Source of the DNA: an uncultured Ignavibacteriaceae bacterium
GTDB taxonomy: Bacteria; Bacteroidota; Ignavibacteria; Ignavibacteriales; Ignavibacteriaceae
Assembly (NCBI GenBank): GCA_964556005.1
Contig: CAZKUR010000014.1
Location: forward strand, 444-64,443
Length of the DNA stretch: 64,000 nt
Direction: 5' to 3'
Shown here: in pieces, positions 1-64,000 of the stretch
How the letters are laid out: each line of letters opens with the position of its first letter
Numbering within the stretch: position 1 is the first letter of the stretch
Notes under the pieces: model-generated
Seen by the model: only the letters and a program-made list of their open reading frames with translations
Databases searched by the model: none
What the model was told of the DNA's origin: nothing
Position numbers and translations under genes: made by a program

Positions 1-311
1 TCTGCACCGAGGTTTGGCGTAGTAAAAGGCGTATCGGTAGGAATATTATCATCTGTTACTCCCTGGTTGTCACCTGAAAAAAACAATAAATAATTAGGCT
101 GACTCGGATGCGTTAACGCATGATAGTCAGTAAACAGCGCTCCTAAAGTATCGTTGGCTAAACTATTTATATATGGGGCATTACTGTTTCCAATAATTTG
201 ATTGTATCCATGATTTTCCTCTATTACTATTACAACATGATCGGGTTGGGGGACTTGTGAGTAAATGATTGCAGTGGAAAATAAACATAAAAGCAGAATT
301 CTATAATTCAT
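1..311 (-). CDS. Phosphoesterase-family (acid phosphatase / phospholipase C-like) secreted protein, N-terminal part only; gene runs off the left edge
   Basis: Own translation of the reverse strand from the ATG at 311-309: MNYRILLLCLFSTAIIYSQVPQPDHVVIVIEENHGYNQIIGNSNAPYINSLANDTLGALFTDYHALTHPSQPNYLLFFSGDNQGV... A signal peptide is followed by the IEENH ... THPSQPNY block typical of PF04185-type phosphoesterases. Absent from the ORF track because it is truncated by the window edge. Confidence 0.6.
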   Translation of the reverse strand, partial: MNYRILLLCLFSTAIIYSQVPQPDHVVIVIEENHGYNQIIGNSNAPYINSLANDTLGALFTDYHALTHPSQPNYLLFFSGDNQGVTDDNIPTDTPFTTPNLGA

Positions 312-813
312 ACTAACTCCTGACTTTAAGTTTACGAAAAATTAATTAAGCTATTTTTTAGTACACTAAAAATGTCATTAGTGACATTATGATAGTGTGT
401 TCTTAGTAGTCTCATTTATTTAACTTGTCGTAGATCAAGTCCTTTAATATTTGTGAGATAGAATTTCTAGTTTAGAAGAAAATTATAAAGGTTTTTGTAC
501 TTAGAAGAAAATTTTTTTTAGCTTAAAAAATGAAATGTCTGATGATGACATTTAATATCGCTTGTTGGCCTACGAAATTAAATTATTATAATATGTATTG
601 GACTGAGGTAATTATCAATCATCAAAGTCATAAGATATAGGAATTATTTTTTTTGCGTTATTAACTGCTCTGCCCCAAAGTGGAGGAAGGAAGGTTCTTA
701 TATATACTTCCGAGATTAATTTTTATTTTACCGTTCATTTTTTCCCTTTAAACAAATCAAGAACAGAAAAAAAAATTATAAATTAATTTAGTTTACTAAT
801 GAATAATTCCAAA

Positions 814-1407
814 TTAATAGTTAAAAGACCTTCCGCAGATTGTCCCATCAACTGAAGTTAATGTTTGATTAAACGTTATTGGGCATGTTCCATTTACATC
901 AGTCACCCAATTATCTTTACCTACATTTCCTGTATACGTAAGTTGAGAGCAAGCAAAAGTTACAGCTTTGTGAACCGTAGAAAAAGTTCCGTCTGCAGTG
1001 ACCGTGCCGTTAAATGTTAGAGCATACTTATCACCAATGCCTTTACAATCAGTCATTGCCAATGTTAAATGCATGGTGTTTACGCCGGTGGAAGTTGAAT
1101 AGTCAGTACTGCCGGTTACATGTATTGAACCGCCTTGAGGTCCGTTAACAGTAAAGTCTTTGCTGCCTACTGGTTGACCGGCTATGTTTTGATTCCATAC
1201 AAACCAGAAGATATCGATCATACCATAAGCAGTGTATTCATCTTGACATCCCTGATCGCATGTAGGTGCAGGAGGATTAGTTGAGGTATCACTTTTTTTG
1301 CAGGAATAAAAGACAAAACTAACAAGGAATGATATCACTAAAAATAAAGTGGTTAATTTTCCGGTATAAGAAGAATTCCCATCGTTATTATTTTTTCCCT
1401 TAAACAT
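814..1407 (-). CDS. Hypothetical Cys-rich lipoprotein
   Basis: 197-aa ORF. The hydrophobic N-terminal segment ends in a lipobox-like FYSC. Six further Cys occur in the mature part. No family recognised. Confidence 0.5.
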   Translation of the reverse strand: MFKGKNNNDGNSSYTGKLTTLFLVISFLVSFVFYSCKKSDTSTNPPAPTCDQGCQDEYTAYGMIDIFWFVWNQNIAGQPVGSKDFTVNGPQGGSIHVTGSTDYSTSTGVNTMHLTLAMTDCKGIGDKYALTFNGTVTADGTFSTVHKAVTFACSQLTYTGNVGKDNWVTDVNGTCPITFNQTLTSVDGTICGRSFNY

Positions 1408-1732
1408 TTTTGTATCCTTTCAGGAGAGTTTATTATATCGCTATAATTAAGTAATTAAATGAATGAACAAAAGGTATGCCGAATAAAAAGGATACAGGTT
1501 TGTTTGTAACTTGCTAATATACTCGGAATTTCAAATAATTATCGCTTAATAAAATAGTTGTCAGGTAATAATAGCCAATTAAGGAATTATCTGCAATCAA
1601 TTATTTCATCTTAGTTGCATGATAAACATTGAGTTTTCGGATTTGAATAATTGCAATATCTACTAACTTATTAAGAATTCTTTATATTTAAATATTAATT
1701 TCAAACAATTTAATCACAACAAATTTATAATT

Positions 1733-2020
1733 ATGAAAATACTTGCAATTGAAAAAGAGAAAGCGGATGTAACGGCGGACGATTTGAGGCCTTATTTAAA
1801 AGCCGAATCGCAAAGGATACTGGATCTTTATGAAGAGGGCGTTATAAGGGAAATTTATTTCCATCGTGACAATCATACTGCCGTTATTATTTTGGAGTGC
1901 ATGGATGAAGACGAAGCCGGAAATTTTCTTCAAGAACTTCCTCTTGTAAAAACAGGATTGATTGAATTTGAAACAACCCCTCTTATTCCTTATCTGGGAT
2001 TTTCAAGGTTGATAGAATAA
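1733..2020 (+). CDS. Small dimeric alpha/beta-barrel protein, muconolactone isomerase-like
   Basis: 95-aa ORF. Its size and pattern (MKILAIEK...L..E......LYEEGVIREIYF......AVIILEC.DEDEA..FL.ELPLV..GLIEFE..PL) resemble the MIase-like family. Assignment is by recall only. Confidence 0.45.
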   Translation: MKILAIEKEKADVTADDLRPYLKAESQRILDLYEEGVIREIYFHRDNHTAVIILECMDEDEAGNFLQELPLVKTGLIEFETTPLIPYLGFSRLIE

Positions 2021-2088
2021 ATTGATTTTAAATATTTAAAATTGTTAACCTGGAAAATCTTCTATCATTTAATTATGCACAATTAATA

Positions 2089-2925
2089 ATGAAAAATTAT
2101 TTGAATCTTAGCGTCGATATTAAAGATAAAAATTTAATTTCTTCTTTAGATGAACTTCCTCTTTGGTCTGCGCCTTTCGGCATTTCACTTCTGAATAAAA
2201 TTAAAATGAATAAAGGAATGAATGTAATGGATATCGGCAGCGGAGTGGGATTTCCTTCGATAGAAATTGCACAAAGATTAGGGGAGTCATCCAAAGTTTA
2301 CGGCCTTGATCCGTGGATAGAAGCTAATGAACGTGCTGAATTTAAAATCAAATTTTACGATTTGAAAAACATTGAAATTATTTATGGCTTTGCAGAAAAG
2401 CTTCCGTTTGGAAATTCGTTTTTTGATCTTATCGTATCCAATAACGGGATAAATAATGTCGAGGATATAAATCAAGCATTGAACGAATGCCGTCGTGTAA
2501 GTAAAACGGGTGCTCAATTTGTCTTCACAATGAATCTTGAGGAAAGCATGATTGAGTTTTATGATTTGCTGAAAGAGGAATTGATTAAAAGAAACAATGC
2601 TGCTGCTGTCCAAAGAATCAAAGAACAAATTTACAGTAAAAGAAGACCTCTCGCGGAAATAAAACTACTGTTAAGTAATACCGGATTTAGGATTGAAAGC
2701 CTTGAAGAAAATAAATTTTATTTAAGATTTTCAGATGGAACTTCGATGTTTAATCATCCTTTAATTAAATTTTGGTTCGTCGGCGGATGGAAAAATATTG
2801 TTGATGAGGAAATGCAGGAAGAAATATTCGATGCAGTTGAAAATAATTTAAATATTAAAGCGGTGAAAGAAGGGGAAGTAAAATTGGGAATTCCGTTTAT
2901 CACATTTGACTGTACCGCTATTTAA
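2089..2925 (+). CDS. Class I SAM-dependent methyltransferase
   Basis: 278-aa ORF with SAM-binding motif I VMDIGSGVGFPS and the post-I acidic residue (LDPW). Confidence 0.8.
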   Translation: MKNYLNLSVDIKDKNLISSLDELPLWSAPFGISLLNKIKMNKGMNVMDIGSGVGFPSIEIAQRLGESSKVYGLDPWIEANERAEFKIKFYDLKNIEIIYGFAEKLPFGNSFFDLIVSNNGINNVEDINQALNECRRVSKTGAQFVFTMNLEESMIEFYDLLKEELIKRNNAAAVQRIKEQIYSKRRPLAEIKLLLSNTGFRIESLEENKFYLRFSDGTSMFNHPLIKFWFVGGWKNIVDEEMQEEIFDAVENNLNIKAVKEGEVKLGIPFITFDCTAI

Positions 2926-3194
2926 TTGATGATCTCAAATTTATTATTTTTCATTGCTATTTCTTTTAGGTAGCTTACAATGTATTTATGATCTTTAAAA
3001 TGCTTTAGATAAAAATCACGTGAGCAAATAATAATTATTTAATCTCAAGTATAATATTATTTTTTTTATTTAGATTTAGATATAAACGGGATTTAGAAAA
3101 TCATAGTTCTATATTCATTTAATATCATATACAATTTGGGTTTTATATATTGAAAACCAATGTTTCGAATCTTATCAAATATCTGGAATATTTT

Positions 3195-5183
3195 ATGAAA
3201 TACATTAAATCAATTCTTTTAATTTTAATTATTTTTTTGACAACAAATATTAATTACGGGCAGGTAAAAAAGAAGCCTTTTCAACTTTCTGATTTGAGAA
3301 AAATAGTGAATATATCTCATCCTCAGATTTCTCCTGATGGTAAAGAAGTTGCAATGATTGTTTCCCGTTACGATTGGGAAAAAGATTCGACTAAGCAGGA
3401 AATTGATCTAATCGATATTTCAAATGGATCTATTCGCAGCATAACTTACCATCGGAGCGGCATTTCAGGCATAAGCTGGGCGCCTAACAGCAAGAAATTG
3501 GGATTTACTGCTCATGATAATGAAACAAAAAAATCTCAAATCTACATTATGCCGATGAGCGGCGGCGATGCAGTCAGAATTACAGATTCTAAAACCGGGG
3601 TAAATGAATTTAGCTGGAGCCCGGACGGTAAAGAAATTGCGTTTGTTGCACAGGATACCATTCCAAATCCAAAAGAGATTAAACATCACGAGGACGGATT
3701 TCAAATTACAGACAATAATTATACAGTACGAGCTGCTCTTCAACCCTGGCATTTATGGATTGTATCTTCTGAGGGTGGAAAAGCTAAAAGGTTAACCGAA
3801 GGTAAATCCAGTCTTTGCACTGATCAGGGAACCATTTCTCCGATAGCATGGAATCCGGATGGTAAATCAATTACGTTTCAACAATTTCCTGATGTCTGGG
3901 AGGGAAATTCATGGCATTCAGTTATCGCCGAAGTTGACACGAGTGGTAAAGAAATTAAAACCATAGTAAAGGATGAAGGTTCGGGATGGCCTGTTTATTC
4001 TTCTGATGGAAATGCATTAGCGTTTGTCATGGCGCGAAATGGAGACTTAAATAACGGCAACGCAGTTTATATCAAAATGAATGGAGAGATTACAGATATT
4101 ACAAAGGATTTGGACAGAAACATAAATCAATATGCATGGCTTCCGGATGGTAAAGCTGTACTGCTTTCAGGAGATAAGGATACAAGCTCTGTAATCTGGA
4201 AACAACCATTAAACGGGAAAGCTGAGCAATTAAATCTTGGTGATGTTTGTGTCGGATATGGAAATTTGAGTGTTTCAAAAAACGGAACCGTAGTGTTTAC
4301 AGGAAGCACCCCTACTCATCCAACCGAATTATATATACTTGAATCTTTAAATGGAAAGCCAAAACGATTAACCAACTTAAATAACTTCATCGATTCCTTG
4401 GAATTGGGAAAATCGATTGGAGTAAACTGGAAAGGCCCCGAAGGTTTTGATGAAGACGGAGTTCTTACATATCCGGTTGATTATAAAGAGGGAGAAAAAT
4501 ATCCTCTTGTTTTGGTAATTCATGGCGGACCTGAAGGTGCATCGACTCTTGATTTCTCAGATCTTGCACAACTATTTTCTGCGAAAGGTTTTTTTGTCTT
4601 CCAGCCGAACTACAGAGGCAGCATAAATTTGGGCGATGCATATCAACATGCTATTTATAGAAATACTGGAGAAGGACCGGGGAAAGACATAATGGCTGGT
4701 TTAAATAAAATTGAACAGATGGGAATAATTGATACAAACCGGATCGGTGTTACAGGCTGGTCATATGGAGGTTATATGACTTCCTGGCTGAATGGGAAAT
4801 ACCCGGATAAATGGAAAGCTGCCGTTGAAGGTGCGGCGTTGAACGATTGGGTAATGGATTACACGATAGCCTACTATCAAACTTACGATTTATATTTCTT
4901 CGGCGGTTCTCCTTGGGTAAAACAATATTGGGATATCTGGAGAGAACAATCTCCGATTATTCTTGCACAAAACGTTAAAGCTCCAACACTGATTTTAGGC
5001 GATGTAGGTGATCCAAACGTTCCAATAATCAATAGTTATGAAATGTATCATGCTCTCAAGGATAACGGTGTACACACAGAATTTTATGCCTATCCTCTCG
5101 ACGTACATTTTCCGCACGATATTGTTCATAGAACTGATGTTTATAAACGCTGGATCGATTGGATTGTGAAATATGTGAAATGA
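3195..5183 (+). CDS. S9 family serine peptidase (prolyl oligopeptidase / acylaminoacyl peptidase-like) with N-terminal beta-propeller
   Basis: The ORF track gives 3150..5183 with a TTG start. The ATG at 3195 gives a clean signal peptide (MKYIKSILLILIIFLTTNINYGQ). WD40-like PD40 repeats (SPDGKE, SPDGKEIAF, NPDGKS, LPDGKA) are followed by the nucleophile elbow GWSYGGYM and a C-terminal Asp/His region. Confidence 0.85.
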   Translation: MKYIKSILLILIIFLTTNINYGQVKKKPFQLSDLRKIVNISHPQISPDGKEVAMIVSRYDWEKDSTKQEIDLIDISNGSIRSITYHRSGISGISWAPNSKKLGFTAHDNETKKSQIYIMPMSGGDAVRITDSKTGVNEFSWSPDGKEIAFVAQDTIPNPKEIKHHEDGFQITDNNYTVRAALQPWHLWIVSSEGGKAKRLTEGKSSLCTDQGTISPIAWNPDGKSITFQQFPDVWEGNSWHSVIAEVDTSGKEIKTIVKDEGSGWPVYSSDGNALAFVMARNGDLNNGNAVYIKMNGEITDITKDLDRNINQYAWLPDGKAVLLSGDKDTSSVIWKQPLNGKAEQLNLGDVCVGYGNLSVSKNGTVVFTGSTPTHPTELYILESLNGKPKRLTNLNNFIDSLELGKSIGVNWKGPEGFDEDGVLTYPVDYKEGEKYPLVLVIHGGPEGASTLDFSDLAQLFSAKGFFVFQPNYRGSINLGDAYQHAIYRNTGEGPGKDIMAGLNKIEQMGIIDTNRIGVTGWSYGGYMTSWLNGKYPDKWKAAVEGAALNDWVMDYTIAYYQTYDLYFFGGSPWVKQYWDIWREQSPIILAQNVKAPTLILGDVGDPNVPIINSYEMYHALKDNGVHTEFYAYPLDVHFPHDIVHRTDVYKRWIDWIVKYVK

Positions 5184-5186
5184 AAA

Positions 5187-5288
5187 AGATTAAAAAATTA
5201 AAAAATTAAAAAATTGAAAGATTAAAAGATTAACTGCCTACGCTAAAGCTTCAGCAGGCAGACAAGATTAAAGGATTAAAAAGATTAA
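5187..5288. repeat. AT-rich short tandem/dispersed repeats (AGATTAA units and 3 x ATTAAAAA) flanking a GC-rich hairpin CTGCCT-N16-AGGCAG (5234-5261)
   Basis: Read directly. AGATTAA(A) occurs at 5187, 5219, 5227, 5264 and 5282, with GGATTAAA at 5273. ATTAAAAA occurs 3 times in tandem at 5189-5212. Hairpin arms lie at 5234-5239 and 5256-5261. Confidence 0.6.
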
Positions 5289-5310
5289 TTATTAATTAAG
5301 GAGACGTAAA

Positions 5311-5772
5311 ATGAAATTAAACCGTTTGCTATTTGTTGTTGTTATAATTATTCCTTTCACTTCCTTGTTTGCACAAAAACGAAATTTAACGGAAGTTCAG
5401 AAGGAAGTCTGGAAGAGTGTTGAAGATTATTGGAATCTTTACGGAAAAGGTGATGCCGTAGATTATTTAAACTACATCGATGAAAGTTACCAAGGGTGGA
5501 ATTACTCTTTCCAAACACCTATGGATAAAGAGGATATTACAAAATTTATTAAAGCCGATATGTCTCAAAATACGGAGATTATGCATGTAATTACTCCTGC
5601 AGTTATTTGGGTAAAAGGTAACTTTGCATTTGTCGATTATTATTACCAGTTAATCGAGCAAAATTCAAAAGGCGATGTAAAAACAACAAGCGGAAGATGG
5701 ACGGATATTTTGACAAAGAAAGGGGATAAGTGGGTTTTAATTGGTGATCAAGGCGGAAGAACATCTAAGTAA
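5311..5772 (+). CDS. Secreted NTF2-like (SnoaL/DUF4440-like) protein
   Basis: 153-aa ORF preceded by an AAGGAG Shine-Dalgarno site, with a signal peptide. Size and W/Y-rich pattern are compatible with the NTF2 fold. Function unknown. Confidence 0.5.
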   Translation: MKLNRLLFVVVIIIPFTSLFAQKRNLTEVQKEVWKSVEDYWNLYGKGDAVDYLNYIDESYQGWNYSFQTPMDKEDITKFIKADMSQNTEIMHVITPAVIWVKGNFAFVDYYYQLIEQNSKGDVKTTSGRWTDILTKKGDKWVLIGDQGGRTSK

Positions 5773-5797
5773 GATTTTAGCTCGCTTTTTAAAATTT

Positions 5798-5836
5798 AGA
5801 GATGACATCTTATGAAAAAGATGCCATCTCTTTTTT
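5798..5836 (+). terminator. Rho-independent terminator-like hairpin between convergent genes
   Basis: AGAGATGACATCTT-ATGAAA-AAGATGCCATCTCT (13/14 paired) followed by TTTTT. It lies 26 nt after the stop of 5311..5772 and 24 nt from the stop of the minus-strand gene 5860..7797. Confidence 0.55.
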
Positions 5837-5859
5837 GAAAAAAAAGTAGTTGAGTATAG

Positions 5860-7797
5860 CTATCTTAAAACAATCATCTTTTTTGTTTGCATAAAGGAAC
5901 CGGCCTGTAACTTATAAAAATAAACTCCACTGGAAAGATTGCTTGCATCAAATTCAACTTCATAATTTCCTGCAGGTTTTGCTTCATCAACTAAAATTGC
6001 TGCTTCATTCCCGAGTAAATCATAAACTATTAAGCTAACATAATTTTTTTTGGGAATTGAATACTTAATTGTTGTAGACGGATTAAACGGATTCGGATAA
6101 TTTTGCAGTAATGAATAATCTGCCGGTGATTTTACATCTGCTTCAATTTCATTCGAATAATCCGATTTACCGTTAAAATCTATCTGTTTCAACCTATATG
6201 TATATTTGCCGGAATTCAGGTTTTTATCTTCAAGTCTGTACTGATGCGGTTGAGTAGTTGTGCCGTTTCCCTCAACAAAAGCAATTTGCCGGTAATCAGT
6301 ATTAAGGGATTTCCTTTCAACCTGGAAACCTTTGTTATTAGTTTCGGTTGCAGTAGCCCAGTTTAATGTCACATTATTATTATCGATCGACGCCTTTAAT
6401 GATACAAGTTCAACAGGTATATTGGAATCGGAAGTATCGACAGAAACATTATAAGCCAGGCCGCCGTTTCCGAAAGCTCTTGCGTGAACGGCTTTACCGG
6501 AAGTTAGAAGTGAGCTTCCATCTGCCGAGATTGCTTCATCAAAAAATGACCCGGCGGTATTAATTGTAAATATGGGATTGCTTCCCTCTGCAGTTTTAAA
6601 TAAATATAAATCCGGGGTTGCATTATTTAAATCGCCCCATGAAGAAGCAGCTAATACATTTGCATTATCATTAAATGAAACTGAAGTTACCTCATCTCCG
6701 CAACTTCCGAAAATCCAGGCAGGTGTGCCTGATTCCGAGGTTTTAAACAACTTGACAGTGCCTGTATATTGGGTAGATGAAATAAAGATTAATGTTCCTA
6801 CTGCTATATAATTCCCGTTTTTTGATACATCTACGGCGCTTGCCCAATTATAATAAACACCGGGCGGTTCCTGGTTCTGCCAGAGTAAATTATATGTTGA
6901 GCCGCTCCACTGGAAAACTCTTACATACCCGAAATAATTTATTGTAGCTATAATGCTGCCATCATAGCTTATTCCCTGGTTTGCTTGAGTTCCTGAAGAA
7001 CTGCTTATCGGATTAATAGTGCCCTGATATTTAATATTCCCAGTGTATGTTTCGATTACCCAAAATGCTCCGTAAGTATTTATGATCATAAGGGAATCAT
7101 TTCCTGAGAGCTTTAGGCCCTGGATATTACCGCTGCCTCCTAAAGGATCGGCTAATGTAATTTGCCAAACAGGGATAGCCGATGGTATATTAAATCCTAA
7201 AATTATAGACGAATCTGTTAAGTTCGATGTTGCGATTAAAAAACTTCCTTGTTGAGTTAGGGCAACCGGACCGGCAACAGGATCACCGCCGAGAGTTGTT
7301 AAATCAAAATTAATAATTGGAACATTACTGGAATTATTAAATACATAAACATTGTGGTAAGCGCCCGCAGCTATTAGATCACCTGCGTAGTTCAAAGAAA
7401 CGAAGTTAGTTTGAAGATTATTTGCAACAGAATATTCCCAGATAGGAGTTGAATTAGTATTTCCATAAAATGAGATTCTTGGATTATTTAAACCCCATCC
7501 GACTGCACCATATTGGCCGTTGCCGCTTACAGCACATTTATCACCAATTGAAACTGCATCTGTATAATTCCAGCGAATTGTAGTCCCCGTAAATATATCC
7601 TCTTCATTTGATGTTGCAATTCCAAATGAATGCGAAGAAGAATAATTAACTGCAGGTACTGTAATTAAGCGGTCTTGATTCACCTCCCCATTTTGATCTA
7701 AAACATGATATCTCCCTGTATTGTAAGGAAGCTGTTGTGCATAAATAAAACTGCACAGAAAAATTGAAACTACAAGTACTTCGAAGAAATTTTTCAT
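5860..7797 (-). CDS. Secreted beta-propeller-like protein with T9SS C-terminal sorting domain
   Basis: 645-aa ORF with signal peptide MKNFFEVLVVSIFLCSFIYAQ and a repetitive G/S/N-rich beta-strand body. An FN3-like module (TLNWATATETNNKGFQVERK...YRLKQIDFNG) precedes the C-terminus LLQNYPNPFNPSTTIKYSIP...GVYFYKLQAGSFMQTKKMIVLR (TIGR04183-type T9SS CTD). Confidence 0.7.
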   Translation of the reverse strand: MKNFFEVLVVSIFLCSFIYAQQLPYNTGRYHVLDQNGEVNQDRLITVPAVNYSSSHSFGIATSNEEDIFTGTTIRWNYTDAVSIGDKCAVSGNGQYGAVGWGLNNPRISFYGNTNSTPIWEYSVANNLQTNFVSLNYAGDLIAAGAYHNVYVFNNSSNVPIINFDLTTLGGDPVAGPVALTQQGSFLIATSNLTDSSIILGFNIPSAIPVWQITLADPLGGSGNIQGLKLSGNDSLMIINTYGAFWVIETYTGNIKYQGTINPISSSSGTQANQGISYDGSIIATINYFGYVRVFQWSGSTYNLLWQNQEPPGVYYNWASAVDVSKNGNYIAVGTLIFISSTQYTGTVKLFKTSESGTPAWIFGSCGDEVTSVSFNDNANVLAASSWGDLNNATPDLYLFKTAEGSNPIFTINTAGSFFDEAISADGSSLLTSGKAVHARAFGNGGLAYNVSVDTSDSNIPVELVSLKASIDNNNVTLNWATATETNNKGFQVERKSLNTDYRQIAFVEGNGTTTQPHQYRLEDKNLNSGKYTYRLKQIDFNGKSDYSNEIEADVKSPADYSLLQNYPNPFNPSTTIKYSIPKKNYVSLIVYDLLGNEAAILVDEAKPAGNYEVEFDASNLSSGVYFYKLQAGSFMQTKKMIVLR

Positions 7798-7990
7798 GAG
7801 CTAACTCCTATTAAAAATTAATTGAAAAAATTTTCAGGATTTTCAGCGCTATAAAAACCACCTCCTTTTAGTTTTGAGAAACATTTGAAAATATTATAAA
7901 TCTAATAATGATTTTTTTCCTTCCCTTTTGAATTCATAAAATATAGTCACTGTTTAGTTTTAATCTTATTTACTATTAAGACATTTGTCG

Positions 7991-10804
7991 TTATTTTAAT
8001 AAAATCATTTTATTAGTTTTCAAATAATCGCCTGCCTTTAACCGGTAGAAGTACACTCCGCTTGCAAGATTTCTTGCATTAAATTTAATTTCATAATTTC
8101 CGGCAGGTTTGTACTCATTAATTAATGCAGCTATTTCTTTTCCTAAAACATCATATACTTTCAAAGTTGTCCAACTGCCAACCGGCGACTGCCAACTAAT
8201 TTTTGTCGTTGGATTAAACGGATTAGGATAATTTTGATTTAGATTAAAACAAGCCGGGGTCTTTCTCTTCTCTGTTACTTCTGTTGTTCTCGGGAAGAAA
8301 TGTTCAAGAGCATTATCCAGGTGCGCATACCAATTTCCCCAGCTATGTCCTTCATGCCACTGAAGCCATAATAGATTTTCATAAAATTTGGAATTTAGAA
8401 CATCTACCAAAGTTCTTCCGTCGAATGCAATGCTTAATTCATATGTTCCCCAATCGATATAAAATTTAATATTTTTCTTATCACCGTTCATTACATTCAT
8501 CAAAACCTGTTTATTATTCGGCCAATAAGCAGGGGACATGGGAGCACATAACCCAAAGCTTTCGGGGTGCTCATAACATATTTGTGTCGAAATCAAACCT
8601 CCGAAAGAAATTCCCAGCATTGCTCGTGAAGCGGGAATTAAATCGGTTTTAAATTTTGAATCTATATACGGCATAAGTTCATCAATAATAAATGAACTAA
8701 ACTGCTGAGTTTGACTGAATGCATATTCTTCATCCCGGTTTACGGGGGGTACAAATACGGCAATAATTGGATCGATTTTCCCTTCGGATAATAGATAATC
8801 AATTATATTGTTTGCAAAACCAAGAGATACAAATTCCAGACCATCATGAAAAAGTATAACCGGGTACATTCTGCTTGCATTGGGATCATAACCCGGTGGT
8901 AAATAAACTTTTATTGTCCTTGTATTATTTAAATTCGTGCTGTGGAAAGTTGTATCGAAGAATGTACCGTGAGGTATGTTTGAATAATAGTTAATTTCCG
9001 GAGGATAAATATATTCCGGCATTGCAAGCTCTGAATTTGGTCCGTACCCTCCGGTACATGTTTTGGTATTTCGAGGATCTAAAATCCAGTTGCTTCCGTT
9101 CAATAAAAATTTATAATCCAACCTTGCATCAGGTTCAAATACTTTTCCTCTATACCATAAATTTGTACCAACAATGTTAGCCATCGGGAAAGCATCGTTT
9201 GTCCAGCCGTTAGCATCACCGGGTACGGTTATTTGACCTGCTTGTCCTGTATATAGGAAATAGGTAATCGAATTATTTTCTATAAAAGGGAATGACGGTA
9301 GTGTTGTTAAAAAGCTGTCTGCAATAGCCTGTCTGTTACCCGCTGGAACGGAGAGAATACGGTCAAGAAATGATTGAAAGATTGGCCCGTTAACAAATAA
9401 ATTATTTATTTCCGTTTCGGGATTTCCACCATAAGTTCCCATATCATTGCGAATAGTTCCCAATGAAGGCCAGAGAGCAAAGCCGGGATTTGAAGGATCT
9501 TCAATGTCATTAAAAATCGAATCGGGATTTCCGGTATCGATACATGGAGAACTGCCGTTAGTTAAATAGTAATTCATAGTATCCAAAAAGAGAGGATTCT
9601 GATTTATATTTCCTGTTCCGTTGTAACCGCCTTCAACAGCGGAATAGTCAATTTGAATGGAACCGGAAATTTGTGGATTTGCTGGAGAAAAATTATCCCA
9701 GATAATTGAATTTACAATTTTAACCACTATGCCTGTTGTTAAAATACCTCCGCCCTGAACGGATGCATTATTATTTGCAATTGTGTTATTAATTAAAGTA
9801 AAATCTTGAGGCAGGGTATTCATATTCAGTTCTTTGGCGTGGATTGATTTCATTTTTGATAAAGAACCTAAAAGAGTACCGGCAATTTTAAATTTGTGTT
9901 GGATAACTCCGTTTGCGAGATAATTATAAAGTGAAATTCCTCCGCCAAACATCGATGAGTTTTTAACTATTAAATTGTTTCTCAACTCAGCTTTTGCGAC
10001 GTCAAAAAATATTCCGCCTCCTTCTGCATATTCGCCGACGGAAGAAGATACACTGTTTTTTGCAATAAAATTTTTAATTATTGAAATGTTAACCATGAAA
10101 GGCGAATAAGTGCTGCAATAAATTCCGCCGCCTATAGCAGGACCGTCAGATTCAACATGATTATTTTCAATAACATTATTTTTAATTATACATATACCTT
10201 CTGCTTCAATTAATAAACCGCCGCCTGCGCAATTATTACCATTTAAATAATTTGAGGAAATTAAATTATCTTTTAAAATCATATTTTGATTTGATGGATT
10301 TATTGAAGCATAAATTCCACCACCACCTGATGGATGATCTGGAAAGACGACCGAGTTATTTATAATTCTATTATTACAAATTTTAGCCCCTGAAAGTACA
10401 ACAATTCCACCCCCTGCCCGGTATGCTCCGGTTGGTTCAATACTACCGGTACCGCGGGTTATAGTAAATCCGCATAACACCGAATTTGTATCTTCTCCAT
10501 TTACAAAATAGACGACTGAGCCTAAAGTTGTATCGGCAGGCTGACTTCCGTTTATAATTGTATTACTGATATGCGAAGTATCATTGTCTATTACGAATAT
10601 GCTTGAGACAGTTACTGCTTTGCCGTTGAAAAAAATGTTTTCAAAATATTCTCCTTCGTCTACTAAAATGATATCACCGTTTATTGAGGAATCAATTGCT
10701 GCCTGAATTGTTAAAAATTCCGAAGGGACATGAAGTGTATCTTGAGCGAAAATAAAATTAGAAAGGAGAATAAAGCTAATAAATATAAAAACCGAGTTCT
10801 TCAT
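7991..10804 (-). CDS. Multidomain secreted protein: right-handed beta-helix + E-set/CBM48-like + esterase (esterase D / CE1-like) + T9SS CTD
   Basis: 937-aa ORF with a signal peptide. The N-terminal half has repeated GGGI/NN..I.NN beta-helix turns. The middle segment (DANGWTNDAFPM...WYRGKVFEPDARLDYKFLLNGSNWILDPRN) looks like the early-set domain that precedes the putative-esterase fold. The esterase part has YPVILFHDG and the nucleophile GISFGG. The C-terminus is LNQNYPNPFNPTTKISW...GVYFYRLKAGDYLKTNKMILLK. Confidence 0.7.
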   Translation of the reverse strand: MKNSVFIFISFILLSNFIFAQDTLHVPSEFLTIQAAIDSSINGDIILVDEGEYFENIFFNGKAVTVSSIFVIDNDTSHISNTIINGSQPADTTLGSVVYFVNGEDTNSVLCGFTITRGTGSIEPTGAYRAGGGIVVLSGAKICNNRIINNSVVFPDHPSGGGGIYASINPSNQNMILKDNLISSNYLNGNNCAGGGLLIEAEGICIIKNNVIENNHVESDGPAIGGGIYCSTYSPFMVNISIIKNFIAKNSVSSSVGEYAEGGGIFFDVAKAELRNNLIVKNSSMFGGGISLYNYLANGVIQHKFKIAGTLLGSLSKMKSIHAKELNMNTLPQDFTLINNTIANNNASVQGGGILTTGIVVKIVNSIIWDNFSPANPQISGSIQIDYSAVEGGYNGTGNINQNPLFLDTMNYYLTNGSSPCIDTGNPDSIFNDIEDPSNPGFALWPSLGTIRNDMGTYGGNPETEINNLFVNGPIFQSFLDRILSVPAGNRQAIADSFLTTLPSFPFIENNSITYFLYTGQAGQITVPGDANGWTNDAFPMANIVGTNLWYRGKVFEPDARLDYKFLLNGSNWILDPRNTKTCTGGYGPNSELAMPEYIYPPEINYYSNIPHGTFFDTTFHSTNLNNTRTIKVYLPPGYDPNASRMYPVILFHDGLEFVSLGFANNIIDYLLSEGKIDPIIAVFVPPVNRDEEYAFSQTQQFSSFIIDELMPYIDSKFKTDLIPASRAMLGISFGGLISTQICYEHPESFGLCAPMSPAYWPNNKQVLMNVMNGDKKNIKFYIDWGTYELSIAFDGRTLVDVLNSKFYENLLWLQWHEGHSWGNWYAHLDNALEHFFPRTTEVTEKRKTPACFNLNQNYPNPFNPTTKISWQSPVGSWTTLKVYDVLGKEIAALINEYKPAGNYEIKFNARNLASGVYFYRLKAGDYLKTNKMILLK

Positions 10805-11097
10805 AATTACCCCTTTTGATGTAATTATTTTTGAAATTCCGGTTAAGTGAGGATATGTTACTTAAAAATAAATTAAGTTTTACAAACTTAAAAATTATTA
10901 TAAAAACATCTATTAAAATTGTCAAAAACGTTTGTCTTTTAACAATTACATATTGTTAGCAAATTAGGAAAGAGAATCTTAATATTTCAAATGTTTTTTT
11001 ATTTCTTCTTAAAATATATGGAAGAAAAAGTTTAAAATTATTCTTTATTTTTAAAAAAGATTGTTTTTATAATTTAATCTCAAAAAATTATTAATTA

Positions 11098-11688
11098 ATG
11101 AATTCAATATTTTTCAAAAACCAGAATGATCTTCGAAAGTGGTTTATGAAAAATCATAAAACACAAAATGAATTGTTGGTTGGATATTATAAGAAAAGTA
11201 CCGGGAAGCCAAGTGTAACATGGCCGGAATCTGTAGATGAGGCATTATGCTTTGGTTGGATTGACGGAATTCGTAAATCGTTAGATGATATTTCTTATAC
11301 AATTCGTTTTACACCAAGAAATCCTAAAAGTACCTGGAGTGCAAAAAACATAAAAAGAATAAACGAACTTATAAAGCTTGGATTGGTGCAGCCTGCCGGG
11401 TTGGCAGCATTCAAAAAACTCGATGAAAAAAATTCAAAAATTTATTCATATGAACAAAATATAAATGAGCTTAGTAATGATTTTAAAAAATTATTTAAAA
11501 GAAATAATAAAGCCTGGAATTATTTTCAAAAATTAATCCCTTCACTTCGCAATCCTTCTATCCGCTGGGTAATGAGTGCAAAGAAAGAAGAAACACGTTT
11601 AAGCAGATTAAACAGGTTAATTCAAAATTGTGAAAACGAAGAATTGATCCCGGAATTACGATGGGGAAGAAATAATACAAGTGATTAA
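11098..11688 (+). CDS. YdeI/OmpD-associated family protein
   Basis: 196-aa ORF with the pattern F.....LRKWF..NH....EL.VGYYKK.....SVTW.ESVDEALCFGWIDG typical of the YdeI (DUF1801-related) family. Confidence 0.65.
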   Translation: MNSIFFKNQNDLRKWFMKNHKTQNELLVGYYKKSTGKPSVTWPESVDEALCFGWIDGIRKSLDDISYTIRFTPRNPKSTWSAKNIKRINELIKLGLVQPAGLAAFKKLDEKNSKIYSYEQNINELSNDFKKLFKRNNKAWNYFQKLIPSLRNPSIRWVMSAKKEETRLSRLNRLIQNCENEELIPELRWGRNNTSD

Positions 11689-11769
11689 AGGAGAGAAATT
11701 TTGAATTTTCGAATTGACTGTTTGATTTTCATTAAGCGGATAAATAATCAATAAATATTTAAAAAATTT

Positions 11770-11791
11770 GAAAATGTAAATTTACATTTTC
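11770..11791. promoter_or_regulatory. Perfect 22-bp palindrome, candidate distal operator (O-distal) of the LacI-family regulator
   Basis: GAAAATGTAAATTTACATTTTC equals its own reverse complement. It shares the half-site ATGTAAA with the palindrome at 12033 but lacks the central CG. Confidence 0.45.
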
Positions 11792-12032
11792 TTTAACTTT
11801 ATAAATAATTTGATATAATTGAAAGATTTATTCAATTGCATTGTTGTTTGCGAATAGTTAATAATTAAAATTATTTACAATCGCTTTACAATTATTAAAA
11901 ACTCTATAACATATTTATATAATTGAGGTTAGAGATTTTTTTTAATTTAGTAAAGAAATTTTCGTAAAAAATAATCTGATATTTTATCAATATCTCTTGA
12001 TTATTACAATTCGATTACTTAGCTTTAAAAGC

Positions 12033-12052
12033 AAATGTAAACGTTTACATTT
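12033..12052. promoter_or_regulatory. Perfect 20-bp palindrome, candidate LacI-family operator immediately upstream of the regulator gene
   Basis: AAATGTAAACGTTTACATTT equals its own reverse complement. The TGTAAACGTTTACA core with a central CG is the classical LacI/GalR-family operator architecture. It ends 10 nt before the ATG at 12063. Confidence 0.6.
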
Positions 12053-12062
12053 ATTTATTAAA

Positions 12063-13073
12063 ATGCCAATAACAATAAAAGAAATAGCCTACAAGGCAAA
12101 TGTATCAATTGCAACCGTATCCCGTGCTTTAAATGATAACGATAAAGTACGTCCTTCCACAAAAGAATCAATAAGAAAAATAGCAGAAAGATTAAACTAT
12201 AAACCTAATATAGTTGCTCGAAACCTTGTTAAGAGAAGTACAGGAATTATCGGTTTAGTGTTGCCTGAAATTCAAGGTGATTTTTATACCGATATAATTA
12301 AAGGCGTCGATAAAGCAGCTTCTTCATATAAGTATCATATAATTGTTGCAGGTTCTCATAGTGAAAGATCTGTTGTCGAATCGCTGATTAATTTTATGGG
12401 AAAGAGTATGGTGGACGGTGTTATAATCCTGTCTCCACTGATAAACGATCGCATCAAAGAAATAATTAAAAAAAGCGATACACCATTATTGATTATAGAT
12501 TGTGCTTTCCCTATTGATAATGTCGATACAGTTAATATTGATAATTTTCAGGGGGCATATGCTATTACGGAATACTTGATTAAATCCTTAGGATATACGA
12601 GAATTGCTCATATTGAAGGGCCTGCAAATAATAACGATGCTATTCAAAGAAAAAATGGTTATATTGAAGCATTAAAGAATAATAATCTTCCTTTACGGCA
12701 AGAATGGATTGTTCCCGGTGATTTTACATCGGAAGGAGGAAGGTTAGCCTGCACAAGACTTTTGAGCTTAATGGAAAAACCGGAAGTTATTTTTGCAGGT
12801 AATGATATGATGGCTGCCGGGTGCTATAAAGCCATAAAATCTTTTGGACTTAAAATACCCGGCGACATTGGAGTTGCCGGTTTCGATGATATTCTATTAT
12901 CTAATTTTCTTACTCCACGACTTACTACTGTTCACATTCCAATTACTGAAATAGGTAAATCAGCCGCCAATTTATTGATCGATAAGATTAAAAATGGAGT
13001 CGATCATAAGCCCAGGCATTTGAAAGTGTCTACAGGCATTATAGTTGGCGAATCCTGCAGATTGCTGAAATAA
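12063..13073 (+). CDS. LacI family transcriptional regulator
   Basis: The ORF track gives 11997..13073 (TTG). The ATG at 12063 gives the canonical N-terminus MPITIKEIAYKANVSIATVSRALN (HTH), followed by a periplasmic-binding-protein-like sugar-binding core. Confidence 0.9.
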   Translation: MPITIKEIAYKANVSIATVSRALNDNDKVRPSTKESIRKIAERLNYKPNIVARNLVKRSTGIIGLVLPEIQGDFYTDIIKGVDKAASSYKYHIIVAGSHSERSVVESLINFMGKSMVDGVIILSPLINDRIKEIIKKSDTPLLIIDCAFPIDNVDTVNIDNFQGAYAITEYLIKSLGYTRIAHIEGPANNNDAIQRKNGYIEALKNNNLPLRQEWIVPGDFTSEGGRLACTRLLSLMEKPEVIFAGNDMMAAGCYKAIKSFGLKIPGDIGVAGFDDILLSNFLTPRLTTVHIPITEIGKSAANLLIDKIKNGVDHKPRHLKVSTGIIVGESCRLLK

Positions 13074-13138
13074 TTTTTCCTTAAAACTGACGGTTCATAC
13101 AGTTAATTATTTATTAAACCTTATTAAAAGGAGGAAAT

Positions 13139-14893
13139 ATGAAACGATTGTTATTTACCGTCTCCAGCCTTCTGTTTCTATTCATGTTTGTTTTCGTAAC
13201 AAAAGTTACCGCGCAAAACCATGTGGATCCGCCGTACATTCAAGTAGTTTCGACAGCCGAACCGATGATTGTAGACGGGATTTTAGACGAAACCGATTGG
13301 TTAAAACGCTACGACTACCTGGTATTTAAAGCCGGCGCTTTACCAGGTGATGTAATCTATACGGTTACCGATACTATAACCGTCGTGGGTCCTTATACCG
13401 ATACAACTACAACTTTTGTTAAATTTTTGCATAACGGACTTGATCTTTATATCTCACTTCAATCCGATGATCAATCTGTTGGCAAATTTGGAACAAGCTG
13501 GGAAGGTGACGGACTGTTTATGAAGATTAAGGATGCTTCCGGCATTCCTGTTGAATACAAATTGTATTTTAATGTGGGGGGAACTGACCCGGATATTCAC
13601 TATGAAGAACCTGCAAACTATCCGAATTCCGGTGAGGGAGCTGCCTGGAAACACCCGGGTACTATAGTTAATGATACTACACAAATCGATTCAGGATATA
13701 CTGCTGAGATGGTAATTCATCTTGATCAGCTTGGCTATACCGATTCGTATGCGGATGTTGAAGTTTCAATCAATATATTCGATCCGGATGGATATATTGA
13801 TGATATGGATCCTTACGGCGGTATCGGTTCTTACTGGAAGAGCTGGTGGGGAAGCGAATGGGGAACAGATTTTAGGATTTTAAGATTGGCAGATCCTCAA
13901 TTAATAAATGCAAATAAAACCACCGACAATATTACCTTAGACGGTAAACTCGATGAAACATTCTGGAGCGGTGCCGAACAAGTAGTAATCGGTGTTGGTT
14001 CCAATTTAAGTACCGGCGGATATTATATGCAATGGAATAATCCGCTGAATTCATATACGGATCAAAGCATGGCTACCGTTAAGTTTATACATAATGGAAC
14101 GGATCTTTATATAGGTGTAACTTCAGACGACAAATCGGTTTGTCAGTGGGCGCCCGGATGGGAGGCAGATGGTTTATTCCTCTGGATGACAAACAAGGGT
14201 GAATACCTTCCGGATCCGTCCCAAAGAATGGAAATAAAGAATATGTACTTTGGAGATTCGGTAGGCGGTCCTACCCAATTTCAGTTAAGCGCTACGGTAC
14301 CAACCGGAGGTGCGGAAGGAGCATCATTTGAACCTGCCGGCACGGTAACACATACCGAAGTTGGCGGAGAAGATGCAGGCTACTCTTTAGAAATTGTCGT
14401 TCATACCGATTTGTTCGGTTATTCGGATGGGGATACTGTTCGTGTAAGTGCAGTTATCTGGGATTTGGATTATTCATCTGCCGATGCATATAATGAAGAT
14501 ACATCGGATTATGCTCCTCATTGGTGGGGAAGTCAGTGGGTAGATATCACTTTCGAGAAATATAATCTTTTCAGAATGGTTTATCTATCAAATCTGAGCG
14601 ATGTAAAAGATGTGATTCCAAATGGTCCTTTAACTTTCCAATTATTACAAAATTATCCCAATCCTTTTAATCCGGCTACCACTATTCGTTACACAATTCC
14701 GGAAGGTTCCAAAGTAATACTTAAAGTATATGATATTCTCGGGAAAGAAGTAGCTACCTTAGTAAATGAATATAAGAATGCAGGAAGTTATTTTACTTAC
14801 TGGTCTCCATCTAATCTTGCCAGTGGAATTTATTTCTACCGGCTTCAAGCTGCAGGTATAGTAAAAACAAATAAAATGATGCTTTTGAAATAA
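13139..14893 (+). CDS. Secreted protein with two CBM9-like (carbohydrate-binding family 9-like) modules and T9SS CTD
   Basis: 584-aa ORF behind a strong AAGGAGG SD, with a signal peptide. It contains two internally duplicated modules that start VDGILDETDW and LDGKLDETFW (the IDGxLDExxW motif is typical of CBM9-like domains); each module also contains VKF(L/I)HNG.DLYI. The C-terminus is LLQNYPNPFNPATTIRYTIP...GIYFYRLQAAGIVKTNKMMLLK. Confidence 0.65.
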   Translation: MKRLLFTVSSLLFLFMFVFVTKVTAQNHVDPPYIQVVSTAEPMIVDGILDETDWLKRYDYLVFKAGALPGDVIYTVTDTITVVGPYTDTTTTFVKFLHNGLDLYISLQSDDQSVGKFGTSWEGDGLFMKIKDASGIPVEYKLYFNVGGTDPDIHYEEPANYPNSGEGAAWKHPGTIVNDTTQIDSGYTAEMVIHLDQLGYTDSYADVEVSINIFDPDGYIDDMDPYGGIGSYWKSWWGSEWGTDFRILRLADPQLINANKTTDNITLDGKLDETFWSGAEQVVIGVGSNLSTGGYYMQWNNPLNSYTDQSMATVKFIHNGTDLYIGVTSDDKSVCQWAPGWEADGLFLWMTNKGEYLPDPSQRMEIKNMYFGDSVGGPTQFQLSATVPTGGAEGASFEPAGTVTHTEVGGEDAGYSLEIVVHTDLFGYSDGDTVRVSAVIWDLDYSSADAYNEDTSDYAPHWWGSQWVDITFEKYNLFRMVYLSNLSDVKDVIPNGPLTFQLLQNYPNPFNPATTIRYTIPEGSKVILKVYDILGKEVATLVNEYKNAGSYFTYWSPSNLASGIYFYRLQAAGIVKTNKMMLLK

Positions 14894-14903
14894 ACTTATT
14901 TCA

Positions 14904-14938
14904 GGGAGTAAGCTTCTGAAAGCTTGCTCCCTTTCTCT
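14904..14938 (+). terminator. Rho-independent terminator-like hairpin
   Basis: GGGAGTAAGCTT-CTGA-AAGCTTGCTCCC (12-bp stem with one G-T pair) followed by TTTCTCTT. It starts 10 nt after the stop at 14893. Confidence 0.55.
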
Positions 14939-14998
14939 TCCGGTAAATTAAGTTATTTTTTCTGTAAGACTAATTTTATAACAAAAAAATAAATCTGA

Positions 14999-17644
14999 AT
15001 GAAAAAATTTTACCAACTGACATTTTATATATTCTTATCCCTTATCCTAAATCAGGCTGCAATTTATTCTGGCCAGACAGGAAAAATTGCCGGAACAATA
15101 AAGGATAAGAATACCGGTGAGCTTCTAATAGGAGCCAATATAATTATCGAAAACTCCACAATGGGTGCAGCCGCCGATATTAACGGTGAGTATTTCATTC
15201 TTAATGTCCCTCCCGGTCAATATAATTTGATTGCTTCTATGATGGGGTATCAAAGCATGAAAGTAACCGGGGTTGTAGTGGAGGCAGATAAAACCACGCG
15301 TATAAATTTTGAATTGGAAGCAAAGACTCTTCAGCTTAGTAAAGAAATCGTTGTAACCGCACAAAAAATTATTATAAGAACAGATTTAACCTCAAGCGAA
15401 CTCTCTGTTTCGTCAAATGAAATTAAAAGCCTTCCGTTAGAGAATTTAAGTGATATACTCCAACTAAAAGCAGGAGTTGTAAAAGATGCTAACGGAGGGA
15501 TTCATATTAGGGGAGGCAGAACTTCCGAAGTAACTTATCTCGTTGATGGAATTCCTGTAAATGATTTTTATACCGGGGCGAGTGGAGCAAACATCGATGT
15601 ACAGTTCATGGAGGAAGTAAAAGTGATCAGCGGTGTATTCAATGCTGAATATGGTCAGGCATTATCTGGTGTGGTCGATGTTATAACTAAGCAGACATCC
15701 AAAAATTTCGAAGGCAGTGTTTCGTTCTCGTCAGGAGATTATTTAAGCAACCATAGTAAAATTTTTTATAACATAAATAATATTAATCCAACGAGTGTAA
15801 ATGAAACAAAAATTAATCTCAGCGGACCTGTTGGATTTTTAGGACACAATTTTAGTTATAACGTAGCTTTAAGAAGATATTCGAGTGACGGCTGGATATA
15901 CGGACAAAGGCGTTTCAATCCGAAAGACAGTTCTTACCAGGAAGGAGATCTCTTTCACATCGTATCAACAGGAGATAATAAAGCTGTTCCGATGAATTCT
16001 TATTTAAACTACAGCTTTCAAGGAAAAATTAGTTTTGATTTATTTCCTGAATTAAAGTTTTCAAATCTGTTTTTATGGGATAAATCCGACAGTACGAATT
16101 ACAATCATATATATAAGCTTAACCCTGAGGGATTACCTAAAAATTACAGCAGCGCATTCAACAATATATTTTCATTAACATATGTTTTCTCGCCGAGTAC
16201 CTTTCTTCAATTAAAATATTCTTACAGCCGCAATGATTGGAAATCATACGTTTATGAAAATATGAATGACCCGCGGTATGCAAACCCTCAATTGTTGTTT
16301 CAATTAACCAACTATGCTTTTCTTACCGGCGGAACAGATATGCATTACAATACGCGCACTACACAAACTAATATAGTTAAAGTAGATTTACTCAGCCAGG
16401 TTGATCACTATAATGAGGTTAAAGGAGGTATTGAATTTAACTTATCTCAAATTCAACCCGATAATCAAATTGTCAAATACCAGGATACAGTTAAAATTTT
16501 TGATTATAACTTTTATTTGAATCAAGGCAAATTTTATTTTAATCCGCTTTCCTTTGCTGCCTATTTGCAGGATAAGATTGAATATAAAAGCGTGATTATA
16601 AATGCCGGTGTACGTTATGATTATTTTAATTCAAGAGGAGTAGTTCCTAGCGATTTTAGTGATCCACATAATTCTCCAAAAGTTAAAGCAAAACCGCAAT
16701 ATCAAATCAGTCCTCGTCTCGGTATTGCATTCCCAATATCAGCTGACGGTACAATCCATTTCAGCTATGGACATTTTTTCCAGCTCCCTCCTTATAATTA
16801 TTTATTTACAAATCCGAATTTCAGAGTAGGTCCGGGCGGTTTGTATACTCTAATGGGAAATGCAGATTTAAAAGCTCAATCAACCGTAGCGTATGAAGTT
16901 GGACTTCATTACAAATTTTTGGATATGATTGGATTGGAAGTAATTGGCTTCTATAAAGATATTACAAATTTATTGGGAACTGAAATTCATGATACTTATA
17001 TAAGAAGTGATCGCTACGCACTTTATGTGAACCGCGATTACGGAAAAGCCAGGGGATTTTCAATTTCTTTAACTAAGCAACCGGTTAATGATAATGTTTC
17101 GGTGAGTCTAGATTATACTTTGCAGATAGCCGAAGGTAATGCATCTGATCCGAATGATTCTTATAATAAAGCACAGGGAACTCCGCCTAAAAAACCCAAT
17201 ATCCAGATTGTTCCATTGAATTGGGATCAAAGGCATACAATCAATGTTTCACTGTTTTACATAATTCCAAATAATTATAACATAGGCTTAATCGCTAAAT
17301 ATGAAAGTGGTTTTCCGTATACTCCCGAACTGCAGTCTATTCAAACAAGTTTTGAAAATAGTGCGAGGATGCCCTCCAAGATAAATGTAGATCTTCAATT
17401 CAATAAAGATTTTGTACTCTGGAATTCTACAATATCTTTATATGCGAAAGTCTTTAATTTGTTCGATACAAAAAATGAAAAAGATGTTTATCGTGATACG
17501 GGACGTGCGGGCTATTCGCTCGTTAATCAATATACACCTCAATACCAGGGGCCGAATACTCTTGATGAATATTTAATCAGGCCCGACTTTTATTCCGAAC
17601 CTCGAAGAATCGTACTTGGAATTTCCTATAATTTAAATCTGTAA
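14999..17644 (+). CDS. TonB-dependent transporter with N-terminal carboxypeptidase-regulatory-like domain (SusC-like architecture, but shorter)
   Basis: 881-aa ORF with a signal peptide. It has a CarboxypepD_reg-like segment (GKIAGTIKDKNTGELLIGANIIIENSTMGAAADINGEYFILNVPPGQYNLIASMMGYQ), a plug (IHIRGGRTSEVTYLVDGIPVND) and a long beta-barrel with aromatic-rich alternating strands. Confidence 0.85.
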   Translation: MKKFYQLTFYIFLSLILNQAAIYSGQTGKIAGTIKDKNTGELLIGANIIIENSTMGAAADINGEYFILNVPPGQYNLIASMMGYQSMKVTGVVVEADKTTRINFELEAKTLQLSKEIVVTAQKIIIRTDLTSSELSVSSNEIKSLPLENLSDILQLKAGVVKDANGGIHIRGGRTSEVTYLVDGIPVNDFYTGASGANIDVQFMEEVKVISGVFNAEYGQALSGVVDVITKQTSKNFEGSVSFSSGDYLSNHSKIFYNINNINPTSVNETKINLSGPVGFLGHNFSYNVALRRYSSDGWIYGQRRFNPKDSSYQEGDLFHIVSTGDNKAVPMNSYLNYSFQGKISFDLFPELKFSNLFLWDKSDSTNYNHIYKLNPEGLPKNYSSAFNNIFSLTYVFSPSTFLQLKYSYSRNDWKSYVYENMNDPRYANPQLLFQLTNYAFLTGGTDMHYNTRTTQTNIVKVDLLSQVDHYNEVKGGIEFNLSQIQPDNQIVKYQDTVKIFDYNFYLNQGKFYFNPLSFAAYLQDKIEYKSVIINAGVRYDYFNSRGVVPSDFSDPHNSPKVKAKPQYQISPRLGIAFPISADGTIHFSYGHFFQLPPYNYLFTNPNFRVGPGGLYTLMGNADLKAQSTVAYEVGLHYKFLDMIGLEVIGFYKDITNLLGTEIHDTYIRSDRYALYVNRDYGKARGFSISLTKQPVNDNVSVSLDYTLQIAEGNASDPNDSYNKAQGTPPKKPNIQIVPLNWDQRHTINVSLFYIIPNNYNIGLIAKYESGFPYTPELQSIQTSFENSARMPSKINVDLQFNKDFVLWNSTISLYAKVFNLFDTKNEKDVYRDTGRAGYSLVNQYTPQYQGPNTLDEYLIRPDFYSEPRRIVLGISYNLNL

Positions 17645-17655
17645 TAGGTTTTGTC

Positions 17656-20600
17656 ATGGATAAAAGTAAATCATTTTTTATTACTGTTTTTTTAGTTGCG
17701 TTTTTATCAACAGAAATTCTTTCCCAAATCCAAGTGCCGCTGAATATGCGGGGCGATCGAAAGTATCGAAAAGAGGGAATTCACAACGGCAATTTAGTTG
17801 AAACACTTTTTTATAATTTCGGAGAAGTTGCCTGGTGGGGAAGAGAACCCTCAGGCGTTTGGCCAAAAGGATCGGGGCATTCTTACATGGACGGCATAAC
17901 TCCTATCGTAGCTGCAGAAGTTGAAGATGAAACCGGACAAACTATTCATATAGTCGAAGCAGGGTACAGAGAGAATATGGATATTTCTCCGACAGGTGTG
18001 GAACGCGGCTGGCAGCCGAGGCCCGGATATGTTAATCCTAACCAGGATAATATTGCAATGAGTGATAATCCGATCACCTGGCCGGAAAGCTGGCCCGATA
18101 AAAATGCGTCATGGAACGGCTTTTGGAACGGTTATTTCGGAAAAAGAACTAATGCCGATCAAGAAAGTTTTTTTGTGGTGGATGACAACAGCGATGACGG
18201 GCCTAACTTTTTCCCGGATTCAAAGGATCATACAAGAAGAGGTCTCGGATTAAGTGTCGGTGTAAGAGGGTTTCAATGGTCCAACATTCTTTCAGAAGAT
18301 ATTATTTTCTGGCATTATGAAATTACTAATGAGAGTACTCAAGATTATACAAAGATTATTTTCGGAATGTATGTCGATTGCGGTGTCGGCGGGCAGTATG
18401 ATTCTAACGATGATTATGCTTCATTTGATATAAATAACGATATAACTTATAGCTGGGATCATGACGGAATAGGCCAGGGCGGATGGCATCCTACAGGGTT
18501 TGCCGGTTATGCATTTCTTGAGAGCCCGGGAAACGGTTATAACAAAATTGACGATGACAATGACGGTGAATTTGGAAGTCCTACCATTACTGCCCAGATG
18601 CTTATAGGTGAAATTAAAGGCAACGGGATTGATGATAATAGTAACGGTCTTGTAGATGAAGATTCGATAAATATCGGCATGAAGTACGCTGACGGTATAG
18701 ATAATAACGGCGACGGAAAAATCGATGAGATGATTGATGAAACAAGGGATGACGGAATTGATAACGATGGAAACTGGAATTCCAATACAGATGATGTCGG
18801 ATTGGATGGACTGGCAGGTACAGGTGATTTTGGAGAGGGAGACGGCAAACCTACATCAGGGTGGCAGCCGCCTGGTGTTGTTCCAGGTGCTCCCACTTCG
18901 CCTGTAAATAAATTCGGGTTGGTTGATACTAAACAACCTGGAGAACCGCATATTGATAAAACTGATAAAAATGAATCCGATCAAATTGGGTTAACTGCAT
19001 TCGATGTTTTTTATATCGGTTCGGGAGTTGTCTTCAGGGATGATGATAAGATTTGGGATAGAATTTCCTACAGTCATTTCGATACAAGGCTGCAAAATGG
19101 AAATATAGCTTTTCTTTTCGGTTCCGGTCCATTTATACTTCCCGCCGGAACTACCGAAAGATTTTCGCTTGCATTAGTATTCGGAAATGACCTGGATGAT
19201 ATTAAAAGAAATAAACAGGTCGTACAGGATATTTATAACAATAATTATAATTTTGCCCGTCCGCCTGATAAACCGAATTTAACTGCAGTACCCGGAGATG
19301 GAAGAGTTACCTTGTATTGGGATAATTCGGCAGAAAATTCATACGATGATTTTCTAAAGGAGTATGATTTTGAAGGTTATAAAATTTATCGAGCTACAGA
19401 TCCTGGTTTTCTAGACTCATATACTATTACAAGCGGCTACGGAGAAAATAGTCTTTTTAAACCTTCCGCTCAGTTTGATATAGTGGATGATATAAAAGGA
19501 TTTTTCCCTCTTGATTACCAGGGAGTAAAAGTTTATATGGGAGATAACAAGGGATTAAAACATTCATGGGTTGATACGAATGTTGTTAACGGGCAAACCT
19601 ATTATTATGCATTGGTTTCTTACGATAAAGGAAACTCTGCAATAGGATTATATCCGTCCGAATGCGCGAAAGTTATAGTTCGCGATCTGGCAGGAAATGT
19701 CACGGTCGATAAAAATACGGCTTATGTTACTCCGGGAACAAGAGTAGCAGGTTATGTTCAACCAGGTTTGGAAAGCGGGATTGTACATAGCAGCGGCTTT
19801 GCAACCGGCAGCGTCAGCGTAGATATTTTGGACGCTAATAAAATTTCGGATGGAAATTATACGGTTCTCTTTAACGATACAACCCATCCGGATACAATCT
19901 TATATTCTTTATATAAAATAAATGGAAACGATTCTTCACAGATTTTTGTCGACTCAAAATATATTAATGCTGAAGATTACAATCCCTTGTTCAACGGAAT
20001 GAGAGTTCTTGTTGCAAATGATACTATTGCTTTTGATCCTGATAACTCCGGCTGGAAAAACGGAACATCGAATCTTCTTATTCAAGGTCAATTGTTATAT
20101 TCATTTCCATCAAGAGTACATGGATTTCCATCCAGTTACGAAATCCGTGTTGGACAGCCGGATTCATCCTGGCGGTTCGGTTATAGATCGGCTACGAATT
20201 TTCAAGTCTGGGATATATATGAAAATGAAAAAATGAGATATTATTTATGGGAACCGGATACTCTTATCGATGGAAAAATTTCTGCCGGGGATTACATTAC
20301 TATCTGGATGCAGGTCAATTCTGTTTGGAAAGAAATATGGAAGTTTACATTTATCGCTCCGCCGAATCAAAGATTGTATCTTCCTTCCGAAGGCGAAGTG
20401 GGACAAATTGTAATCAGAACGCCTTTCCGTACCGGTGATACATATACATTTCTAACCAACGGTGCAAAAGTTAATTCGGTACAAGCAGCAAAGGATCTCA
20501 GTAAAATAGCCGTAGTTCCAAATCCCTATGTTGGTTCCGCAAAATGGGAACCGCAGAGATTAACAACTACCGGTAGAGGAGAAAGAAGAATTTATTTTAT

Positions 20601-20811
20601 TCATCTTCCGAAACAGGCAACTATTCGTATTTACACAATCAGCGGCGACCTTGTAAAAACACTCTACCACAACGCAGTAAATTTTGACGGCCAGGAATCC
20701 TGGGATCTAACAAATCAAAATGGTCTGGACATAGCGCCCGGTATTTATATCTACCATGTCGAGTCTCCCGGGCTGCCAAGTAAAATTGACAAATTCGCTG
20801 TAATTAAATAA
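17656..20811 (+). CDS. Large secreted protein of unknown function: Asp-rich Ca-binding-like cluster, FN3-like module, divergent T9SS-CTD-like tail
   Basis: 1051-aa ORF starting 11 nt after the transporter gene, with signal peptide MDKSKSFFITVFLVAFLSTEILSQ. A DxDxDG-type cluster lies at nt 18550-18852. An FN3-like segment reads PPDKPNLTAVPGDGRVTLYWDN...FEGYKIYRA. The C-terminal 102 aa (nt 20503-20808) resemble a T9SS CTD. No catalytic motif was recognised. Confidence 0.75.
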   Translation: MDKSKSFFITVFLVAFLSTEILSQIQVPLNMRGDRKYRKEGIHNGNLVETLFYNFGEVAWWGREPSGVWPKGSGHSYMDGITPIVAAEVEDETGQTIHIVEAGYRENMDISPTGVERGWQPRPGYVNPNQDNIAMSDNPITWPESWPDKNASWNGFWNGYFGKRTNADQESFFVVDDNSDDGPNFFPDSKDHTRRGLGLSVGVRGFQWSNILSEDIIFWHYEITNESTQDYTKIIFGMYVDCGVGGQYDSNDDYASFDINNDITYSWDHDGIGQGGWHPTGFAGYAFLESPGNGYNKIDDDNDGEFGSPTITAQMLIGEIKGNGIDDNSNGLVDEDSINIGMKYADGIDNNGDGKIDEMIDETRDDGIDNDGNWNSNTDDVGLDGLAGTGDFGEGDGKPTSGWQPPGVVPGAPTSPVNKFGLVDTKQPGEPHIDKTDKNESDQIGLTAFDVFYIGSGVVFRDDDKIWDRISYSHFDTRLQNGNIAFLFGSGPFILPAGTTERFSLALVFGNDLDDIKRNKQVVQDIYNNNYNFARPPDKPNLTAVPGDGRVTLYWDNSAENSYDDFLKEYDFEGYKIYRATDPGFLDSYTITSGYGENSLFKPSAQFDIVDDIKGFFPLDYQGVKVYMGDNKGLKHSWVDTNVVNGQTYYYALVSYDKGNSAIGLYPSECAKVIVRDLAGNVTVDKNTAYVTPGTRVAGYVQPGLESGIVHSSGFATGSVSVDILDANKISDGNYTVLFNDTTHPDTILYSLYKINGNDSSQIFVDSKYINAEDYNPLFNGMRVLVANDTIAFDPDNSGWKNGTSNLLIQGQLLYSFPSRVHGFPSSYEIRVGQPDSSWRFGYRSATNFQVWDIYENEKMRYYLWEPDTLIDGKISAGDYITIWMQVNSVWKEIWKFTFIAPPNQRLYLPSEGEVGQIVIRTPFRTGDTYTFLTNGAKVNSVQAAKDLSKIAVVPNPYVGSAKWEPQRLTTTGRGERRIYFIHLPKQATIRIYTISGDLVKTLYHNAVNFDGQESWDLTNQNGLDIAPGIYIYHVESPGLPSKIDKFAVIK

Positions 20812-20824
20812 ACAGGTTTATATC

Positions 20825-21835
20825 ATGTATAAAAAGATATTTACCATTCTAATAATATTATTTATAAGCGGAAAAACATCATCGCAGGTTTTTTCCGGAA
20901 CAACTGCCGGACAGTTTTTAAAAATTGAAGTCGGAGCAAAGGCAATAGCGATGGGAGGCGCATTTGTTTCGCAGTCGAATGATGTTTCTGCATTATACTG
21001 GAATCCGGGCAGCATTGCCAAGCTGCAGAATAGCGCTGCAATGTTTACGCATACATATTGGATTGCCGATATAAACCATGATTTTGCAGGAGTTGTTCTT
21101 AAAATCGGCGAACAAAATGCAATTGGTTTAAGCTATACCACATTAGGAATGGCTGATATGAAAGTTCGTACGGAAATTTATCCTGAAGGAACAGGTGAAT
21201 ATTTTTCTGCTAATGATTATGCAATTGGCATAAGCTACGGATTAAATCTTACTGAAGATTTCAGTATCGGAATTACCGGCAAATATGTCGGCGAAAGAAT
21301 CTGGCATATGTCTGCTTCTACAATAGCATTTGATCTCGGTATTCTTTATAACACTCCCATAAAAAATTTAAATCTCGGGATGAGTGTTTCAAATATCGGC
21401 GGCAAAATAAAATATTCGGGAGAGGATAATTTTATTTATTACAGCTACAATCAGGATGAGCATGGAAACAGTCAAAACGTTTATGCTGAAATAAAAATGG
21501 ATGAATGGGATTTGCCGCTGGTTTATAGGGTCGGTCTTTCAATGAAAATTTTTGAAAGTGATATTCATTCAATTATTATTTCTGCCGATGCCCTTCATCC
21601 GAACGATTACAACGAATTTGTCAACGTAGGTTTTGAATACGGATTTATGGAAAGAGTGTTTTTACGGGCAGGGTATAAATCATTATTTAAACAGGATAGT
21701 GAAGAGGGTTTAACTGCCGGATTGGGATTATTATATTATCTCACGGATTATATGCCTGTCAAAGTGGATTATGCATACGCAGATTTCGGAAGACTCAATG
21801 CTGTTCATAGAATTTCTCTGGAAATCGGGTTTTAA
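20825..21835 (+). CDS. PorV/PorQ-family (UPF0164-like) outer-membrane beta-barrel protein
   Basis: 336-aa ORF with a signal peptide. The N-terminal signature GTTAGQFLKIEVGAKAIAMGGAFVSQSNDVSALYWNPGSIA matches my recollection of the PorV/PorQ family N-terminus. Alternating beta-strand patterns run to the C-terminal F (SLEIGF). Confidence 0.6.
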   Translation: MYKKIFTILIILFISGKTSSQVFSGTTAGQFLKIEVGAKAIAMGGAFVSQSNDVSALYWNPGSIAKLQNSAAMFTHTYWIADINHDFAGVVLKIGEQNAIGLSYTTLGMADMKVRTEIYPEGTGEYFSANDYAIGISYGLNLTEDFSIGITGKYVGERIWHMSASTIAFDLGILYNTPIKNLNLGMSVSNIGGKIKYSGEDNFIYYSYNQDEHGNSQNVYAEIKMDEWDLPLVYRVGLSMKIFESDIHSIIISADALHPNDYNEFVNVGFEYGFMERVFLRAGYKSLFKQDSEEGLTAGLGLLYYLTDYMPVKVDYAYADFGRLNAVHRISLEIGF

Positions 21836-21862
21836 TGATAAATTTTCTAAAAGGAAAATTTA

Positions 21863-24241
21863 ATGCCTCTTTTTCAAAATAAATACGGCTACTTCTCCGA
21901 TGATGGAAATGAATATATAATTACAACACCTCAGACTCCGAAGCCCTGGATAAATGTTATTTCAAACAGAGATTATGGATTAGTAATATCACAGGCAGGC
22001 GGCGGCTTTAGCTGGTTAACACATTCGGAATTTAACCGTTTAAATAGATGGCATCAGGATCTTGTGCAGGATAATTGGGGAAAATATATTTATATAAAAA
22101 ACAATACTACCGGTGAAATATGGAGCCCAACCTGGCAGCCTGTTAAAAAGGATCTTGATTCGTTTAAATGCAGGCATGGAATAGGATATACGATTTTTGA
22201 AAGTATTTATAAAAAAATTAAAATTGAATTATGCATCTTCGTTCCGTTCGAAGAAAGTATTGAAATATGGGATTTAAAAATTAATAATACAGGTGATCAA
22301 AATATCGATTTATCTGTCTTCACTTATTTTGAATGGTGTCTTGGTTCATCTTCGGATCATCACCGTGAGTTTCACCGTTGTTTTATCGATGTTAAATTTG
22401 ACAAAGAGTGCAACGGGCTGTTAGCTAATAAAAGAATTTGGGACATCCCCATCGGGGATAGAGGGCATTGGAACTACGAATATCCCTATACGGGATTCTT
22501 GTTGAGTAATAAAAATATTTCCGGCTACGATGGTGATAAGTACTCCTTCATAGGGCAATACGGATCTCTTCAAAATCCTTTCAGTTTGATGAATGGCAAA
22601 CTTTCAAATTCAATAGGTATGTGGGGAGATCCTATTGCCTGTTTAATGAATGATATAAAGATAAATAAAAAAAGTTCGGATAGAATAATTTTTACAGCCG
22701 GATTAAAAAAAAATAAAGATGAGATAATTTCATCTAAACAAAAATTTAATAATCCTGTTAATGTTGATAACGCTTTTTACGTTGTTAAAGCAAAATGGAA
22801 AGAACTGTTCAGTAATTTTGAAATTGACACTCCTGATAAAGCTATGAACATCCTTGTTAATAAATGGCTTCCATACCAGGCTATATCCGGAAGGTTATGG
22901 AGCAGGACTGCATATTATCAGCAAAGCGGTGCCTTCGGATTTAGAGATCAGCTGCAAGACAGCATGATATTCTTAACTACTAATCCGGAAGAAACTTCCA
23001 AGCAAATTCGGCTTCATGCAAGACATCAATTCGATGATGGTACTGTTCTGCATTGGTGGCATCCCATAACTGAGAAGGGAATGGCAGCAAAAATAAGCGA
23101 CAATTTATTATGGCTTCCTTTCCTTGTAATTGAGTATTTAAAGGAAACTGCTAATTATCAAATCCTTAGTGAATTAGAACCGTATTATGAAAGTGATAGT
23201 GAAAGCGGGACAATTTTCGAGCATTGTACTAAAGCAATTGATATGGTACTGTCAAGAATGAGTCAAAGAGGCTTGCCGCTTATTGGAGCAGGAGATTGGA
23301 ATGACGGAATAAATGCTGCCGGACTTGAAATGAAAGGTGAATCCATATGGTTGGCTGAATTTCTGTATTTAATATTGATGAATTTTTCCAAAATAGCAGA
23401 AAGAACTAACCAAAACAGCTATTCCGAAAAATGTAAAGTTGAAGGAAATAAACTCCAAACAGCATTTAATAAAATTGCCTGGGATGGAGAGTGGTTTTTC
23501 CGCGGTACTAAGGATTGCGGAGAAAAATTTGGGAGCAGTGAAAATTCCGAAGGACGAATTTTTTTAAATCCGCAGGTTTGGTCTGTAATTAGTGATATTG
23601 CTTCGAAAGAAAAGCAAGTTGCCGCTATGTATTCTGTTGAAAAAATTCTTTTTAAGAAAAACGGTTGTTTATTATTGTACCCTGCTTATTATAATTCCGA
23701 TAAAAATATAGGTTACCTTACACGATATGCACCTGGGAGAAGAGAAAACGGTGGTGTATATACTCATGCATCAATATGGTCTATAATTGCCTTCTGTAAA
23801 ATTTATAAAAACGATATCGCTTATGAAATCTTCAAAAGATTATGCCCTATATACAATTCCCAAGATCCTGATGTTTATCAAGTCGAACCGTATGTAACTC
23901 CTGGAAACATTGATGGACCAGATTCAAAATATTACGGCAGAGGAGGCTGGACCTGGTATACAGGCTCAGCTTCCTGGTTTCAAAAAGTTATTATCGAATG
24001 GATTCTCGGAATTAGAGCCAGTGAAGATGGACTGATAATCGATCCGCATATTCCGTTAAACTGGACGGAATATAAAGTAAAGAGAATGTTTAGAGGAACC
24101 TGCTTTACCATCCGGTTCAATATACCGGAAGATTCTAATGGAATAGTTGATTTAATAAAAGTTGATGGCGAAGAAATTCATGGAAATGTAATTTCTCCGT
24201 CCGGCAAAAAAACTTGTAATGTTGAGGTGATTTTTCGTTAG
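21863..24241 (+). CDS. GH94-type glycoside phosphorylase (cellobiose / beta-oligoglucan phosphorylase family), cytoplasmic
   Basis: 792-aa ORF with no signal peptide. The N-terminus YGYFSDDGNEYIITTPQTPKPWINVISN is typical of GH94. Other family blocks are YYQQSGAFGFRDQLQD and the catalytic-Asp block GAGDWNDG. Length matches cellobiose/chitobiose phosphorylase-type members. Confidence 0.8.
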   Translation: MPLFQNKYGYFSDDGNEYIITTPQTPKPWINVISNRDYGLVISQAGGGFSWLTHSEFNRLNRWHQDLVQDNWGKYIYIKNNTTGEIWSPTWQPVKKDLDSFKCRHGIGYTIFESIYKKIKIELCIFVPFEESIEIWDLKINNTGDQNIDLSVFTYFEWCLGSSSDHHREFHRCFIDVKFDKECNGLLANKRIWDIPIGDRGHWNYEYPYTGFLLSNKNISGYDGDKYSFIGQYGSLQNPFSLMNGKLSNSIGMWGDPIACLMNDIKINKKSSDRIIFTAGLKKNKDEIISSKQKFNNPVNVDNAFYVVKAKWKELFSNFEIDTPDKAMNILVNKWLPYQAISGRLWSRTAYYQQSGAFGFRDQLQDSMIFLTTNPEETSKQIRLHARHQFDDGTVLHWWHPITEKGMAAKISDNLLWLPFLVIEYLKETANYQILSELEPYYESDSESGTIFEHCTKAIDMVLSRMSQRGLPLIGAGDWNDGINAAGLEMKGESIWLAEFLYLILMNFSKIAERTNQNSYSEKCKVEGNKLQTAFNKIAWDGEWFFRGTKDCGEKFGSSENSEGRIFLNPQVWSVISDIASKEKQVAAMYSVEKILFKKNGCLLLYPAYYNSDKNIGYLTRYAPGRRENGGVYTHASIWSIIAFCKIYKNDIAYEIFKRLCPIYNSQDPDVYQVEPYVTPGNIDGPDSKYYGRGGWTWYTGSASWFQKVIIEWILGIRASEDGLIIDPHIPLNWTEYKVKRMFRGTCFTIRFNIPEDSNGIVDLIKVDGEEIHGNVISPSGKKTCNVEVIFR

Positions 24242-24268
24242 TAAAAAATAAATCTACGGAGTAAGCAT

Positions 24269-26689
24269 ATGAAAAAGATAATATTTTATATTTTGTTTAC
24301 TTTCCTTTTATATGTAAATGGAAATGCTCAAGGGCCTTACATCTTCTTCAGCGATAGTCCCGATAATACTTTTTACGACTGGAGCTGGGGCTATGTAAAT
24401 GACCCGAGCATATTGGAACGCGTGGGTGAAAAATTCCCGGTTGATACGGTTTATCATTATTCCGGTATAAATAGTTTAATACTTCACTGGACTTCAAATG
24501 CAACAGGTGATTGGGGAATCGCTTGTGCCGCGATTGGAACTCCATGGCCTACTTGGGATGTAACCGTTATGGATTCGGTACAGTTGTGGGTTTACACTGA
24601 ACAGCCCATCGATTCATTAAATTTACCGGTTATGTACCTCGAAGACAATAATAATCATAAATCGGTTCAAAGGAAAATTTCGGATTATTCTTCAGATATT
24701 CCGGCAGATAATTGGACTAAAATTTCTCTGCCAATCGATATTTTTATCAATGGTTCAACCGGAGTGGATTTTACAATTATTAAAACTATATTCTTCGGTC
24801 AGGATGAGGCTGATGGAGAAGAGCACAAGCTGTACCTTGATGAAATCAGGATGATTTCCAATGCGGCGGTAATCGATACAATTCCGCCTGCTCCGCCTGT
24901 TGGCTTATCTGCTGAAGGATTCGACAGGCATATTGATCTGAACTGGACATTAAACACAGAGGAGGACGTTGCAGGTTATAATGTGTATAGGCAGCAGGGG
25001 TCTAATTATGTTATTATTGGAGTAGCCTCAAAAGACGATAGATATTACACTGATTTCATCGGCCAGAGCGGAGCAAGCGGAGCTTATAAAATTACAGCAT
25101 TCGACAATAACCAGAACGAATCCGGTTTTTCAAGTATTGCAACTTCATCAACTCATTCCTTAAATGATGACGAGCTGCTCGATATGGTTGAAGAAGCAAC
25201 CTTTAGATATTTTTGGGATTATGCTCACCCATTTTCCGGATTGGCAAGGGAAAGAACCGGTTCGGGAAATACTGTTACAACAGGCGGATCAGGCTTTGGT
25301 ATAATGGCAATTCTTGTTGGAATCGAAAGAGGCTTCATAACACGTGAAGAAGGTGCACAAAGAATGCTTCAAATACTTAATTTCCTTTCCACCAAAGCCG
25401 ACAGGTTTCACGGTGCATTGCCGCATTGGCTTGATGGTGAAACCGGTGATGTAATTCCATTTGGCCAACACGATGACGGGGGAGACCTTGTAGAAACCGC
25501 TTTTATGATGCAGGGACTTCTTACAGCAAGACAATATTTTGATCAAAATAATACTACCGAAAATGTTATCAGAATCTATATTAAAAATTTATGGGAAGGC
25601 GTTGAATGGGATTGGTACAGGCAGGATCCGCCGACAAATTACCTTTACTGGCATTGGTCGCCTAACTTCGGATGGATTATGAATTTCCCTTTAATCGGAT
25701 GGAACGAAACCATGATTACATACCTATTGGCAATAGCATCGCCAACGCATAGTATCCCTGCCAATTTATACGCCGACGGATGGGCAAGTAGTTCGGGGTA
25801 TACAAACGGACAATCATTTTACGGCATTCCATTGGAAGTAGGATGGAACTACGGCGGTCCTTTATTCTTCGCTCATTATTCCTTTCTGGGATTTGATGCA
25901 AGAAATAAAAAAGACGGCTTTACAAATTACTTTATAAATAATTACCATCATACGAAAATTAACAGGGCATACTGTATAGATAATCCGCAAAGTTATGCAG
26001 GCTATTCAGATTCACTCTGGGGATTGACTTCTTCCGATGATCCTTTTGGGTATAATGCCCACTCTCCTTACAGCGGTGATAACGGAACAATAACACCAAC
26101 GGCGGCTCTTTCATCTATGCCTTACACGCCTGATGAATCTATGATGGTTTTAAAGAATCTTTATAGAAGTTACGGAAATCATATTTGGGGAATTTACGGA
26201 TTTAAAGATGCAATGAATTTGCAGCAAAATTGGTATGCCGCGAGTTATCTCGCTATAGATCAAGGACCTATTATTGTAATGATCGAAAATGCACGTACGC
26301 AATTATTATGGAATAAGTTTATGGCAAGCCCGGAAATTCAGCCTATGCTTGATGCAATAGGTTTTGTGTATGATCCTACCGGTGTAGCTGACAATCATAA
26401 TATTGAAAAAATAAATTTTGAACTGAAAGGAAACTTCCCGAATCCATTTAATCCTGCGACTACAATTTCATTTACGATCCCTGAGGCTCAGCATATTACA
26501 GTAGTTATTTACGATATTCTCGGAAGGAAAGTGAAAACGCTTTTCGACGGAATTATTAAGCAGGGAACAAAAAACCTGGTTTGGGATGGAAAGAACGATC
26601 ATAGTGCTTATGCAGGTTCCGGGATTTATTTATATACAATTAAAGGGAAAGATAAATTGCTTGCAGGTAAAATGGTTCTTCAAAAATAG
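24269..26689 (+). CDS. Secreted glucoamylase-like (PF10091-type, GH144-like; candidate endo-beta-1,2-glucanase) with N-terminal module, FN3-like domain and T9SS CTD
   Basis: 806-aa ORF with a signal peptide. It has an FN3-like segment (GFDRHIDLNWTLNTEEDVAGYNVYRQ) and an (alpha/alpha)6-like core. Core blocks are FRYFWDYAHP, GGSGFGIMAI, FHGALPHWLDGETG, GGDLVETAFMMQGLLTARQYF, WNETMITYLLAIASPTH, GGPLFFAHYSFLGFD and YGFKDAMN...DQGPIIVMIEN. The C-terminus is LKGNFPNPFNPATTISFTIP...GIYLYTIKGKDKLLAGKMVLQK. Confidence 0.65.
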   Translation: MKKIIFYILFTFLLYVNGNAQGPYIFFSDSPDNTFYDWSWGYVNDPSILERVGEKFPVDTVYHYSGINSLILHWTSNATGDWGIACAAIGTPWPTWDVTVMDSVQLWVYTEQPIDSLNLPVMYLEDNNNHKSVQRKISDYSSDIPADNWTKISLPIDIFINGSTGVDFTIIKTIFFGQDEADGEEHKLYLDEIRMISNAAVIDTIPPAPPVGLSAEGFDRHIDLNWTLNTEEDVAGYNVYRQQGSNYVIIGVASKDDRYYTDFIGQSGASGAYKITAFDNNQNESGFSSIATSSTHSLNDDELLDMVEEATFRYFWDYAHPFSGLARERTGSGNTVTTGGSGFGIMAILVGIERGFITREEGAQRMLQILNFLSTKADRFHGALPHWLDGETGDVIPFGQHDDGGDLVETAFMMQGLLTARQYFDQNNTTENVIRIYIKNLWEGVEWDWYRQDPPTNYLYWHWSPNFGWIMNFPLIGWNETMITYLLAIASPTHSIPANLYADGWASSSGYTNGQSFYGIPLEVGWNYGGPLFFAHYSFLGFDARNKKDGFTNYFINNYHHTKINRAYCIDNPQSYAGYSDSLWGLTSSDDPFGYNAHSPYSGDNGTITPTAALSSMPYTPDESMMVLKNLYRSYGNHIWGIYGFKDAMNLQQNWYAASYLAIDQGPIIVMIENARTQLLWNKFMASPEIQPMLDAIGFVYDPTGVADNHNIEKINFELKGNFPNPFNPATTISFTIPEAQHITVVIYDILGRKVKTLFDGIIKQGTKNLVWDGKNDHSAYAGSGIYLYTIKGKDKLLAGKMVLQK

Positions 26690-26699
26690 ATTAAGGCCG

Positions 26700-27974
26700 A
26701 TGATGCTAAAAAAAAATTTAAAACTAATTATTGGAATCCTATTCTTTTTTTCAGCGTGCAGAGATAACGGGAAAATAATTGTAATTAATTTCTGGGCGTT
26801 TGGTGCCGAATCCGAAAATGTACAAAAACTTTTAAATGAATTTGAGAAGTTCCATCCCGGCATTAAGGTAAAAGTTCAGGCTATTCCCTGGACTGCTGCA
26901 CACGAAAAACTAATTACTGCTTTTGCAAGTGAAACTACCCCGGATATTACACAACTTGGAAATACATGGATTCCGGAATTTGCTGCTTTGAATTCATTAG
27001 AAGAACTTAAAAACCTAGTAAAATATTCAGAAGTTATTAAAGAGAGAGATTTTTTCCCTGGTATCTGGAAGACGAATAAGCTGGGAGAAAAATTATTTGG
27101 AATTCCCTGGTACGTCGATACACGCGTACTTTTTTACCGGAAAGACTTAATGGAAAAGGCAGGGTTTCCGAATCCTCCACGAACTTGGCAGGAACTTCAC
27201 GATGCAGCTTTTCAAATTAAAAAGAATTCATCATTGCATAATTGTTATCCTCTTTTCCTCCCGACTTCTGAATGGGCTCCTTTTATAATATTCGGAATGC
27301 AAAACGGCGCCGCTCTGTTAAAAGATCATAATACGTTAGGTAATTTTAGCGATCCTAAATTTGAAGAAGCATTTAAATATTTGATAAATTTTTATAAAGA
27401 TGATCTTGCTCCGGTTGCAATGACAGGTATCTCAAATGTTTACCAGGCATTTGAAGAAGGTTATATAGCTATGTATATTACCGGCCCATGGAATGTAACC
27501 GAATTTAAAAATAGACTTACCAATAACAATAAAATTGATTGGCAGACTGCTCCGCTTCCCTCGCCAAATAATATTTATCCCGGGGCATCTATCGCCGGAG
27601 GTTCAAGCCTGGTAATTTTTAAAAATTCTAAATGTAAAAATGAAGCATGGAAACTGATTGAGTTTCTATCATCAAAAAAAGCTCAAGTTAATTTCTTTAA
27701 AGTATCTTCTGATCTTCCGGCAGTTAAAGAGGCTTGGGATGATTCAATTTTAGTAAATGATAAATATTTAAAAGCATTTTATGATCAGCTTCAAAATGTT
27801 CTTCCAATGCCGCAGGTTCCCGAATGGGAGCAAATTGTATTTTCCAAATTGCAGCAGTATGCTGAATATGCGGCAAGAGGGAGAATGGGTATTAAAGAAG
27901 CATTAAATCACTTGGATAATGATGCAGATAAAATTTTAGAGAAACGACGATGGATGGTAAAAAATAAATTATAA
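26700..27974 (+). CDS. Carbohydrate ABC transporter substrate-binding lipoprotein (family 1 / CUT1)
   Basis: The ORF track gives 26586..27974, but its first 38 codons overlap the preceding gene. The ATG at 26700 gives MMLKKNLKLIIGILFFFSAC (lipobox). The sequence is typical of family 1 extracellular solute-binding proteins. Confidence 0.85.
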   Translation: MMLKKNLKLIIGILFFFSACRDNGKIIVINFWAFGAESENVQKLLNEFEKFHPGIKVKVQAIPWTAAHEKLITAFASETTPDITQLGNTWIPEFAALNSLEELKNLVKYSEVIKERDFFPGIWKTNKLGEKLFGIPWYVDTRVLFYRKDLMEKAGFPNPPRTWQELHDAAFQIKKNSSLHNCYPLFLPTSEWAPFIIFGMQNGAALLKDHNTLGNFSDPKFEEAFKYLINFYKDDLAPVAMTGISNVYQAFEEGYIAMYITGPWNVTEFKNRLTNNNKIDWQTAPLPSPNNIYPGASIAGGSSLVIFKNSKCKNEAWKLIEFLSSKKAQVNFFKVSSDLPAVKEAWDDSILVNDKYLKAFYDQLQNVLPMPQVPEWEQIVFSKLQQYAEYAARGRMGIKEALNHLDNDADKILEKRRWMVKNKL

Positions 27975-27989
27975 ATAAATGCTAAAATT

Positions 27990-28880
27990 TTGAATACTCG
28001 AAAATTTAAAATATCGGCAGCCTACTTTTTTCTTGCTCCGTCTCTAATAGTGATTTTTATTTTCTTTTTAATTCCGGTAATTGCTGCTTTGTTAATGAGC
28101 TTTACTGATTTTGATATATATGCACTTGGCAGCATAGGTAATATGAGATTCATCGGAGCCGGAAATTATTTTAATCTTTTTAACGATCCTCTTTTCTGGC
28201 AGGCATTAAAAAATACATCTTACTTTATTCTTGTCGGCGGGCCTTTATCCATATTCGTATCATTGCTTGCGGCAATACTGCTGAGTTCAAAGCTGGTGAA
28301 ATTTAAAAGTTTCTTTAGGCTGGTTTATTTTATGCCAGTCGTTACAACACTGGTCGCCGTTGCAATTGTTTGGAGATACATATACCATCCTCGTTTTGGA
28401 GTGCTTAATTATTTACTCAGCTTTATCGGTATAAATCCAATAGATTGGCTCGGCGATCCGAATTGGGCAATGCCGGCTATAATTCTTCTTGCAATATGGA
28501 AAAACTTCGGTTACAATATGATAATTTTTATCGCCGGAATTCAAAATATTTCGGAAGACCTCTATGATGCCGCTAATTTGGATGGAGCATCAAGCTGGCA
28601 AAAATTTAAAAATATTACACTGCCTTTGCTTGCTCCGACTACAATTTTTATTACTCTCATTACTATCATCGGATACTTTCAATTATTTGCAGAACCCTAT
28701 GTAATGACACAGGGCGGTCCGCTAAACAGTACGCTGAGCATTGTTTTGTATATGTACCAGGAAGGCTTCCGCTGGTGGAATATGGGATATTCTGCGGCAC
28801 TGGCGTTCGTTCTCTTTTTTATTGTTCTCATAATTACTCTAATACAACTTAAGGTAGTTAAAGAAAATACATTATACTAA
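27990..28880 (+). CDS. Carbohydrate ABC transporter permease (MalF/UgpA-like)
   Basis: 296-aa ORF (TTG start) with six hydrophobic segments and the EAA loop EDLYDAANLDGASSWQKFKNITLPLL. Confidence 0.9.
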   Translation: MNTRKFKISAAYFFLAPSLIVIFIFFLIPVIAALLMSFTDFDIYALGSIGNMRFIGAGNYFNLFNDPLFWQALKNTSYFILVGGPLSIFVSLLAAILLSSKLVKFKSFFRLVYFMPVVTTLVAVAIVWRYIYHPRFGVLNYLLSFIGINPIDWLGDPNWAMPAIILLAIWKNFGYNMIIFIAGIQNISEDLYDAANLDGASSWQKFKNITLPLLAPTTIFITLITIIGYFQLFAEPYVMTQGGPLNSTLSIVLYMYQEGFRWWNMGYSAALAFVLFFIVLIITLIQLKVVKENTLY

Positions 28881-29690
28881 ATGAAGAAAATAATAATTCA
28901 TATTTTTATGCTGCTGGCTGCATTGATGTGTTTGCTGCCATTCATTTGGATGCTCTCTGCTTCGTTGATGCAAAGCGGACATGCTAGTGTTTATCCGCCC
29001 AGGTTTATTCCGGATAAAATAACATTCGAGCAGTATGCGAATTTATTTCAACGACTTAATGTTTCAAGATATCTCTTCAATAGTGTTGCCGTTTCGATTT
29101 TGATCACAGTGATTTCGTTATTTGTTAATTCAATGGCGGGATTTGCTTTTGCAAAATATCGCTTTAGGGGAAAAGATAAATTATTCAAAATTCTACTTAG
29201 CTTTATGATTGTACCTGCACAGGTAACAATGCTTCCGCTGTTTCTTATGCTTAAAGAAATGGGATTTATAAATACTTATATGGCTTTAATCATCCCGGGT
29301 ATGGCAAGTGTATTCGGAATATTTTTAATCAGGCAATATCTTCTTTCCATTCCCGACAGTTTAATAGAATCCGCTAAGATAGACGGCGCTTCGGATTTAC
29401 GCATCTATTTTTCCATAATATTACCGCTTGCAAAACCGATATTAATTACACTTGCTATATTTACTTTCATGGGAACGTGGAACGATTTTCTCTGGCCTTT
29501 AATTGCAATGACGGATAATTCAATGTATACTCTTCCGGTTGCACTTGCAAATTTGATGGGAGAGCATACCTCTGATACTGAATTAATGATGGCCGGTTCG
29601 GTAATTACTATCCTGCCGATTTTAATAATCTTCCTCATTTTACAGAAGCAGTATGTAAAAGGAATTATGCTGGGAAGTGTTAAAGGATAA
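28881..29690 (+). CDS. Carbohydrate ABC transporter permease (MalG/UgpE-like)
   Basis: 269-aa ORF directly abutting the previous stop, with the EAA loop DSLIESAKIDGASDLRIYFSIILPLAKP. Confidence 0.9.
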   Translation: MKKIIIHIFMLLAALMCLLPFIWMLSASLMQSGHASVYPPRFIPDKITFEQYANLFQRLNVSRYLFNSVAVSILITVISLFVNSMAGFAFAKYRFRGKDKLFKILLSFMIVPAQVTMLPLFLMLKEMGFINTYMALIIPGMASVFGIFLIRQYLLSIPDSLIESAKIDGASDLRIYFSIILPLAKPILITLAIFTFMGTWNDFLWPLIAMTDNSMYTLPVALANLMGEHTSDTELMMAGSVITILPILIIFLILQKQYVKGIMLGSVKG

Positions 29691-29714
29691 ATAAATATTA
29701 ATTGGTAAAATATT

Positions 29715-31928
29715 ATGAAATTTAAAAATTTATTTTGCTTCAATATCGTTTTATTTACTGCAATAGTTTTTTCTCAAAACAAGGAAGTCGAAAATAAGAT
29801 TGATTCGCTGATATCCCGTATGACATTGCAGGAAAAAGTCGGTCAGTTAGTACAGTACAGTGGCACTGAAAAATGGAAAGAGGAATTGCTCGGGCAAGGT
29901 AGAGTCGGTTCATTTTTAAATATTAGAAATGTTGAAGAAGTAAATAGATTACAAAAAATCGCAATTGAACAAACAAGGCTTGCTATACCATTAATTTTTG
30001 GGAACGATGTTATTCACGGATATAATACAACTTTTCCAATTCCATTAGCACAAGCTTCAAGCTGGAATCCTGAACTTGTCGAACAAGCTGCTTCAATCTC
30101 GGCATTTGAAGCTGCTTCGAACGGTACAAAATGGACCTTTGCTCCAATGGTAGATATAGCTCGGGATCCAAGATGGGGAAGAATAGCTGAAGGTTTTGGT
30201 GAAGATCCTTATCTGGGCAGTGTAATGGCAGCTTCAATTGTAAATGGATTTCAGGGAACAGATATTAGCAGCCCAAATAAAATAGTCGGATGTGCTAAAC
30301 ATTATGTTGCTTACGGAGGTGCTGAAGGAGGACGGGATTATAATACTGTTGATATTTCCGAAAGAACCTTAAGAGAAATTTATCTACCTCCTTTCAAATC
30401 TGCAGTCGATGCAGGAGTAGGAACAATTATGAGTGCATTCAATGAAGTAAATGGAATGCCCGCGTCCGCCAATTATTTTACACTGACTAAAATTTTGAGG
30501 GATGAATGGAAATTTAATGGTTTTGTTGTTAGCGATTGGAATGCAATAGGCGAACTAATAAATCATGGAATTGTTGATAATAAAAAAGATGCAGCTTATT
30601 GCAGTATAACAGCGGGAATAGATATGGACATGGCAGGGGATACATTAATTGGGAACGTCTATTTAAATAATTTGGAAAATCTATTTAAGGATGGAAAGCT
30701 AAATGAAAACATAATAGATACTGCAGTGAAGAGAGTGTTACGTATAAAATTCAAAGCAGGATTATTTGACCATCCATTTGTAAATATAAATTATTTTAAA
30801 GAACGTAATCTTTCCAAAGAAGAAAAAGATAAAACCGCACTTAAGTTATCAAAGGAATCAATAGTACTTTTAAAAAATGAAGGCAATATTTTGCCTTTAA
30901 GAAAGGATATAAAATCAATATCAGTAATCGGTCCACTTGCAGATAATCGTCAGGATGTTTTAGGTCCCTGGAACACCGAACCAATTATAGAAAATGTTGT
31001 AACTGTTTTGAAAGGAATTAAAAATGAGGTTTCTGCTAGTACTAAAATAATTTATAAATTAGGATGTGAGATCAATAGTGAAGATAAAAGTTATTTTGAA
31101 GATGCTGTTAATGCAGCCAAAATTTCCGATGTTGTTTTATTAGTCCTTGGTGAAGGGGCTGATATGAGTGGAGAAGCTGCAAGCAGATCAAATCTTGATT
31201 TGCCCGGTATTCAGGAAGAACTGCTTGAAAGAATTTATCGAATAGGAAAACCCGTAATATTAATTTTAATGAACGGACGTCCCCTCTCCTTTTCATGGGC
31301 AGCGGAAAATATTCCTGCAATTCTTGAAGCCTGGTTTTTAGGAGAGCAAACAGGTAATGCAATTGCAGATGTAATTTTCGGAGATTATAATCCATCCGGG
31401 AAATTGACTGTAAGTTTTCCCCGTACAACTGGACAAATTCCGGTTTATTATAACCATAAAAATACTGGCAGGCCCTTTAATAAAAATGATAAATATACTT
31501 CAAAATATTTAGATTTACCTGAAGGTCCTCTTTATCCGTTCGGTTACGGCTTAAGCTATACAAAATTTGAGTATAATAATATAAAAATCAAATACGATAC
31601 ACTTTCTTCCGGGCAAAATAATTCCGTTAGTATTGATGTTAAAAATATTGGTAAAGTTGAAGGTGAAGAAGTTGTTCAACTTTATGTGCATGATTGTACC
31701 GCAAGCATTACTAGACCGGTTCAGGAATTAAAAGCATTCAAGAAAATTTCTCTAAAACCTGGTGAGAGCAAAACGGTTAGCTTCAATATTTCCCAGGATA
31801 TGCTTTCATTCTATGGAACTGAAATGAAACAGATAGTAGAACCTGGAAAATTTGAAATCATGATCGGCGGAAATTCAGATAATACGATCAAAACTTCTTT
31901 CGTCTTAGGGAAGATGACTGAGATGTAA
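29715..31928 (+). CDS. GH3 beta-glucosidase (BglX-like), periplasmic
   Basis: 737-aa ORF with signal peptide MKFKNLFCFNIVLFTAIVFSQ. GH3 blocks are KHYVAYGGAEGGRDYN and the nucleophile motif GFVVSDW, followed by a C-terminal FN3-like domain. Confidence 0.9.
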   Translation: MKFKNLFCFNIVLFTAIVFSQNKEVENKIDSLISRMTLQEKVGQLVQYSGTEKWKEELLGQGRVGSFLNIRNVEEVNRLQKIAIEQTRLAIPLIFGNDVIHGYNTTFPIPLAQASSWNPELVEQAASISAFEAASNGTKWTFAPMVDIARDPRWGRIAEGFGEDPYLGSVMAASIVNGFQGTDISSPNKIVGCAKHYVAYGGAEGGRDYNTVDISERTLREIYLPPFKSAVDAGVGTIMSAFNEVNGMPASANYFTLTKILRDEWKFNGFVVSDWNAIGELINHGIVDNKKDAAYCSITAGIDMDMAGDTLIGNVYLNNLENLFKDGKLNENIIDTAVKRVLRIKFKAGLFDHPFVNINYFKERNLSKEEKDKTALKLSKESIVLLKNEGNILPLRKDIKSISVIGPLADNRQDVLGPWNTEPIIENVVTVLKGIKNEVSASTKIIYKLGCEINSEDKSYFEDAVNAAKISDVVLLVLGEGADMSGEAASRSNLDLPGIQEELLERIYRIGKPVILILMNGRPLSFSWAAENIPAILEAWFLGEQTGNAIADVIFGDYNPSGKLTVSFPRTTGQIPVYYNHKNTGRPFNKNDKYTSKYLDLPEGPLYPFGYGLSYTKFEYNNIKIKYDTLSSGQNNSVSIDVKNIGKVEGEEVVQLYVHDCTASITRPVQELKAFKKISLKPGESKTVSFNISQDMLSFYGTEMKQIVEPGKFEIMIGGNSDNTIKTSFVLGKMTEM

Positions 31929-31998
31929 TACTATTATACTAATAAAAGAATGATATTAAAAGAACCGAATGAAGATAAAAAAGGATACAGTAATTACA

Positions 31999-32275
31999 GA
32001 CCCGACATCATGTGAATAGATTATCGAAGGTCGGGTGAAGCAATCCCAATAGATGAGATACAAGAGTGAGATTGCTTCACTCGAAAACTCATTACTAATA
32101 ACAAGATAGGTAGTGAATAACCCAAAAAAGTAAAGGTCATTACGAATCCCGATTCATCAGTCACCACGCAGAATCGGGATGAAGTAATCCTATCCATTAT
32201 ATTGATAAAAAGTGAGATTGTCCGCCTAAGGGCGAGACCTCGTCTTTGACGGGCTAAAGCGGGCTTCACTCAACC
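31999..32275. repeat. GC-rich hairpin island (cluster of short stem-loops) in an AT-rich intergenic region
   Basis: Read directly. Stems are ACCCGAC/GTCGGGT (32000-06 / 32030-36), GTGAAGCAATC/GATTGCTTCAC (32035-45 / 32070-80) and ATCCCGATTC/GAATCGGGAT (32146-55 / 32171-80). There is also a unit GTCATTACGAA...GAAGTAATCC (32136-32190). The 82-aa ORF called here looks like a composition artefact. Confidence 0.55.
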
Positions 32276-32344
32276 AATATTCAAATCTGAACTCTGTTGG
32301 GTTCACAATAATTATTGAAATGATTTTAGGGTTTTCCAACTAAT

Positions 32345-32404
32345 ACTAAAATTGTTATTCATCTGATAAATAAAGACAAGGACTTTTCGATAACCGGTTA
32401 TGAC
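32345..32404 (+). repeat. Conserved AT-rich module, copy 1 (second copy at 58412-58478)
   Basis: TTGTTATTCATCTGATAAATAAAGACAAGG (32352-32381) differs at 2 of 30 positions from 58425-58454. The flanks also align (ACTAAAAT upstream, CG.TAAC...ATGAC downstream). Confidence 0.55.
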
Positions 32405-32499
32405 AGTTGATAAGATTATCATCATTTTAATGAAAGGTTAATATATCAGAACTAAATATTGTTATTTCTTTTTCGATTACACTAAGGGAGTAATTAGTT

Positions 32500-34662
32500 A
32501 TGTTATCTCTCAAGAAAATTTTTATAATCATTATTTTCGTATCGATGTTTATTTTTCCTCAATCAAAATATGATAATCATGTTTTTTTTGATTACAGTAA
32601 AAGCGATAATTTTTATTTCTACAGTTCAGGCTTTTTTGACGGCGAATCGAAAATTTCTTTACTAAACAGTAAGCTTCCTGTCGAATCATCTAATTTCTTT
32701 TGTCCTCCTAATTGCATTAGAATGAACTGGACTTCCAGCGAAAATGGTAATTGGAAAGGCATAATTAAAATTGATAAGTGGAGGAACAGGAATATAAATT
32801 TTTACGGAGATTATCTTTCTTTCTGGATTTTTGCTCCTGTTGAAATAGAAAAAAATTCATTGCCTCTTATTTCAATAAAGGATTGGCAAAACAAAGAAAC
32901 GAATGCTTTAAAGATTTCACAATTTATTAATGAAATATTCTACAAAAAATGGACTCAAATTAAAATTCCGATTAAAGCATTTTCAAAAACGGACAAGGCT
33001 TTTAATTTTCATAAAATTAAAGAAATAAATTTCTCTCAAGGTTTTCCTGATAAAAAAGAACATACTCTTTTAATTGATGAAATAACTTTCGTTAATCTTT
33101 ACAATAACTCATTTAACCTTCCGGTTCCTAAATTGATTAAGGCTAAAGGATATGATAGGCATATTGAATTGGAATGGGAGAAAATAAATAATCCTGGATT
33201 ATTTGCATATAAAATATACAGATCAACGAACGGTGTCAATTTTACACCGGTAGCATTTCAAAAAGACAACTTTAATCGTTATTCGGATTTTTTAGGTAAA
33301 AGCGGCGTAAAGGTATATTATAAAGTAAGTTGTCTTGACTTAAATTTTAATGAAAGCCCGCTATCAAATTCTGTTTCTTCCGAAACAAAAAAAATGAGTG
33401 ACGAAGAGTTATTATCAATGGTACAGGAAGCAAGCTTCCGATACTATTGGGATTCGGGTCATAAGGCAGCAGGTTTAGGATTGGAAAATATTCCGGGTGA
33501 TGAAAACTTGATTGCTGTCGGTGCCTCTGGCTTTGGAATTATGGCAATTATTACAGCGGCAGAAAGAGGATTCATAACTCGTGACCAAGCGGTTCAGAGA
33601 CTCTTAATGATTGTTAGGTTTCTAAAAAAAGCAGATACATTTCACGGAGCTTTTCCTCATTTTTTAGATGGGAATACCGGTAATGTTATTCCGCTTTTCG
33701 GGAAACATGACAACGGCGGTGATCTCGTAGAAACTGCATTCTTAATGGAAGGTCTTCTTACGGCAAGGCAGTACTTTAATAAAAATATTGCAGATGAAAA
33801 TGAAATTAGAAATAGCATTACTGAAATCTGGCAACGAATTGAATGGAATTGGTACAAGCAAAGTTCGGACAGCGATTTTTTATTCTGGCATTGGTCCCCA
33901 GACTTTGAGTGGGTTATCAATCATCCTCTCGTCGGCTGGAACGAAACAATGATAGTTTACCTTTTAGCAATTGCTTCTCCAACTTATCCTGTTGAACCGG
34001 AAATGTTTTACAGCGGTTTCTGCGGACAGTCCGAACGCGCCGTGAAGTACCGGCGCAATTGGGGTAAGACTACTGACGGAGATCATTATGCAAACGGTAA
34101 TAACTATTACGGAATAAAACTGGATGTTGGAGTCGGCAGCGGCGGCCCTTTATTTTTTAATCATTATTCGTTCATGGGATTTGATCCCAAGATTATTAAA
34201 GATGAATACACAGACTATTTCGAAAACAGTAAAAATATTACACGAATAAATCATCTATATTGCATTGATAATCCGGGAGGGTATGCTGGTTATGGTGATA
34301 GCTGCTGGGGCTTAACGGCCAGTGATGATCCTTGGGGTTATCTGGCGCATGATCCTTCAGCAAATAAAGATAACGGTACAATTACTCCAACCGGTGCGTT
34401 GGCTTCTTTTCCGTTTACACCGGAAGAATCGATGAAGGCCTTAAAATATTTTTACCGTGAATTAGGCGATAAACTGTGGGGAATATATGGCTTTTACGAT
34501 GCATTTAACTTAACTCAAAATTGGTTTGCTAAAATTTATATGGGATTAAATCAGGCGCCTATTACAGTAATGATTGAAAATTATCGAACCGGATTTATCT
34601 GGAAATTGTTTATGTCGAATCCGGAAATTCAACAAATGGTTAAGAGAATTGGAGTTAAATGA
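32500..34662 (+). CDS. Glucoamylase-like (PF10091-type, GH144-like) enzyme, signal peptide but no T9SS CTD (periplasmic paralogue)
   Basis: 720-aa ORF behind a GGGAG SD, with signal peptide MLSLKKIFIIIIFVSMFIFPQ. It has the same N-terminal module, FN3-like domain and catalytic blocks as 24269..26689 (GASGFGIMAI, FHGAFPHFLDGNTG, GGDLVETAFLMEGLLTARQYF, WNETMIVYLLAIASPTY, GGPLFFNHYSFMGFD, YGFYDAFN...NQAPITVMIEN). It ends ...MVKRIGVK with no PNPFNP tail. Confidence 0.65.
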   Translation: MLSLKKIFIIIIFVSMFIFPQSKYDNHVFFDYSKSDNFYFYSSGFFDGESKISLLNSKLPVESSNFFCPPNCIRMNWTSSENGNWKGIIKIDKWRNRNINFYGDYLSFWIFAPVEIEKNSLPLISIKDWQNKETNALKISQFINEIFYKKWTQIKIPIKAFSKTDKAFNFHKIKEINFSQGFPDKKEHTLLIDEITFVNLYNNSFNLPVPKLIKAKGYDRHIELEWEKINNPGLFAYKIYRSTNGVNFTPVAFQKDNFNRYSDFLGKSGVKVYYKVSCLDLNFNESPLSNSVSSETKKMSDEELLSMVQEASFRYYWDSGHKAAGLGLENIPGDENLIAVGASGFGIMAIITAAERGFITRDQAVQRLLMIVRFLKKADTFHGAFPHFLDGNTGNVIPLFGKHDNGGDLVETAFLMEGLLTARQYFNKNIADENEIRNSITEIWQRIEWNWYKQSSDSDFLFWHWSPDFEWVINHPLVGWNETMIVYLLAIASPTYPVEPEMFYSGFCGQSERAVKYRRNWGKTTDGDHYANGNNYYGIKLDVGVGSGGPLFFNHYSFMGFDPKIIKDEYTDYFENSKNITRINHLYCIDNPGGYAGYGDSCWGLTASDDPWGYLAHDPSANKDNGTITPTGALASFPFTPEESMKALKYFYRELGDKLWGIYGFYDAFNLTQNWFAKIYMGLNQAPITVMIENYRTGFIWKLFMSNPEIQQMVKRIGVK

Positions 34663-34981
34663 TTTCCGGCAATTTACGGTGAAAAATCTTAAATTAAATT
34701 AAACTTTAACTTTAGATGATCATTTCCCCGATAAATAACTTTTTGAAAATTACCTAATTCACTGCAAATAATCATTTCTTAATTAAATTAAGATTTGAAT
34801 TCATTTGATTTTAATTTTGTTACATATAATATGTAGAACTTGTCTATTTATGCTACTTAACCGGTAAACATTTATTGGATATTTCGCTATAATTATTTAT
34901 GATCAACAGGTTTAATAATAGTTCAATTAGTATTAAATTCAGGAAACAATTTATTCAAATTTTTTTTGCAAAGGATTATTC

Positions 34982-35947
34982 ATGGCTAAAACTGGCAAGT
35001 TCGCCGTAGGGGTCGATCTCGGGGGGACAAATATTAAAATCGGGATCGTTTCCGAAAAAGGTACAATTGTAAAAAAAATTTCCGTTAAAACTCAAGCTGA
35101 AGAAGGAACTAAGACTGTAGTTAAGAATATTAAAAAGGGAATTCAGGAAATTTTAAAATCCAATGATTATAAAATTCGCGGAATTGGAATAGGCGCGCCT
35201 GGAGTTGTTGATATAAAGAAAGGAACTGTTGAAAATCCCCCGAACTTTCCAGGTTGGGGAAGAGTTAATTTAATAAAAGCCGTGGCAAAAGATTTTAAAT
35301 ATAAAGTTCATGTAGAAAATGATGCTAATGCAGCCGCAATCGGTGAAATGATTTTCGGAGCAGGGAAAAAATATGATTCGTTTGTTATGGTAACTTTAGG
35401 AACCGGCGTAGGCGGGGGAATTATTCTAAGGAATAAAATGTACCGGGGCGAATTCGGTGCAGCCGGGGAAATCGGGCACATTACAATTGATTATAAAGGT
35501 CCGGAATGTAAATGCGGATCCTTTGGATGTATCGAAGCTTTTGTCGGAAATCAATACTTGGTAAAAAGAGTAAAAGAACAACTACAGGATCATAAAGATT
35601 CCAAAATTTGGGAATTAATTCAAAACAATCCGGAAAATCTTTCTCCTAGAATAATTCAGAATGCATCAGAAAAAGGTGATGAATTTGCAAAATCGATTAT
35701 AAAAGATATGGGCTTGCACCTTGGAGCAGCTCTGGCATCGGTCAGCAATTTGCTCGATATAAGTACATTTATTATGGGTGGTGGAGTTGCCGGTTTTGGC
35801 AAACCTTTATTTGATGTTATACGTACCAGTGTAACAAACCGTGTGTTGAAACCGTTAAAACATAGAGTTAAAGTGCTGCCTGCAAAATTAAAAAATGATG
35901 CAGGAATAAAAGGCGCTTCTGCCCTGGTTTTTTACAGGTCTTCTTGA
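34982..35947 (+). CDS. ROK family glucokinase
   Basis: 321-aa ORF with the ATP-binding motif GVDLGGTNIKIG, the ROK zinc motif HITIDYKGPECKCGSFGCIEAF, and ENDANAAAIGE. Confidence 0.85.
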   Translation: MAKTGKFAVGVDLGGTNIKIGIVSEKGTIVKKISVKTQAEEGTKTVVKNIKKGIQEILKSNDYKIRGIGIGAPGVVDIKKGTVENPPNFPGWGRVNLIKAVAKDFKYKVHVENDANAAAIGEMIFGAGKKYDSFVMVTLGTGVGGGIILRNKMYRGEFGAAGEIGHITIDYKGPECKCGSFGCIEAFVGNQYLVKRVKEQLQDHKDSKIWELIQNNPENLSPRIIQNASEKGDEFAKSIIKDMGLHLGAALASVSNLLDISTFIMGGGVAGFGKPLFDVIRTSVTNRVLKPLKHRVKVLPAKLKNDAGIKGASALVFYRSS

Positions 35948-35985
35948 GAATTTGTCTGATGAATTTGTAAAATTTTGAATCGTTA

Positions 35986-38547
35986 ATGAAATTATTTCTC
36001 GTATCTATAATTCTGTTTTTGGTTGCAGGGATTGCCTTTCCTCAAGTTTCGGATTCAACTCAACAATTTAATAAGGATTCTTTACTTGCAGGTTCCGGTT
36101 TAAAATCATTTAAAGACGATACGACAAAACAAGAGAAAAAATATGATGTTGATACCGTAATTTATGCAAGCTCAAGTGATTCTCTAATCTTTAACATTAA
36201 AAACCGGAAGATGGATATCTACGGAAATTCCGAACTTAAATACAAAACCACGGATCTAAAAAGTGAAAAGATGTTCATCGATTTTAAGACAAATCAAATT
36301 GACGCGGAAGGAGAAAAATCAGATACACTTGAAGGAAAATTAAAAGGCGCACCCGTTTTAACCGAAGGTGGTGAATCCTTTTCAGGTACTTCGATGAGAT
36401 ATAATTTTAAAACGAATCAGGGTTTCATTTCATATGCGAACACCGAATCAGAAGGAGCATACTATAGCGGCGAAAAAATAAAAAAAGTTTCCAAGCATTC
36501 ATACTTTGTTGAGGATGGAACATTCACCACATGCGATGCAAAACCTCCCCACTATTATTTCTTTGCAAATAAAATGAAAGTAATCGAAAAACAGGAAATT
36601 GATGCAAAGTGGATCTTCATGTTTTTCGGAGGTGTGCCTTTTCCAATTCCACTTCCGTTCGGAGTTTTCCCGCTTCAATCGGGAAGAAGATCGGGAATTA
36701 TAGCACCGGCTTTCGGAGATGACGGAACATATGGAAAATATTTTAATCATTTCGGGTATTTCTTTGCATTCAACGATTACCTGGATTTGAATTTAACTGC
36801 CGATTATTATACGAGAGGAAGCTACAGGCTAAACAGCAGGTTTCGTTATGTTAAACGTTATGACTATAATGGTAACTTTCAGGCTGGTTACGCTTTTTTT
36901 AAATCAGGTCTTATTACAGACCCCGACAGGCAAGAAAGCAAAAATTGGCAGCTAATGTGGCAGCATCATCAAAATTTTACTCCAACTCTAACATTCGATG
37001 CTAATCTCGATTTTACAACCAAAAATTTTATTCAAAGAAATTCAGCTGATATAAACCAGCAGTTGACAAACACAATTGTTTCAAATGCAACATTATTCAA
37101 AAGCTGGGAAGAATCAGGCAACAGTCTTTCTTTAAGCTACAGCAGAACACAGTACCTTGAATCGGGAAACATAAATGAATCTCTTCCTAATTTAACTTTT
37201 TCAAAAAACCGCGCTTATCCTTTTAGAACTTCCAATAATCCTGCTGACTATAAATGGTACGATTTGATCGGATATTCATACACGGGGCAATTTCAAAACA
37301 ACAGGGTAAAGACAAACGGGCAGTTAAAAATTCGCGGAGGTATTCAGCATAACTTTGTAATAAGTGCTTCACCTAAAATCGGTTATTTCAATATTGTTCC
37401 TTCCGTCAATTACAATGAACGATGGTATAATAAGAAAGTCAAAATTTCCGATATTGTTTCTCCTTATACAGGAAATGATTCTGTTATTGTTAATGATGTG
37501 AAACAAATTAATTTTGTGCGTACATTCAATGTAGGATTAAGTGCTTCAACAAAATTTTATGGAATCTTTCAGCCGAATATTTTTGGAATCGCTGCAATTC
37601 GTCATACTGTTAATCCTTCAATTTCATATAACTTTACTCCCGATTTTTCAAAACCGTTTTGGGGCTATTATGATTCTTACAGAACTCCCGAAGGCAATAT
37701 AGTTCAGTATAATAAGTTTCAAAGAGAAATTTTCGGTGGACCATCTTCCGGTGAATCACAAAGCATCTCATTATCCATTAATAATATTTTTGAAATGAAA
37801 ACTGCTGCCGATCCGACAGATACAACATCCAAAGTAAATAAGATCCAGCTTTTAAGATTAAATGCAGGAATGGGATATAATTTTGCAGCAGACAGCTTAA
37901 AATTATCGGATTTGAGTTTATCTTACAGCACACAGGTTGGTAACGTTTTCAGCTTACAGGGTTCTTCTTCATTTACTCCTTATGATTATTCTTCCACTGT
38001 TTCAAAGATTAACAAATTTTTGATAAATGAAGGAAAGGGATTGCTGCGTATGACAAACTTTTCTTTTTCTGTTTCAACTACATTATCGGGGGAAAAATTA
38101 AAATCCAGTAAAAATGAAAATACCTATCAAGCGGACACACTTCAAGACAATAGAGGAACAGGTTATGTTAACGATATTTATACAGGTATTTATGGTAACA
38201 AAGAAGCTGATTTCTCAATACCCTGGAATATTTCGCTAAGCTATATTTATTCTATAAGCAAACCGATTCCTTCACAAACTTTTAAATCTTCCAATCTTAG
38301 CGGCAGCCTTGATTTTAATTTAACACCTAACTGGAAATTATCCTTTACCGGCAGCTATGACCTTGAGCAGAAAGAGTTTGCTGCACCTCAAATTAAAATA
38401 TCGAGGGATCTTCATGCATGGATTTTAAATTTTACATGGAATCCGATTGGCACGTTCAGAGGCTATTTTCTCGAAATTAGAATAAAGGCTCCGCAGCTTT
38501 CGGATTTCAAAATTACAAAACGTGATCAATTTTATAACGGAAGGTAA
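35986..38547 (+). CDS. lptD: LPS-assembly outer-membrane protein LptD-like (OstA family)
   Basis: 853-aa ORF with a signal peptide. An N-terminal OstA-like beta-jellyroll segment (IDAEGEK...GAPVLTEGGESFSGTSMRYNFKTNQGF) is followed by a large beta-barrel-like region. The context includes other lpt genes. Confidence 0.6.
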   Translation: MKLFLVSIILFLVAGIAFPQVSDSTQQFNKDSLLAGSGLKSFKDDTTKQEKKYDVDTVIYASSSDSLIFNIKNRKMDIYGNSELKYKTTDLKSEKMFIDFKTNQIDAEGEKSDTLEGKLKGAPVLTEGGESFSGTSMRYNFKTNQGFISYANTESEGAYYSGEKIKKVSKHSYFVEDGTFTTCDAKPPHYYFFANKMKVIEKQEIDAKWIFMFFGGVPFPIPLPFGVFPLQSGRRSGIIAPAFGDDGTYGKYFNHFGYFFAFNDYLDLNLTADYYTRGSYRLNSRFRYVKRYDYNGNFQAGYAFFKSGLITDPDRQESKNWQLMWQHHQNFTPTLTFDANLDFTTKNFIQRNSADINQQLTNTIVSNATLFKSWEESGNSLSLSYSRTQYLESGNINESLPNLTFSKNRAYPFRTSNNPADYKWYDLIGYSYTGQFQNNRVKTNGQLKIRGGIQHNFVISASPKIGYFNIVPSVNYNERWYNKKVKISDIVSPYTGNDSVIVNDVKQINFVRTFNVGLSASTKFYGIFQPNIFGIAAIRHTVNPSISYNFTPDFSKPFWGYYDSYRTPEGNIVQYNKFQREIFGGPSSGESQSISLSINNIFEMKTAADPTDTTSKVNKIQLLRLNAGMGYNFAADSLKLSDLSLSYSTQVGNVFSLQGSSSFTPYDYSSTVSKINKFLINEGKGLLRMTNFSFSVSTTLSGEKLKSSKNENTYQADTLQDNRGTGYVNDIYTGIYGNKEADFSIPWNISLSYIYSISKPIPSQTFKSSNLSGSLDFNLTPNWKLSFTGSYDLEQKEFAAPQIKISRDLHAWILNFTWNPIGTFRGYFLEIRIKAPQLSDFKITKRDQFYNGR

Positions 38548-38550
38548 ATC

Positions 38551-39021
38551 ATGTCTAAACTATATATCATAGACGGAAACAACCTTATCGGAAAAGTACG
38601 TTTTTTATTTTCTCTTCAAAAAAAAGATAAACAAGGTGCAAGAGAAAAACTTGCTTTCATGGTCGAAAATTATTTCCAGCTTAAAAAAGTTAAAGTGTCA
38701 CTCCATTTTGATGGATTTGAAAATCTAAAAATTAAAACAAATAATATCAAAATAGTTTATTCAGACGACAGGGAAGCGGATCAAAAAATTAAAGATCAGA
38801 TCAGTCAAACAAAAAATAAAAAACAGATTATTGTTGTAACCTCAGATTCAAACCTTGCAGAATTTGCAAAAGTATGCAGCTGTGAAGTTATCTCAAGCGA
38901 AGGCTTCGGTAAAATATTAAGCGAAAAAAAATCCAAAGATGCCGAAGAAGAAATAATTAGAAGGCTAAATAATCCTGAGAATATCAATGAATTTAAGGAA
39001 CTTTTCATGGGCAAAAAGTAA
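38551..39021 (+). CDS. NYN-domain (YacP/Rae1-like) predicted RNA-binding/ribonuclease protein
   Basis: 156-aa ORF. The N-terminus LYIIDGNNLIG and the later VVTSD block are typical of YacP-like NYN domains. Confidence 0.65.
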   Translation: MSKLYIIDGNNLIGKVRFLFSLQKKDKQGAREKLAFMVENYFQLKKVKVSLHFDGFENLKIKTNNIKIVYSDDREADQKIKDQISQTKNKKQIIVVTSDSNLAEFAKVCSCEVISSEGFGKILSEKKSKDAEEEIIRRLNNPENINEFKELFMGKK

Positions 39022-39384
39022 TAATCCACCGGTTTCGTCAAGAAATTTTGAATATGAAAGAAATATTTTTTTTCTTTAATAAATTTTTAATATATTAAAT
39101 AAGAGAAATACTGTTCTGAATAATTGATTCATGTTTAATCCAAAACGAATTATTTCATGGTACTGCAAGTTTTGAATTATCGCAATTACATTCCTCTTAC
39201 TGATGATCTTTGTCATTTACTTGTTTGATTTGCCACTTTTTTTAAGTTGAATATAAAAATCTTGAAACTTAATATTTAAAATATTCCCAATCATTTTTCA
39301 AGAAAGAGATCTTTTTAAAGCGAACTCATTATTCATTCAATTAAAACATAATTAATTACGTTTTCAATAACTTATCAACAAGGA

Positions 39385-41685
39385 GTGAAAAATATGTTGA
39401 GGAAAAATTCTACCAGGAGCTTTTGTTATATATTTGCCTTCCTTTTTAGCATCTGCTTTTTTGCGGCAACAACTAAAGCGCAAATCAGCAGTTCAAACAT
39501 AGATCATTTGCCGAAAGATCTTACTAACTCGTGGGTACCGCAGGATGAAATGTTCAGCCCTGTTACTGTAAACGGCTGGGATAACTTCTACCTGGGCGTT
39601 GATTTTGCAGAGCCGCACATGTCTGAAAACCCAAATGATCCGCTGCAATATTTTAACGCTTTCAATATTAATGGTGCGCATAGAACGTATAATGGATTTG
39701 ATTGGCAGTACTCAGCGCCCGGCTTCGGTACATCAGTTGCCGGCGATCCTGTTACTGCGTATGACAGTGTTGGCAATTTATATTATATGTCGTTGTACGG
39801 TTCAATAAGCGGGGCACTTGTACTCAGATCAACAAATAACGGGCAAACCTGGGGCTCCGCGGTTGTAGCAATTGCTGGCGGTGATAAATGCTGGATGGCT
39901 GCCGATCAATCGGATGGGCCATATTCGAACTATCTATATGCTTCGATAACGAACGGTTCGTTTACAGGCCAAAGCTTTGCCAGAAGTACAAATTTCGGTG
40001 CAAGTTTTACAACTACATTTACTGCTTCAAATTCACCTCTTCCGGGAGCTATGGTAGCTGTTGGTCCATACAAACAAGGTTCTACAGATATTCCCGGCGG
40101 ATGCGTTTACTTTGTAACTAATTCAGGAAGCAGTTATGCCTCAGCTTATGGTTTCTATCGCTCAACAGATGGCGGCTCTACTTTTCAGCTCATGTCAACT
40201 CAATATTTTTCTAATTATGTAGGAACCTATGTCCAAAACCGGAACTCTGTTCAAAATATGAGGACAAGGCCTTATCCTTTCATTACAGCGGACAACAGCT
40301 ACGGGCCATATCGCGGAAGATTATATCTCGTGTATGCATCAAACAACCCCTCAGGAAACGGAAACAAACCGGATATCTTTTCCCGCTATTCAGATGATCA
40401 AGGCGCTACATGGTCAAGTGCTGTTGTTGTTAATGATGATGCAAATTCACAAAACAATAATCAATGGCATCCTTCTATCTGGTGCGATAAAGAAACCGGG
40501 AGGTATTTTGTAAAATGGATGGATACAAGAGATACACCTACAAGTGATAGTGCATATATTTATGCTACGTTCTCCGATGACGGTGGTCAATCATTTGCAC
40601 CGAACCAGAGAATTTCAAATCAAAAGATGAAGATAAATTGCAGTACATGCGGAGGTGGTGGCACACCGCGATATCAAGGTGATTATGATGCTGTAACTTC
40701 TAACAGTAACGTTTCAATGATTGTCTGGACAGATTTTAGATCCGGCAACTTTGGAAGTTACGTCAGTTATTTCCCCGATTTTGCTTTATTAACTACTCCT
40801 GCATCAAATACGGTATTTAATGATGCCGATAGTGTTTATTATACAATCGATATCCCTGCTACAACTTTGTATACAAACGATGCTATATTTACTGCGACTG
40901 TTTCTCCAACTCCGAGCCAAGGAACTATTGATGTTTCATTCGAACCTTCTAATATTATATCTACATTCCCGGGACAGACTCAATTGAAAATTAAAACTTC
41001 CGGTTTTGTAACTCTCGGCAATTATCAAATTGATATCGAAGGGAAAGGACCTAACGGAACACCTTATCACAAAAGACAGGTTGAGCTTGTTGTTGAACTG
41101 GCAACTCCTGTCGAACTAAATGCTTTTAATGCACATGTCGGTTCAAATGGTGTTTTGTTAGAATGGAACACTGCTTCCGAAACTAATAACAAAGGATTTG
41201 AAATCGAAAGAAAAATAAGTTCCGATCAATTATCGTCAGGAAGCCAGTGGAATAAGATAGGATTCGTTTCAGGATTCGGCACAACAACAGAACAAAAGAA
41301 TTATTCCTATGAAGATAAAAATTTATCACAGTCAGGGATTTATTCTTACAGGTTGAAACAAATCGATGTGGATGGTGCATTTAAATATTCAAACATAGCA
41401 GAAGTAAGCATTAATAAACCCTTAAATTTTGATTTAAGCCAAAACTACCCGAATCCATTTAACCCGAGTACAAAAATAAAATATTCAATTCCGGATAATG
41501 AATATGTAACGATAAAAATTTACGATGTGCTTGGGAACGAAGTTAAAACCCTTGTCAGCGAGAGAAAACAAGCAGGCGATTATGAAATTAATTTTAATGC
41601 AAGCAATCTCTCAAGCGGAGTTTATTATTATAAGATTCAAGCCGGCAATTTTGTAAAAACCAACAAGATGGTACTTTTGAAATAA
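39385..41685 (+). CDS. BNR/Asp-box repeat (sialidase-like beta-propeller) secreted protein with T9SS CTD
   Basis: 766-aa ORF. It starts at the GTG at 39385 or, more likely, at the ATG at 39394, 8 nt after AGGAG. Asp-box repeats are STNNGQTW, STDGGSTF, SDDQGATW and SDDGGQSF. An FN3-like module (LLEWNTASETNNKGFEIERK...YRLKQIDVDG) precedes the C-terminus LSQNYPNPFNPSTKIKYSIP...GVYYYKIQAGNFVKTNKMVLLK. Confidence 0.7.
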   Translation: MKNMLRKNSTRSFCYIFAFLFSICFFAATTKAQISSSNIDHLPKDLTNSWVPQDEMFSPVTVNGWDNFYLGVDFAEPHMSENPNDPLQYFNAFNINGAHRTYNGFDWQYSAPGFGTSVAGDPVTAYDSVGNLYYMSLYGSISGALVLRSTNNGQTWGSAVVAIAGGDKCWMAADQSDGPYSNYLYASITNGSFTGQSFARSTNFGASFTTTFTASNSPLPGAMVAVGPYKQGSTDIPGGCVYFVTNSGSSYASAYGFYRSTDGGSTFQLMSTQYFSNYVGTYVQNRNSVQNMRTRPYPFITADNSYGPYRGRLYLVYASNNPSGNGNKPDIFSRYSDDQGATWSSAVVVNDDANSQNNNQWHPSIWCDKETGRYFVKWMDTRDTPTSDSAYIYATFSDDGGQSFAPNQRISNQKMKINCSTCGGGGTPRYQGDYDAVTSNSNVSMIVWTDFRSGNFGSYVSYFPDFALLTTPASNTVFNDADSVYYTIDIPATTLYTNDAIFTATVSPTPSQGTIDVSFEPSNIISTFPGQTQLKIKTSGFVTLGNYQIDIEGKGPNGTPYHKRQVELVVELATPVELNAFNAHVGSNGVLLEWNTASETNNKGFEIERKISSDQLSSGSQWNKIGFVSGFGTTTEQKNYSYEDKNLSQSGIYSYRLKQIDVDGAFKYSNIAEVSINKPLNFDLSQNYPNPFNPSTKIKYSIPDNEYVTIKIYDVLGNEVKTLVSERKQAGDYEINFNASNLSSGVYYYKIQAGNFVKTNKMVLLK

Positions 41686-41725
41686 CGATAGTAAGTGACT
41701 TCAAAATTATTATTTCTTTCTATAG

Positions 41726-41766
41726 AATGTGCGGTTTCAATCTTTTATTAAGCCGCACATTTTTTA
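41726..41766 (+). terminator. Rho-independent terminator
   Basis: AATGTGCGG (41726-34) ... CCGCACATT (41753-61), a 9-bp GC-containing stem running into TTTTTATTTT. It lies 40 nt after the stop at 41685. Confidence 0.6.
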
Positions 41767-41863
41767 TTTTAAATTCCGGCAAAAATGAGAGTTTTTAATT
41801 TCTCACAAAAAAAATCTATTTTCGTATGATAATTGAATAATTATTTGCAGAAAACTTAATCCG

Positions 41864-42628
41864 TTGGATATAAATAACACTTACAACATCGAAGAATTCC
41901 CGAGGAAAGCAACAAAGAGTGAAAAATATTTTTTGTTTGCTGTCTTACCGGAAAACAAACCCGGCTATAAATATTATAGAAATAGAATTAAAAGCTTGTT
42001 TATAACCGGTTATGGCAGATTCGGTATGAACAATTATATCTTCGGAAAAGAAAATTCGAAGACGGATATTTCAATGCCGACTATGCCGGTATTGGCTTCC
42101 GGGACAATCAAAATTGAAGAAGATGAAATTGACGTAACTATACATGAAGAATTTGAATTTCAAATCGAAACGGATATTTCGCCGAAACATTCGGAAAATC
42201 TGCCGGAGCACTTTACGGAATTGTCGAGATGGAGCTATTCTGAATGGAACCCCGGCGATAATGCTCCCAATGATCGATCTTTTGTAAAAGAGATAGAAAT
42301 TGTACGGAGAAAATTTATTTTAGCAATTGCACCTGCTCATAAGAAAATATGGCTTCATGAAACAGCTACAGGAATTAATTATTTAATACCTGTGAGTAAT
42401 TTTTATACGGAACTTATGTCAGTTAAAGGAATCAGAGATTCTAAAATTGCATTGCGGCCAATTAATCTTTTTAACGAGGTTGAAAAATATTCCGACCAAG
42501 ATTTCATAAATGCTTTTATAAAATATAATTTATATTTAAGAAGAATAAATTTTGATTTCTCCGGATTATTAATTCATGACAAACCGGAGCATAATCACAA
42601 ATGGTTTAATATTTTCAGGAAGGAATAA
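41864..42628 (+). CDS. Hypothetical protein (no family recognised)
   Basis: 254-aa ORF with a TTG start, no signal peptide and no TM segment. It ends 1 nt before the likely kdsD start. No motif recognised. Confidence 0.45.
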   Translation: MDINNTYNIEEFPRKATKSEKYFLFAVLPENKPGYKYYRNRIKSLFITGYGRFGMNNYIFGKENSKTDISMPTMPVLASGTIKIEEDEIDVTIHEEFEFQIETDISPKHSENLPEHFTELSRWSYSEWNPGDNAPNDRSFVKEIEIVRRKFILAIAPAHKKIWLHETATGINYLIPVSNFYTELMSVKGIRDSKIALRPINLFNEVEKYSDQDFINAFIKYNLYLRRINFDFSGLLIHDKPEHNHKWFNIFRKE

Positions 42629-42629
42629 T

Positions 42630-43607
42630 TTGACTAACGGAGAGATAATTAAAAAAGGATTGGAAGTTATACGAATAGAAACCGAGGCTGTTGCTGGATT
42701 AGTAAATAGTATAAATGATAATTTCGTTGAAGCCGTCGAAGTAATTTATAATTCAAAAGGCAGAGTCGTTCTAACGGGAATGGGCAAGTCCGGAATTATT
42801 GCAAGAAAGATTGTTGCTACATTAAATTCAACAGGTACTGCGGCGATTTATTTACATCCTACCGATGCACTTCACGGCGATTTAGGAATGGTTAGGCAGG
42901 AAGACGTTGTAATTCTTATTTCAAAAAGCGGCAGCACACAGGAAATATTAAATCTTATTCCGTTATTTAAAAGATTAGGCGTTAAACTTATCGCGATGTC
43001 TGGAAGTAGAGAAAGTAAACTTGCAGCAGGTTGCGATATATTTTTAAGCATCGGGGATGCGGAAGAAGCTTGCCCCCATGACCTTGCTCCCACTTCGTCA
43101 ACTACCGCAACTTTGGTTTTAGGCGATGCACTGTCAGTTGCTCTTCTATTAAAACGAGGATTCACTGTCGAAGATTTTGCACTTTTACATCCCGGAGGTA
43201 GCCTTGGCAAACGGCTTTCTCTCAGAATAGAAGAGATAATGTATACCGGAGATAAAGTGCCCAAAGTCCTTGAAAATACTTCACTTAAAGATGTTATTTT
43301 CGAAATTACTTCGAAAAGATTAGGAACTACCTGTGTTATTAATGATGACGGTTATTTGATCGGAATTATTACTGACGGGGATTTAAGAAGATTGCTTGAA
43401 CGAACGATGGATATTAAAGATTTAAAGGCTAAAGATATTATGACTGCCAAACCGAAAGTTACGAGAGGTGAATTGTTAGCATCTTTTGCATTGCAGCAAA
43501 TGGAAAATCACAAGATTACTTCTTTAGTCATTGTCGATGATGCTAATAAACCCGTCGGGATAGTTCATTTGCATGATCTTATAAATTTAGGAATACAGCA
43601 AAGATGA
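42630..43607 (+). CDS. kdsD: Arabinose-5-phosphate isomerase (KpsF/GutQ/KdsD family; SIS + tandem CBS)
   Basis: The ORF track gives 42576..43607. The in-frame TTG at 42630 removes the overlap with the upstream ORF and gives about 325 aa, typical for KdsD. The SIS motif is VLTGMGKSGIIARKI and the C-terminal CBS pair is ...VINDDGYLIGIITDGDLRR...VIVDDANKPVGIVHLHDL. Confidence 0.85.
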   Translation: MTNGEIIKKGLEVIRIETEAVAGLVNSINDNFVEAVEVIYNSKGRVVLTGMGKSGIIARKIVATLNSTGTAAIYLHPTDALHGDLGMVRQEDVVILISKSGSTQEILNLIPLFKRLGVKLIAMSGSRESKLAAGCDIFLSIGDAEEACPHDLAPTSSTTATLVLGDALSVALLLKRGFTVEDFALLHPGGSLGKRLSLRIEEIMYTGDKVPKVLENTSLKDVIFEITSKRLGTTCVINDDGYLIGIITDGDLRRLLERTMDIKDLKAKDIMTAKPKVTRGELLASFALQQMENHKITSLVIVDDANKPVGIVHLHDLINLGIQQR

Positions 43608-44167
43608 AAAGATTATTTCTCTTTGCAATTATATTATCCCTTGCTGCCGGATGCTCGCAGGAAAGAGTTAAACCAACGGTTAACATTAATTTAACTGAGG
43701 GAGAATTGCCTTCACAGGAAAGCTGGAACACCGAAGTGATTTTTTCCGACTCAGGCATAACTGACGCTATTTTACACGCAGGTCATCTAAAAGTTTTTGA
43801 AAAAGCACAGGAAACTTTACTCGACAGTAATATCCAGGTAGATTTTTATAACCGCTTAGGAAAAATCACTACTACCTTAACTGCAAAAAAAGGCAAAGTT
43901 GACAGCAGGACGAATAATTTATATGCTATAGATAGTGTTGTAGCGGTGAGTGACAGCGGAGTAACATTAAAAACCGAAGAACTTATATGGAGAAATAAAG
44001 ATCAAAAAATTGTATCTGATAAATTTGTAACAATCATTTCGTCTAAAGAGAAAATTCAAGGCTACGGCTTTGAATCTGATCAGGCTTTGAGGAACTACGT
44101 CATTTACAATATTACATATGTGACAAGACTTGATACGATAGGGACGAAACCCAAAAGTAAAAAGTGA
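43604..44167 (+). CDS. lptC: LptC-like LPS export periplasmic lipoprotein
   Basis: 187-aa ORF overlapping the kdsD stop by 4 nt, with lipobox LAAGCS. Size and position between kdsD and the OstA-like/lptB genes fit the conserved kdsD-lptC-lptA-lptB order. Confidence 0.55.
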   Translation: MKRLFLFAIILSLAAGCSQERVKPTVNINLTEGELPSQESWNTEVIFSDSGITDAILHAGHLKVFEKAQETLLDSNIQVDFYNRLGKITTTLTAKKGKVDSRTNNLYAIDSVVAVSDSGVTLKTEELIWRNKDQKIVSDKFVTIISSKEKIQGYGFESDQALRNYVIYNITYVTRLDTIGTKPKSKK

Positions 44168-44276
44168 AAATTAAATAACTGATGACATTTAATAAATTTC
44201 TTTTAACAGGAAATTATTTTTTATTTTTAATATTGGAAAATCGGGGAAAATCATTACAAAATAATTGTGAGTATTC

Positions 44277-45698
44277 TTGATTAAAAATAATTTAATAACA
44301 GTTTTGGTCATTCTGATTTTGATATCTTCTTTTTCTAATGCACAGCAAAATGGGCAGACTGTTACCGTTAGCGGCGATAGTTTAATCGGCAGGATGATAG
44401 GCGGAGAAATGATTAAAGAAGTTTTTGGAAACGTTGTGCTTAAACAGGGAAACGTTGTTGTAACGTGCGATCATGCGATTCAATATGTATCTAAAAATGA
44501 TGCTGAACTAATTGGTGATGTCATTGCTACACAGGACAGCCTGGTTATTAAAACTCCCCATGCATACTATTATGGAAATGAAAAAAAAAGCGAAAGCAAT
44601 TCCGGGGTGGAACTTAACGATAAAAAAATTATTCTCGATGCCGACAGCGGAACCTATTATTTTGATGAACACAAAGCTGTTTTTCTAAGTAATGTCAGAA
44701 TGTACGATACCGTTTCGACCTTGACTTCCGACAAATTTATTTATTATAAAGATCTCAATAAAATAATTGCGGTCGGCAATGTTAAAATTGTGGATTCAAC
44801 AGATGTTATAACCGCCGACAGCATTACTCATTTTAGAAATGACAGAATTTCAATTGCCGATAACAACGTGAAGATAACAAGCTTAAAAAACAAATCTGTA
44901 ATTTTTGGAGACCACCTTGAGGATTATGCCAAAAAACTTTATACTCTTATAAATAAGAATCCTGTTTTTATGCAGATTGATACGGTCTTTACAACAAAAA
45001 TAGATACTTTACCAGGAGACAAGGTCGATACGGTGAAAACTTCAAGGCTTGATACACTACTAATCAGCTCTAATAAAATGGAAGCTTTCCGTGATTCAAC
45101 TAATTTATTTAAAGCTGAAGATTCGGTAATGATTGTGAGAGAAGGGTTTGCATCAAAAAACGACCTGACTTTATATTTCAGAAGCGAAAGAAAAATAATC
45201 ACAAACAAACTTAAAGAAGAAGCACCTCAACCTGCTTTGTGGTATGAAAATTCGCAATTAACCGGAGACTCGGTTACAATTTTCTTAAGTAAAAGCCGTA
45301 TTGATTCTCTTGACGTCACAAATAATGCATTTTTACTTTCGCAACGCAAAGATTATCCGGCACGGTTTGATCAAACTTCGGGACAGAAGATAATTTTGAA
45401 TTTCAATAACGATAAAATAAAAAATACCAAAATTTATGGAGGAGTTCACAGCATTTATTACCTTTATGAAAAAACGACACCTAACGGATTGAACAAAGCT
45501 TCTTCACAGACGGCAGAAATTCGCTTTACAGATAATCAAGTAACCGAGGTCCGTCTTTACGGTTCCCCGACAAGCGAATATTATCCTGAAAAAATGATTA
45601 AAGGAAATGAAAAAGCCTACACTCTTCCGGGCTTTAATTTCTTAACTAATAGGCCGACAAAAATAGATATCTTGAAAAAAATTAGAAACAGAGAATAA
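44277..45698 (+). CDS. Extended OstA/LptA-like periplasmic protein
   Basis: 473-aa ORF (TTG start) with a signal peptide. It contains repeated OstA-like strands (GNVVLKQGNVVVTCDHAIQY, AVFLSNVRMYDTVSTLTSDKFIYY, AVGNVKIVDSTDVITADSITHF). It sits directly upstream of lptB, with a 1-nt gap. Confidence 0.55.
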   Translation: MIKNNLITVLVILILISSFSNAQQNGQTVTVSGDSLIGRMIGGEMIKEVFGNVVLKQGNVVVTCDHAIQYVSKNDAELIGDVIATQDSLVIKTPHAYYYGNEKKSESNSGVELNDKKIILDADSGTYYFDEHKAVFLSNVRMYDTVSTLTSDKFIYYKDLNKIIAVGNVKIVDSTDVITADSITHFRNDRISIADNNVKITSLKNKSVIFGDHLEDYAKKLYTLINKNPVFMQIDTVFTTKIDTLPGDKVDTVKTSRLDTLLISSNKMEAFRDSTNLFKAEDSVMIVREGFASKNDLTLYFRSERKIITNKLKEEAPQPALWYENSQLTGDSVTIFLSKSRIDSLDVTNNAFLLSQRKDYPARFDQTSGQKIILNFNNDKIKNTKIYGGVHSIYYLYEKTTPNGLNKASSQTAEIRFTDNQVTEVRLYGSPTSEYYPEKMIKGNEKAYTLPGFNFLTNRPTKIDILKKIRNRE

Positions 45699-45699
45699 A

Positions 45700-46437
45700 A
45701 TGAATTCAGCAACTCTTCACAGCGAAGATCTTATTAAAATATATAAAAGACGTACGGTAGTAAACAAAGCATCGGTAAAAGTAAATAAAGGCGAAATTGT
45801 CGGTTTACTTGGCCCCAACGGTGCAGGTAAAACAACAACTTTTTATATGATTATGGGGATGATAAAACCGGAATCCGGTAAAGTTTTTTTGGATGATGTC
45901 GAGATAACTTCTATTCCGATGTATAAACGCGCAAAAATGGGAATCGGTTATCTTCCGCAGGAAGCTTCAATATTTCGCCGATTATCTGTTGAAGAAAATA
46001 TTATGGCCATTCTTGAAATGACCAAACTAAAAGAGAAACAAAGAAAAGAAAAGTGCGAAAAGCTTCTTGAAGAATTGAGCATTACTAATATTAGAAAGAG
46101 TTTGGGATTCCAGTTGAGCGGCGGTGAAAGGAGAAGAACGGAAATTGCACGTTCATTAGCAACCGACCCAAGCTTTATTTTATTGGATGAGCCTTTTGCC
46201 GGTATCGATCCGATCGCTGTTGAAGATATTATGAAAATTGTGGCTAATTTGAAAAGCAGAGGAATCGGCGTTTTAATAACCGATCATAATGTTCATGAAA
46301 CTTTGAGCATTGTTGACAAAGCATACATTCTTATCAGCGGAGTAATTTTCAAACAAGGTAAAGCCGAAGAACTCGCCAATGATTCCGAAATTAGAAAGCT
46401 GTATTTAGGTGAAAAATTCAAATTAGACAGGTACTGA
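45700..46437 (+). CDS. lptB: LPS export ABC transporter ATP-binding protein LptB
   Basis: 245-aa ORF with Walker A GPNGAGKTT, signature LSGGERRR and Walker B ILLDEPFAG. Length and context are typical of LptB. Confidence 0.9.
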   Translation: MNSATLHSEDLIKIYKRRTVVNKASVKVNKGEIVGLLGPNGAGKTTTFYMIMGMIKPESGKVFLDDVEITSIPMYKRAKMGIGYLPQEASIFRRLSVEENIMAILEMTKLKEKQRKEKCEKLLEELSITNIRKSLGFQLSGGERRRTEIARSLATDPSFILLDEPFAGIDPIAVEDIMKIVANLKSRGIGVLITDHNVHETLSIVDKAYILISGVIFKQGKAEELANDSEIRKLYLGEKFKLDRY

Positions 46438-46617
46438 TTTTATTAATAAATATCAGCTGCAAATTTTCGAATTTGAATTTCTTTATCTGATTAAACTTTC
46501 GATAATTCATTAAAAACAAAAATTCATGCATACATACACTCATGCATTCATGCCTTCAACATGTCGGTTCAACTTTAAAATACTTCCTGATTGAAATTAA
46601 AGAGAATGAACTACCAA

Positions 46618-47280
46618 TTACATTTTGGAAGCCGTAAAGTCTTTCACTTCCAAATTCAAATTGTGATTCACTCTTAACCCGACCTGACCATTGTTGCTTT
46701 TAAATTTTGAAATAGGTAAGCTATTCACTTGTTGTTCATTTACAATAAAGTTAACCTTATCTTTATTAACATCCACCTCAAGAGTATTTTTCGTTTGTCC
46801 GTTTTTATCTTTTGCATTTATTGCATTATTTGCTGTCCAGTCGACAATTAAGCTTGTATTATCTCCATCTCTTGTTTTTATTAAATATTTTCCATCCTGC
46901 CTGACAAGAAAATAATAATAATGCTGACTTTTACCTTGAAGATCAGTACCCGCCCAGAATATGCCATATGCTTCAGGATGTTTTGATGCTTTGGTTTGAA
47001 TGAATTCTGCCGAGCTCTTAAAATTTCCGCTCATCATATTTTTCTTATTGTAATAAATAGCGGCGGGGCCGGAGATAAAATGGAAATCATTCCCGTTCAT
47101 TGTGAATTGAATTTCATCCGGTTTAGCATTTTTATGATCAAATCTTAATTCCCATCCTACTGGAATTTTACCGCTCCCGGAAACCTTCATATCTTTATCT
47201 TGATTCATATGATGATGATTCTGTGCCAGGGAAGGAACAACAGCCAGAATTGTACAAAGAAAAATTATCGTCAATCGCAT
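46618..47280 (-). CDS. Hypothetical secreted protein (possibly concanavalin/DUF1080-like fold)
   Basis: The ORF track gives 46618..47298. The ATG at 47280 lies 6 nt after a perfect AGGAGG and gives the signal peptide MRLTIIFLCTILAVVPSLAQ. The fold guess is weak. Confidence 0.55.
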   Translation of the reverse strand: MRLTIIFLCTILAVVPSLAQNHHHMNQDKDMKVSGSGKIPVGWELRFDHKNAKPDEIQFTMNGNDFHFISGPAAIYYNKKNMMSGNFKSSAEFIQTKASKHPEAYGIFWAGTDLQGKSQHYYYFLVRQDGKYLIKTRDGDNTSLIVDWTANNAINAKDKNGQTKNTLEVDVNKDKVNFIVNEQQVNSLPISKFKSNNGQVGLRVNHNLNLEVKDFTASKM

Positions 47281-47694
47281 AAAACCTCCTGCTAACATGA
47301 AAAATGATTTCTATTAAATAAGTGGGATTAATCTTAAAAAGAGTTCGGGAAATAATCTATGATTAGGAGCAAAGTTCACTTCTACCGGCTATTGCTGCTG
47401 AAAAATACCTAAAAATCTTATAAGTTTGAGCACTAAATAAACAGGATTTAATGAGTTCTCTTTAAACCGGAACGCCATATTTAGTATCAAATAAGATATG
47501 ATTTGATAAATTTTGCGGGATAGCTAAAAAATTTTACCGACAAATATAGACCAATCATATAATAATTAATCCGTTGGTAAATATTATCAATTATTTTATC
47601 TAATTATGGATATTTTTGTAGCGTTCTTTTTAATAATGAAATTTATTTACCATCATAATTTGGAAAATAAAAGAAATTTAACCGGGAGAAAATA

Positions 47695-49050
47695 ATGCGT
47701 TATTTCTTAATCCTCATATGCACATTTACTTTTACCTTTATGGCATACGGCCAAAAGGTACTCACATTGAATGAAGCAATAAATATTGCATTACAAAGGA
47801 ATACAACTCTTCAAAAAGCAACTAATAATCTGCAGGCATCTGAGTCTAATGTAAAAGCTGCCTACGGCAATTTTTTACCTAGCATAAATGCATCCGGAAG
47901 CTGGAACTGGAACCGAAATGTTCAAAAAGGCGGAAGTTATAGTATCGGAGGTTATGTTTTAACAAATCCGTCTGTTACTACCGAATCAAGAAATTACAGG
48001 GCAGGCGCAAACTGGTCTCTTGATTTATTTGACGGGCTTTCTAATTATGCTACTCTTTCGCAAAGTAAAAATAACCTTGAGTCTGCACAGCTTCAATTGG
48101 AAAATCTTAAGCAGAACACCGTTTTTCAAACCATGAGCTTGTATTATACAGTTGTTAACAACAAGCAATTAATGAATGTTAAAGAAGATAATTTAAAATG
48201 GAACAAGCAAAACCTTGAGACGGTAACAGAGAGAAATAAGCTTGGAGCTGTTACTCTTGCTGATGTCTATTCTGCACAGGTGCAGGAGGGAAATGCTCAG
48301 CTTGATTTAATTACGGCAAAAAATAATTTTGAAACGTCTAAAAGTAATTTGTTATATTTCCTCGGGTTAAATGTGTTGGAAAATTATACTCTCTCCGATT
48401 CTCTTACAAATACGGAACTTTCAATTCTAAATTCTAGCATGTCATCTGAATACCAGAATATTAGTCAATTAGTGAATGAAGCATTGAGCAATAGGAGCGA
48501 TTATAAAAGTGCGAAATTGGATTTTGACAGTGCAGAAAACGGAATTACTATTGCGCAATCAGGATATTTTCCAAGCTTAACCAATACTTTAGGCTACAAT
48601 TTTAATTCGGACGAAGTAAAAGACCTTTTCGAATATCCTTCTTATTCTATAGGTCTTACTCTAAGCGTACCTATTTTTTCCGGCTTCAGTACGGAAAACC
48701 GTGTTGAACAAGCTGAAGTAAATGCGATGAATAAAAAAGTAGATATGGAAGATTTGGAAAGACAAATAAAACAAAATATTCAAACTACATATTTGAATCT
48801 GCAGGCGGCTGAACAGGGATTAGCAGTAAGCAAAAACACTGTGCAATCCAGCAATGAAAATTTAAAGACATCCCAGGAAAAATATTCTTTAGGTTCGGGT
48901 ACTTTACTTGATGTTCTTACTGCAAGCTATAATTATACAAATGCACGAACGAATTATATAAATGCACAATTTCAATATATTGTGTTAAACGAGCAATTAA
49001 AATATTACCTTGGAGTTTTAGATTATAAAAAATATGAACCTCAACAATAG
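47695..49050 (+). CDS. TolC-family outer membrane efflux protein
   Basis: 451-aa ORF with a signal peptide. The N-terminal LTLNEAINIALQRN motif and two-fold repeated coiled-coil/beta segments are typical of OEP/TolC proteins. Confidence 0.85.
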   Translation: MRYFLILICTFTFTFMAYGQKVLTLNEAINIALQRNTTLQKATNNLQASESNVKAAYGNFLPSINASGSWNWNRNVQKGGSYSIGGYVLTNPSVTTESRNYRAGANWSLDLFDGLSNYATLSQSKNNLESAQLQLENLKQNTVFQTMSLYYTVVNNKQLMNVKEDNLKWNKQNLETVTERNKLGAVTLADVYSAQVQEGNAQLDLITAKNNFETSKSNLLYFLGLNVLENYTLSDSLTNTELSILNSSMSSEYQNISQLVNEALSNRSDYKSAKLDFDSAENGITIAQSGYFPSLTNTLGYNFNSDEVKDLFEYPSYSIGLTLSVPIFSGFSTENRVEQAEVNAMNKKVDMEDLERQIKQNIQTTYLNLQAAEQGLAVSKNTVQSSNENLKTSQEKYSLGSGTLLDVLTASYNYTNARTNYINAQFQYIVLNEQLKYYLGVLDYKKYEPQQ

Positions 49051-49151
49051 GATTTTATAAAATTTAGAAAATAAAAAATAATGAATATCAAACCATCATT
49101 AAAAAATTTTATTTATAAAAAAAGTTTTTTATTAAAATAGGAGAGTATTAA

Positions 49152-50444
49152 ATGGCAAACGGTCAAAAAAAGAAATCAAAGAAAAAACTTTATATTTTTG
49201 GCGGATTAGGGCTTCTGGTTGTAATTCTTGTGATAATTGCTTTTGTCAGCGGCGGAAAAGACGACATAGTTGCCGTCCAAACTGAAAAAGTTGTCAAGAG
49301 AACTATTACCCAAAGTGTAACGGCAACAGGAACTTTAGACCCTGAATTTAAAGTCACAATTACCCCGGAAGTTGCCGGAGAAATCGTCGCTCTCCCGGTT
49401 AAAGAAGGGCAATATGTTCATAAAGGTGATCTGCTTGTTAAAATCAAGCAAGATGCATATTTGGCTCAAGTCGAACAATCCGAAGCAAGCCTTGCGAGTG
49501 CTAAAGCTTCATTAACTATGAATAAAGCCCAGCTTGATAAAGTAACCTCTGATTACAATCGAACTAAAGAACTTCATGCAAAGAATCTGTCTAGTGATTC
49601 TGATTTGGAAGCGGCAAAAAGTAATTATTTATCGGCAAAGGGTTCTTATGAAGCAGCACAAGCACAAATATCTCAAATGGAAGCAGGATTAAAGGTTCAA
49701 AAAGATCAACTGAGCAAAACTACAATTTATGCTCCGATGGACGGCGTTATCAGTCAATTGAATGTACAACTCGGCGATAGGGTTCTCGGAAGTCTTTACA
49801 ATGTTGGTACCAATATTATGACAGTTTCCGATTTAAAAAGCATGCTTGCTGTTGTCGATGTCGATGAAAACGATGTTGTACTTCTTTCTGTTGGAGATAC
49901 TGCAAGAATCAAAATCGATGCTTTCGGAGATAAAGTGTTTAGAGGCCTCGTATATCAAATAGGAAATACTGCCATAAGTTCCGGCACAGGAACTCAAGAG
50001 CAGGTCGTTAATTTTGAAGTAAAGCTAAAATTCATCGACTTTGATCCTGGATTTAAACCTGGCATGTCTTGTAATGCAAAAATCGAAACCAAAACTTTGC
50101 ACGATGTTATAAGCGTTCCGATTCAAAGTGTTACGGCAAGAAGTAATATGGGAATGCCCTCTCAAAATGAGGAGTCGGAAAGCAGCGATAACAATAATGC
50201 CAAGAAGAAAAATGAAAATAGCCAAAAGCTGAAAGAAATAGTCTTCCTTTCTAAAAACGGAAAAGCTAAATCTGTCGATGTTGAAACCGGGATCAGCGAT
50301 GATAACAATATTGAAGTAAAAAGCGGTTTAAAGGTCGGTGAGGAAGTTGTAACAGGGCCATACAGGGCTATCTCTAAGGATTTACATGACGGTTCTAACA
50401 TAAGAGTAGAGAAAAAAGGCAAGATGTTCAACATTAACAAATAA
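49152..50444 (+). CDS. Efflux periplasmic adaptor (HlyD/MacA-like membrane fusion protein)
   Basis: 430-aa ORF with an N-terminal TM anchor, a lipoyl-like motif ([23 protein letters not shown]), a long coiled-coil hairpin, and beta-barrel and membrane-proximal regions. Confidence 0.85.
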
Positions 50445-50461
50445 TAAAATCGGAATTAAAG

Positions 50462-51184
50462 ATGAACATAATAAATATCGAACATATATCTAAAATATAC
50501 CAGGTTGGAACAGAAGAAGTACACGCTATACGGGAAATTTCTTTAAGAATCGATAAAAATGAGTATGTTGCTATAATGGGGCCTTCAGGTTCCGGTAAAT
50601 CTACATTAATGAATATGTTAGGCTGTCTGGATACACCGACTTCCGGCAAGTATGATTTCGGCGGTATAAGCGTAAGTGAAATGAGCGACAACGATCTTGC
50701 GAAAATTAGGAATAAAGAAATAGGATTTGTATTTCAAACTTTTAATCTTCTCTCAAGGTCGGATGCTATACATAACGTCGAGCTCCCGCTAATTTATGCC
50801 GGGATACCGGCACAAGAAAGACATGAGAGAGCCGAACAAGCGCTGATTGATGTTGGATTAAAAGATAGAATGCATCATAAACCAAATGAGCTTTCCGGAG
50901 GTCAAAGACAGAGAGTTGCAGTTGCAAGGGCGATTGTTACACGGCCTTCAATAATTCTTGCCGATGAGCCGACCGGAAACCTCGACTCCAAAACCGGTGA
51001 AGAAATTATGGTTCTTTTCAACATCATTTATGAAAAAGGCAATACTATTATTTTGGTGACACATGAAGAATATATTGCAGAACATGCCGCTCGTATTATT
51101 AGAATTAAAGATGGTTTAATTGCATCCGATGATCGTGTTGAGAACAGGTTTATTCCCAAACTTCGTTCGGAGGTTAATCAATAA
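50462..51184 (+). CDS. MacB/LolD-type ABC transporter ATP-binding protein (stand-alone ATPase)
   Basis: 240-aa ORF with Walker [19 protein letters not shown], signature [14 protein letters not shown] and Walker [12 protein letters not shown]. Confidence 0.9.
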
Positions 51185-51215
51185 AAATGAAAATAATTAA
51201 AATTTAGGTAGTATT

Positions 51216-52460
51216 ATGTCCCGAATTGCTTTTTTATCGTTTGAGTTTAGGGAAAGCATGATGATTGCTTTGAGAGCGTTAAGAGCAAATAAAATTAGAG
51301 CTGCATTAACAATGCTTGGAATATTTATCGGCGTTACGGTAGTTGTTTTAATGACTACTGCGATAAAAGGTATCGATAATTCATTTCAAAAAGGAATCAG
51401 CGCTCTGGGCTCAGATGTTTTATATGTTTCCAAATGGACATGGTTTTCAAATACGCCCTGGTGGGAGATGAGAAACCGACAAAACATAACTATGGAAGAA
51501 TATTATAAATTCAAAGATCTTGTTAAACTTCCTACTGCCGTTGCTCCTACTTTATTTACAAGACAATCGTTAAAATACCAGCAGAAAGCAGTAGATAACG
51601 TTATAATTACAGGTTCGACTGCCGATTATATTAAAACGACAAACCTCACATTTGATCAAGGTAGATTCTATTCTGAGATTGAATCAAAAAGCGCAAGAAA
51701 TGTTTGTGTCCTTGGTTTCCAGGTAGCAAAAGATTTATTTACTTATGGAAATGCACTCGGCAAAGAAGTAAAAATAGGCCCCGTGAATTTTAAAGTGGTT
51801 GGAATATTAGCCGAACAAGGCAGCTTTTTATTAGGCGATATGAATCCCGATCAGCAGGTATATGTTCCTATCGGAACTGTGTTTAAATATTTTTATTCCC
51901 TTAGGCACAGCAGCATTACTATAAATGTTCGTGCTGCGAGTACTGCTGCTATAGAAAATACAAAAGCTGAAGTTGAAGGTGTTATGAGAAAAATCAGGGG
52001 GTTAAGATATGATGAGAATAACGATTTCGGAATTAATCAGCAGGAAGGTTTGACTGATCTGTTCAATAGCAGGGTCGGTGTTATACAAATTGCCGGATTA
52101 TTTATTACCGGGTTATCGTTATTCGTCGGCGCAATCGGTATTATGAATATTATGTTCGTTTCGGTTAAAGAAAGAACAAAGGAAATCGGGTTAAGAAAAG
52201 CAATCGGTGCTAAGAAAAGAACAATATTGACTCAATTTCTTTTGGAATCATCTTTTATTTGTTTAGCAGGCGGTATTTTAGGTTTATTTGCCGCAATGCT
52301 TTTAAGTATTCTGGTCAATCATTTCATTTCTACTTCGATTGATTACAGCGTTGTCGTAATTGCAATTGTAGTTTCATTAGTAACCGGACTTATTTCCGGA
52401 TTTGCCCCGGCATATACTGCTGCAAAAATGGACCCGGTGGAAGCTTTGAGGTTTGAATAA
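51216..52460 (+). CDS. ABC transporter permease, MacB-periplasmic-core + FtsX type (permease 1)
   Basis: 414-aa ORF with a TM1 - large periplasmic domain - 3 TM architecture and the FtsX-family block VSVKERTKEIGLRKAIGAKKRTIL. Confidence 0.85.
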   Translation: MSRIAFLSFEFRESMMIALRALRANKIRAALTMLGIFIGVTVVVLMTTAIKGIDNSFQKGISALGSDVLYVSKWTWFSNTPWWEMRNRQNITMEEYYKFKDLVKLPTAVAPTLFTRQSLKYQQKAVDNVIITGSTADYIKTTNLTFDQGRFYSEIESKSARNVCVLGFQVAKDLFTYGNALGKEVKIGPVNFKVVGILAEQGSFLLGDMNPDQQVYVPIGTVFKYFYSLRHSSITINVRAASTAAIENTKAEVEGVMRKIRGLRYDENNDFGINQQEGLTDLFNSRVGVIQIAGLFITGLSLFVGAIGIMNIMFVSVKERTKEIGLRKAIGAKKRTILTQFLLESSFICLAGGILGLFAAMLLSILVNHFISTSIDYSVVVIAIVVSLVTGLISGFAPAYTAAKMDPVEALRFE

Positions 52461-53692
52461 TGAGAATATTAGAAATTTTAACTATGTCATTTCAATCTAT
52501 TAAAGGTAATAGGTTGAGAACATTACTCACTATTCTTGGAGTAGTAGTAGGCATTTTCTCTATTATTGTTATAATGACAATAATAACAATGCTTCAAAAG
52601 AGTATCGAAAGCGGCGTGTCCCAGCTTGGGCAGAATACTTTTCAAATTCAAAAATTTCCCGCAATGATGAGCGGCGGCCACGCCGCCTGGCTTAAGTACC
52701 GTAACAGAAAAGATTTGACTCTCAAAGATTACGACAGGCTTAAAGGAATGCTTAAAGAAGCAAAATTTATAGGTGCAGAACAGTGGCAATTCGGTCAGGT
52801 TGTTAAATACTCGGGCGAAGAAACTAATCCTAATATTTCTGTTGCCGGCATTACTTCCGGTGCAATGAAAACTAATAATTGGTCTACTGAAAATGGAAGA
52901 GACATACGGGACCTGGATGTAAAATATTCCAATGATGTTTGCGATATCGGCCAGGATATTGTCGATAAATTATTCCCAAACATTGATCCGGTTGGACAGA
53001 TTATTAGGGTAAACAATTATCCTTTAAAAGTTATCGGTGTGCTTGATAAACAACCCCAGTTATTCGGTGAAAGCAGGGATAGTTATATAGTAATGCCCAT
53101 AACTACTTTTCAATCTATTTACGGTAAGCTGCATAGAAGTATAAACATTACGGTCATGTCGCAGAGTAAAGAAGATTATAATTCTACAATTGAATCGGCT
53201 ATTGGATATATGAGAGTTATAAGAAAAGTTGAACCGGGAAAGGAAAATGATTTTGATATTTTCAGCAACGAATCGATTATGGGACAAATAAACGATATTA
53301 CTAACGGTGTAAAAATCGGCGCAGTGGTTATTTCAATTATTGCGCTAATTGCAGCCGGAGTAGGCATAATGAATATAATGCTTGTTTCGGTAACCGAAAG
53401 GACACGTGAAATTGGAATCAGAAAAGCAATAGGAGCAAGAAAAGCATCTATCCTTTACCAATTCCTAGTAGAGGCGATTGTTTTATGCGTAACCGGCGGC
53501 TTCATTGGAATCGTACTTGGTGTAGGAATCGGTAATTTTGCTGGAAGTTTCCTGAATGCACAAATGGCCGTCCCGTATGATTGGATTGCGATAGGTTTTT
53601 TGTTGTGTGTTTTTGTAGGTATTCTATTTGGAACTTATCCTGCTTATAAAGCTTCTAACTTAGACCCGATTGAAGCACTGAGATATGAGTAA
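52460..53692 (+). CDS. ABC transporter permease, MacB/FtsX type (permease 2)
   Basis: 410-aa ORF. Its start overlaps the previous stop (ATAATG). It has the same architecture, with VSVTERTREIGIRKAIGARKASIL. Confidence 0.85.
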   Translation: MRILEILTMSFQSIKGNRLRTLLTILGVVVGIFSIIVIMTIITMLQKSIESGVSQLGQNTFQIQKFPAMMSGGHAAWLKYRNRKDLTLKDYDRLKGMLKEAKFIGAEQWQFGQVVKYSGEETNPNISVAGITSGAMKTNNWSTENGRDIRDLDVKYSNDVCDIGQDIVDKLFPNIDPVGQIIRVNNYPLKVIGVLDKQPQLFGESRDSYIVMPITTFQSIYGKLHRSINITVMSQSKEDYNSTIESAIGYMRVIRKVEPGKENDFDIFSNESIMGQINDITNGVKIGAVVISIIALIAAGVGIMNIMLVSVTERTREIGIRKAIGARKASILYQFLVEAIVLCVTGGFIGIVLGVGIGNFAGSFLNAQMAVPYDWIAIGFLLCVFVGILFGTYPAYKASNLDPIEALRYE

Positions 53693-54066
53693 CTTGGGCA
53701 GAAGGGTCTCGATGTTTTATTCTCGATATTGGATACTCGAAATTAGTTGTTCAAGGAAAAGGGTAAATGTTTCTTAGGTACATTGATTTTTGACTTCCTA
53801 CCATTCATCAATAACCAGGGACAGACTAAAGATTTGTCATCTGTAATTGGTCATTTCTATATAGAATGAATATTGGGTAATTGTCGACTTTTTCTCTATA
53901 CTAACAACTCTTCATAGGATAAACTTTTCCACATTCAAATTATTACATAACGTATAATAAAAATAAATACCATTTAATTTTTTTAAATTAAACGCGTAAT
54001 GAATTATATTTGTCAAATAATAAATTTTATAATTATGGTTGTTCTAATAAAAGCTTTTTCTTTATT

Positions 54067-55299
54067 ATGAAAATTTCTGAAATATTCAACATTTCTCTTC
54101 AATCAATTTATTCAAACAGACTAAGAACTTTTTTAACAATACTCGGAGTGGTTGTTGGCATTTTTTCAATTATAGTTATTATGACTGTAATAACAATGCT
54201 TCAAAATAGTATTGAGAGTGGATTTTCTCAGTTAGGTCAAAATACTTTTGAGATACGCAAGTTTCCGGCATTAATGGCAGGCGGACATAGAGCATGGATG
54301 AAATATAGAAACAGACCGGATATCACTCTTGATGATTATTACAGGTTGAAAGGCATGTTGGCAAGTGCAATGTATGTAGGTGCACAGGATGATCGGAATG
54401 GCGTTGTCGTAAAATACAATGGGAAAGAAACAAATCCTAATATTACGGTAATCGGTTTAACAGCCGAAGCTATGAAAACTAACGATTGGAATGCATCTTA
54501 TGGAAGAGATATAAGAGATATCGATATAAAATATTCAAATGATGTTTGCGACATAGGGCAGGATATTGTCGATAAACTCTTTCCGAATATTAATCCAGTA
54601 GGTCAGATTATTAGAATTAGTAATTATCCGGTAAAAGTAATTGGAGTGCTTGAACGAAAACCTCAGTTATTTGGTCAAAGCCAGGATAGTAATATCCTTA
54701 TACCTATTTCTACTTTTCAAAATGTATTCGGGAAGCTGCATAGAAGTCTTGATATAACCGTTATGACACAAAGCAAAGCTGATTACGAAGCTACAATAGA
54801 AGCGGCCATCGGTTACATGCGTGTTATAAGAAAAATTCAGCCCGGCAAGGATAATGACTTTGATATTTTCAGCAATGAATCGATTATCGGTCAAATTAAT
54901 AATATTACAGGCGGTGTAAAAATTGGAGCTATTGTTGTCTCCATCATTGCTCTATTAGCAGCTGGAGTCGGGATAATGAATATTATGCTTGTATCTGTAA
55001 CGGAACGAACCAGGGAAATTGGTATAAGAAAAGCAATAGGTGCGAGAAAAAAAAATATTTTAGGCCAATTTTTAATCGAAGCAGTTTTCCTTTGTGTAAT
55101 TGGCGGAATTATCGGAATTATTCTCGGGGTTAGCATTGGAAATTTTGCCGGAAGCTTTTTGAACGCAAAAACTGCAATTCCTTATGCATGGGTAGCTATC
55201 GGTATGGGGTTGTGCGTTGCAGTTGGGATTATTTTTGGAACCTATCCTGCCTATAAAGCCGCCAATATGGATCCTATTGAAGCTTTAAGATATGAATAA
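54067..55299 (+). CDS. ABC transporter permease, MacB/FtsX type (permease 3; close paralogue of permease 2)
   Basis: The ORF track gives 54010..55299 (TTG). The ATG at 54067 gives 410 aa, collinear without gaps with permease 2 (for example RLRTFLTILGVVVGIFSIIVIMTVITMLQNSIESG versus RLRTLLTILGVVVGIFSIIVIMTIITMLQKSIESG). Confidence 0.85.
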   Translation: MKISEIFNISLQSIYSNRLRTFLTILGVVVGIFSIIVIMTVITMLQNSIESGFSQLGQNTFEIRKFPALMAGGHRAWMKYRNRPDITLDDYYRLKGMLASAMYVGAQDDRNGVVVKYNGKETNPNITVIGLTAEAMKTNDWNASYGRDIRDIDIKYSNDVCDIGQDIVDKLFPNINPVGQIIRISNYPVKVIGVLERKPQLFGQSQDSNILIPISTFQNVFGKLHRSLDITVMTQSKADYEATIEAAIGYMRVIRKIQPGKDNDFDIFSNESIIGQINNITGGVKIGAIVVSIIALLAAGVGIMNIMLVSVTERTREIGIRKAIGARKKNILGQFLIEAVFLCVIGGIIGIILGVSIGNFAGSFLNAKTAIPYAWVAIGMGLCVAVGIIFGTYPAYKAANMDPIEALRYE

Positions 55300-55328
55300 T
55301 AATCCATAAAAAATTTAATGTTTTTAGT

Positions 55329-55357
55329 AAGCCGGTTTGTTTAAACCGGCTTTTTTA
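55329..55357 (+). terminator. Rho-independent terminator
   Basis: AAGCCGGTTT-GTTT-AAACCGGCTT (perfect 10-bp stem) running into TTTTTT. It lies 29 nt after the stop at 55299. Confidence 0.75.
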
Positions 55358-55472
55358 TTAACAGAAAGTTGGGAAAATTTAACTCATAATTAATATTAAT
55401 TTTAAATTATTAAGTTATTATCGTATTAAATTTATATTTCCTTTAATTCTTTTTTTATCGTACAGAAAATAA

Positions 55473-56231
55473 ATGAAAGATATAAAAATTTCAGTCAATA
55501 ATTTGAGTCTATTTTATGGGAAAAAACAAGCACTCAAGGATATTACGCTTGAAATCCAAACAAATAAAGTAACGGCGTTTATAGGACCTTCGGGCTGCGG
55601 TAAATCAACATTTCTAAGAACGTTAAACAGGATGAACGATTTAATTCCCGGTGTTACAATAAGCGGCGATGTAATAATTGAAGATGTAGATATCTACAAA
55701 GAGAATATAGATGTGGTTAATTTGAGAAAAGATATCGGCATGGTTTTCCAGAAGCCAAATTTATTCCCTTTATCTATTTATCAAAACATCACTTATGCAC
55801 CCAGACTTCATGGCATTAGAAATAAGAAAATATTAAATGAAATTGTGGAAAAGACATTAACACAAGCCGCAATTTGGGATGAGGTAAAAGACAGGCTTAA
55901 AGAATCTGCGTTGAGCTTATCGGGCGGTCAGCAGCAGCGTGTTTGTATAGCAAGAGCGCTTTCAATTAATCCGAAAATAATTTTAATGGATGAGCCTGCA
56001 AGTGCACTCGATCCGATTGCTACAGCTAAAATTGAGGAACTGATTCACAGCTTGAAAAAAGAATTTACAATAATAATTGTTACTCATAATATGCAGCAGG
56101 CTGCAAGAGTCAGTGACTTTACCGCATTTTTTTACCTGGGAGAATTAATTGAGTTTGGAAAAACAACTTCCATTTTTACAAGTCCTTCCAAAAAGCAAAC
56201 GGAAGACTATGTTACCGGACGTTTCGGATAA
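55473..56231 (+). CDS. pstB: Phosphate ABC transporter ATP-binding protein PstB
   Basis: 252-aa ORF with Walker [21 protein letters not shown], signature [14 protein letters not shown] and the PstB-typical C-terminus [10 protein letters not shown]. Confidence 0.9.
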
Positions 56232-56262
56232 TCTTCTAAATCAATTTTAATATAGGGAATAC

Positions 56263-56973
56263 ATGGAAAGAAAATTCGAGCAGCAGATAGAAAAATTAAA
56301 AAAACGTATTTTGAAAATGAGCAGTCTCGTTGATGAGCAGGTCGAATTTGCATTTAAAGCAATCGATGAAGAAAATGAAGAACTTGCACAACTGGTAATT
56401 GACCGGGATGAAAAGGTCGACAGGTACGAGGTTAAAATCGATAAGCTCTGTCAGAAATTAATTGCATTGAATCAGCCTGTTGCGATGGATCTACGTTATA
56501 TTATGTCTGCAATAACAATAAATACCAATCTTGAAAGGATTGGAGATATCGCCACAAACATTGCAGAAAATTTTTTGTTAATGAAACGAAAACCTGCTTT
56601 CATAAAAAGAATAATTTTTGATGATATGGTACGGCTTGTTAAAGGAATGATTAAGAACGCTCTTGATTCGTTTATTAATAACGATCCGAAGCTTGCACAA
56701 AGTGTTATTAAAACAGACGATATTTTAGATGGCTACAATATGGAGAATTATAAAAATTTAAAACAGATAATGAAAGAAAATCCCGATAATATCGATTCTG
56801 CAGTGGCGATGCTAATTATTTCACGTCAGATTGAAAGGCTCGGAGATCATGCAACTAACATTGCCGAAGATGTCTTCTTTATAGTTGAAGCCCAATTAAT
56901 AAAACATAAGTATGGAAAATACTTGTTTTCAGATGATGAGATTGATGATGATAACGACGGCAGTTATGAATAA
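56263..56973 (+). CDS. phoU: Phosphate signalling complex protein PhoU
   Basis: 236-aa ORF with two PhoU repeats, each carrying the E(R)(I/L)GD motif (LERIGDIATNIAE and IERLGDHATNIAED). It has an unusual acidic C-terminal tail (SDDEIDDDNDGSYE). Confidence 0.85.
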   Translation: MERKFEQQIEKLKKRILKMSSLVDEQVEFAFKAIDEENEELAQLVIDRDEKVDRYEVKIDKLCQKLIALNQPVAMDLRYIMSAITINTNLERIGDIATNIAENFLLMKRKPAFIKRIIFDDMVRLVKGMIKNALDSFINNDPKLAQSVIKTDDILDGYNMENYKNLKQIMKENPDNIDSAVAMLIISRQIERLGDHATNIAEDVFFIVEAQLIKHKYGKYLFSDDEIDDDNDGSYE

Positions 56974-57546
56974 CTAAAAAATACTCTCAAGTGTTTTATT
57001 TATAAGCTCTTTGGAATTAATTAAAAAATCTTCACTGCCGCTTTTATTAAGCTTGTTCCCGAAAAGCATTCCCCAGCTTGTTACGATTATAAAACGGGGC
57101 AGGGAAGGATTCATTGTTTCTATCCTTCCTGCATAAACCGAATTTAAAGCAAGTTTAATTACTTCTTCCTCACTTTTGAATAAATTATTTAAAGCTGCCT
57201 GTTCTTTTTCCAGAGTTTCATCTTTTAAGAGTACAAGCATTGTGTCGAATAAAAGCTTATATGTTTCGTAAACTTTTTCTTTATAGTCATAATATTCAGA
57301 AAATCTTTTTGTTGGAGATAATGCTTCATTATTAAAGATGTTTTTAATTTCGATAATAAATTGCCGGGTATCATATTCTATGGTTTCATAAAATAGCTGC
57401 TCTTTAGAATCGAAATAATGATAAAGAGTTGCTTTTCCGATTCTAAGATCCCTTGCAATTTCTTCAAGAGTGGTTTTATTTAATCCATGGCGTGCAAATC
57501 TTTTTGATGCCGCTCTCAAAATCTGCACTTTTCGATTATTTTCCAA
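56974..57546 (-). CDS. TetR/AcrR family transcriptional regulator
   Basis: 190-aa ORF with the N-terminal HTH FARHGLNKTTLEEIARDLRIGKATLYHYFDSKEQLF. Confidence 0.85.
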   Translation of the reverse strand: MENNRKVQILRAASKRFARHGLNKTTLEEIARDLRIGKATLYHYFDSKEQLFYETIEYDTRQFIIEIKNIFNNEALSPTKRFSEYYDYKEKVYETYKLLFDTMLVLLKDETLEKEQAALNNLFKSEEEVIKLALNSVYAGRIETMNPSLPRFIIVTSWGMLFGNKLNKSGSEDFLINSKELINKTLESIF

Positions 57547-57721
57547 TTTCTCCCTGCAACAATTTGAATCAAATTTGATATTTAAGTTACGAAAAATTAT
57601 TTAGCTGGTAAATAAAGAAATGAAAATTAATTATCGATAAAATGAAAGACAAAAAATAAATATTGAACGATTTGGAAAAATTTAATTGAAAAGTGAATCC
57701 GTGTTATGGTTTTATTCGACA

Positions 57722-57754
57722 AGAGATGACATCTTTTAACAAGATGCCATCTCT
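57722..57754 (+). repeat. Second copy of the AGAGATGACATCTT / AAGATGCCATCTCT hairpin (first copy at 5798-5831)
   Basis: AGAGATGACATCTT-TTAAC-AAGATGCCATCTCT has both 14-nt arms identical to those at 5798-5831, including the same A-C mismatch. Here it is followed by AAAAAA, not a T-run. Confidence 0.6.
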
Positions 57755-57779
57755 AAAAAATATAATGTATGCTTAACTA

Positions 57780-58043
57780 TTAATTCGAAACAATTTTCTT
57801 AGCATCATCAATCAAGCCGTTTGCTCTCTTTTTACCTTCGGAGTAAAGCTCTTGAACTCTTCCTCTGCTTGATTCATAATATTCTTCAACGTCGTCAAAA
57901 ATTTCACCGGCTTTTCGATTGAGTTTTCTTCTTAATACTCTCCCGGATGAAGGAGCAAAAAGCAGCGCTGCCAAGCTTCCGATTATTCCGCCTGCAATAA
58001 GTCCTGTTAATAATGCGGACAATTTATCTTCTTCTCTACTCAT
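57780..58043 (-). CDS. YtxH domain-containing small protein
   Basis: 87-aa ORF. The N-terminal glycine-zipper TM helix (LLTGLIAGGIIGSLAALLFAPSSG) is followed by a charged helical tail, typical of YtxH. Confidence 0.7.
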   Translation of the reverse strand: MSREEDKLSALLTGLIAGGIIGSLAALLFAPSSGRVLRRKLNRKAGEIFDDVEEYYESSRGRVQELYSEGKKRANGLIDDAKKIVSN

Positions 58044-58150
58044 ATCTTTTTTACCTCCAATTAAATTTATTGAAGTAATAATTAAAATTTTCTCGTTCGT
58101 TATAATTGAAATATAAGATTTTATAGATGATATTCAATCTGTTAAATCAC

Positions 58151-58395
58151 AAGAAGAATATTAAATTGTAATTCAAACCTGTAATTCTTCTTCTATTCCC
58201 GTAGTGGGTGACAAAAAGTCCGTCGACCTCGTCAGGTCGACGAGACCTGACTGGTAATTTTGTCATCACGAACGGAGCCTGCCTTTGCCGAAGCGTCCTA
58301 CCTACACGCCTGCGTGTTGGAACACTTCGGTGTGTAAACACGAAGCGTTTCGCGTAGGCAGGCTTCGTGCAGGCAGGTGAAGTGATCTCACTTTT
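58151..58395. repeat. GC-rich hairpin island (second locus)
   Basis: Read directly. Stems are AAGAAGAAT/ATTCTTCTT (58151-59 / 58184-92), CGTCGACC/GGTCGACG (58221-28 / 58235-42) and the overlapping GTCAGGTC/GACCTGAC (58231-38 / 58244-51). AGCCTGCCT/AGGCAGGCT (58276-84 / 58356-64) encloses a hairpin at 58325-58345 with a GTAA loop. There is a unit GTCATCACGAA...CGAAGCGTCC (58262-98). GTGAAGTGATCTCACT (58377-92) resembles the reverse complement of 32066-32081. The 64-aa ORF called here looks like a composition artefact. Confidence 0.55.
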
Positions 58396-58411
58396 TAATT
58401 ATAATTATCAA

Positions 58412-58478
58412 ACTAAAATAAACTTTGTCATTCATCTGATAAATAAAGGCAAGGCTTTTTTCGGTAACTCGCAATGAC
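58412..58478 (+). repeat. Conserved AT-rich module, copy 2 (first copy at 32345-32404)
   Basis: TTGTCATTCATCTGATAAATAAAGGCAAGG (58425-58454) matches 32352-32381 at 28 of 30 positions. GTCATT (58427-32) can pair with AATGAC (58473-78). Confidence 0.55.
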
Positions 58479-58540
58479 TTTTTTCTTCTTTTCGGTCAGC
58501 CACTACGTTTTTTGTGATCGAAATATATGATTATAATCTT

Positions 58541-59275
58541 CTAACGTTTTCCGATAGCAAAAAATTTCACTAATATAATTCCGGCAATAAAACCGCCTAT
58601 GTGCGCTCCGTAAGCAATACCTGATGAACCTTGTCCGCCGAGCATTCCAAGCCCGCTAACAAGCTGGAACAAAAACCACATTCCAATTGCAACGATTGCA
58701 GGTACATTGGTCAGAAAATAAAAGAAGAGGACAGTAACTCTTCTTCTTGGAAAGAGCAGCAGATAAGCCCCAAGTACTCCTGAAATTGCACCCGACGCAC
58801 CCAGGGTCGGGATTAGAGGATTAGCATGTACTAAAACGGTTGCATAAATATTTGCAAGCGAAGCTAATATTCCGCAGACCAAATAAAAAATTAAATATCT
58901 AAAATGGCCTATCACATTTTCAATATTGTCGCCGAAAATAAATAGGAAAAGCATGTTTCCTAAAATATGTGCAATGCCTCCGTGCATAAACATTGAAGTA
59001 ATAATAGTCAAATAAACGGGAATCGGTGTTGGCTGCAGCCCTGGAACAGTATATCTCTCGTCGGTTTGAGGATCAATATATGTCTTGCTCGCAGTTACAA
59101 TATCTTTCCCCGTCATTATTTCTTCCGGGACGGTTGAAAACTCATAAATGAATTTCTGGTTATTTCCGAAATCCTGAAATTTAATAAACACAAAAACATT
59201 AATGAGAATTAGAAAATAATTCATTAACGGTTTTATTCTTCTATCGCGATTGTCGTCGCCTAAAGGAAGTATCAT
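58541..59275 (-). CDS. Rhomboid family intramembrane serine protease
   Basis: 244-aa ORF with six or more TM segments. It has the HxxxN motif (HILGNMLFLFIFG), the catalytic GASGAISG and a downstream His (AHIGGFIAG). Confidence 0.85.
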   Translation of the reverse strand: MILPLGDDNRDRRIKPLMNYFLILINVFVFIKFQDFGNNQKFIYEFSTVPEEIMTGKDIVTASKTYIDPQTDERYTVPGLQPTPIPVYLTIITSMFMHGGIAHILGNMLFLFIFGDNIENVIGHFRYLIFYLVCGILASLANIYATVLVHANPLIPTLGASGAISGVLGAYLLLFPRRRVTVLFFYFLTNVPAIVAIGMWFLFQLVSGLGMLGGQGSSGIAYGAHIGGFIAGIILVKFFAIGKR

Positions 59276-59292
59276 TGGTTTTAATTACGGTT

Positions 59293-60978
59293 TTAGTTTT
59301 TTCTTAAAGTTGCCTGAAACAACATTCCCAAAATAACCACACCTAAACACCCTATTGCATTAAACCATAAAAACGGAATGCTGGTAAAAACATAACAGTA
59401 AATTACAAATAATTCCGAAATAATTGCTGCAATAAATGTCGCAGTCCCTTTAACTTTTTTAAGAAAAAACGCTGCAAGGAAAATTCCGAGGATTGTTCCG
59501 TAAACAAGTGAGCCTAAAATATTAACCGCCTCAATAAGAGTACCGAGCCGATTTGCAAATAGTGCAAACAACATTGCATAAAATCCCCAGAAGACAGTTG
59601 CAAGTTTTGTAATAAAAAGATAGTGCTTGTCAGGAGCATCTTTTTTGATTAATCTTTTATAAATATCAATTACGGTAGTTGAGGCTAATGCATTTAACTC
59701 TGCGGAAGTCGATGACATTGATGCAGACATGATTGCAGCAAGTACCAACCCTATTAATCCAACAGGTAAAAAATTAATTACGAAAGAAAGGAAAATATAA
59801 TTTGTATCATTTCCGTCGGAGCCTGTATTAACTTTTTTTATAATTCCGACTGCTTCATTTTTTATTTTACCTGCGCTAATTTCGTTTTGAGTTAAACTAT
59901 TTTCCGCTTCTTTTACTTTTTCTGTTTCATTATTTTTAATTCCGTTGAGAAGTTTGTAAATATTTTCTTTTTTCTCATCATGAATTTCTGCGTATATATT
60001 CTGTAAACGACTATATTGATTCGAATAATTACTCCGAACAACTTTTTGTGTCTGAACAGGATTAAAATAAAGCGGAGGAGTGGAGAACTGGTAAAAAACA
60101 AAAACCATAGCACCGGTGAGAAGAATAAAAAATTGCATTGGAACTTTTACAATTCCGTTAGCAAGCAGCCCAAGCCTGCTTTGTGCGATGGACTTTCCGC
60201 TTAAATATCTTTGCACCTGCGATTGATCGGTTCCGAAATATGAAAGCATTAAAAATGTTCCGCCAATTAAGCCCGACCAAATAGTATATTTATTCTTTAA
60301 ATCAAAAGAAAAATCTATTGCATTGAGTTTCCCCATTTTTCCCGCAATGTAAAGTGCATCTATGGGAGAAATATTTTTTGGCAGCAAATGAAAAATTGTA
60401 AAGAAAGCAGCGAACATTCCGGCAGTAATTATAATCATCTGTATAATTTGCGTTTTATTAACGGCATTCGATCCTCCGATAGTCGTATAAATAATTACAA
60501 AAAATCCGAGTATAAAAACCGTGACGTCAATATTCCAATCTAAAATTACACTGATAATTAAGGCGGGTGCAAAGATTGTAAAGCCGGCAGCAAGTCCTCT
60601 TTGGGTTAGAAATAAAACACTTCCTAAAATTCTATTCTTTAAATCGAATCTTTTTTCCAAATACTCATAAGCAGTGTAAACATTTAACTTGTGGTAAATC
60701 GGAACAGCGACAATGGATAGTATAATCATTGCAATGGGCAAGCCCAAATAAAATTGAACAAAGCTCATTCCGTCGACATACGCCTGCCCCGGGGTTGAGA
60801 GAAATGTAATTGCGCTTGCCTGGGTTGCCATAATTGAAATCAGGATTGTGAACCAGGGAGCAGATTTTCCGGTTAGAATATAGCTGTCGATATTATCCGT
60901 TTTGCGCGTTTTCCAAATTCCGTAAATCACTACGAAAGCAAGGAACCCGCACATAACGGTCCAGTCTATAAGACTCAA
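59293..60978 (-). CDS. Sodium:solute symporter family (SSF) transporter
   Basis: 561-aa ORF (TTG start), polytopic with about 13-14 TM segments. It has SSF-like blocks (GGSNAVNKTQIIQM, LGLLANGIVKVPMQF). An unusual soluble insertion of about 100 aa (KVVRSNYSNQYSRLQNIYAEIHDEKKENIYKLLNGIKNNETEKVKEAENSL...) lies between TM segments. Confidence 0.8.
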   Translation of the reverse strand: MSLIDWTVMCGFLAFVVIYGIWKTRKTDNIDSYILTGKSAPWFTILISIMATQASAITFLSTPGQAYVDGMSFVQFYLGLPIAMIILSIVAVPIYHKLNVYTAYEYLEKRFDLKNRILGSVLFLTQRGLAAGFTIFAPALIISVILDWNIDVTVFILGFFVIIYTTIGGSNAVNKTQIIQMIIITAGMFAAFFTIFHLLPKNISPIDALYIAGKMGKLNAIDFSFDLKNKYTIWSGLIGGTFLMLSYFGTDQSQVQRYLSGKSIAQSRLGLLANGIVKVPMQFFILLTGAMVFVFYQFSTPPLYFNPVQTQKVVRSNYSNQYSRLQNIYAEIHDEKKENIYKLLNGIKNNETEKVKEAENSLTQNEISAGKIKNEAVGIIKKVNTGSDGNDTNYIFLSFVINFLPVGLIGLVLAAIMSASMSSTSAELNALASTTVIDIYKRLIKKDAPDKHYLFITKLATVFWGFYAMLFALFANRLGTLIEAVNILGSLVYGTILGIFLAAFFLKKVKGTATFIAAIISELFVIYCYVFTSIPFLWFNAIGCLGVVILGMLFQATLRKN

Positions 60979-61121
60979 TCAAATACCTTTGTAAATAAAT
61001 AGAAAAGCAAAATCAATAAGACAAGATTGGAGAAGACTAAAAAATAAAGTCTTCTCCAGCTTTTGAAAAACGGCGGCGGAATTTCCTCTAATTTATTTTG
61101 AACTCGATTCTTTTGTTTCAC
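60975..61121 (-). CDS. Possible 48-aa single-TM micro-protein translationally coupled to the symporter gene
   Basis: This is the C-terminal part of track ORF 60975..61250. The only start that avoids a long overlap with the upstream gene is the GTG at 61121, giving (M)KQKNRVQNKLEEIPPPFFKSWRRLYFLVFSNLVLLILLFYLFTKVFD. Its TGA overlaps the symporter TTG start (TTGA). No clear SD was seen. Confidence 0.3.
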   Translation of the reverse strand: MKQKNRVQNKLEEIPPPFFKSWRRLYFLVFSNLVLLILLFYLFTKVFD

Positions 61122-63612
61122 TCTTATTGCTTGAAAAAAGATTGACAAAAATTCTGTATGCACCGGGCACTCCGGCGGGCAGCTGTCTGAAAAAAGAATA
61201 ACCGGTATAAATGAAAACACCTTTTCCGTATTTGGTATAAAGAAGTCCACCGGCTAAAGGATCTTCTCCAGGATCGTTGCATTCAATTACTGTTTGATAT
61301 TTTGGATCCCACGTATGAGCAAAATATAATCCGCGTTCCTGTACCCATCCGTCAAAATCTTTTTCCGTAATTTTATTAGGATAATTGAGCAACGGATTAT
61401 CTTTATTTATAAAAGTAACAGGGGCTTCTTCAACAGTTACTCTGTCATGTGAAATTTCAAACGGGTATGGTCCGATTTCTTTCGTTTCCAAACCTCTTGT
61501 AACATCGTATTGAACAAGAAAGGATCCGCCGTTTTTAACATAATCCATTAATTTTTTATGATAAATAGGCAATTTATCTCTCGTGTTGTAAGCTCTGATA
61601 CCGGCAATGATTGCATCGTATCTTGATAAGTTTTCATCTTCAAGATCTTTATCTGAAAGTAGAGTAACTTTGTAACCAAGCTGTTTCAAAGATACCGGGA
61701 TATCATCGCCGGGACCCATAATATATCCTATGTTATTTACTACTTTATTAATATTCAATCTAATTAATTTTGATTCAGAAGGAGGAAAAACAGTTTGAAT
61801 AGGAATATATGAATAATTTATTTCCACCATTCCTTGATGAATAATTTGTCCATTAATTTCTGCTGAGGCTTTTATCTTCCCAACAGAACTGAATTTAGGA
61901 GGAGTGACTTCAAAAGCGAAAGTTTTTTGGTCATTTTTCTTATCGATTGAAAATTTCATCTCTTTTGGATCTACTTTCCAGCCTTCAGGCAAATCGAGCC
62001 TTAATGTACCTTTTGCATTATTTACATTGCTGATGATTGTAATGTTGACTTTTTTAGATGAATCATCGGGAAATACATAAACTTTATTTTCAATATTTAT
62101 TGCAACATCCGGAACTATAATAAAGGGACGGTACCTTTCACCTTCAACTAAGTCGTTCCATCTATACTCAACAGGAATCGTTAAAGAAAAATCGCCGTCA
62201 TAAGAATTAAAAATAAATTTAGCTGTTAAAGGAGGAGGATTCATCGGTTTCCCGATTAACCGCTGATTATCAACTATGTATCTTCCTTTGAGGTGAGGTT
62301 TTACCATCCAGTATGGTTGTGAATAAGGAATATCTTTAGGAATTGTTAGTGTAGTTTTAGCAGAGGCAAAGTTTTCGTCTTTTAAAGAAAAATTTATTAA
62401 GCTGTCTTTATCCTGAAATGTATATTTGACTTCCTTTAAAGTAAAAGGAAAATTAGAACGGTTAACCACACCAGCAGTCACCTCGATTGTCTGCCCCGGT
62501 ACGGCAGAATAATCTTTAGCCAAAGCCTGAATCCAGATTCCTGCACAAGCTCGAATTACTTCAGCTAATTCTTTTTTCTTTAAAGGAACCCAATAATCAT
62601 CATGAAGCTTGTTCATTTCCGAATAAGCCTTCAAAAGAATTGGAATAATTGCCGAAGGATTTTGAGGATCAAACTTGTTATCAGCTTCAGATAATAATTC
62701 GGAAACTTTTTTACTTCCTTTAACCCTGTTCCATGTCAAATCGATTCCATCAAAAAGAGTTTTTGATGCGGGTACTCCTTCGGTAAATTCAAAATAATTT
62801 ATATCTCTACCGCGGTTTGGTGTTGAGCCGAATCCTTGCGATTTATGCATGCTTCTGCTTTCTGCAGCAATTTCATTGTATGATTTTCCAAGCAGCGGAT
62901 TGTATTTTCCTAAATCCAAAGTTAAAAGTTTTGATAAATCTTCATGTCTCTTTTCTAATATCGGCAGCCAGGCATTCCAAAAAATTCTTTTCGGCTGCCA
63001 GGGTTTTACATATTTCAATTGTTCAGGGAAGGCAGTAGAATCGCCGGCAATTTCAAAAGCTTCTTTTGCAAGAATTTGGGATGCCGTATGATTGCCGTGT
63101 CCACCTTCTCCGGTTCCGGGAAAACGAGTTATAATTACATCCGGCCTAAATTTTCTTATTACCCAAACAACATCGGATAATATATCTTTCTTTCCCCAGA
63201 TGTCCATCGTTTCTTTACCTGATTTTGAATAACCGAAGTCAATTGCACGTGAAAAGAATTGTTCTGCTCCATCGATTTTTCTTGCGGCGAGAAGTTCTTG
63301 TGTACGTAGAAGACCAATCATCGCACCTTGTTCTTTTCCGATTAAATTTTGCCCGCCGTCTCCTCGTGTCAAAGATAAATAACCGGTTCTTAAAAGCTTT
63401 CCTTTTGAATAATAAGCAAGACAAGCAGTATTCTCATCGTCCGGGTGGGCAGCAACATAAAGCACACTCCCGAGTACATTTAATTTTTCGAGGGCAAGCT
63501 TTATTTGTGCAGCATTTAATTCGTTAACAGGCTGGCTGAATAAATTTATAAAAGAAAATAAGGAAATAATTGTTGTTAGAAAAAATTTAGCAATAAATTT
63601 ATTTGAGTTCAC
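61093..63612 (-). CDS. Large PIG-L/LmbE-family deacetylase with extended C-terminal domains
   Basis: 839-aa ORF (GTG start) with a signal peptide. The N-terminal LmbE motif is VLYVAAHPDDEN and the downstream metal-binding His region is GGHGNHTAS. About 550 aa of C-terminal beta-rich and alpha/beta domains are of unknown role. Confidence 0.75.
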   Translation of the reverse strand: MNSNKFIAKFFLTTIISLFSFINLFSQPVNELNAAQIKLALEKLNVLGSVLYVAAHPDDENTACLAYYSKGKLLRTGYLSLTRGDGGQNLIGKEQGAMIGLLRTQELLAARKIDGAEQFFSRAIDFGYSKSGKETMDIWGKKDILSDVVWVIRKFRPDVIITRFPGTGEGGHGNHTASQILAKEAFEIAGDSTAFPEQLKYVKPWQPKRIFWNAWLPILEKRHEDLSKLLTLDLGKYNPLLGKSYNEIAAESRSMHKSQGFGSTPNRGRDINYFEFTEGVPASKTLFDGIDLTWNRVKGSKKVSELLSEADNKFDPQNPSAIIPILLKAYSEMNKLHDDYWVPLKKKELAEVIRACAGIWIQALAKDYSAVPGQTIEVTAGVVNRSNFPFTLKEVKYTFQDKDSLINFSLKDENFASAKTTLTIPKDIPYSQPYWMVKPHLKGRYIVDNQRLIGKPMNPPPLTAKFIFNSYDGDFSLTIPVEYRWNDLVEGERYRPFIIVPDVAINIENKVYVFPDDSSKKVNITIISNVNNAKGTLRLDLPEGWKVDPKEMKFSIDKKNDQKTFAFEVTPPKFSSVGKIKASAEINGQIIHQGMVEINYSYIPIQTVFPPSESKLIRLNINKVVNNIGYIMGPGDDIPVSLKQLGYKVTLLSDKDLEDENLSRYDAIIAGIRAYNTRDKLPIYHKKLMDYVKNGGSFLVQYDVTRGLETKEIGPYPFEISHDRVTVEEAPVTFINKDNPLLNYPNKITEKDFDGWVQERGLYFAHTWDPKYQTVIECNDPGEDPLAGGLLYTKYGKGVFIYTGYSFFRQLPAGVPGAYRIFVNLFSSNKSETKESSSK

Positions 63613-63797
63613 TTGAGTCTCTGAAAATGTTTAACAAATGTTTTAGAAGGTTTAAAATGATTAACTATAATACAACTTATTATGAATAATTTCAAAATCA
63701 TTAGGATGAAAGACTCGCCCATGTGATTAAAATTTCCTTTTGAGCAATATAATTATAATTCCTATATTTAACCGGAAAAAACAAATTTGTATTTGAA

Positions 63798-64000
63798 ATG
63801 ATAGAAATAAACAAAATAAAAATCGGCGGAAATAACCCTGTTGTATTAATTGCCGGCCCATGCGTTGTGGAAAATGAAAAAATGATTTTTGAAACTGCCG
63901 GTGCGATAAAAAAAATAACCGATGAATTTGATATCCCATTAATTTTTAAATCAAGCTACAAAAAAGCAAACCGTACCAGCCTTGAATCATTTACCGGAAT
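63798..64000 (+). CDS. kdsA: 3-deoxy-8-phosphooctulonate synthase (KDO8P synthase), N-terminal part; runs off the right edge
   Basis: Own translation from the ATG at 63798: MIEINKIKIGGNNPVVLIAGPCVVENEKMIFETAGAIKKITDEFDIPLIFKSSYKKANRTSLESFTG. The (I/V)FK(S/A)S(Y/F)xKANR(T/S)S block matches the KdsA family. Absent from the ORF track because it is truncated. Confidence 0.8.
   Translation, partial: MIEINKIKIGGNNPVVLIAGPCVVENEKMIFETAGAIKKITDEFDIPLIFKSSYKKANRTSLESFTG

Follow-up and report, generated by a model that had tools for sequence, protein, structure and literature searches.

Which glucan a co-directional block of genes from an uncultured Ignavibacteriaceae bacterium serves to exploit, and through which compartments of the cell that substrate would pass, are the questions addressed here for a 64-kb stretch of DNA (the window). 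The initial annotation described a beta-1,2-glucan locus running from a LacI regulator to a ROK kinase, and an ORF check of the window recovered all the listed genes as a single block on the + strand, the exception being a supposed trio of TonB-dependent transporters (TBDTs). We consider it likely that the block is a LacI-controlled locus through which an Ignavibacteria-type bacterium uses beta-1,2-glucan and sophoro-oligosaccharides (Sopn) from outside the cell by way of a compartmentalised relay. The composition of the window hinted at a Flavobacterium-like host, but its relatives assign it to Ignavibacteria. The beta-1,2 reading draws support from a pair of GH144 enzymes, a Lin1841-like solute-binding protein (SBP), a BglX-type GH3 and the Cgs-type motifs of the GH94 phosphorylase.

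The block is headed by a LacI-family transcriptional regulator (12063-13073; PF00356, PF00532, PF13377), with the N-terminus MPITIKEIAYKANVS; the longest reading of its ORF (11997-13073) begins at a TTG at 11997, the likely start being the ATG at 12063. The perfect palindrome TGTAAACGTTTACA, a LacI-family operator (12036-12049, unstranded), lies 13 nt upstream of this ATG and is present in exact copies in 35 of 83 related loci. Allowing up to one mismatch, there are 62 sites: 30 precede LacI, 9 the CBM9 gene and 3 GH94, and none falls inside a mapped gene. We propose that LacI binds TGTAAACGTTTACA ahead of its own gene, the first of the operon. No gene starts at 11770, the position from which the locus had been counted; what begins there is a perfect palindrome of 22 bp, GAAAATGTAAATTTACATTTTC (11770-11791, unstranded), evident from the sequence itself. 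Its half-sites are TGTAAA/TTTACA, the central CG is missing, and it may be a second operator or promoter element. A hairpin with a 13-bp stem followed by a T-rich tract (14903-14932, + strand), between the CBM9 and TBDT genes, may act as a partial terminator. Between the TBDT and GH3 genes the successive gaps measure 11, 13, 27, 27, 10, 15, 0 and 24 nt, so that the spacing of 0-27 nt described for 14999-31928 holds if the SBP starts at ATG 26700; it fails with the longest SBP ORF (start 26586), which overlaps the first GH144 gene by 104 nt. The second GH144 and ROK genes are preceded by gaps of 571 and 319 nt, without an operator copy, which counts against our reading.

At the cell surface, a 584-aa secreted protein (13139-14893) combines a tandem pair of CBM9-like domains with a C-terminal domain (CTD) of T9SS type A (PF18962, 38 bits; TIGR04183, 40 bits). 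Its description as CBM9-like has no Pfam match behind it, but stands at the level of the fold: the AF2 model (pLDDT 85) finds CBM9 1I82 as its best Foldseek match (probability 1.0, TM 0.76), and the family consensus shows an internal duplication. The protein is a predicted surface glycan binder. CBM9 modules classically bind the reducing ends of cellulose and xylan, which speaks against a beta-1,2-glucan target.

The three genes that follow had been read as a TBDT trio, a reading we reject. The only TBDT is encoded at 14999-17644 (Pfam CarboxypepD_reg, Plug and barrel), outside the SusC/RagA subfamily (TIGR04056, 71 bits against a cutoff of 368), and a Pfam search found no SusD gene in the locus. 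The next ORF (17656-20811), without a Pfam match, encodes a beta-rich protein of 1051 aa whose family is unannotated; it has a signal peptide and, at about residues 977-1051, a divergent T9SS-like CTD that matches the PorZ C-terminus and TIGR04183 weakly, below HMM thresholds. At least 4315 homologues exist, and among the 120 matches listed every source name is "hypothetical protein". Its AF2 model is of moderate quality (pLDDT 72.7); the best Foldseek match is PorZ 5M11 at a low TM-score, further ones being Fn3 arrays and GH94/GH149 supersandwich domains. The third ORF (20825-21835) encodes a PorV/PorQ-family outer-membrane beta-barrel (NF033709, 224 bits against a cutoff of 90; PF19572) scoring under the cutoffs of the PorQ and PorV equivalog models, which marks it, by its sequence, as a paralogue distinct from the housekeeping PorV or PorQ.

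The barrel gene comes after the 1051-aa family gene in all contexts examined, and in PorZ-PorQ the barrel retains an uncleaved CTD (PMC10202324). By analogy, the 1051-aa protein is predicted to sit at the surface as a partner of the TBDT, retained there by the neighbouring barrel. The likeness to PorZ/PorQ-type pairs lies in a CTD-bearing surface protein encoded beside a PorV-family barrel; unlike the known pairs, this one sits within a catabolic operon and adjoins a TBDT, its barrel is below the equivalog cutoffs, its CTD is divergent and sub-threshold, and the pairing itself is a prediction. Across 81 related loci, many incomplete at their ends, the partners found linked to GH94 are GH144 (45 loci), the CBM9 protein (44), the PorV-like barrel (40), the TBDT (39), the 1051-aa protein (38) and the SBP (34). 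GH3, the second GH144 and ROK are seldom present in related loci, and the 1051-aa protein is the best conserved of the locus. The CBM9 protein, transporter, 1051-aa protein and PorV/Q-like barrel make up a conserved four-gene module lacking SusD. The same quartet also occurs beside CBP-type GH94 clusters (with SSF and ROK), and alone is therefore no indicator of beta-1,2 specificity.

Evidence for the linkage comes from the enzymes. Both glucoamylase-like ORFs belong to GH144, as had been proposed: each matches PF10091, and the best PDB match of each, over the full length, is the exo-sophorohydrolase BDI_3064, followed by the endo-beta-1,2-glucanase CpSGL, with E values of the structure matches reaching 1e-228. 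GH144a (24269-26689; 587 bits to BDI_3064) is built from a signal peptide, a CBM30-like N-terminal domain, an Fn3-like region, an (alpha/alpha)6 catalytic domain and a T9SS CTD; GH144b (32500-34662; 5Z06, 761 bits) has a signal peptide and no CTD, profile searches bearing out the T9SS tail on the first enzyme only. Residues D135, D139, E142, E211, F268 and Y330 of CpSGL, whose roles are described in PMC12102758, are kept in both enzymes in the alignment. A 17-aa insertion in the catalytic domain is common to GH144b and BDI_3064 and is missing from GH144a, CpSGL and 4GL3. GH144a is predicted to be a surface beta-1,2-glucanase. Of the endo-cleavage ascribed to the surface, the family and the T9SS tail stand, but since both GH144s carry a BDI_3064-type N-terminal extension the case for endo action is weak, and GH144a may be exo-acting rather than endo-acting.

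The importer genes point in the same direction. The SBP (26700-27974; PF01547) begins at ATG 26700 with MMLKKNLKLIIGILFFFSAC, a lipoprotein box (lipobox FFFSAC), and belongs to a CUT1-type ABC importer. Its PDB matches are 3UOR (376 bits), Lin1841 (second best, 263 bits, 5e-77) and then a match at 137 bits, the score to Lin1841 being far above those to generic sugar SBPs. Two permeases follow (27990-28880 and 28881-29690; PF00528 each), and no CUT1-type ABC ATPase is encoded within the 64-kb window. The GH3 (29715-31928) is a periplasmic beta-glucosidase of the BglX type (NF011678, 808 bits against a cutoff of 666; BT_3567, 675 bits; Lin1840, 587 bits) and bears the nucleophile motif GFVVSDW, reported earlier, at residue 269. 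The cytoplasmic ROK-family sugar kinase (34982-35947; PF00480, 245 bits) has no HTH domain and, at 247 bits to TIGR00744, slightly under the cutoff of 260, is probably a glucokinase. The N-termini, inspected by eye, agree with the signal-peptide pattern first described, GH3 and GH144b having one and GH94 none.

The stand-alone cytoplasmic GH94 phosphorylase (21863-24241) has both GH94 Pfam domains, the 792 aa originally given and, at residue 477, GDWND as its catalytic motif. Its sequence identity is 33.5% with C. thermocellum CBP and 35-38% with Cgs GH94 domains, and by score it is only marginally nearer Cgs than CBP, with phmmer main-domain scores of 462 bits for A. tumefaciens Cgs against 464 bits for CtCBP. 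In a library of representatives at 50% identity, about 10 stand-alone relatives rank first, followed by about 130 proteins of 1.1-3.1 kaa, mostly of 2.7-3.0 kaa, which match via a C-terminal region and which by length we interpret as Cgs. A neighbour-joining tree with six CBP-like sequences, and without SOGP, ChBP or CBAP, separates these from the window GH94 clade plus Cgs at 100% bootstrap, which places the enzyme outside the cellobiose-phosphorylase cluster in that sampling. Three active-site motifs (YYQxxG-AFGFRDQLQD, GDWNDG and RENGGxYTHA) are Cgs-type, other motifs standing in CBP-like sequences, and R-E....Y.H agrees with R916, E917, Y922 and H924 of LpSOGP. The PDB search returned no SOGP structure for this GH94, which is without the additional N-terminal domain that true SOGPs possess. 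By sequence, it combines Cgs-type acceptor-site motifs with a CBP-sized chain; free, cytoplasmic and of that size, it is presumably a homodimer like CBP. The GH94 domain of Cgs, the closest sequence clade, shares its catalytic-domain motifs and indel states, but forms the C-terminal portion of a roughly 2,800-aa membrane synthase and has an additional GP1 sandwich, whereas the window GH94 is free-standing.

These features bear on whether the target is another beta-glucan, cellodextrins/cellulose or laminarin, with a cellobiose- or laminaribiose-type GH94 and GH144s acting on linkages other than beta-1,2. The CBP-like size of the GH94 and its near-equal scores would fit, as would the outer-membrane quartet shared with CBP-type clusters, the cellobiose complex that is the best structural match of the CBM9-fold binder, and BglX-type GH3 enzymes hydrolysing Sop2 and Lam2 at comparable rates (PMC12369401). 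We nevertheless regard this as unlikely: both GH144 genes have intact catalytic residues in a family that acts on beta-1,2-glucan in the literature examined, the SBP is Lin1841-like, the GH94 is split from CBP-like enzymes in the tree and differs from them in an Arg closing subsite +2 and in RENGG versus KENA, and the Pfam domain search found no GH5, GH9, GH16 or GH17 in the locus.

Recycling or remodelling of the cell's own periplasmic beta-1,2-glucans (OPG or cyclic-glucan type), with no external foraging, is very unlikely. GH144b, GH3 and the SBP could work on an endogenous periplasmic glucan, and cyclic glucan synthases have as their length-control domain the sister group of the GH94 clade; however, three T9SS-exported or CTD-bearing proteins together with a TBDT indicate that the glucan is captured externally, the 64-kb window was found to contain neither a Cgs nor an Opg synthase gene, and control by a LacI repressor is usual for catabolic loci. 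That the locus naturally serves sophorosides or other small beta-1,2-glucosylated molecules to the exclusion of the polymer is likewise very unlikely, for although this was suggested for the Ignavibacterium album cluster, with Sop2 the proposed donor for IaSGT on aryl- and alkyl-glucosides (PMC8861115), and Sopn mainly occur as sophorosides (PMC12369401), the window contains no GH35, Lin1841 binds Sop3-5, and a surface protein with two CBM9 domains, a surface GH144 and a TBDT are better suited to polymer or oligomer.

For exogenous beta-1,2-glucan, the relay would begin with binding of the glucan by the exported CBM9-like protein and its cleavage by GH144a. Fragments would then pass through the single non-SusC TBDT, aided by the 1051-aa protein, whose uncleaved CTD would probably be bound by the barrel as PorZ is with PorQ. 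By homology, GH144b would free sophorose from Sopn in the periplasm and GH3 would free glucose, while the lipoprotein SBP and two permeases would take up Sopn with an ATPase encoded outside the locus. In the cytoplasm, phosphorolysis of beta-1,2 linkages by GH94 would yield alpha-glucose 1-phosphate, while glucose set free would be phosphorylated by the ROK kinase.

The spatial relay envisaged in the initial annotation matches one already put forward speculatively for the homologous cluster of I. album, of common phylum-level lineage, with an extracellular GH144, TBDT, periplasmic GH144, ABC importer and cytoplasmic GH94 (Kobayashi et al. 2022, PMC8861115). For that cluster the paper names, in addition, a second GH144 and an SBP/ABC importer resembling that of Lin1841, and it conflicts over GH3, one passage giving a putative beta-glucosidase and another no beta-glucosidase homologue (PMC8861115). 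The window differs in lacking the GH35 transglucosylase IaSGT, in its additional ROK kinase and in gene order, its GH94 being placed after an outer-membrane module that, at 25-39% identity to its I. album counterpart, belongs to a paralogous lineage. A check of gene content in the I. album cluster (locus L081) showed that it shares with the window LacI, a stand-alone 792-aa GH94 (59% identical), the CBM9/T9SS protein, the TBDT, the first GH144, an unknown protein of about 1090 aa and a barrel of about 340 aa. A mention of characterisation of IALB_1177 was not found in the searchable literature.

With the SOGP cluster of Listeria innocua (Lin1839 GH94, Lin1840 GH3, Lin1841 SBP) the window shares Lin1841-type ABC import of Sopn, a BglX-related GH3 and a GH94 phosphorylase yielding alpha-glucose 1-phosphate; L. 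innocua, being Gram-positive, lacks an outer-membrane stage as well as a GH144. The SOGP Lin1839 is a monomer of about 1,090 aa, and its characterised homologue LpSOGP has an extra N-terminal domain, Ndom1, absent from the 792-aa window enzyme. The window recalls Bacteroidales loci (Parabacteroides distasonis BDI_3064, B. thetaiotaomicron BT_3567) in its GH144 enzymes, which have the exo-type architecture of BDI_3064 with its N-terminal extension, and in its periplasmic GH3; the GH144s also recall Chitinophaga pinensis CpSGL. Bacteroidales GH144 loci use SusC/SusD pairs and are not known to have an ABC importer or a phosphorylase; the locus described here, in contrast, has no SusD, a non-SusC TBDT, an ABC-type importer and a phosphorolytic final step.

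The kind of locus and the relay model are thus already published for I. album, and interest shifts to the uncharacterised outer-membrane genes and the unusual phosphorylase. New here are the conserved operator, the fold-level CBM9 assignment and the SusD-less four-gene outer-membrane module; the 1050-aa protein, the PorV-like barrel and the operator are left undiscussed in PMC8861115. The cluster is real, and most likely serves the bacterium to capture beta-1,2-glucans, bring them into the cell and degrade them.

The locus on this Ignavibacteriaceae contig is made up of 13 open reading frames, assigned with Pfam and NCBIfam and all encoded on the + strand, in a window with a GC content of 35%. 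It quite probably serves the utilisation of beta-1,2-glucan or sophoro-oligosaccharides (Sopn), and it belongs to the published Ignavibacterium-type beta-1,2-glucan clusters. Precedent is found in Ignavibacterium album, where a GH94 homologue, 59% identical to that of the window, is part of what Kobayashi et al. (2022; PMC8861115) called the “SGL gene cluster”. For that cluster a relay has been speculated upon, leading from an extracellular GH144 through a TonB-dependent transporter (TBDT), a periplasmic GH144 and an ABC importer to a cytoplasmic GH94 (PMC8861115). The spatial relay proposed in the initial annotation follows the same course, and is therefore correct in outline yet an already published hypothesis. 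Among clusters of this type, the present locus is a variant that contains a GH3 and a ROK kinase (34982–35947, +) and lacks GH35, which is absent from the entire 64-kb window.

Both glucoamylase-like ORFs had been ascribed to GH144, and PF10091 together with similarity to CpSGL and BDI_3064 bears this out. GH144a (24269–26689, +), which carries a T9SS tail, scores 235 bits with PF10091 and the tailless GH144b (32500–34662, +) 246 bits, with PDB matches of 587 and 761 bits, respectively, to 5Z06 (BDI_3064) and of 479 and 418 bits to 5GZH (the endo-glucanase CpSGL). The proposed tail of the first enzyme is equally evident (TIGR04183, 32.3 bits, cutoff 23). In the alignment, CpSGL residues D135, D139, E142, E211, F268 and Y330 are kept in both proteins, E211 being the general acid of CpSGL and E142 its candidate base (PMC12102758). 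The D-x3-D-x2-E, GWNE, GGPLF and GY motifs of GH144a align with the CpSGL numbering and are likewise present in GH144b. The two enzymes are 45% identical to one another, and GH144b has in common with BDI_3064 a catalytic-domain insertion of 17 aa that is missing from GH144a, CpSGL and 4GL3. Furthermore, the catalytic domain of GH144a alone has 4GL3, a short GH144, as its top-scoring match. The insertion and the 4GL3 match mildly support a predicted difference between a surface GH144a and a periplasmic, exo-acting GH144b, leaving endo action of the former unproven.

The solute-binding protein (SBP; 26700–27974, +), with a lipoprotein signal ending FFFSAC, matches Lin1841 with 263 bits (E 5e-77), the second-ranking entry of the PDB search, where the first is a Xanthomonas SBP that is itself uncharacterised. 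No generic sugar SBP exceeds 137 bits, and similarity above that level is what marks the protein as Lin1841-type (CUT1). Two permeases follow (27990–28880 and 28881–29690, both +); no CUT1-type ABC ATPase is encoded within the 64-kb window. The GH3 (29715–31928, +) is of BglX type, passing the equivalog NF011678 (808 bits, cutoff 666), has BT_3567 and Lin1840 as near neighbours by similarity and carries the expected GFVVSDW at residue 269. The intergenic gaps of 0–27 nt noted in the initial annotation hold for every junction from the TBDT to the GH3, given that the SBP start is moved to the ATG at 26700.

The GH94 phosphorylase (21863–24241, +; 792 aa) is recognised by PF06165 (259 bits) and PF17167 (396 bits) and has the supersandwich and (alpha/alpha)6 catalytic domains of the family. 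[quoted passage not shown] Clustering with cellobiose phosphorylases, named beforehand as an outcome at odds with a beta-1,2-glucan locus, was not observed: identity is 33.5% to CtCBP and 35–38% to Cgs domains, the motifs differ, and a neighbour-joining tree (40 sequences, 771 columns, 200 bootstraps) separates the CBP-like sequences from the rest with 100% bootstrap, the Cgs clade receiving 100% and the stand-alone clade 70.5%. Three motifs, YYQxxG-AFGFRDQLQD, GDWNDG and RENGGxYTHA, unite the window clade and Cgs, apart from the CBP-like sequences, relative to which the first motif lacks an Arg and has a 3-residue deletion. CBP acceptor sites are characterised by the Arg in G-R-G-x-G-F-RD, ADWNDC and KENAG, and by both clustering and these residues the window enzyme falls outside the CBP subgroup. 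A search of 1.8 billion representatives returned, as best matches, about 10 stand-alone relatives and then about 130 proteins of 1.1–3.1 kaa (mostly 2.7–3.0), which match through their C-terminal region and are interpreted by length as Cgs. The statement that Cgs is clearly the top PDB match (506 vs 465 bits) was dropped, as the Cgs score adds two stretches; the main-domain scores are 462 bits against Cgs and 464 bits against CtCBP, so that it is the representative search, the motifs and the tree that support the placement. The Cgs-type GH94s are thus the nearest clade, sharing active-site motifs and indels with the window enzyme, with a small raw-score margin and a differing, free-standing architecture.

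[quoted passage not shown] At 792 aa and without Ndom1 the window GH94 does not belong to this subgroup, and the SOGP structure gave no match to it at E ≤1e-3 in the PDB search. The spacing of RE....Y.H nevertheless fits R916, E917, Y922 and H924 of LpSOGP, and the enzyme, though outside the SOGP subgroup, may work like an SOGP. It is best read as a phosphorylase of CBP size, presumably dimeric, whose acceptor site is of the Cgs type and whose probable targets are beta-1,2 linkages. The stand-alone 792-aa form may represent a new specificity, that of a dimer phosphorolysing beta-1,2-oligoglucans or sophorose; no characterisation of IALB_1177 was found in the searchable literature. In the same tree P0413, a stand-alone GH94 of 814 aa, nests within the Cgs clade (100% bootstrap), which hints that the step from Cgs to free-standing phosphorylase, or the opposite step, may have been taken repeatedly.

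Three other explanations have to be weighed against these features, namely that the substrate is another beta-glucan, that an endogenous glucan is recycled, or that sophorosides are consumed. Weighing against them are the presence of two intact GH144s, an SBP that resembles Lin1841, GH94 motifs unlike those of CBP and the fact that part of the products are exported, and utilisation of beta-1,2-glucan or Sopn is the reading retained here.

The outer-membrane portion of the system is encoded by a quartet of co-transcribed genes, comprising a 584-aa protein (13139–14893, +), the TBDT (14999–17644, +), a 1051-aa protein (17656–20811, +) and a PorV/PorQ-family barrel (20825–21835, +). The “TBDT trio” of the initial annotation was an error, a single TBDT being present at the locus. 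This TBDT scores 71 bits against the SusC-subfamily model TIGR04056 (cutoff 368), making it non-SusC, and no ORF of the locus has a SusD-family Pfam match; a canonical Bacteroidota PUL, in contrast, is recognised by an adjacent SusC/SusD pair. The 584-aa protein contains two tandem repeats and ends in a T9SS CTD (TIGR04183 40.4 bits, PF18962 38 bits), a C-terminal match above cutoff to either model denoting T9SS type A cargo. Its description as CBM9-like stands at the level of fold, since the CBM9 structures 1I82 and 7NWN fit the model (pLDDT 85) at a probability of 1.0 and TM 0.71–0.76, but not at that of Pfam, PF06452 being undetected in the protein even at E ≤5; several homologues have it.

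The 1051-aa protein has no Pfam match and is the best conserved of the locus, with 88% identity to its nearest relative vs 77% for GH94. Its family counts at least 4,315 proteins without a Pfam domain, and among 120 listed the source name is always “hypothetical protein”. The C-terminus, with the motifs PNPY, GIYIYHV and KFAVIK, matches weakly to TIGR04183 (19.2 bits, cutoff 23) and to the PorZ C-terminus (E 5.6e-5), and the PorU CTD is a weak match to the family profile (E 0.28); searches of this profile against Pfam and the PDB gave nothing beyond marginal CTD-type matches. The beta-rich model (pLDDT 72.7) places an Ig-like sandwich at residues 979–1049, and Foldseek ranks PorZ top, then Fn3 arrays and GH94/GH149-type supersandwiches, with whole-chain TM-scores that are all low because of the multidomain layout. 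The barrel passes NF033709 (224 bits, cutoff 90) and lies below both the PorQ (106, cutoff 220) and PorV (87, cutoff 250) equivalogs, so it is a member of the PorV/PorQ family but a paralogue.

A PorV/PorQ-family gene lies 3' of the 1051-aa family gene in every context examined, CBM9 and TBDT genes lie 5' of it in most, and a TBDT accompanies the large protein and barrel wherever upstream sequence is available. PorZ is held at the surface by PorQ via a CTD that stays uncleaved, and protection of CTDs against cleavage has been suggested as a role of cognate PorV-like barrels (PMC10202324). By analogy with PorZ–PorQ, the barrel would serve as an anchor that keeps the 1051-aa protein next to the TBDT, and the pair would form a SusD-independent capture device. 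Literature searches found no published description of such a CBM9–TBDT–unknown–PorV module. It is tentatively proposed, with somewhat less than even confidence in the two together, that the quartet is an undescribed T9SS-dependent, SusD-free machine for glycan capture and import and that the GH94 has a new specificity. In Ignavibacteriota, Calditrichota, Marinimicrobia, KSB1 and related lineages the quartet may fill the role of the SusCD “utilisome”, and it may be reused with differing downstream enzymes, for beta-1,2-glucan here and in CBP-type clusters elsewhere.

Distant copies of the module, with a large protein 41–46% identical, occur in three loci (L082 5767–19854, L083 460–15267 and L085 474–16113). 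Downstream of each copy come genes for an SSF symporter, a ROK protein and a GH94 of 809–812 aa with CBP-type motifs, an arrangement that suggests that the same outer-membrane machinery also supports a parallel system of cellodextrin type. In some genomes (L002) two paralogous CBM9–TBDT–1050aa–PorV modules flank the same GH94, and in I. album (L081 1–3863) an additional pair, of 1097 aa and PorV-like, sits just 5' of the cluster, so that the module is multi-copy within a genome.

Regulation is probably attributable to the LacI-family protein at the head of the locus (ORF 11997–13073, +, likely ATG 12063), which combines the HTH and periplasmic-binding-protein-like domains of LacI/GalR regulators with a palindrome centred on CG. 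This perfect palindrome, TGTAAACGTTTACA (12036–12049), ends 13 nt 5' of the ATG and has exact copies in 35 of 83 related loci. Allowing ≤1 mismatch there are 62 sites, none inside mapped genes, with 30 located within 400 nt 5' of LacI, 9 of the CBM9 gene and 3 of GH94. It is likely, on this distribution, the operator of a LacI regulon; within the window, further copies at ≤3 mismatches are not above chance, and only the 12036 site is convincing. A second perfect palindrome, the 22-bp GAAAATGTAAATTTACATTTTC (11770–11791), lies 270 nt 5' of LacI and has TGTAAA/TTTACA half-sites as in the LacI operator, without the central CG; its first base is the coordinate, 11770, at which the initial annotation began the locus.

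Immediately 3' of the CBM9 gene, a hairpin with a strong 13-bp stem and T-rich tract (14903–14932) may allow expression of the predicted surface binder above that of the downstream genes. With this exception, scans for sigma-70 promoters and terminators remained at background level, and an Rfam scan of the whole window at gathering threshold gave zero matches. GH3 and GH144b are separated by a 571-nt non-coding gap (31929–32499), free of ORFs and Rfam matches, which holds hairpins at 32031–32084 (18-nt arms) and 32146–32180 (10-nt perfect arms) and might represent either a terminator/promoter region or what is left of a small repeat element.

The surroundings include T9SS type A cargo genes on both sides (5860–7797 and 7991–10804, both −, and 39385–41685, +), one of unassigned role, one with an esterase domain and one with BNR/sialidase-like repeats; the host organism evidently makes heavy use of T9SS export. 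LPS-related genes lie directly 3' (35986–38547, 42576–43607 and 44277–46437), comprising LptD_2, a KpsF/GutQ-like SIS+CBS protein, an OstA/LptA-like protein and an adjoining ABC ATPase, possibly LptB. Farther on are a MacAB-TolC-type efflux cluster (47695–55299; OEP, HlyD, ABC ATPase and three MacB/FtsX permeases) and, at 55473–56973, an ABC ATPase, possibly PstB, with PhoU.

GH94 relatives in genome collections come almost entirely from Ignavibacteria/Melioribacteraceae MAGs, the remainder being a few Neomarinimicrobiota, KSB1, Calditrichia and Kryptoniota; the best is 78% identical, and an exact-sequence search of the contig index with the window's GH94 gave no match. An origin in Flavobacteriia, initially guessed on the strength of the 35% GC and the T9SS tails, was discarded because the nearest loci are those of Ignavibacteria/Melioribacteraceae MAGs. 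By tblastn of the window proteins across 81 loci, many of them truncated, linkage to GH94 is seen for GH144a-like genes in 45, the CBM9 protein in 44, the barrel in 40, the TBDT in 39, the 1051-aa protein in 38 and the SBP in 34; only rarely are GH3, a GH144b-like gene or ROK added.

Beta-1,2-glucans, cyclic and osmoregulated periplasmic, are produced by many Proteobacteria, and their environmental turnover is poorly mapped. Together with approximately 80 syntenic relatives, the locus shows that Ignavibacteria and allied uncultured phyla possess a catabolic route that is both conserved and regulated, and in which uptake through a TBDT is joined to ABC import and to phosphorolysis, which saves energy. 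Targets for biochemistry are the Cgs-like stand-alone GH94 clade, the GH144 paralogues differing by the BDI_3064-type insertion and the very widespread, unannotated, outer-membrane-associated 1051-aa family, the last of which could explain how FCB-group bacteria without SusD capture glycans. Most worth pursuing are the GH94 clade and the outer-membrane quartet.

Follow-up and report, generated by a model that had tools for sequence, protein, structure and literature searches.

The TonB-dependent transporter (TBDT), the 1051-aa all-β secreted protein (named BIG here), and the PorV/PorQ-family β-barrel encoded by three adjacent genes of the 64-kb window (the whole stretch of 64,000 nucleotides analyzed here) are inherited as one unit, and this unit seems to be an alternative to SusC/SusD glycan import that has yet to be described. 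No published description of this module was found. Hundreds of related loci from several phyla contain the trio, and the proposed uptake system would be one employed by Ignavibacteria, Calditrichota, Marinimicrobia, Rhodothermales, and allied FCB lineages. Its middle gene represents a large family, with at least 1640 clusters at 50% identity, that lacks a Pfam or NCBIfam model.

The trio consists of three ORFs that match exactly the three co-directional genes pointed out in an earlier, sequence-only reading of this DNA, with intergenic gaps of 11 nt (TBDT–BIG) and 13 nt (BIG–barrel) (Table 1). That reading had the trio open the catabolic operon, which strictly it does not, since the LacI and 584-aa genes that precede it belong to the same conserved unit in related loci, with LacI homologues found in the same position in many of them. 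The hairpin that follows the 584-aa gene resembles a terminator or attenuator, and its T tract is weak. A scan that took in all ORFs of 400 aa or more in the window gave no SusD-family Pfam match, confirming that a SusD-like gene is missing from this set. The unit lies in LacI-controlled clusters for different glycans, in which T9SS-secreted enzymes or CBM proteins are joined by a CUT1 ABC importer and by GH/GP enzymes that act inside the cell. We infer that the glycan served in the window is β-1,2-glucan; the probable substrate of the GH94 enzyme is derived from the GH144 context and from the Ignavibacterium album cluster (PMC8861115). The six proteins in the window that carry a T9SS C-terminal domain (CTD) suggest the presence of a T9SS in the source genome.

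Table 1. Positions in the window of the trio, of the domains of BIG, and of the neighboring features.
Feature	Position	Strand	Basis
LacI-family transcriptional regulator of the cluster	11997-13073	+	Pfam LacI and Peripla_BP_1/3
584-aa secreted protein with canonical type-A T9SS CTD	13139-14893	+	PF18962 38 bits, TIGR04183 40.4 bits
Hairpin, 13-bp, GC-containing, between the 584-aa and TBDT genes	14903-14932	+	sequence
TBDT, 881 aa, not SusC family	14999-17644	+	HMM domains
BIG, 1051 aa, whole ORF	17656-20811	+	
BIG signal peptide (residues 1-24)	17656-17727	+	translation, AF2 N-terminal helix, lipobox scan
BIG conserved N-terminal β-rich domain (25-535)	17728-19260	+	AF2, conservation
Asp-rich insert in the N-terminal domain of BIG (291-445)	18526-18990	+	DxDxDG-type putative Ca2+-binding loops
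BIG FN3-like module (536-695)	19261-19740	+	Foldseek, conservation
BIG two variable β-sandwich domains (696-950)	19741-20505	+	AF2, conservation
BIG divergent type-A T9SS CTD (951-1051)	20506-20811	+	alignment, HMM, PDB profile, Foldseek
PorV/PorQ-family outer-membrane β-barrel, 336 aa	20825-21835	+	NF033709 223.8 bits
GH94 phosphorylase, probable 1,2-β-oligoglucan phosphorylase	21863-24241	+	PF17167 396 bits, PF06165 259 bits
PF10091 (GH144-type endo-β-1,2-glucanase-like) enzyme with CBM30-like domain and canonical T9SS CTD	24269-26689	+	HMM
CUT1-type sugar ABC importer, whole	26586-29690	+	HMM
ABC importer solute-binding protein	26586-27974	+	true start probably downstream of overlap
ABC importer, two permeases	27990-28880, 28881-29690	+	
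GH3 β-glucosidase	29715-31928	+	
Second PF10091/CBM30 enzyme, without CTD	32500-34662	+	
ROK-family kinase/regulator	34982-35947	+	

The synteny survey took in the best 80 of at least 592 loci, 76 of which had enough flanking sequence, and in all 76 a BIG homologue lies between a TBDT gene upstream and a PorV-like gene downstream (76/76 on each side), although distant family members beyond the best 80 loci could break this arrangement. It holds in orthologues as well as in paralogues of ~40% identity (36–42%), with Ignavibacteria, Calditrichota, Marinimicrobia, Rhodothermales, and WOR-3 among the taxa represented. In tandem modules each copy has its own barrel, keeping the ratio of barrel to BIG genes at 1:1. 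Across related loci the median intergenic gaps measure 13 and 18 nt, and the genes often overlap. All three proteins diverge at an equal rate (mean pairwise identity 46–48%), and their pairwise distances are correlated (r = 0.84–0.90), as expected for any co-inherited operon genes. The flanking genes vary, comprising GH94 and GH144 in the window and GH94 with SSF, GH130 (with or without GH5), or amylase/CBM20 elsewhere, and usually include sugar ABC importers and LacI regulators. Both the sandwiched position of BIG and the adjacency to CAZymes, proposed in the sequence-only reading, are thus borne out by a recurring design of LacI, CTD-CBM protein, trio, ABC solute-binding protein and permeases, and GH.

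The TBDT is built of a signal peptide, a carboxypeptidase-regulatory-like N-terminal domain (CarbopepD_reg_2, 68 bits), a plug (Plug, 49.6 bits), and a 22-strand-type barrel (TonB_dep_Rec_b-barrel, 85.1 bits). Its match to the SusC/RagA model TIGR04056 reaches 71.5 bits, below the cutoff of 368, and covers only the first ~217 model positions; the transporter is therefore SusC-like in architecture, as had been claimed, but its membership in the SusC family was rejected. The 336-aa barrel matches the PorV/PorQ family model NF033709 from end to end (223.8 bits, cutoff 90), and scores 106 bits with PorQ and 87 bits with each of PorV and PorV2, all under their own equivalog cutoffs; six other module barrels follow the same pattern. 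Its only PDB sequence match is Flavobacterium johnsoniae PorV (6h3i_F, E 5.6e-12). The resemblance to PorV/PorQ first noticed at its N terminus thus reflects true family membership, and a generic FadL porin was rejected.

BIG gives no Pfam or NCBIfam match above cutoff over its whole 1051 aa, and thereby no catalytic domain, in agreement with the first impression that it carries no recognizable catalytic motif; a lipobox scan found no lipobox cysteine, and BIG is not a lipoprotein. Its AF2 model (pLDDT 88.9) contains an FN3-like module and a C-terminal β-sandwich. The N-terminal domain, modeled mostly at pLDDT 85–95, has 115 columns conserved at 90% or more among 127 sequences and contains many invariant Asp, Glu, and Trp residues; its Foldseek matches to GH94 phosphorylases and dextran dextrinase are weak and supersandwich-like, with TM-scores of ~0.2 to GH94 that involve non-catalytic β domains. 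The Asp-rich Ca-binding-like cluster noted earlier corresponds to DxDxDG-type putative loops at residues ~295–400, and the FN3-like module, also seen at that stage, is highly conserved (0.67), with FN3 arrays as the top Foldseek matches. The variable β-sandwich domains are modeled with pLDDT above 90 and have the lowest conservation (0.41–0.46), with no clear orthologue-specific signature, so that no substrate-binding site can be assigned in them. The most conserved parts of BIG are common to loci for different glycans, which speaks for a general structural role and against substrate specificity of the SusD kind.

The C-terminal tail, previously described as resembling a divergent T9SS CTD, is predicted to be a β-sandwich and aligns collinearly with five canonical type-A CTDs found elsewhere in the window, keeping all of their motifs, including the L-β3-β4 glycine and the C-terminal K-x-x-[LIV]-x-K. 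HMM matches are weak (TIGR04183, 19.2 bits at a cutoff of 23; PorZ tail, E 5.6e-5; PorU tail, weak); the PDB profile match is to the CTD of PorU, and both PorZ and PorU are among the top Foldseek matches of BIG, with a similarity that is local (TM about 0.1) and confined to the tail. A family-specific insertion of 14 residues, (W/F)EP...GRGERR, follows the PNPY strand; it is conserved (0.74), modeled at pLDDT below 50, and missing from the five other CTDs. Together with the linker, the CTD is the most uniformly conserved part of BIG across paralogues, its conservation between paralogues nearly equaling that between orthologues, which agrees with recognition by T9SS machinery common to all at least as well as with private specificity for a barrel.

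The 584-aa protein is the variable fourth member of the module and a candidate substrate-specific surface glycan-binding protein. Its N-terminal region is unannotated and the protein has no PDB sequence match; orthologues (46–73% identity) occupy the same slot in GH94-containing, β-1,2-glucan-type loci. In 37 of 43 loci a CTD is encoded by the gene that precedes the TBDT, with CBM_4_9 in eight and CBM9_1 in two, while the other six loci and the tandem modules have no CTD gene upstream. This protein is a better candidate than BIG for the substrate-specific binder.

Comparison with known systems reveals partial likeness to several of them. As in SusC/SusD (RagA/RagB) and utilisomes, a TBDT with a carboxypeptidase-regulatory-like domain is encoded beside a large surface-exposed partner, in regulated CAZyme clusters that also encode further surface glycan-binding proteins and enzymes, and paralogous loci for different glycans are numerous. 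However, the TBDT fails the SusC model, the partner is an all-β non-lipoprotein with no SusD/TPR homology that is displayed via a T9SS CTD rather than by lipoprotein export, a PorV/PorQ-like barrel is an obligatory third gene, and a CUT1 ABC importer with LacI stands in place of MFS transport with HTCS/ECF-sigma regulation. In the T9SS attachment complex of Porphyromonas gingivalis, type-A-like CTD proteins are likewise paired with barrels of this family: the CTD of PorZ is held by PorQ and that of PorU by PorV, both being retained (PMC10202324, PMC11285876). The module barrel is PorQ-like in size and the CTD of BIG is most like those of PorZ and PorU, but BIG has no β-propeller or peptidase domains, retention of its CTD is putative, the barrel falls below the PorQ, PorV, and PorV2 equivalog cutoffs, and the pair lies in a TBDT operon multiplied per genome in catabolic loci. 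Type-B CTD cargo with cognate PorP/SprF-like barrels, such as SprB–SprF of F. johnsoniae, shares the order of a cargo gene followed by its own PorV-like barrel gene (PMC10202324), although there the CTD is of type B and serves gliding adhesins rather than nutrient import, and the module barrel has no PorP/SprF Pfam match. Alternate lipoprotein lids, BtuG, XusB, and DUF4876 among them, are also non-SusD proteins in conserved proximity to non-SusC TBDTs and proposed to cap them (Price et al. 2023 preprint, 10.1101/2023.03.17.533168), but they are much smaller lipoproteins for small substrates (cobamides, siderophores) that need no barrel partner, whereas BIG is T9SS-type, about 1050 aa, and found in oligosaccharide loci. 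The experimentally studied β-1,2-glucan (SGL) cluster of I. album, IALB_1177-1187 (Kobayashi et al. 2022, PMC8861115), is probably orthologous to the catabolic cluster of the window; it comprises a homologue of SOGP (GH94), two of GH144, an ABC binding protein for sophoro-oligosaccharides, and a TBDT postulated to take up the oligosaccharides. Main-text passages of that study name just "a TonB-dependent transporter," with no 1051-aa protein or PorV-like barrel, and the window cluster has GH3 but not the GH35 transferase studied there.

We can propose, with about an even chance of being right, that the trio forms the outer-membrane chassis of a PUL-like import system, where a partner exported by the T9SS is tethered beside the TBDT by its cognate barrel. 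Export of BIG would proceed through Sec and subsequently through the T9SS via its divergent type-A CTD. Rather than being cleaved and lipid-anchored, the CTD would bind to and stay with the module's own PorQ-like barrel, the proposed cognate receptor or anchor, helped by the family-specific insertion. Such retention would parallel that of PorZ by PorQ and of PorU by PorV. The ~100-kDa all-β ectodomain would thereby be tethered beside the TBDT, with its invariant N-terminal, Ca-loop, and FN3 parts docking on or capping the extracellular face and helping to capture oligosaccharides from the CTD-anchored glucanase and pass them to the transporter, while substrate-specific binding would come from the variable upstream CTD/CBM protein. 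The oligosaccharides would cross the outer membrane powered by TonB, enter the cell through the ABC importer, and be broken down by GH94 and GH3. Physical association of the trio and a lid or glycan-binding role of BIG are putative. To our knowledge, BIG, with its 1051 aa and all-β build, is unlike any known TBDT lid, which counts against this proposal. The sequence-only reading is partly supported overall: its computationally testable parts all survived, and its mechanistic core stays inferential.

Other roles for the barrel and for BIG have to be weighed. The barrel could be a transient PorV-type shuttle from the SprA translocon, with PorU cleaving the CTD and BIG being LPS-anchored or released, still perhaps cooperating with the TBDT but with no barrel tether. 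PorV has a known role in shuttling cargo (PMC10202324), the CTD keeps its canonical motifs, and its uniform conservation suggests shared machinery; nevertheless, a general PorV would be enough for a transient role, yet each module, even in tandem, keeps its own barrel, the insertion is missing from the other CTDs, and the nearest CTD matches, those of PorZ and PorU, are not cleaved, making this alternative unlikely. It is quite unlikely that BIG and the barrel form a surface platform like PorZ–PorQ instead of a transporter lid, organizing or anchoring the CBM/CTD protein encoded upstream, as well as the glucanase with its CTD, next to the TBDT in a utilisome-like manner. The Foldseek matches to PorZ and PorU, the frequent CTD protein before the TBDT with more CTD enzymes after it, and the substrate-independent conserved parts of BIG agree with such a hub, but only the CTD is clearly similar to those proteins, the upstream CTD gene is not universal, and the canonical CTDs of the neighbors need no special machinery.

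A surface enzyme, such as a member of a novel CAZyme family or a Ca-dependent lyase, that acts on glycans ahead of their uptake and uses the barrel just for export or anchoring might account for the invariant Asp, Glu, and Trp residues, the putative Ca-binding loops, and the weak matches to GH94 and dextran dextrinase. This is highly improbable, however, as those matches involve non-catalytic domains, no catalytic domain was detected by Pfam or NCBIfam, and the same N-terminal domain occurs across β-1,2-glucan, mannan/GH130, and starch/CBM20 loci, unlike a substrate-specific enzyme. That three outer-membrane genes share an operon with no functional coupling is effectively excluded by the synteny survey, given the invariant order across several phyla and old paralogues, the equal numbers of barrel and BIG genes, the overlaps, and the co-divergence.

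SusCDE was reported in Melioribacter roseus (PMC3534657), and the module is present in a MAG labeled M. roseus. SusCD and the module thus probably coexist in this organism, and the module is more than a stand-in for cases in which SusD is impossible. As a tethered import chassis, it would be functionally analogous to SusCD plus SGBPs, built of unrelated parts, with T9SS tethering replacing surface lipoproteins.

An ORF check placed the three genes of the module, which encode a TonB-dependent transporter (TBDT), the 1051-aa secreted all-beta protein referred to here as BIG, and a PorV/PorQ-like barrel, at exactly the coordinates, on the strand, and with the spacing (gaps of 11 and 13 nt) that had been read from the sequence alone. 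The main falsifiable claim of the sequence-only reading was that BIG would be found between the other two genes in other genomes as well, and this proved correct. A scan of species-representative genomes yielded at least 592 loci with a BIG homologue, of which the best 80 were inspected. Among these, the BIG homologue comes directly after the end of a TBDT homologue in all 76 loci with enough flanking sequence, and a PorV-like homologue starts just downstream of it, likewise in 76 of 76. The arrangement is kept in beta-1,2-glucan-type orthologues (50–80% identity) and in paralogues from other contexts (36–42% identity), with median gaps of 13 and 18 nt and overlaps in 14 of 72 and 9 of 69 cases, respectively. 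Mean pairwise identities of the three proteins are nearly equal (46%, 48%, and 47%), and their distance matrices correlate with r = 0.84–0.90. Tandem modules in loci from other genomes (L066, 1–11283; L079, 1–16829; and L057, 3800–16967), arranged as BIG–PorV followed directly by TBDT–BIG–PorV or as two TBDT–BIG units, provide each BIG with its own barrel and show duplication of the whole unit. The three proteins very probably work together at the outer membrane as a single unit that takes up glycans.

Features of the trio region and of the BIG protein (nucleotide positions refer to the window, residue numbers to BIG)
Feature	Position	Strand	Remarks
LacI regulator	11997–13073		upstream of the trio
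584-aa protein	13139–14893		canonical type-A T9SS C-terminal domain; upstream of TBDT
Hairpin, 13 bp	14903–14932		AGGGAGTAAGCTT-CTGA-AAGCTTGCTCCCT, perfect-looking; between the 584-aa and TBDT genes
TBDT, 881 aa	14999–17644	+	ORF as first placed
BIG, 1051 aa	17656–20811	+	ORF as first placed
PorV/PorQ-family barrel, 336 aa	20825–21835	+	ORF as first placed
BIG signal peptide	N-terminus	+	without lipobox
BIG large beta-rich N-terminal domain	residues 25–535	+	AF2
BIG Asp-rich segment	residues 291–445	+	DxDxDG/EF-hand-like loops; interrupts the N-terminal domain
BIG FN3-like module	residues 536–695	+	AF2
BIG two beta-sandwich domains	residues 696–950	+	AF2
BIG C-terminal sandwich	residues 978–1049	+	AF2; low-pLDDT segment 959–974 just before

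The taxa with which the best 80 loci are labelled comprise Ignavibacteria/Melioribacteraceae (19 loci), Calditrichota (9), Marinimicrobia (9), Rhodothermales (3), and WOR-3/Stahlbacteria (3), and many further loci carry generic Bacteroidota or FCB MAG labels. Protein matches to BIG are also present in Balneolaceae, Cyclonatronaceae, KSB1, Latescibacterota, and Fidelibacterota. The closest relatives of the window proteins (81–89% identity) belong to Ignavibacteriaceae MAGs. Four modules with the same synteny (L034, L041, L050, and L058) come from MAGs with non-FCB labels (Alphaproteobacteria, Acidobacteriota, and Syntrophomonadaceae). Their BIG homologues are 37–39% identical to the window BIG, and since these sequences resemble the FCB ones, mis-binning or mislabelling seems likelier than a true presence outside the FCB group. 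In a WOR-3 MAG (L031, 7001–14628), about 3.3 kb of extra BIG-like coding sequence, with matches at 10490–11416 and 11417–13270, lies between the BIG homologue and the PorV-like gene; this stretch represents a C-terminal region that was fused or duplicated, or else an additional protein with a T9SS C-terminal domain (CTD) inserted in the module.

The 881-aa protein includes a carboxypeptidase-regulatory-like domain, a Plug (PF07715, 49.6 bits, cutoff 23.9), and a TonB-dependent barrel (PF00593, 85.1 bits, cutoff 27), each above its Pfam cutoff, which places it in the TBDT superfamily. Of the SusC-like architecture attributed to it earlier, the N-terminal layout stands and membership of the SusC/RagA family does not, as its match to TIGR04056 reaches 71.5 bits versus a cutoff of 368 and is confined to model positions 2–217 of 981. 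The module TBDT of Roseithermus scores 79.8 bits on the same model. In keeping with the earlier claim that no SusD-like gene is apparent, a Pfam scan found no SusD-family domain, either in the genes next to it or among the window ORFs scanned (all those of at least 400 aa). BIG, in turn, does not resemble SusD/RagB, with no Pfam match, an almost wholly beta AF2 model, and no lipobox Cys.

No Pfam or NCBIfam family matches BIG above cutoff, and the few weak matches are located at its tail. Its homologues number in the thousands, and every one is labelled 'hypothetical' and lacks Pfam domains; when 1.84 billion cluster representatives (50% identity) were searched with a profile, at least 1640 matched at E ≤ 1e-30, and 5115 did so at E ≤ 1e-10. 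The AF2 model used here was built from a 127-sequence alignment (pLDDT 88.9, pTM 0.82) and supersedes an earlier one from 18 sequences (pLDDT 56), from which the fold search was unreliable. Conservation is highest in the N-terminal domain, the FN3-like module, the linker, and the CTD (0.64–0.74) and lowest in the two middle sandwiches (0.41–0.46). These variable domains carry no clear orthologue-specific conservation signature that could mark a substrate site, their ratios resembling those of the other domains. Foldseek comparison of the whole model with the PDB gave no global structural homologue, only local matches with a TM of at most 0.24, to FN3 arrays, PorZ (5m11, E 2.7e-7), PorU (6za2), and, with low TM, the beta domains of GH94 phosphorylases. 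With a profile of the BIG family as query, the PDB returned the CTD of PorU alone, at E 0.25. BIG was also considered as a PorZ orthologue and rejected, since its match to NF052228 (21.8 bits versus a cutoff of 260) is restricted to the tail.

The T9SS-like tail ascribed to BIG is upheld by its motifs, its collinearity with known CTDs, and its predicted fold; its HMM scores stay below cutoff (TIGR04183, 19.2 bits versus 23; FlgD_ig, 17.6 versus 27), and PF18962 is not among the matches. Other weak matches of the tail are to the C-termini of PorZ and PorU. Aligned with the five canonical CTDs that the window encodes, the BIG tail is collinear and has in common with them the PNP motif, the L-beta3-beta4 glycine, SG[IV]YxY, and the terminal K-x-x-[LIV]-x-K. 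Residues P955/N956/P957, G997, G1029/Y1031, and K1051 are invariant or nearly so among 127 BIG homologues, and AF2 places strands in the region 952–1049 with pLDDT of about 88–95, so that the type-A CTD motifs are present and an Ig-like sandwich is predicted. The five other CTDs have no counterpart of a 14-residue insertion in the BIG tail, (W/F)EPxxxxxxGRGERR. The GRGERR motif and its flanks (residues 959–974, nt ~20530–20577) are among the best-conserved parts of the family (0.74) and form the sole segment of the model with pLDDT below 50, predicted to be disordered in the monomer. Such a combination of strong conservation and disorder is the pattern expected of a segment that orders or folds on a partner.

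The 336-aa barrel is, as proposed, a PorV/PorQ-like protein. It scores 223.8 bits on the family model NF033709 (cutoff 90), aligned end to end (residues 26–336 with model positions 1–326 of 326), and 50.1 bits on Pfam PorV (cutoff 27), and its sole sequence relative in the PDB is PorV of Flavobacterium johnsoniae (6h3i chain F, E 5.6e-12). It falls below the equivalog cutoffs for PorV (NF033710, 87.1/250 bits), PorQ (NF033711, 106.1/220), and PorV2 (NF052325, 86.9/325), as do six other module barrels, a profile that marks the module barrels as a separate subfamily of the PorV/PorQ family. Assignment to the generic FadL/Toluene_X porins was rejected (Toluene_X, 23 bits, below cutoff, versus 224 bits for PorV_fam).

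In the window, the trio is followed by genes for GH94, a PF10091 (GH144-type) protein with CBM30 and a CTD, a CUT1 binding protein, two permeases, GH3, a PF10091 protein without a CTD, and ROK. The gene set matches that of the Ignavibacterium album beta-1,2-glucan (SGL) cluster in the accessible portions of Kobayashi et al. (PMC8861115), and those portions contain no discussion of the 1051-aa and PorV-like genes. CAZymes (GH94, two PF10091, GH3) are present and the susC/susD pair required by the strict PUL definition (PULDB) is absent; the locus is PUL-like in function only. The first 104 nt of the ABC solute-binding ORF (26586–26689) also form the end of the GH144-like gene, and since the Pfam match of the binding protein starts at residue ~78, its translation probably begins at a later start codon. 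Between GH3 and the second GH144-like gene (32500–34662) lie 570 nt (31929–32499) in which no ORF reaches 100 aa and which may mark a second promoter or an internal cluster boundary. Beyond the catabolic cluster, envelope-biogenesis and efflux genes (35986–45698 and 47695–55299; LptD_2-type, OstA/LptA-like, then an outer-membrane efflux protein, an HlyD-type adaptor, and three MacB/FtsX-type permeases) appear unrelated to the trio. The hairpin upstream of the trio starts 10 nt past the stop of the 584-aa gene and ends 67 nt ahead of the TBDT start; it is followed by a weak T tract only and could be a partial terminator or mRNA stabiliser that would set unequal expression of the binder gene and the trio. 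The window has a G+C content of about 35%. A sigma-70 promoter scan was uninformative (85 matches versus 74.5 expected), and Rfam gave nothing in the window.

Six CTD proteins and no T9SS core gene are encoded in the window. Besides BIG, these are five proteins with canonical type-A CTDs, namely the 584-aa protein, which has no PDB sequence match, and those at 5860–7797 and 7991–10804 (both on the minus strand), 24269–26689, and 39385–41685; the set includes esterase-domain, BNR/sialidase-like, and beta-propeller-like proteins and the glucanase. The presence of these five besides BIG within 64 kb indicates that this organism relies heavily on T9SS surface display.

The gene directly before the TBDT encodes a CTD in 37 of 43 complete cases, joined to a variable N-terminal part (CBM_4_9 in 8 and CBM9_1 in 2 of the 43, with further CBM9_1 cases in loci L081 and L082). 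Among 68 downstream proteins scanned from paralogous loci, the commonest encoded after the barrel are CUT1 sugar-binding proteins (22) and a PpiC-type PPIase (15), and more CTD proteins and CAZyme or CBM domains follow further downstream. The PPIase, of ~500 aa (Rotamase_2, SurA/PpiD-like), is encoded between the PorV-like and ABC binding-protein genes in L026, L033, L035, L037, L038, L042–L044, and other loci, and may be a dedicated periplasmic chaperone of the module; a PPIase is part of the SprA translocon complex of F. johnsoniae. The cultured Roseithermus sacchariphilus RA, with a complete genome, has the order LacI-[CBM4_9+CTD]-TBDT-BIG-PorV-SBP-permease-permease-x-GH130, and a 3.9-Mb genome repeats this layout with two GH130 genes. 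A marine Marinimicrobia contig carries LacI-GH5-[CTD protein]-TBDT-BIG-PorV-SBP-...-GH130-...-MalK, and two loci carry [CBM9+CTD]-TBDT-BIG-PorV-SSF-ROK-GH94. With substrate contexts this varied around it, the trio is a substrate-independent chassis within substrate-specific, LacI-type PUL-like clusters.

PorV binds the CTDs of cargo at the translocon. PorU and PorZ keep their CTDs, by which they are anchored to PorV and PorQ, and cognate PorV-like barrels (PorQ, PorP/SprF) have been proposed to shield specific CTDs from cleavage (PMC10202324, PMC11285876). In the model proposed here, BIG would be exported by the T9SS, captured and held by the barrel of its own module, and placed on the outer side of the TBDT, where it would assist by capping the transporter, capturing substrate, or handing it over; the upstream CTD/CBM protein would serve as a substrate-specific binder and the CTD-bearing glucanase as a surface enzyme. 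Because the CTD of BIG is most similar to those of PorZ and PorU and a private barrel gene accompanies it, we infer that this CTD may stay uncleaved and bound to its cognate barrel, as in PorZ–PorQ. The mechanistic interpretation offered from sequence, with the corrections made here, is plausible. The complete tethered-partner mechanism has roughly even chances of being right, and a SusD-like lid role for BIG is somewhat less likely than not.

The private barrel gene, the insertion-bearing PorZ/PorU-like CTD, and the invariant linkage to the TBDT support the tethered partner. Counting against it is the conservation of the BIG CTD, which is nearly the same between paralogues (0.60) as between orthologues (0.67) and would fit recognition by shared machinery no less well than recognition by a private barrel. 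The lack of a specificity signature in the variable domains is a further point against it. In a rather unlikely alternative, the barrel would act only as a shuttle, engaging BIG transiently before the latter is processed as ordinary cargo. BIG and the barrel could also form a scaffold, a local attachment hub for the other CTD proteins of the locus, which we consider unlikely. That BIG is a new surface enzyme is improbable, since one conserved N-terminal domain is used in loci that target different glycans and BIG matched no catalytic family. Incidental adjacency of the three genes is effectively excluded by the synteny survey of the best 80 of at least 592 loci.

We regard the system as TonB-dependent import of glycans that is PUL-like and has acquired a new accessory apparatus. 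SusCD with its SGBPs is parallel in function, whereas BIG is unrelated, non-lipidated, putatively T9SS-dependent, and accompanied by an obligatory barrel; another functional parallel is found in the lipoproteins that act as alternate lids on non-SusC TBDTs (Price et al. preprint), to which BIG, non-lipidated and with a barrel, is likewise unrelated. PorZ–PorQ and SprB–SprF have the principle of cargo plus cognate barrel in common with the module, whose context is nutrient uptake. SusCDE has been reported in Melioribacter roseus (PMC3534657), and the BIG module is found in a MAG labelled M. roseus (L035), so the two systems can probably coexist. No published description of the trio module was retrieved from the openly searchable literature; an earlier mention in subscription-only papers is possible. 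A 2026 review of bacterial glycoside transporters leaves Ignavibacteria, PorV, and type IX secretion unmentioned. It is conceivable, if somewhat doubtful, that the module is an independently evolved second glycan-import machine parallel to SusCD, in which a non-SusC TBDT would be capped by a ~100-kDa, all-beta, Ca-binding, T9SS-exported BIG with its uncleaved, insertion-bearing CTD plugged in a private PorQ-like barrel.

SusCD-based PULs are the paradigm of glycan foraging and are largely confined to Bacteroidia; for the other FCB phyla, some of which abound in sediments, hot springs, aquifers, and the dark ocean, oligosaccharide uptake has, to our knowledge, scarcely been described. Among cultured carriers, Roseithermus sacchariphilus RA is suited to tests, and so, probably, are Melioribacter roseus and Caldithrix abyssi, for which the module is known from so-labelled MAGs only. 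Ignavibacterium album, with its enzymes already characterised, would be another if its beta-1,2-glucan cluster carries the trio. The four-gene signature (CTD/CBM protein, TBDT, BIG, and PorV-like barrel) would mark PUL-like loci in these phyla, and a large family that neither Pfam nor NCBIfam models (at least 1640 clusters at 50% identity) would gain a role. If the proposed complex is real, PorV/PorQ barrels would have a new, non-secretory use, anchoring the accessory proteins of transporters permanently in the membrane. It would also connect two systems so far studied apart, T9SS surface display and TonB-dependent import. Among the FCB phyla outside Bacteroidia (Ignavibacteria, Calditrichota, Marinimicrobia, Rhodothermia, WOR-3, and others), the complex would then be the prevailing type of PUL.
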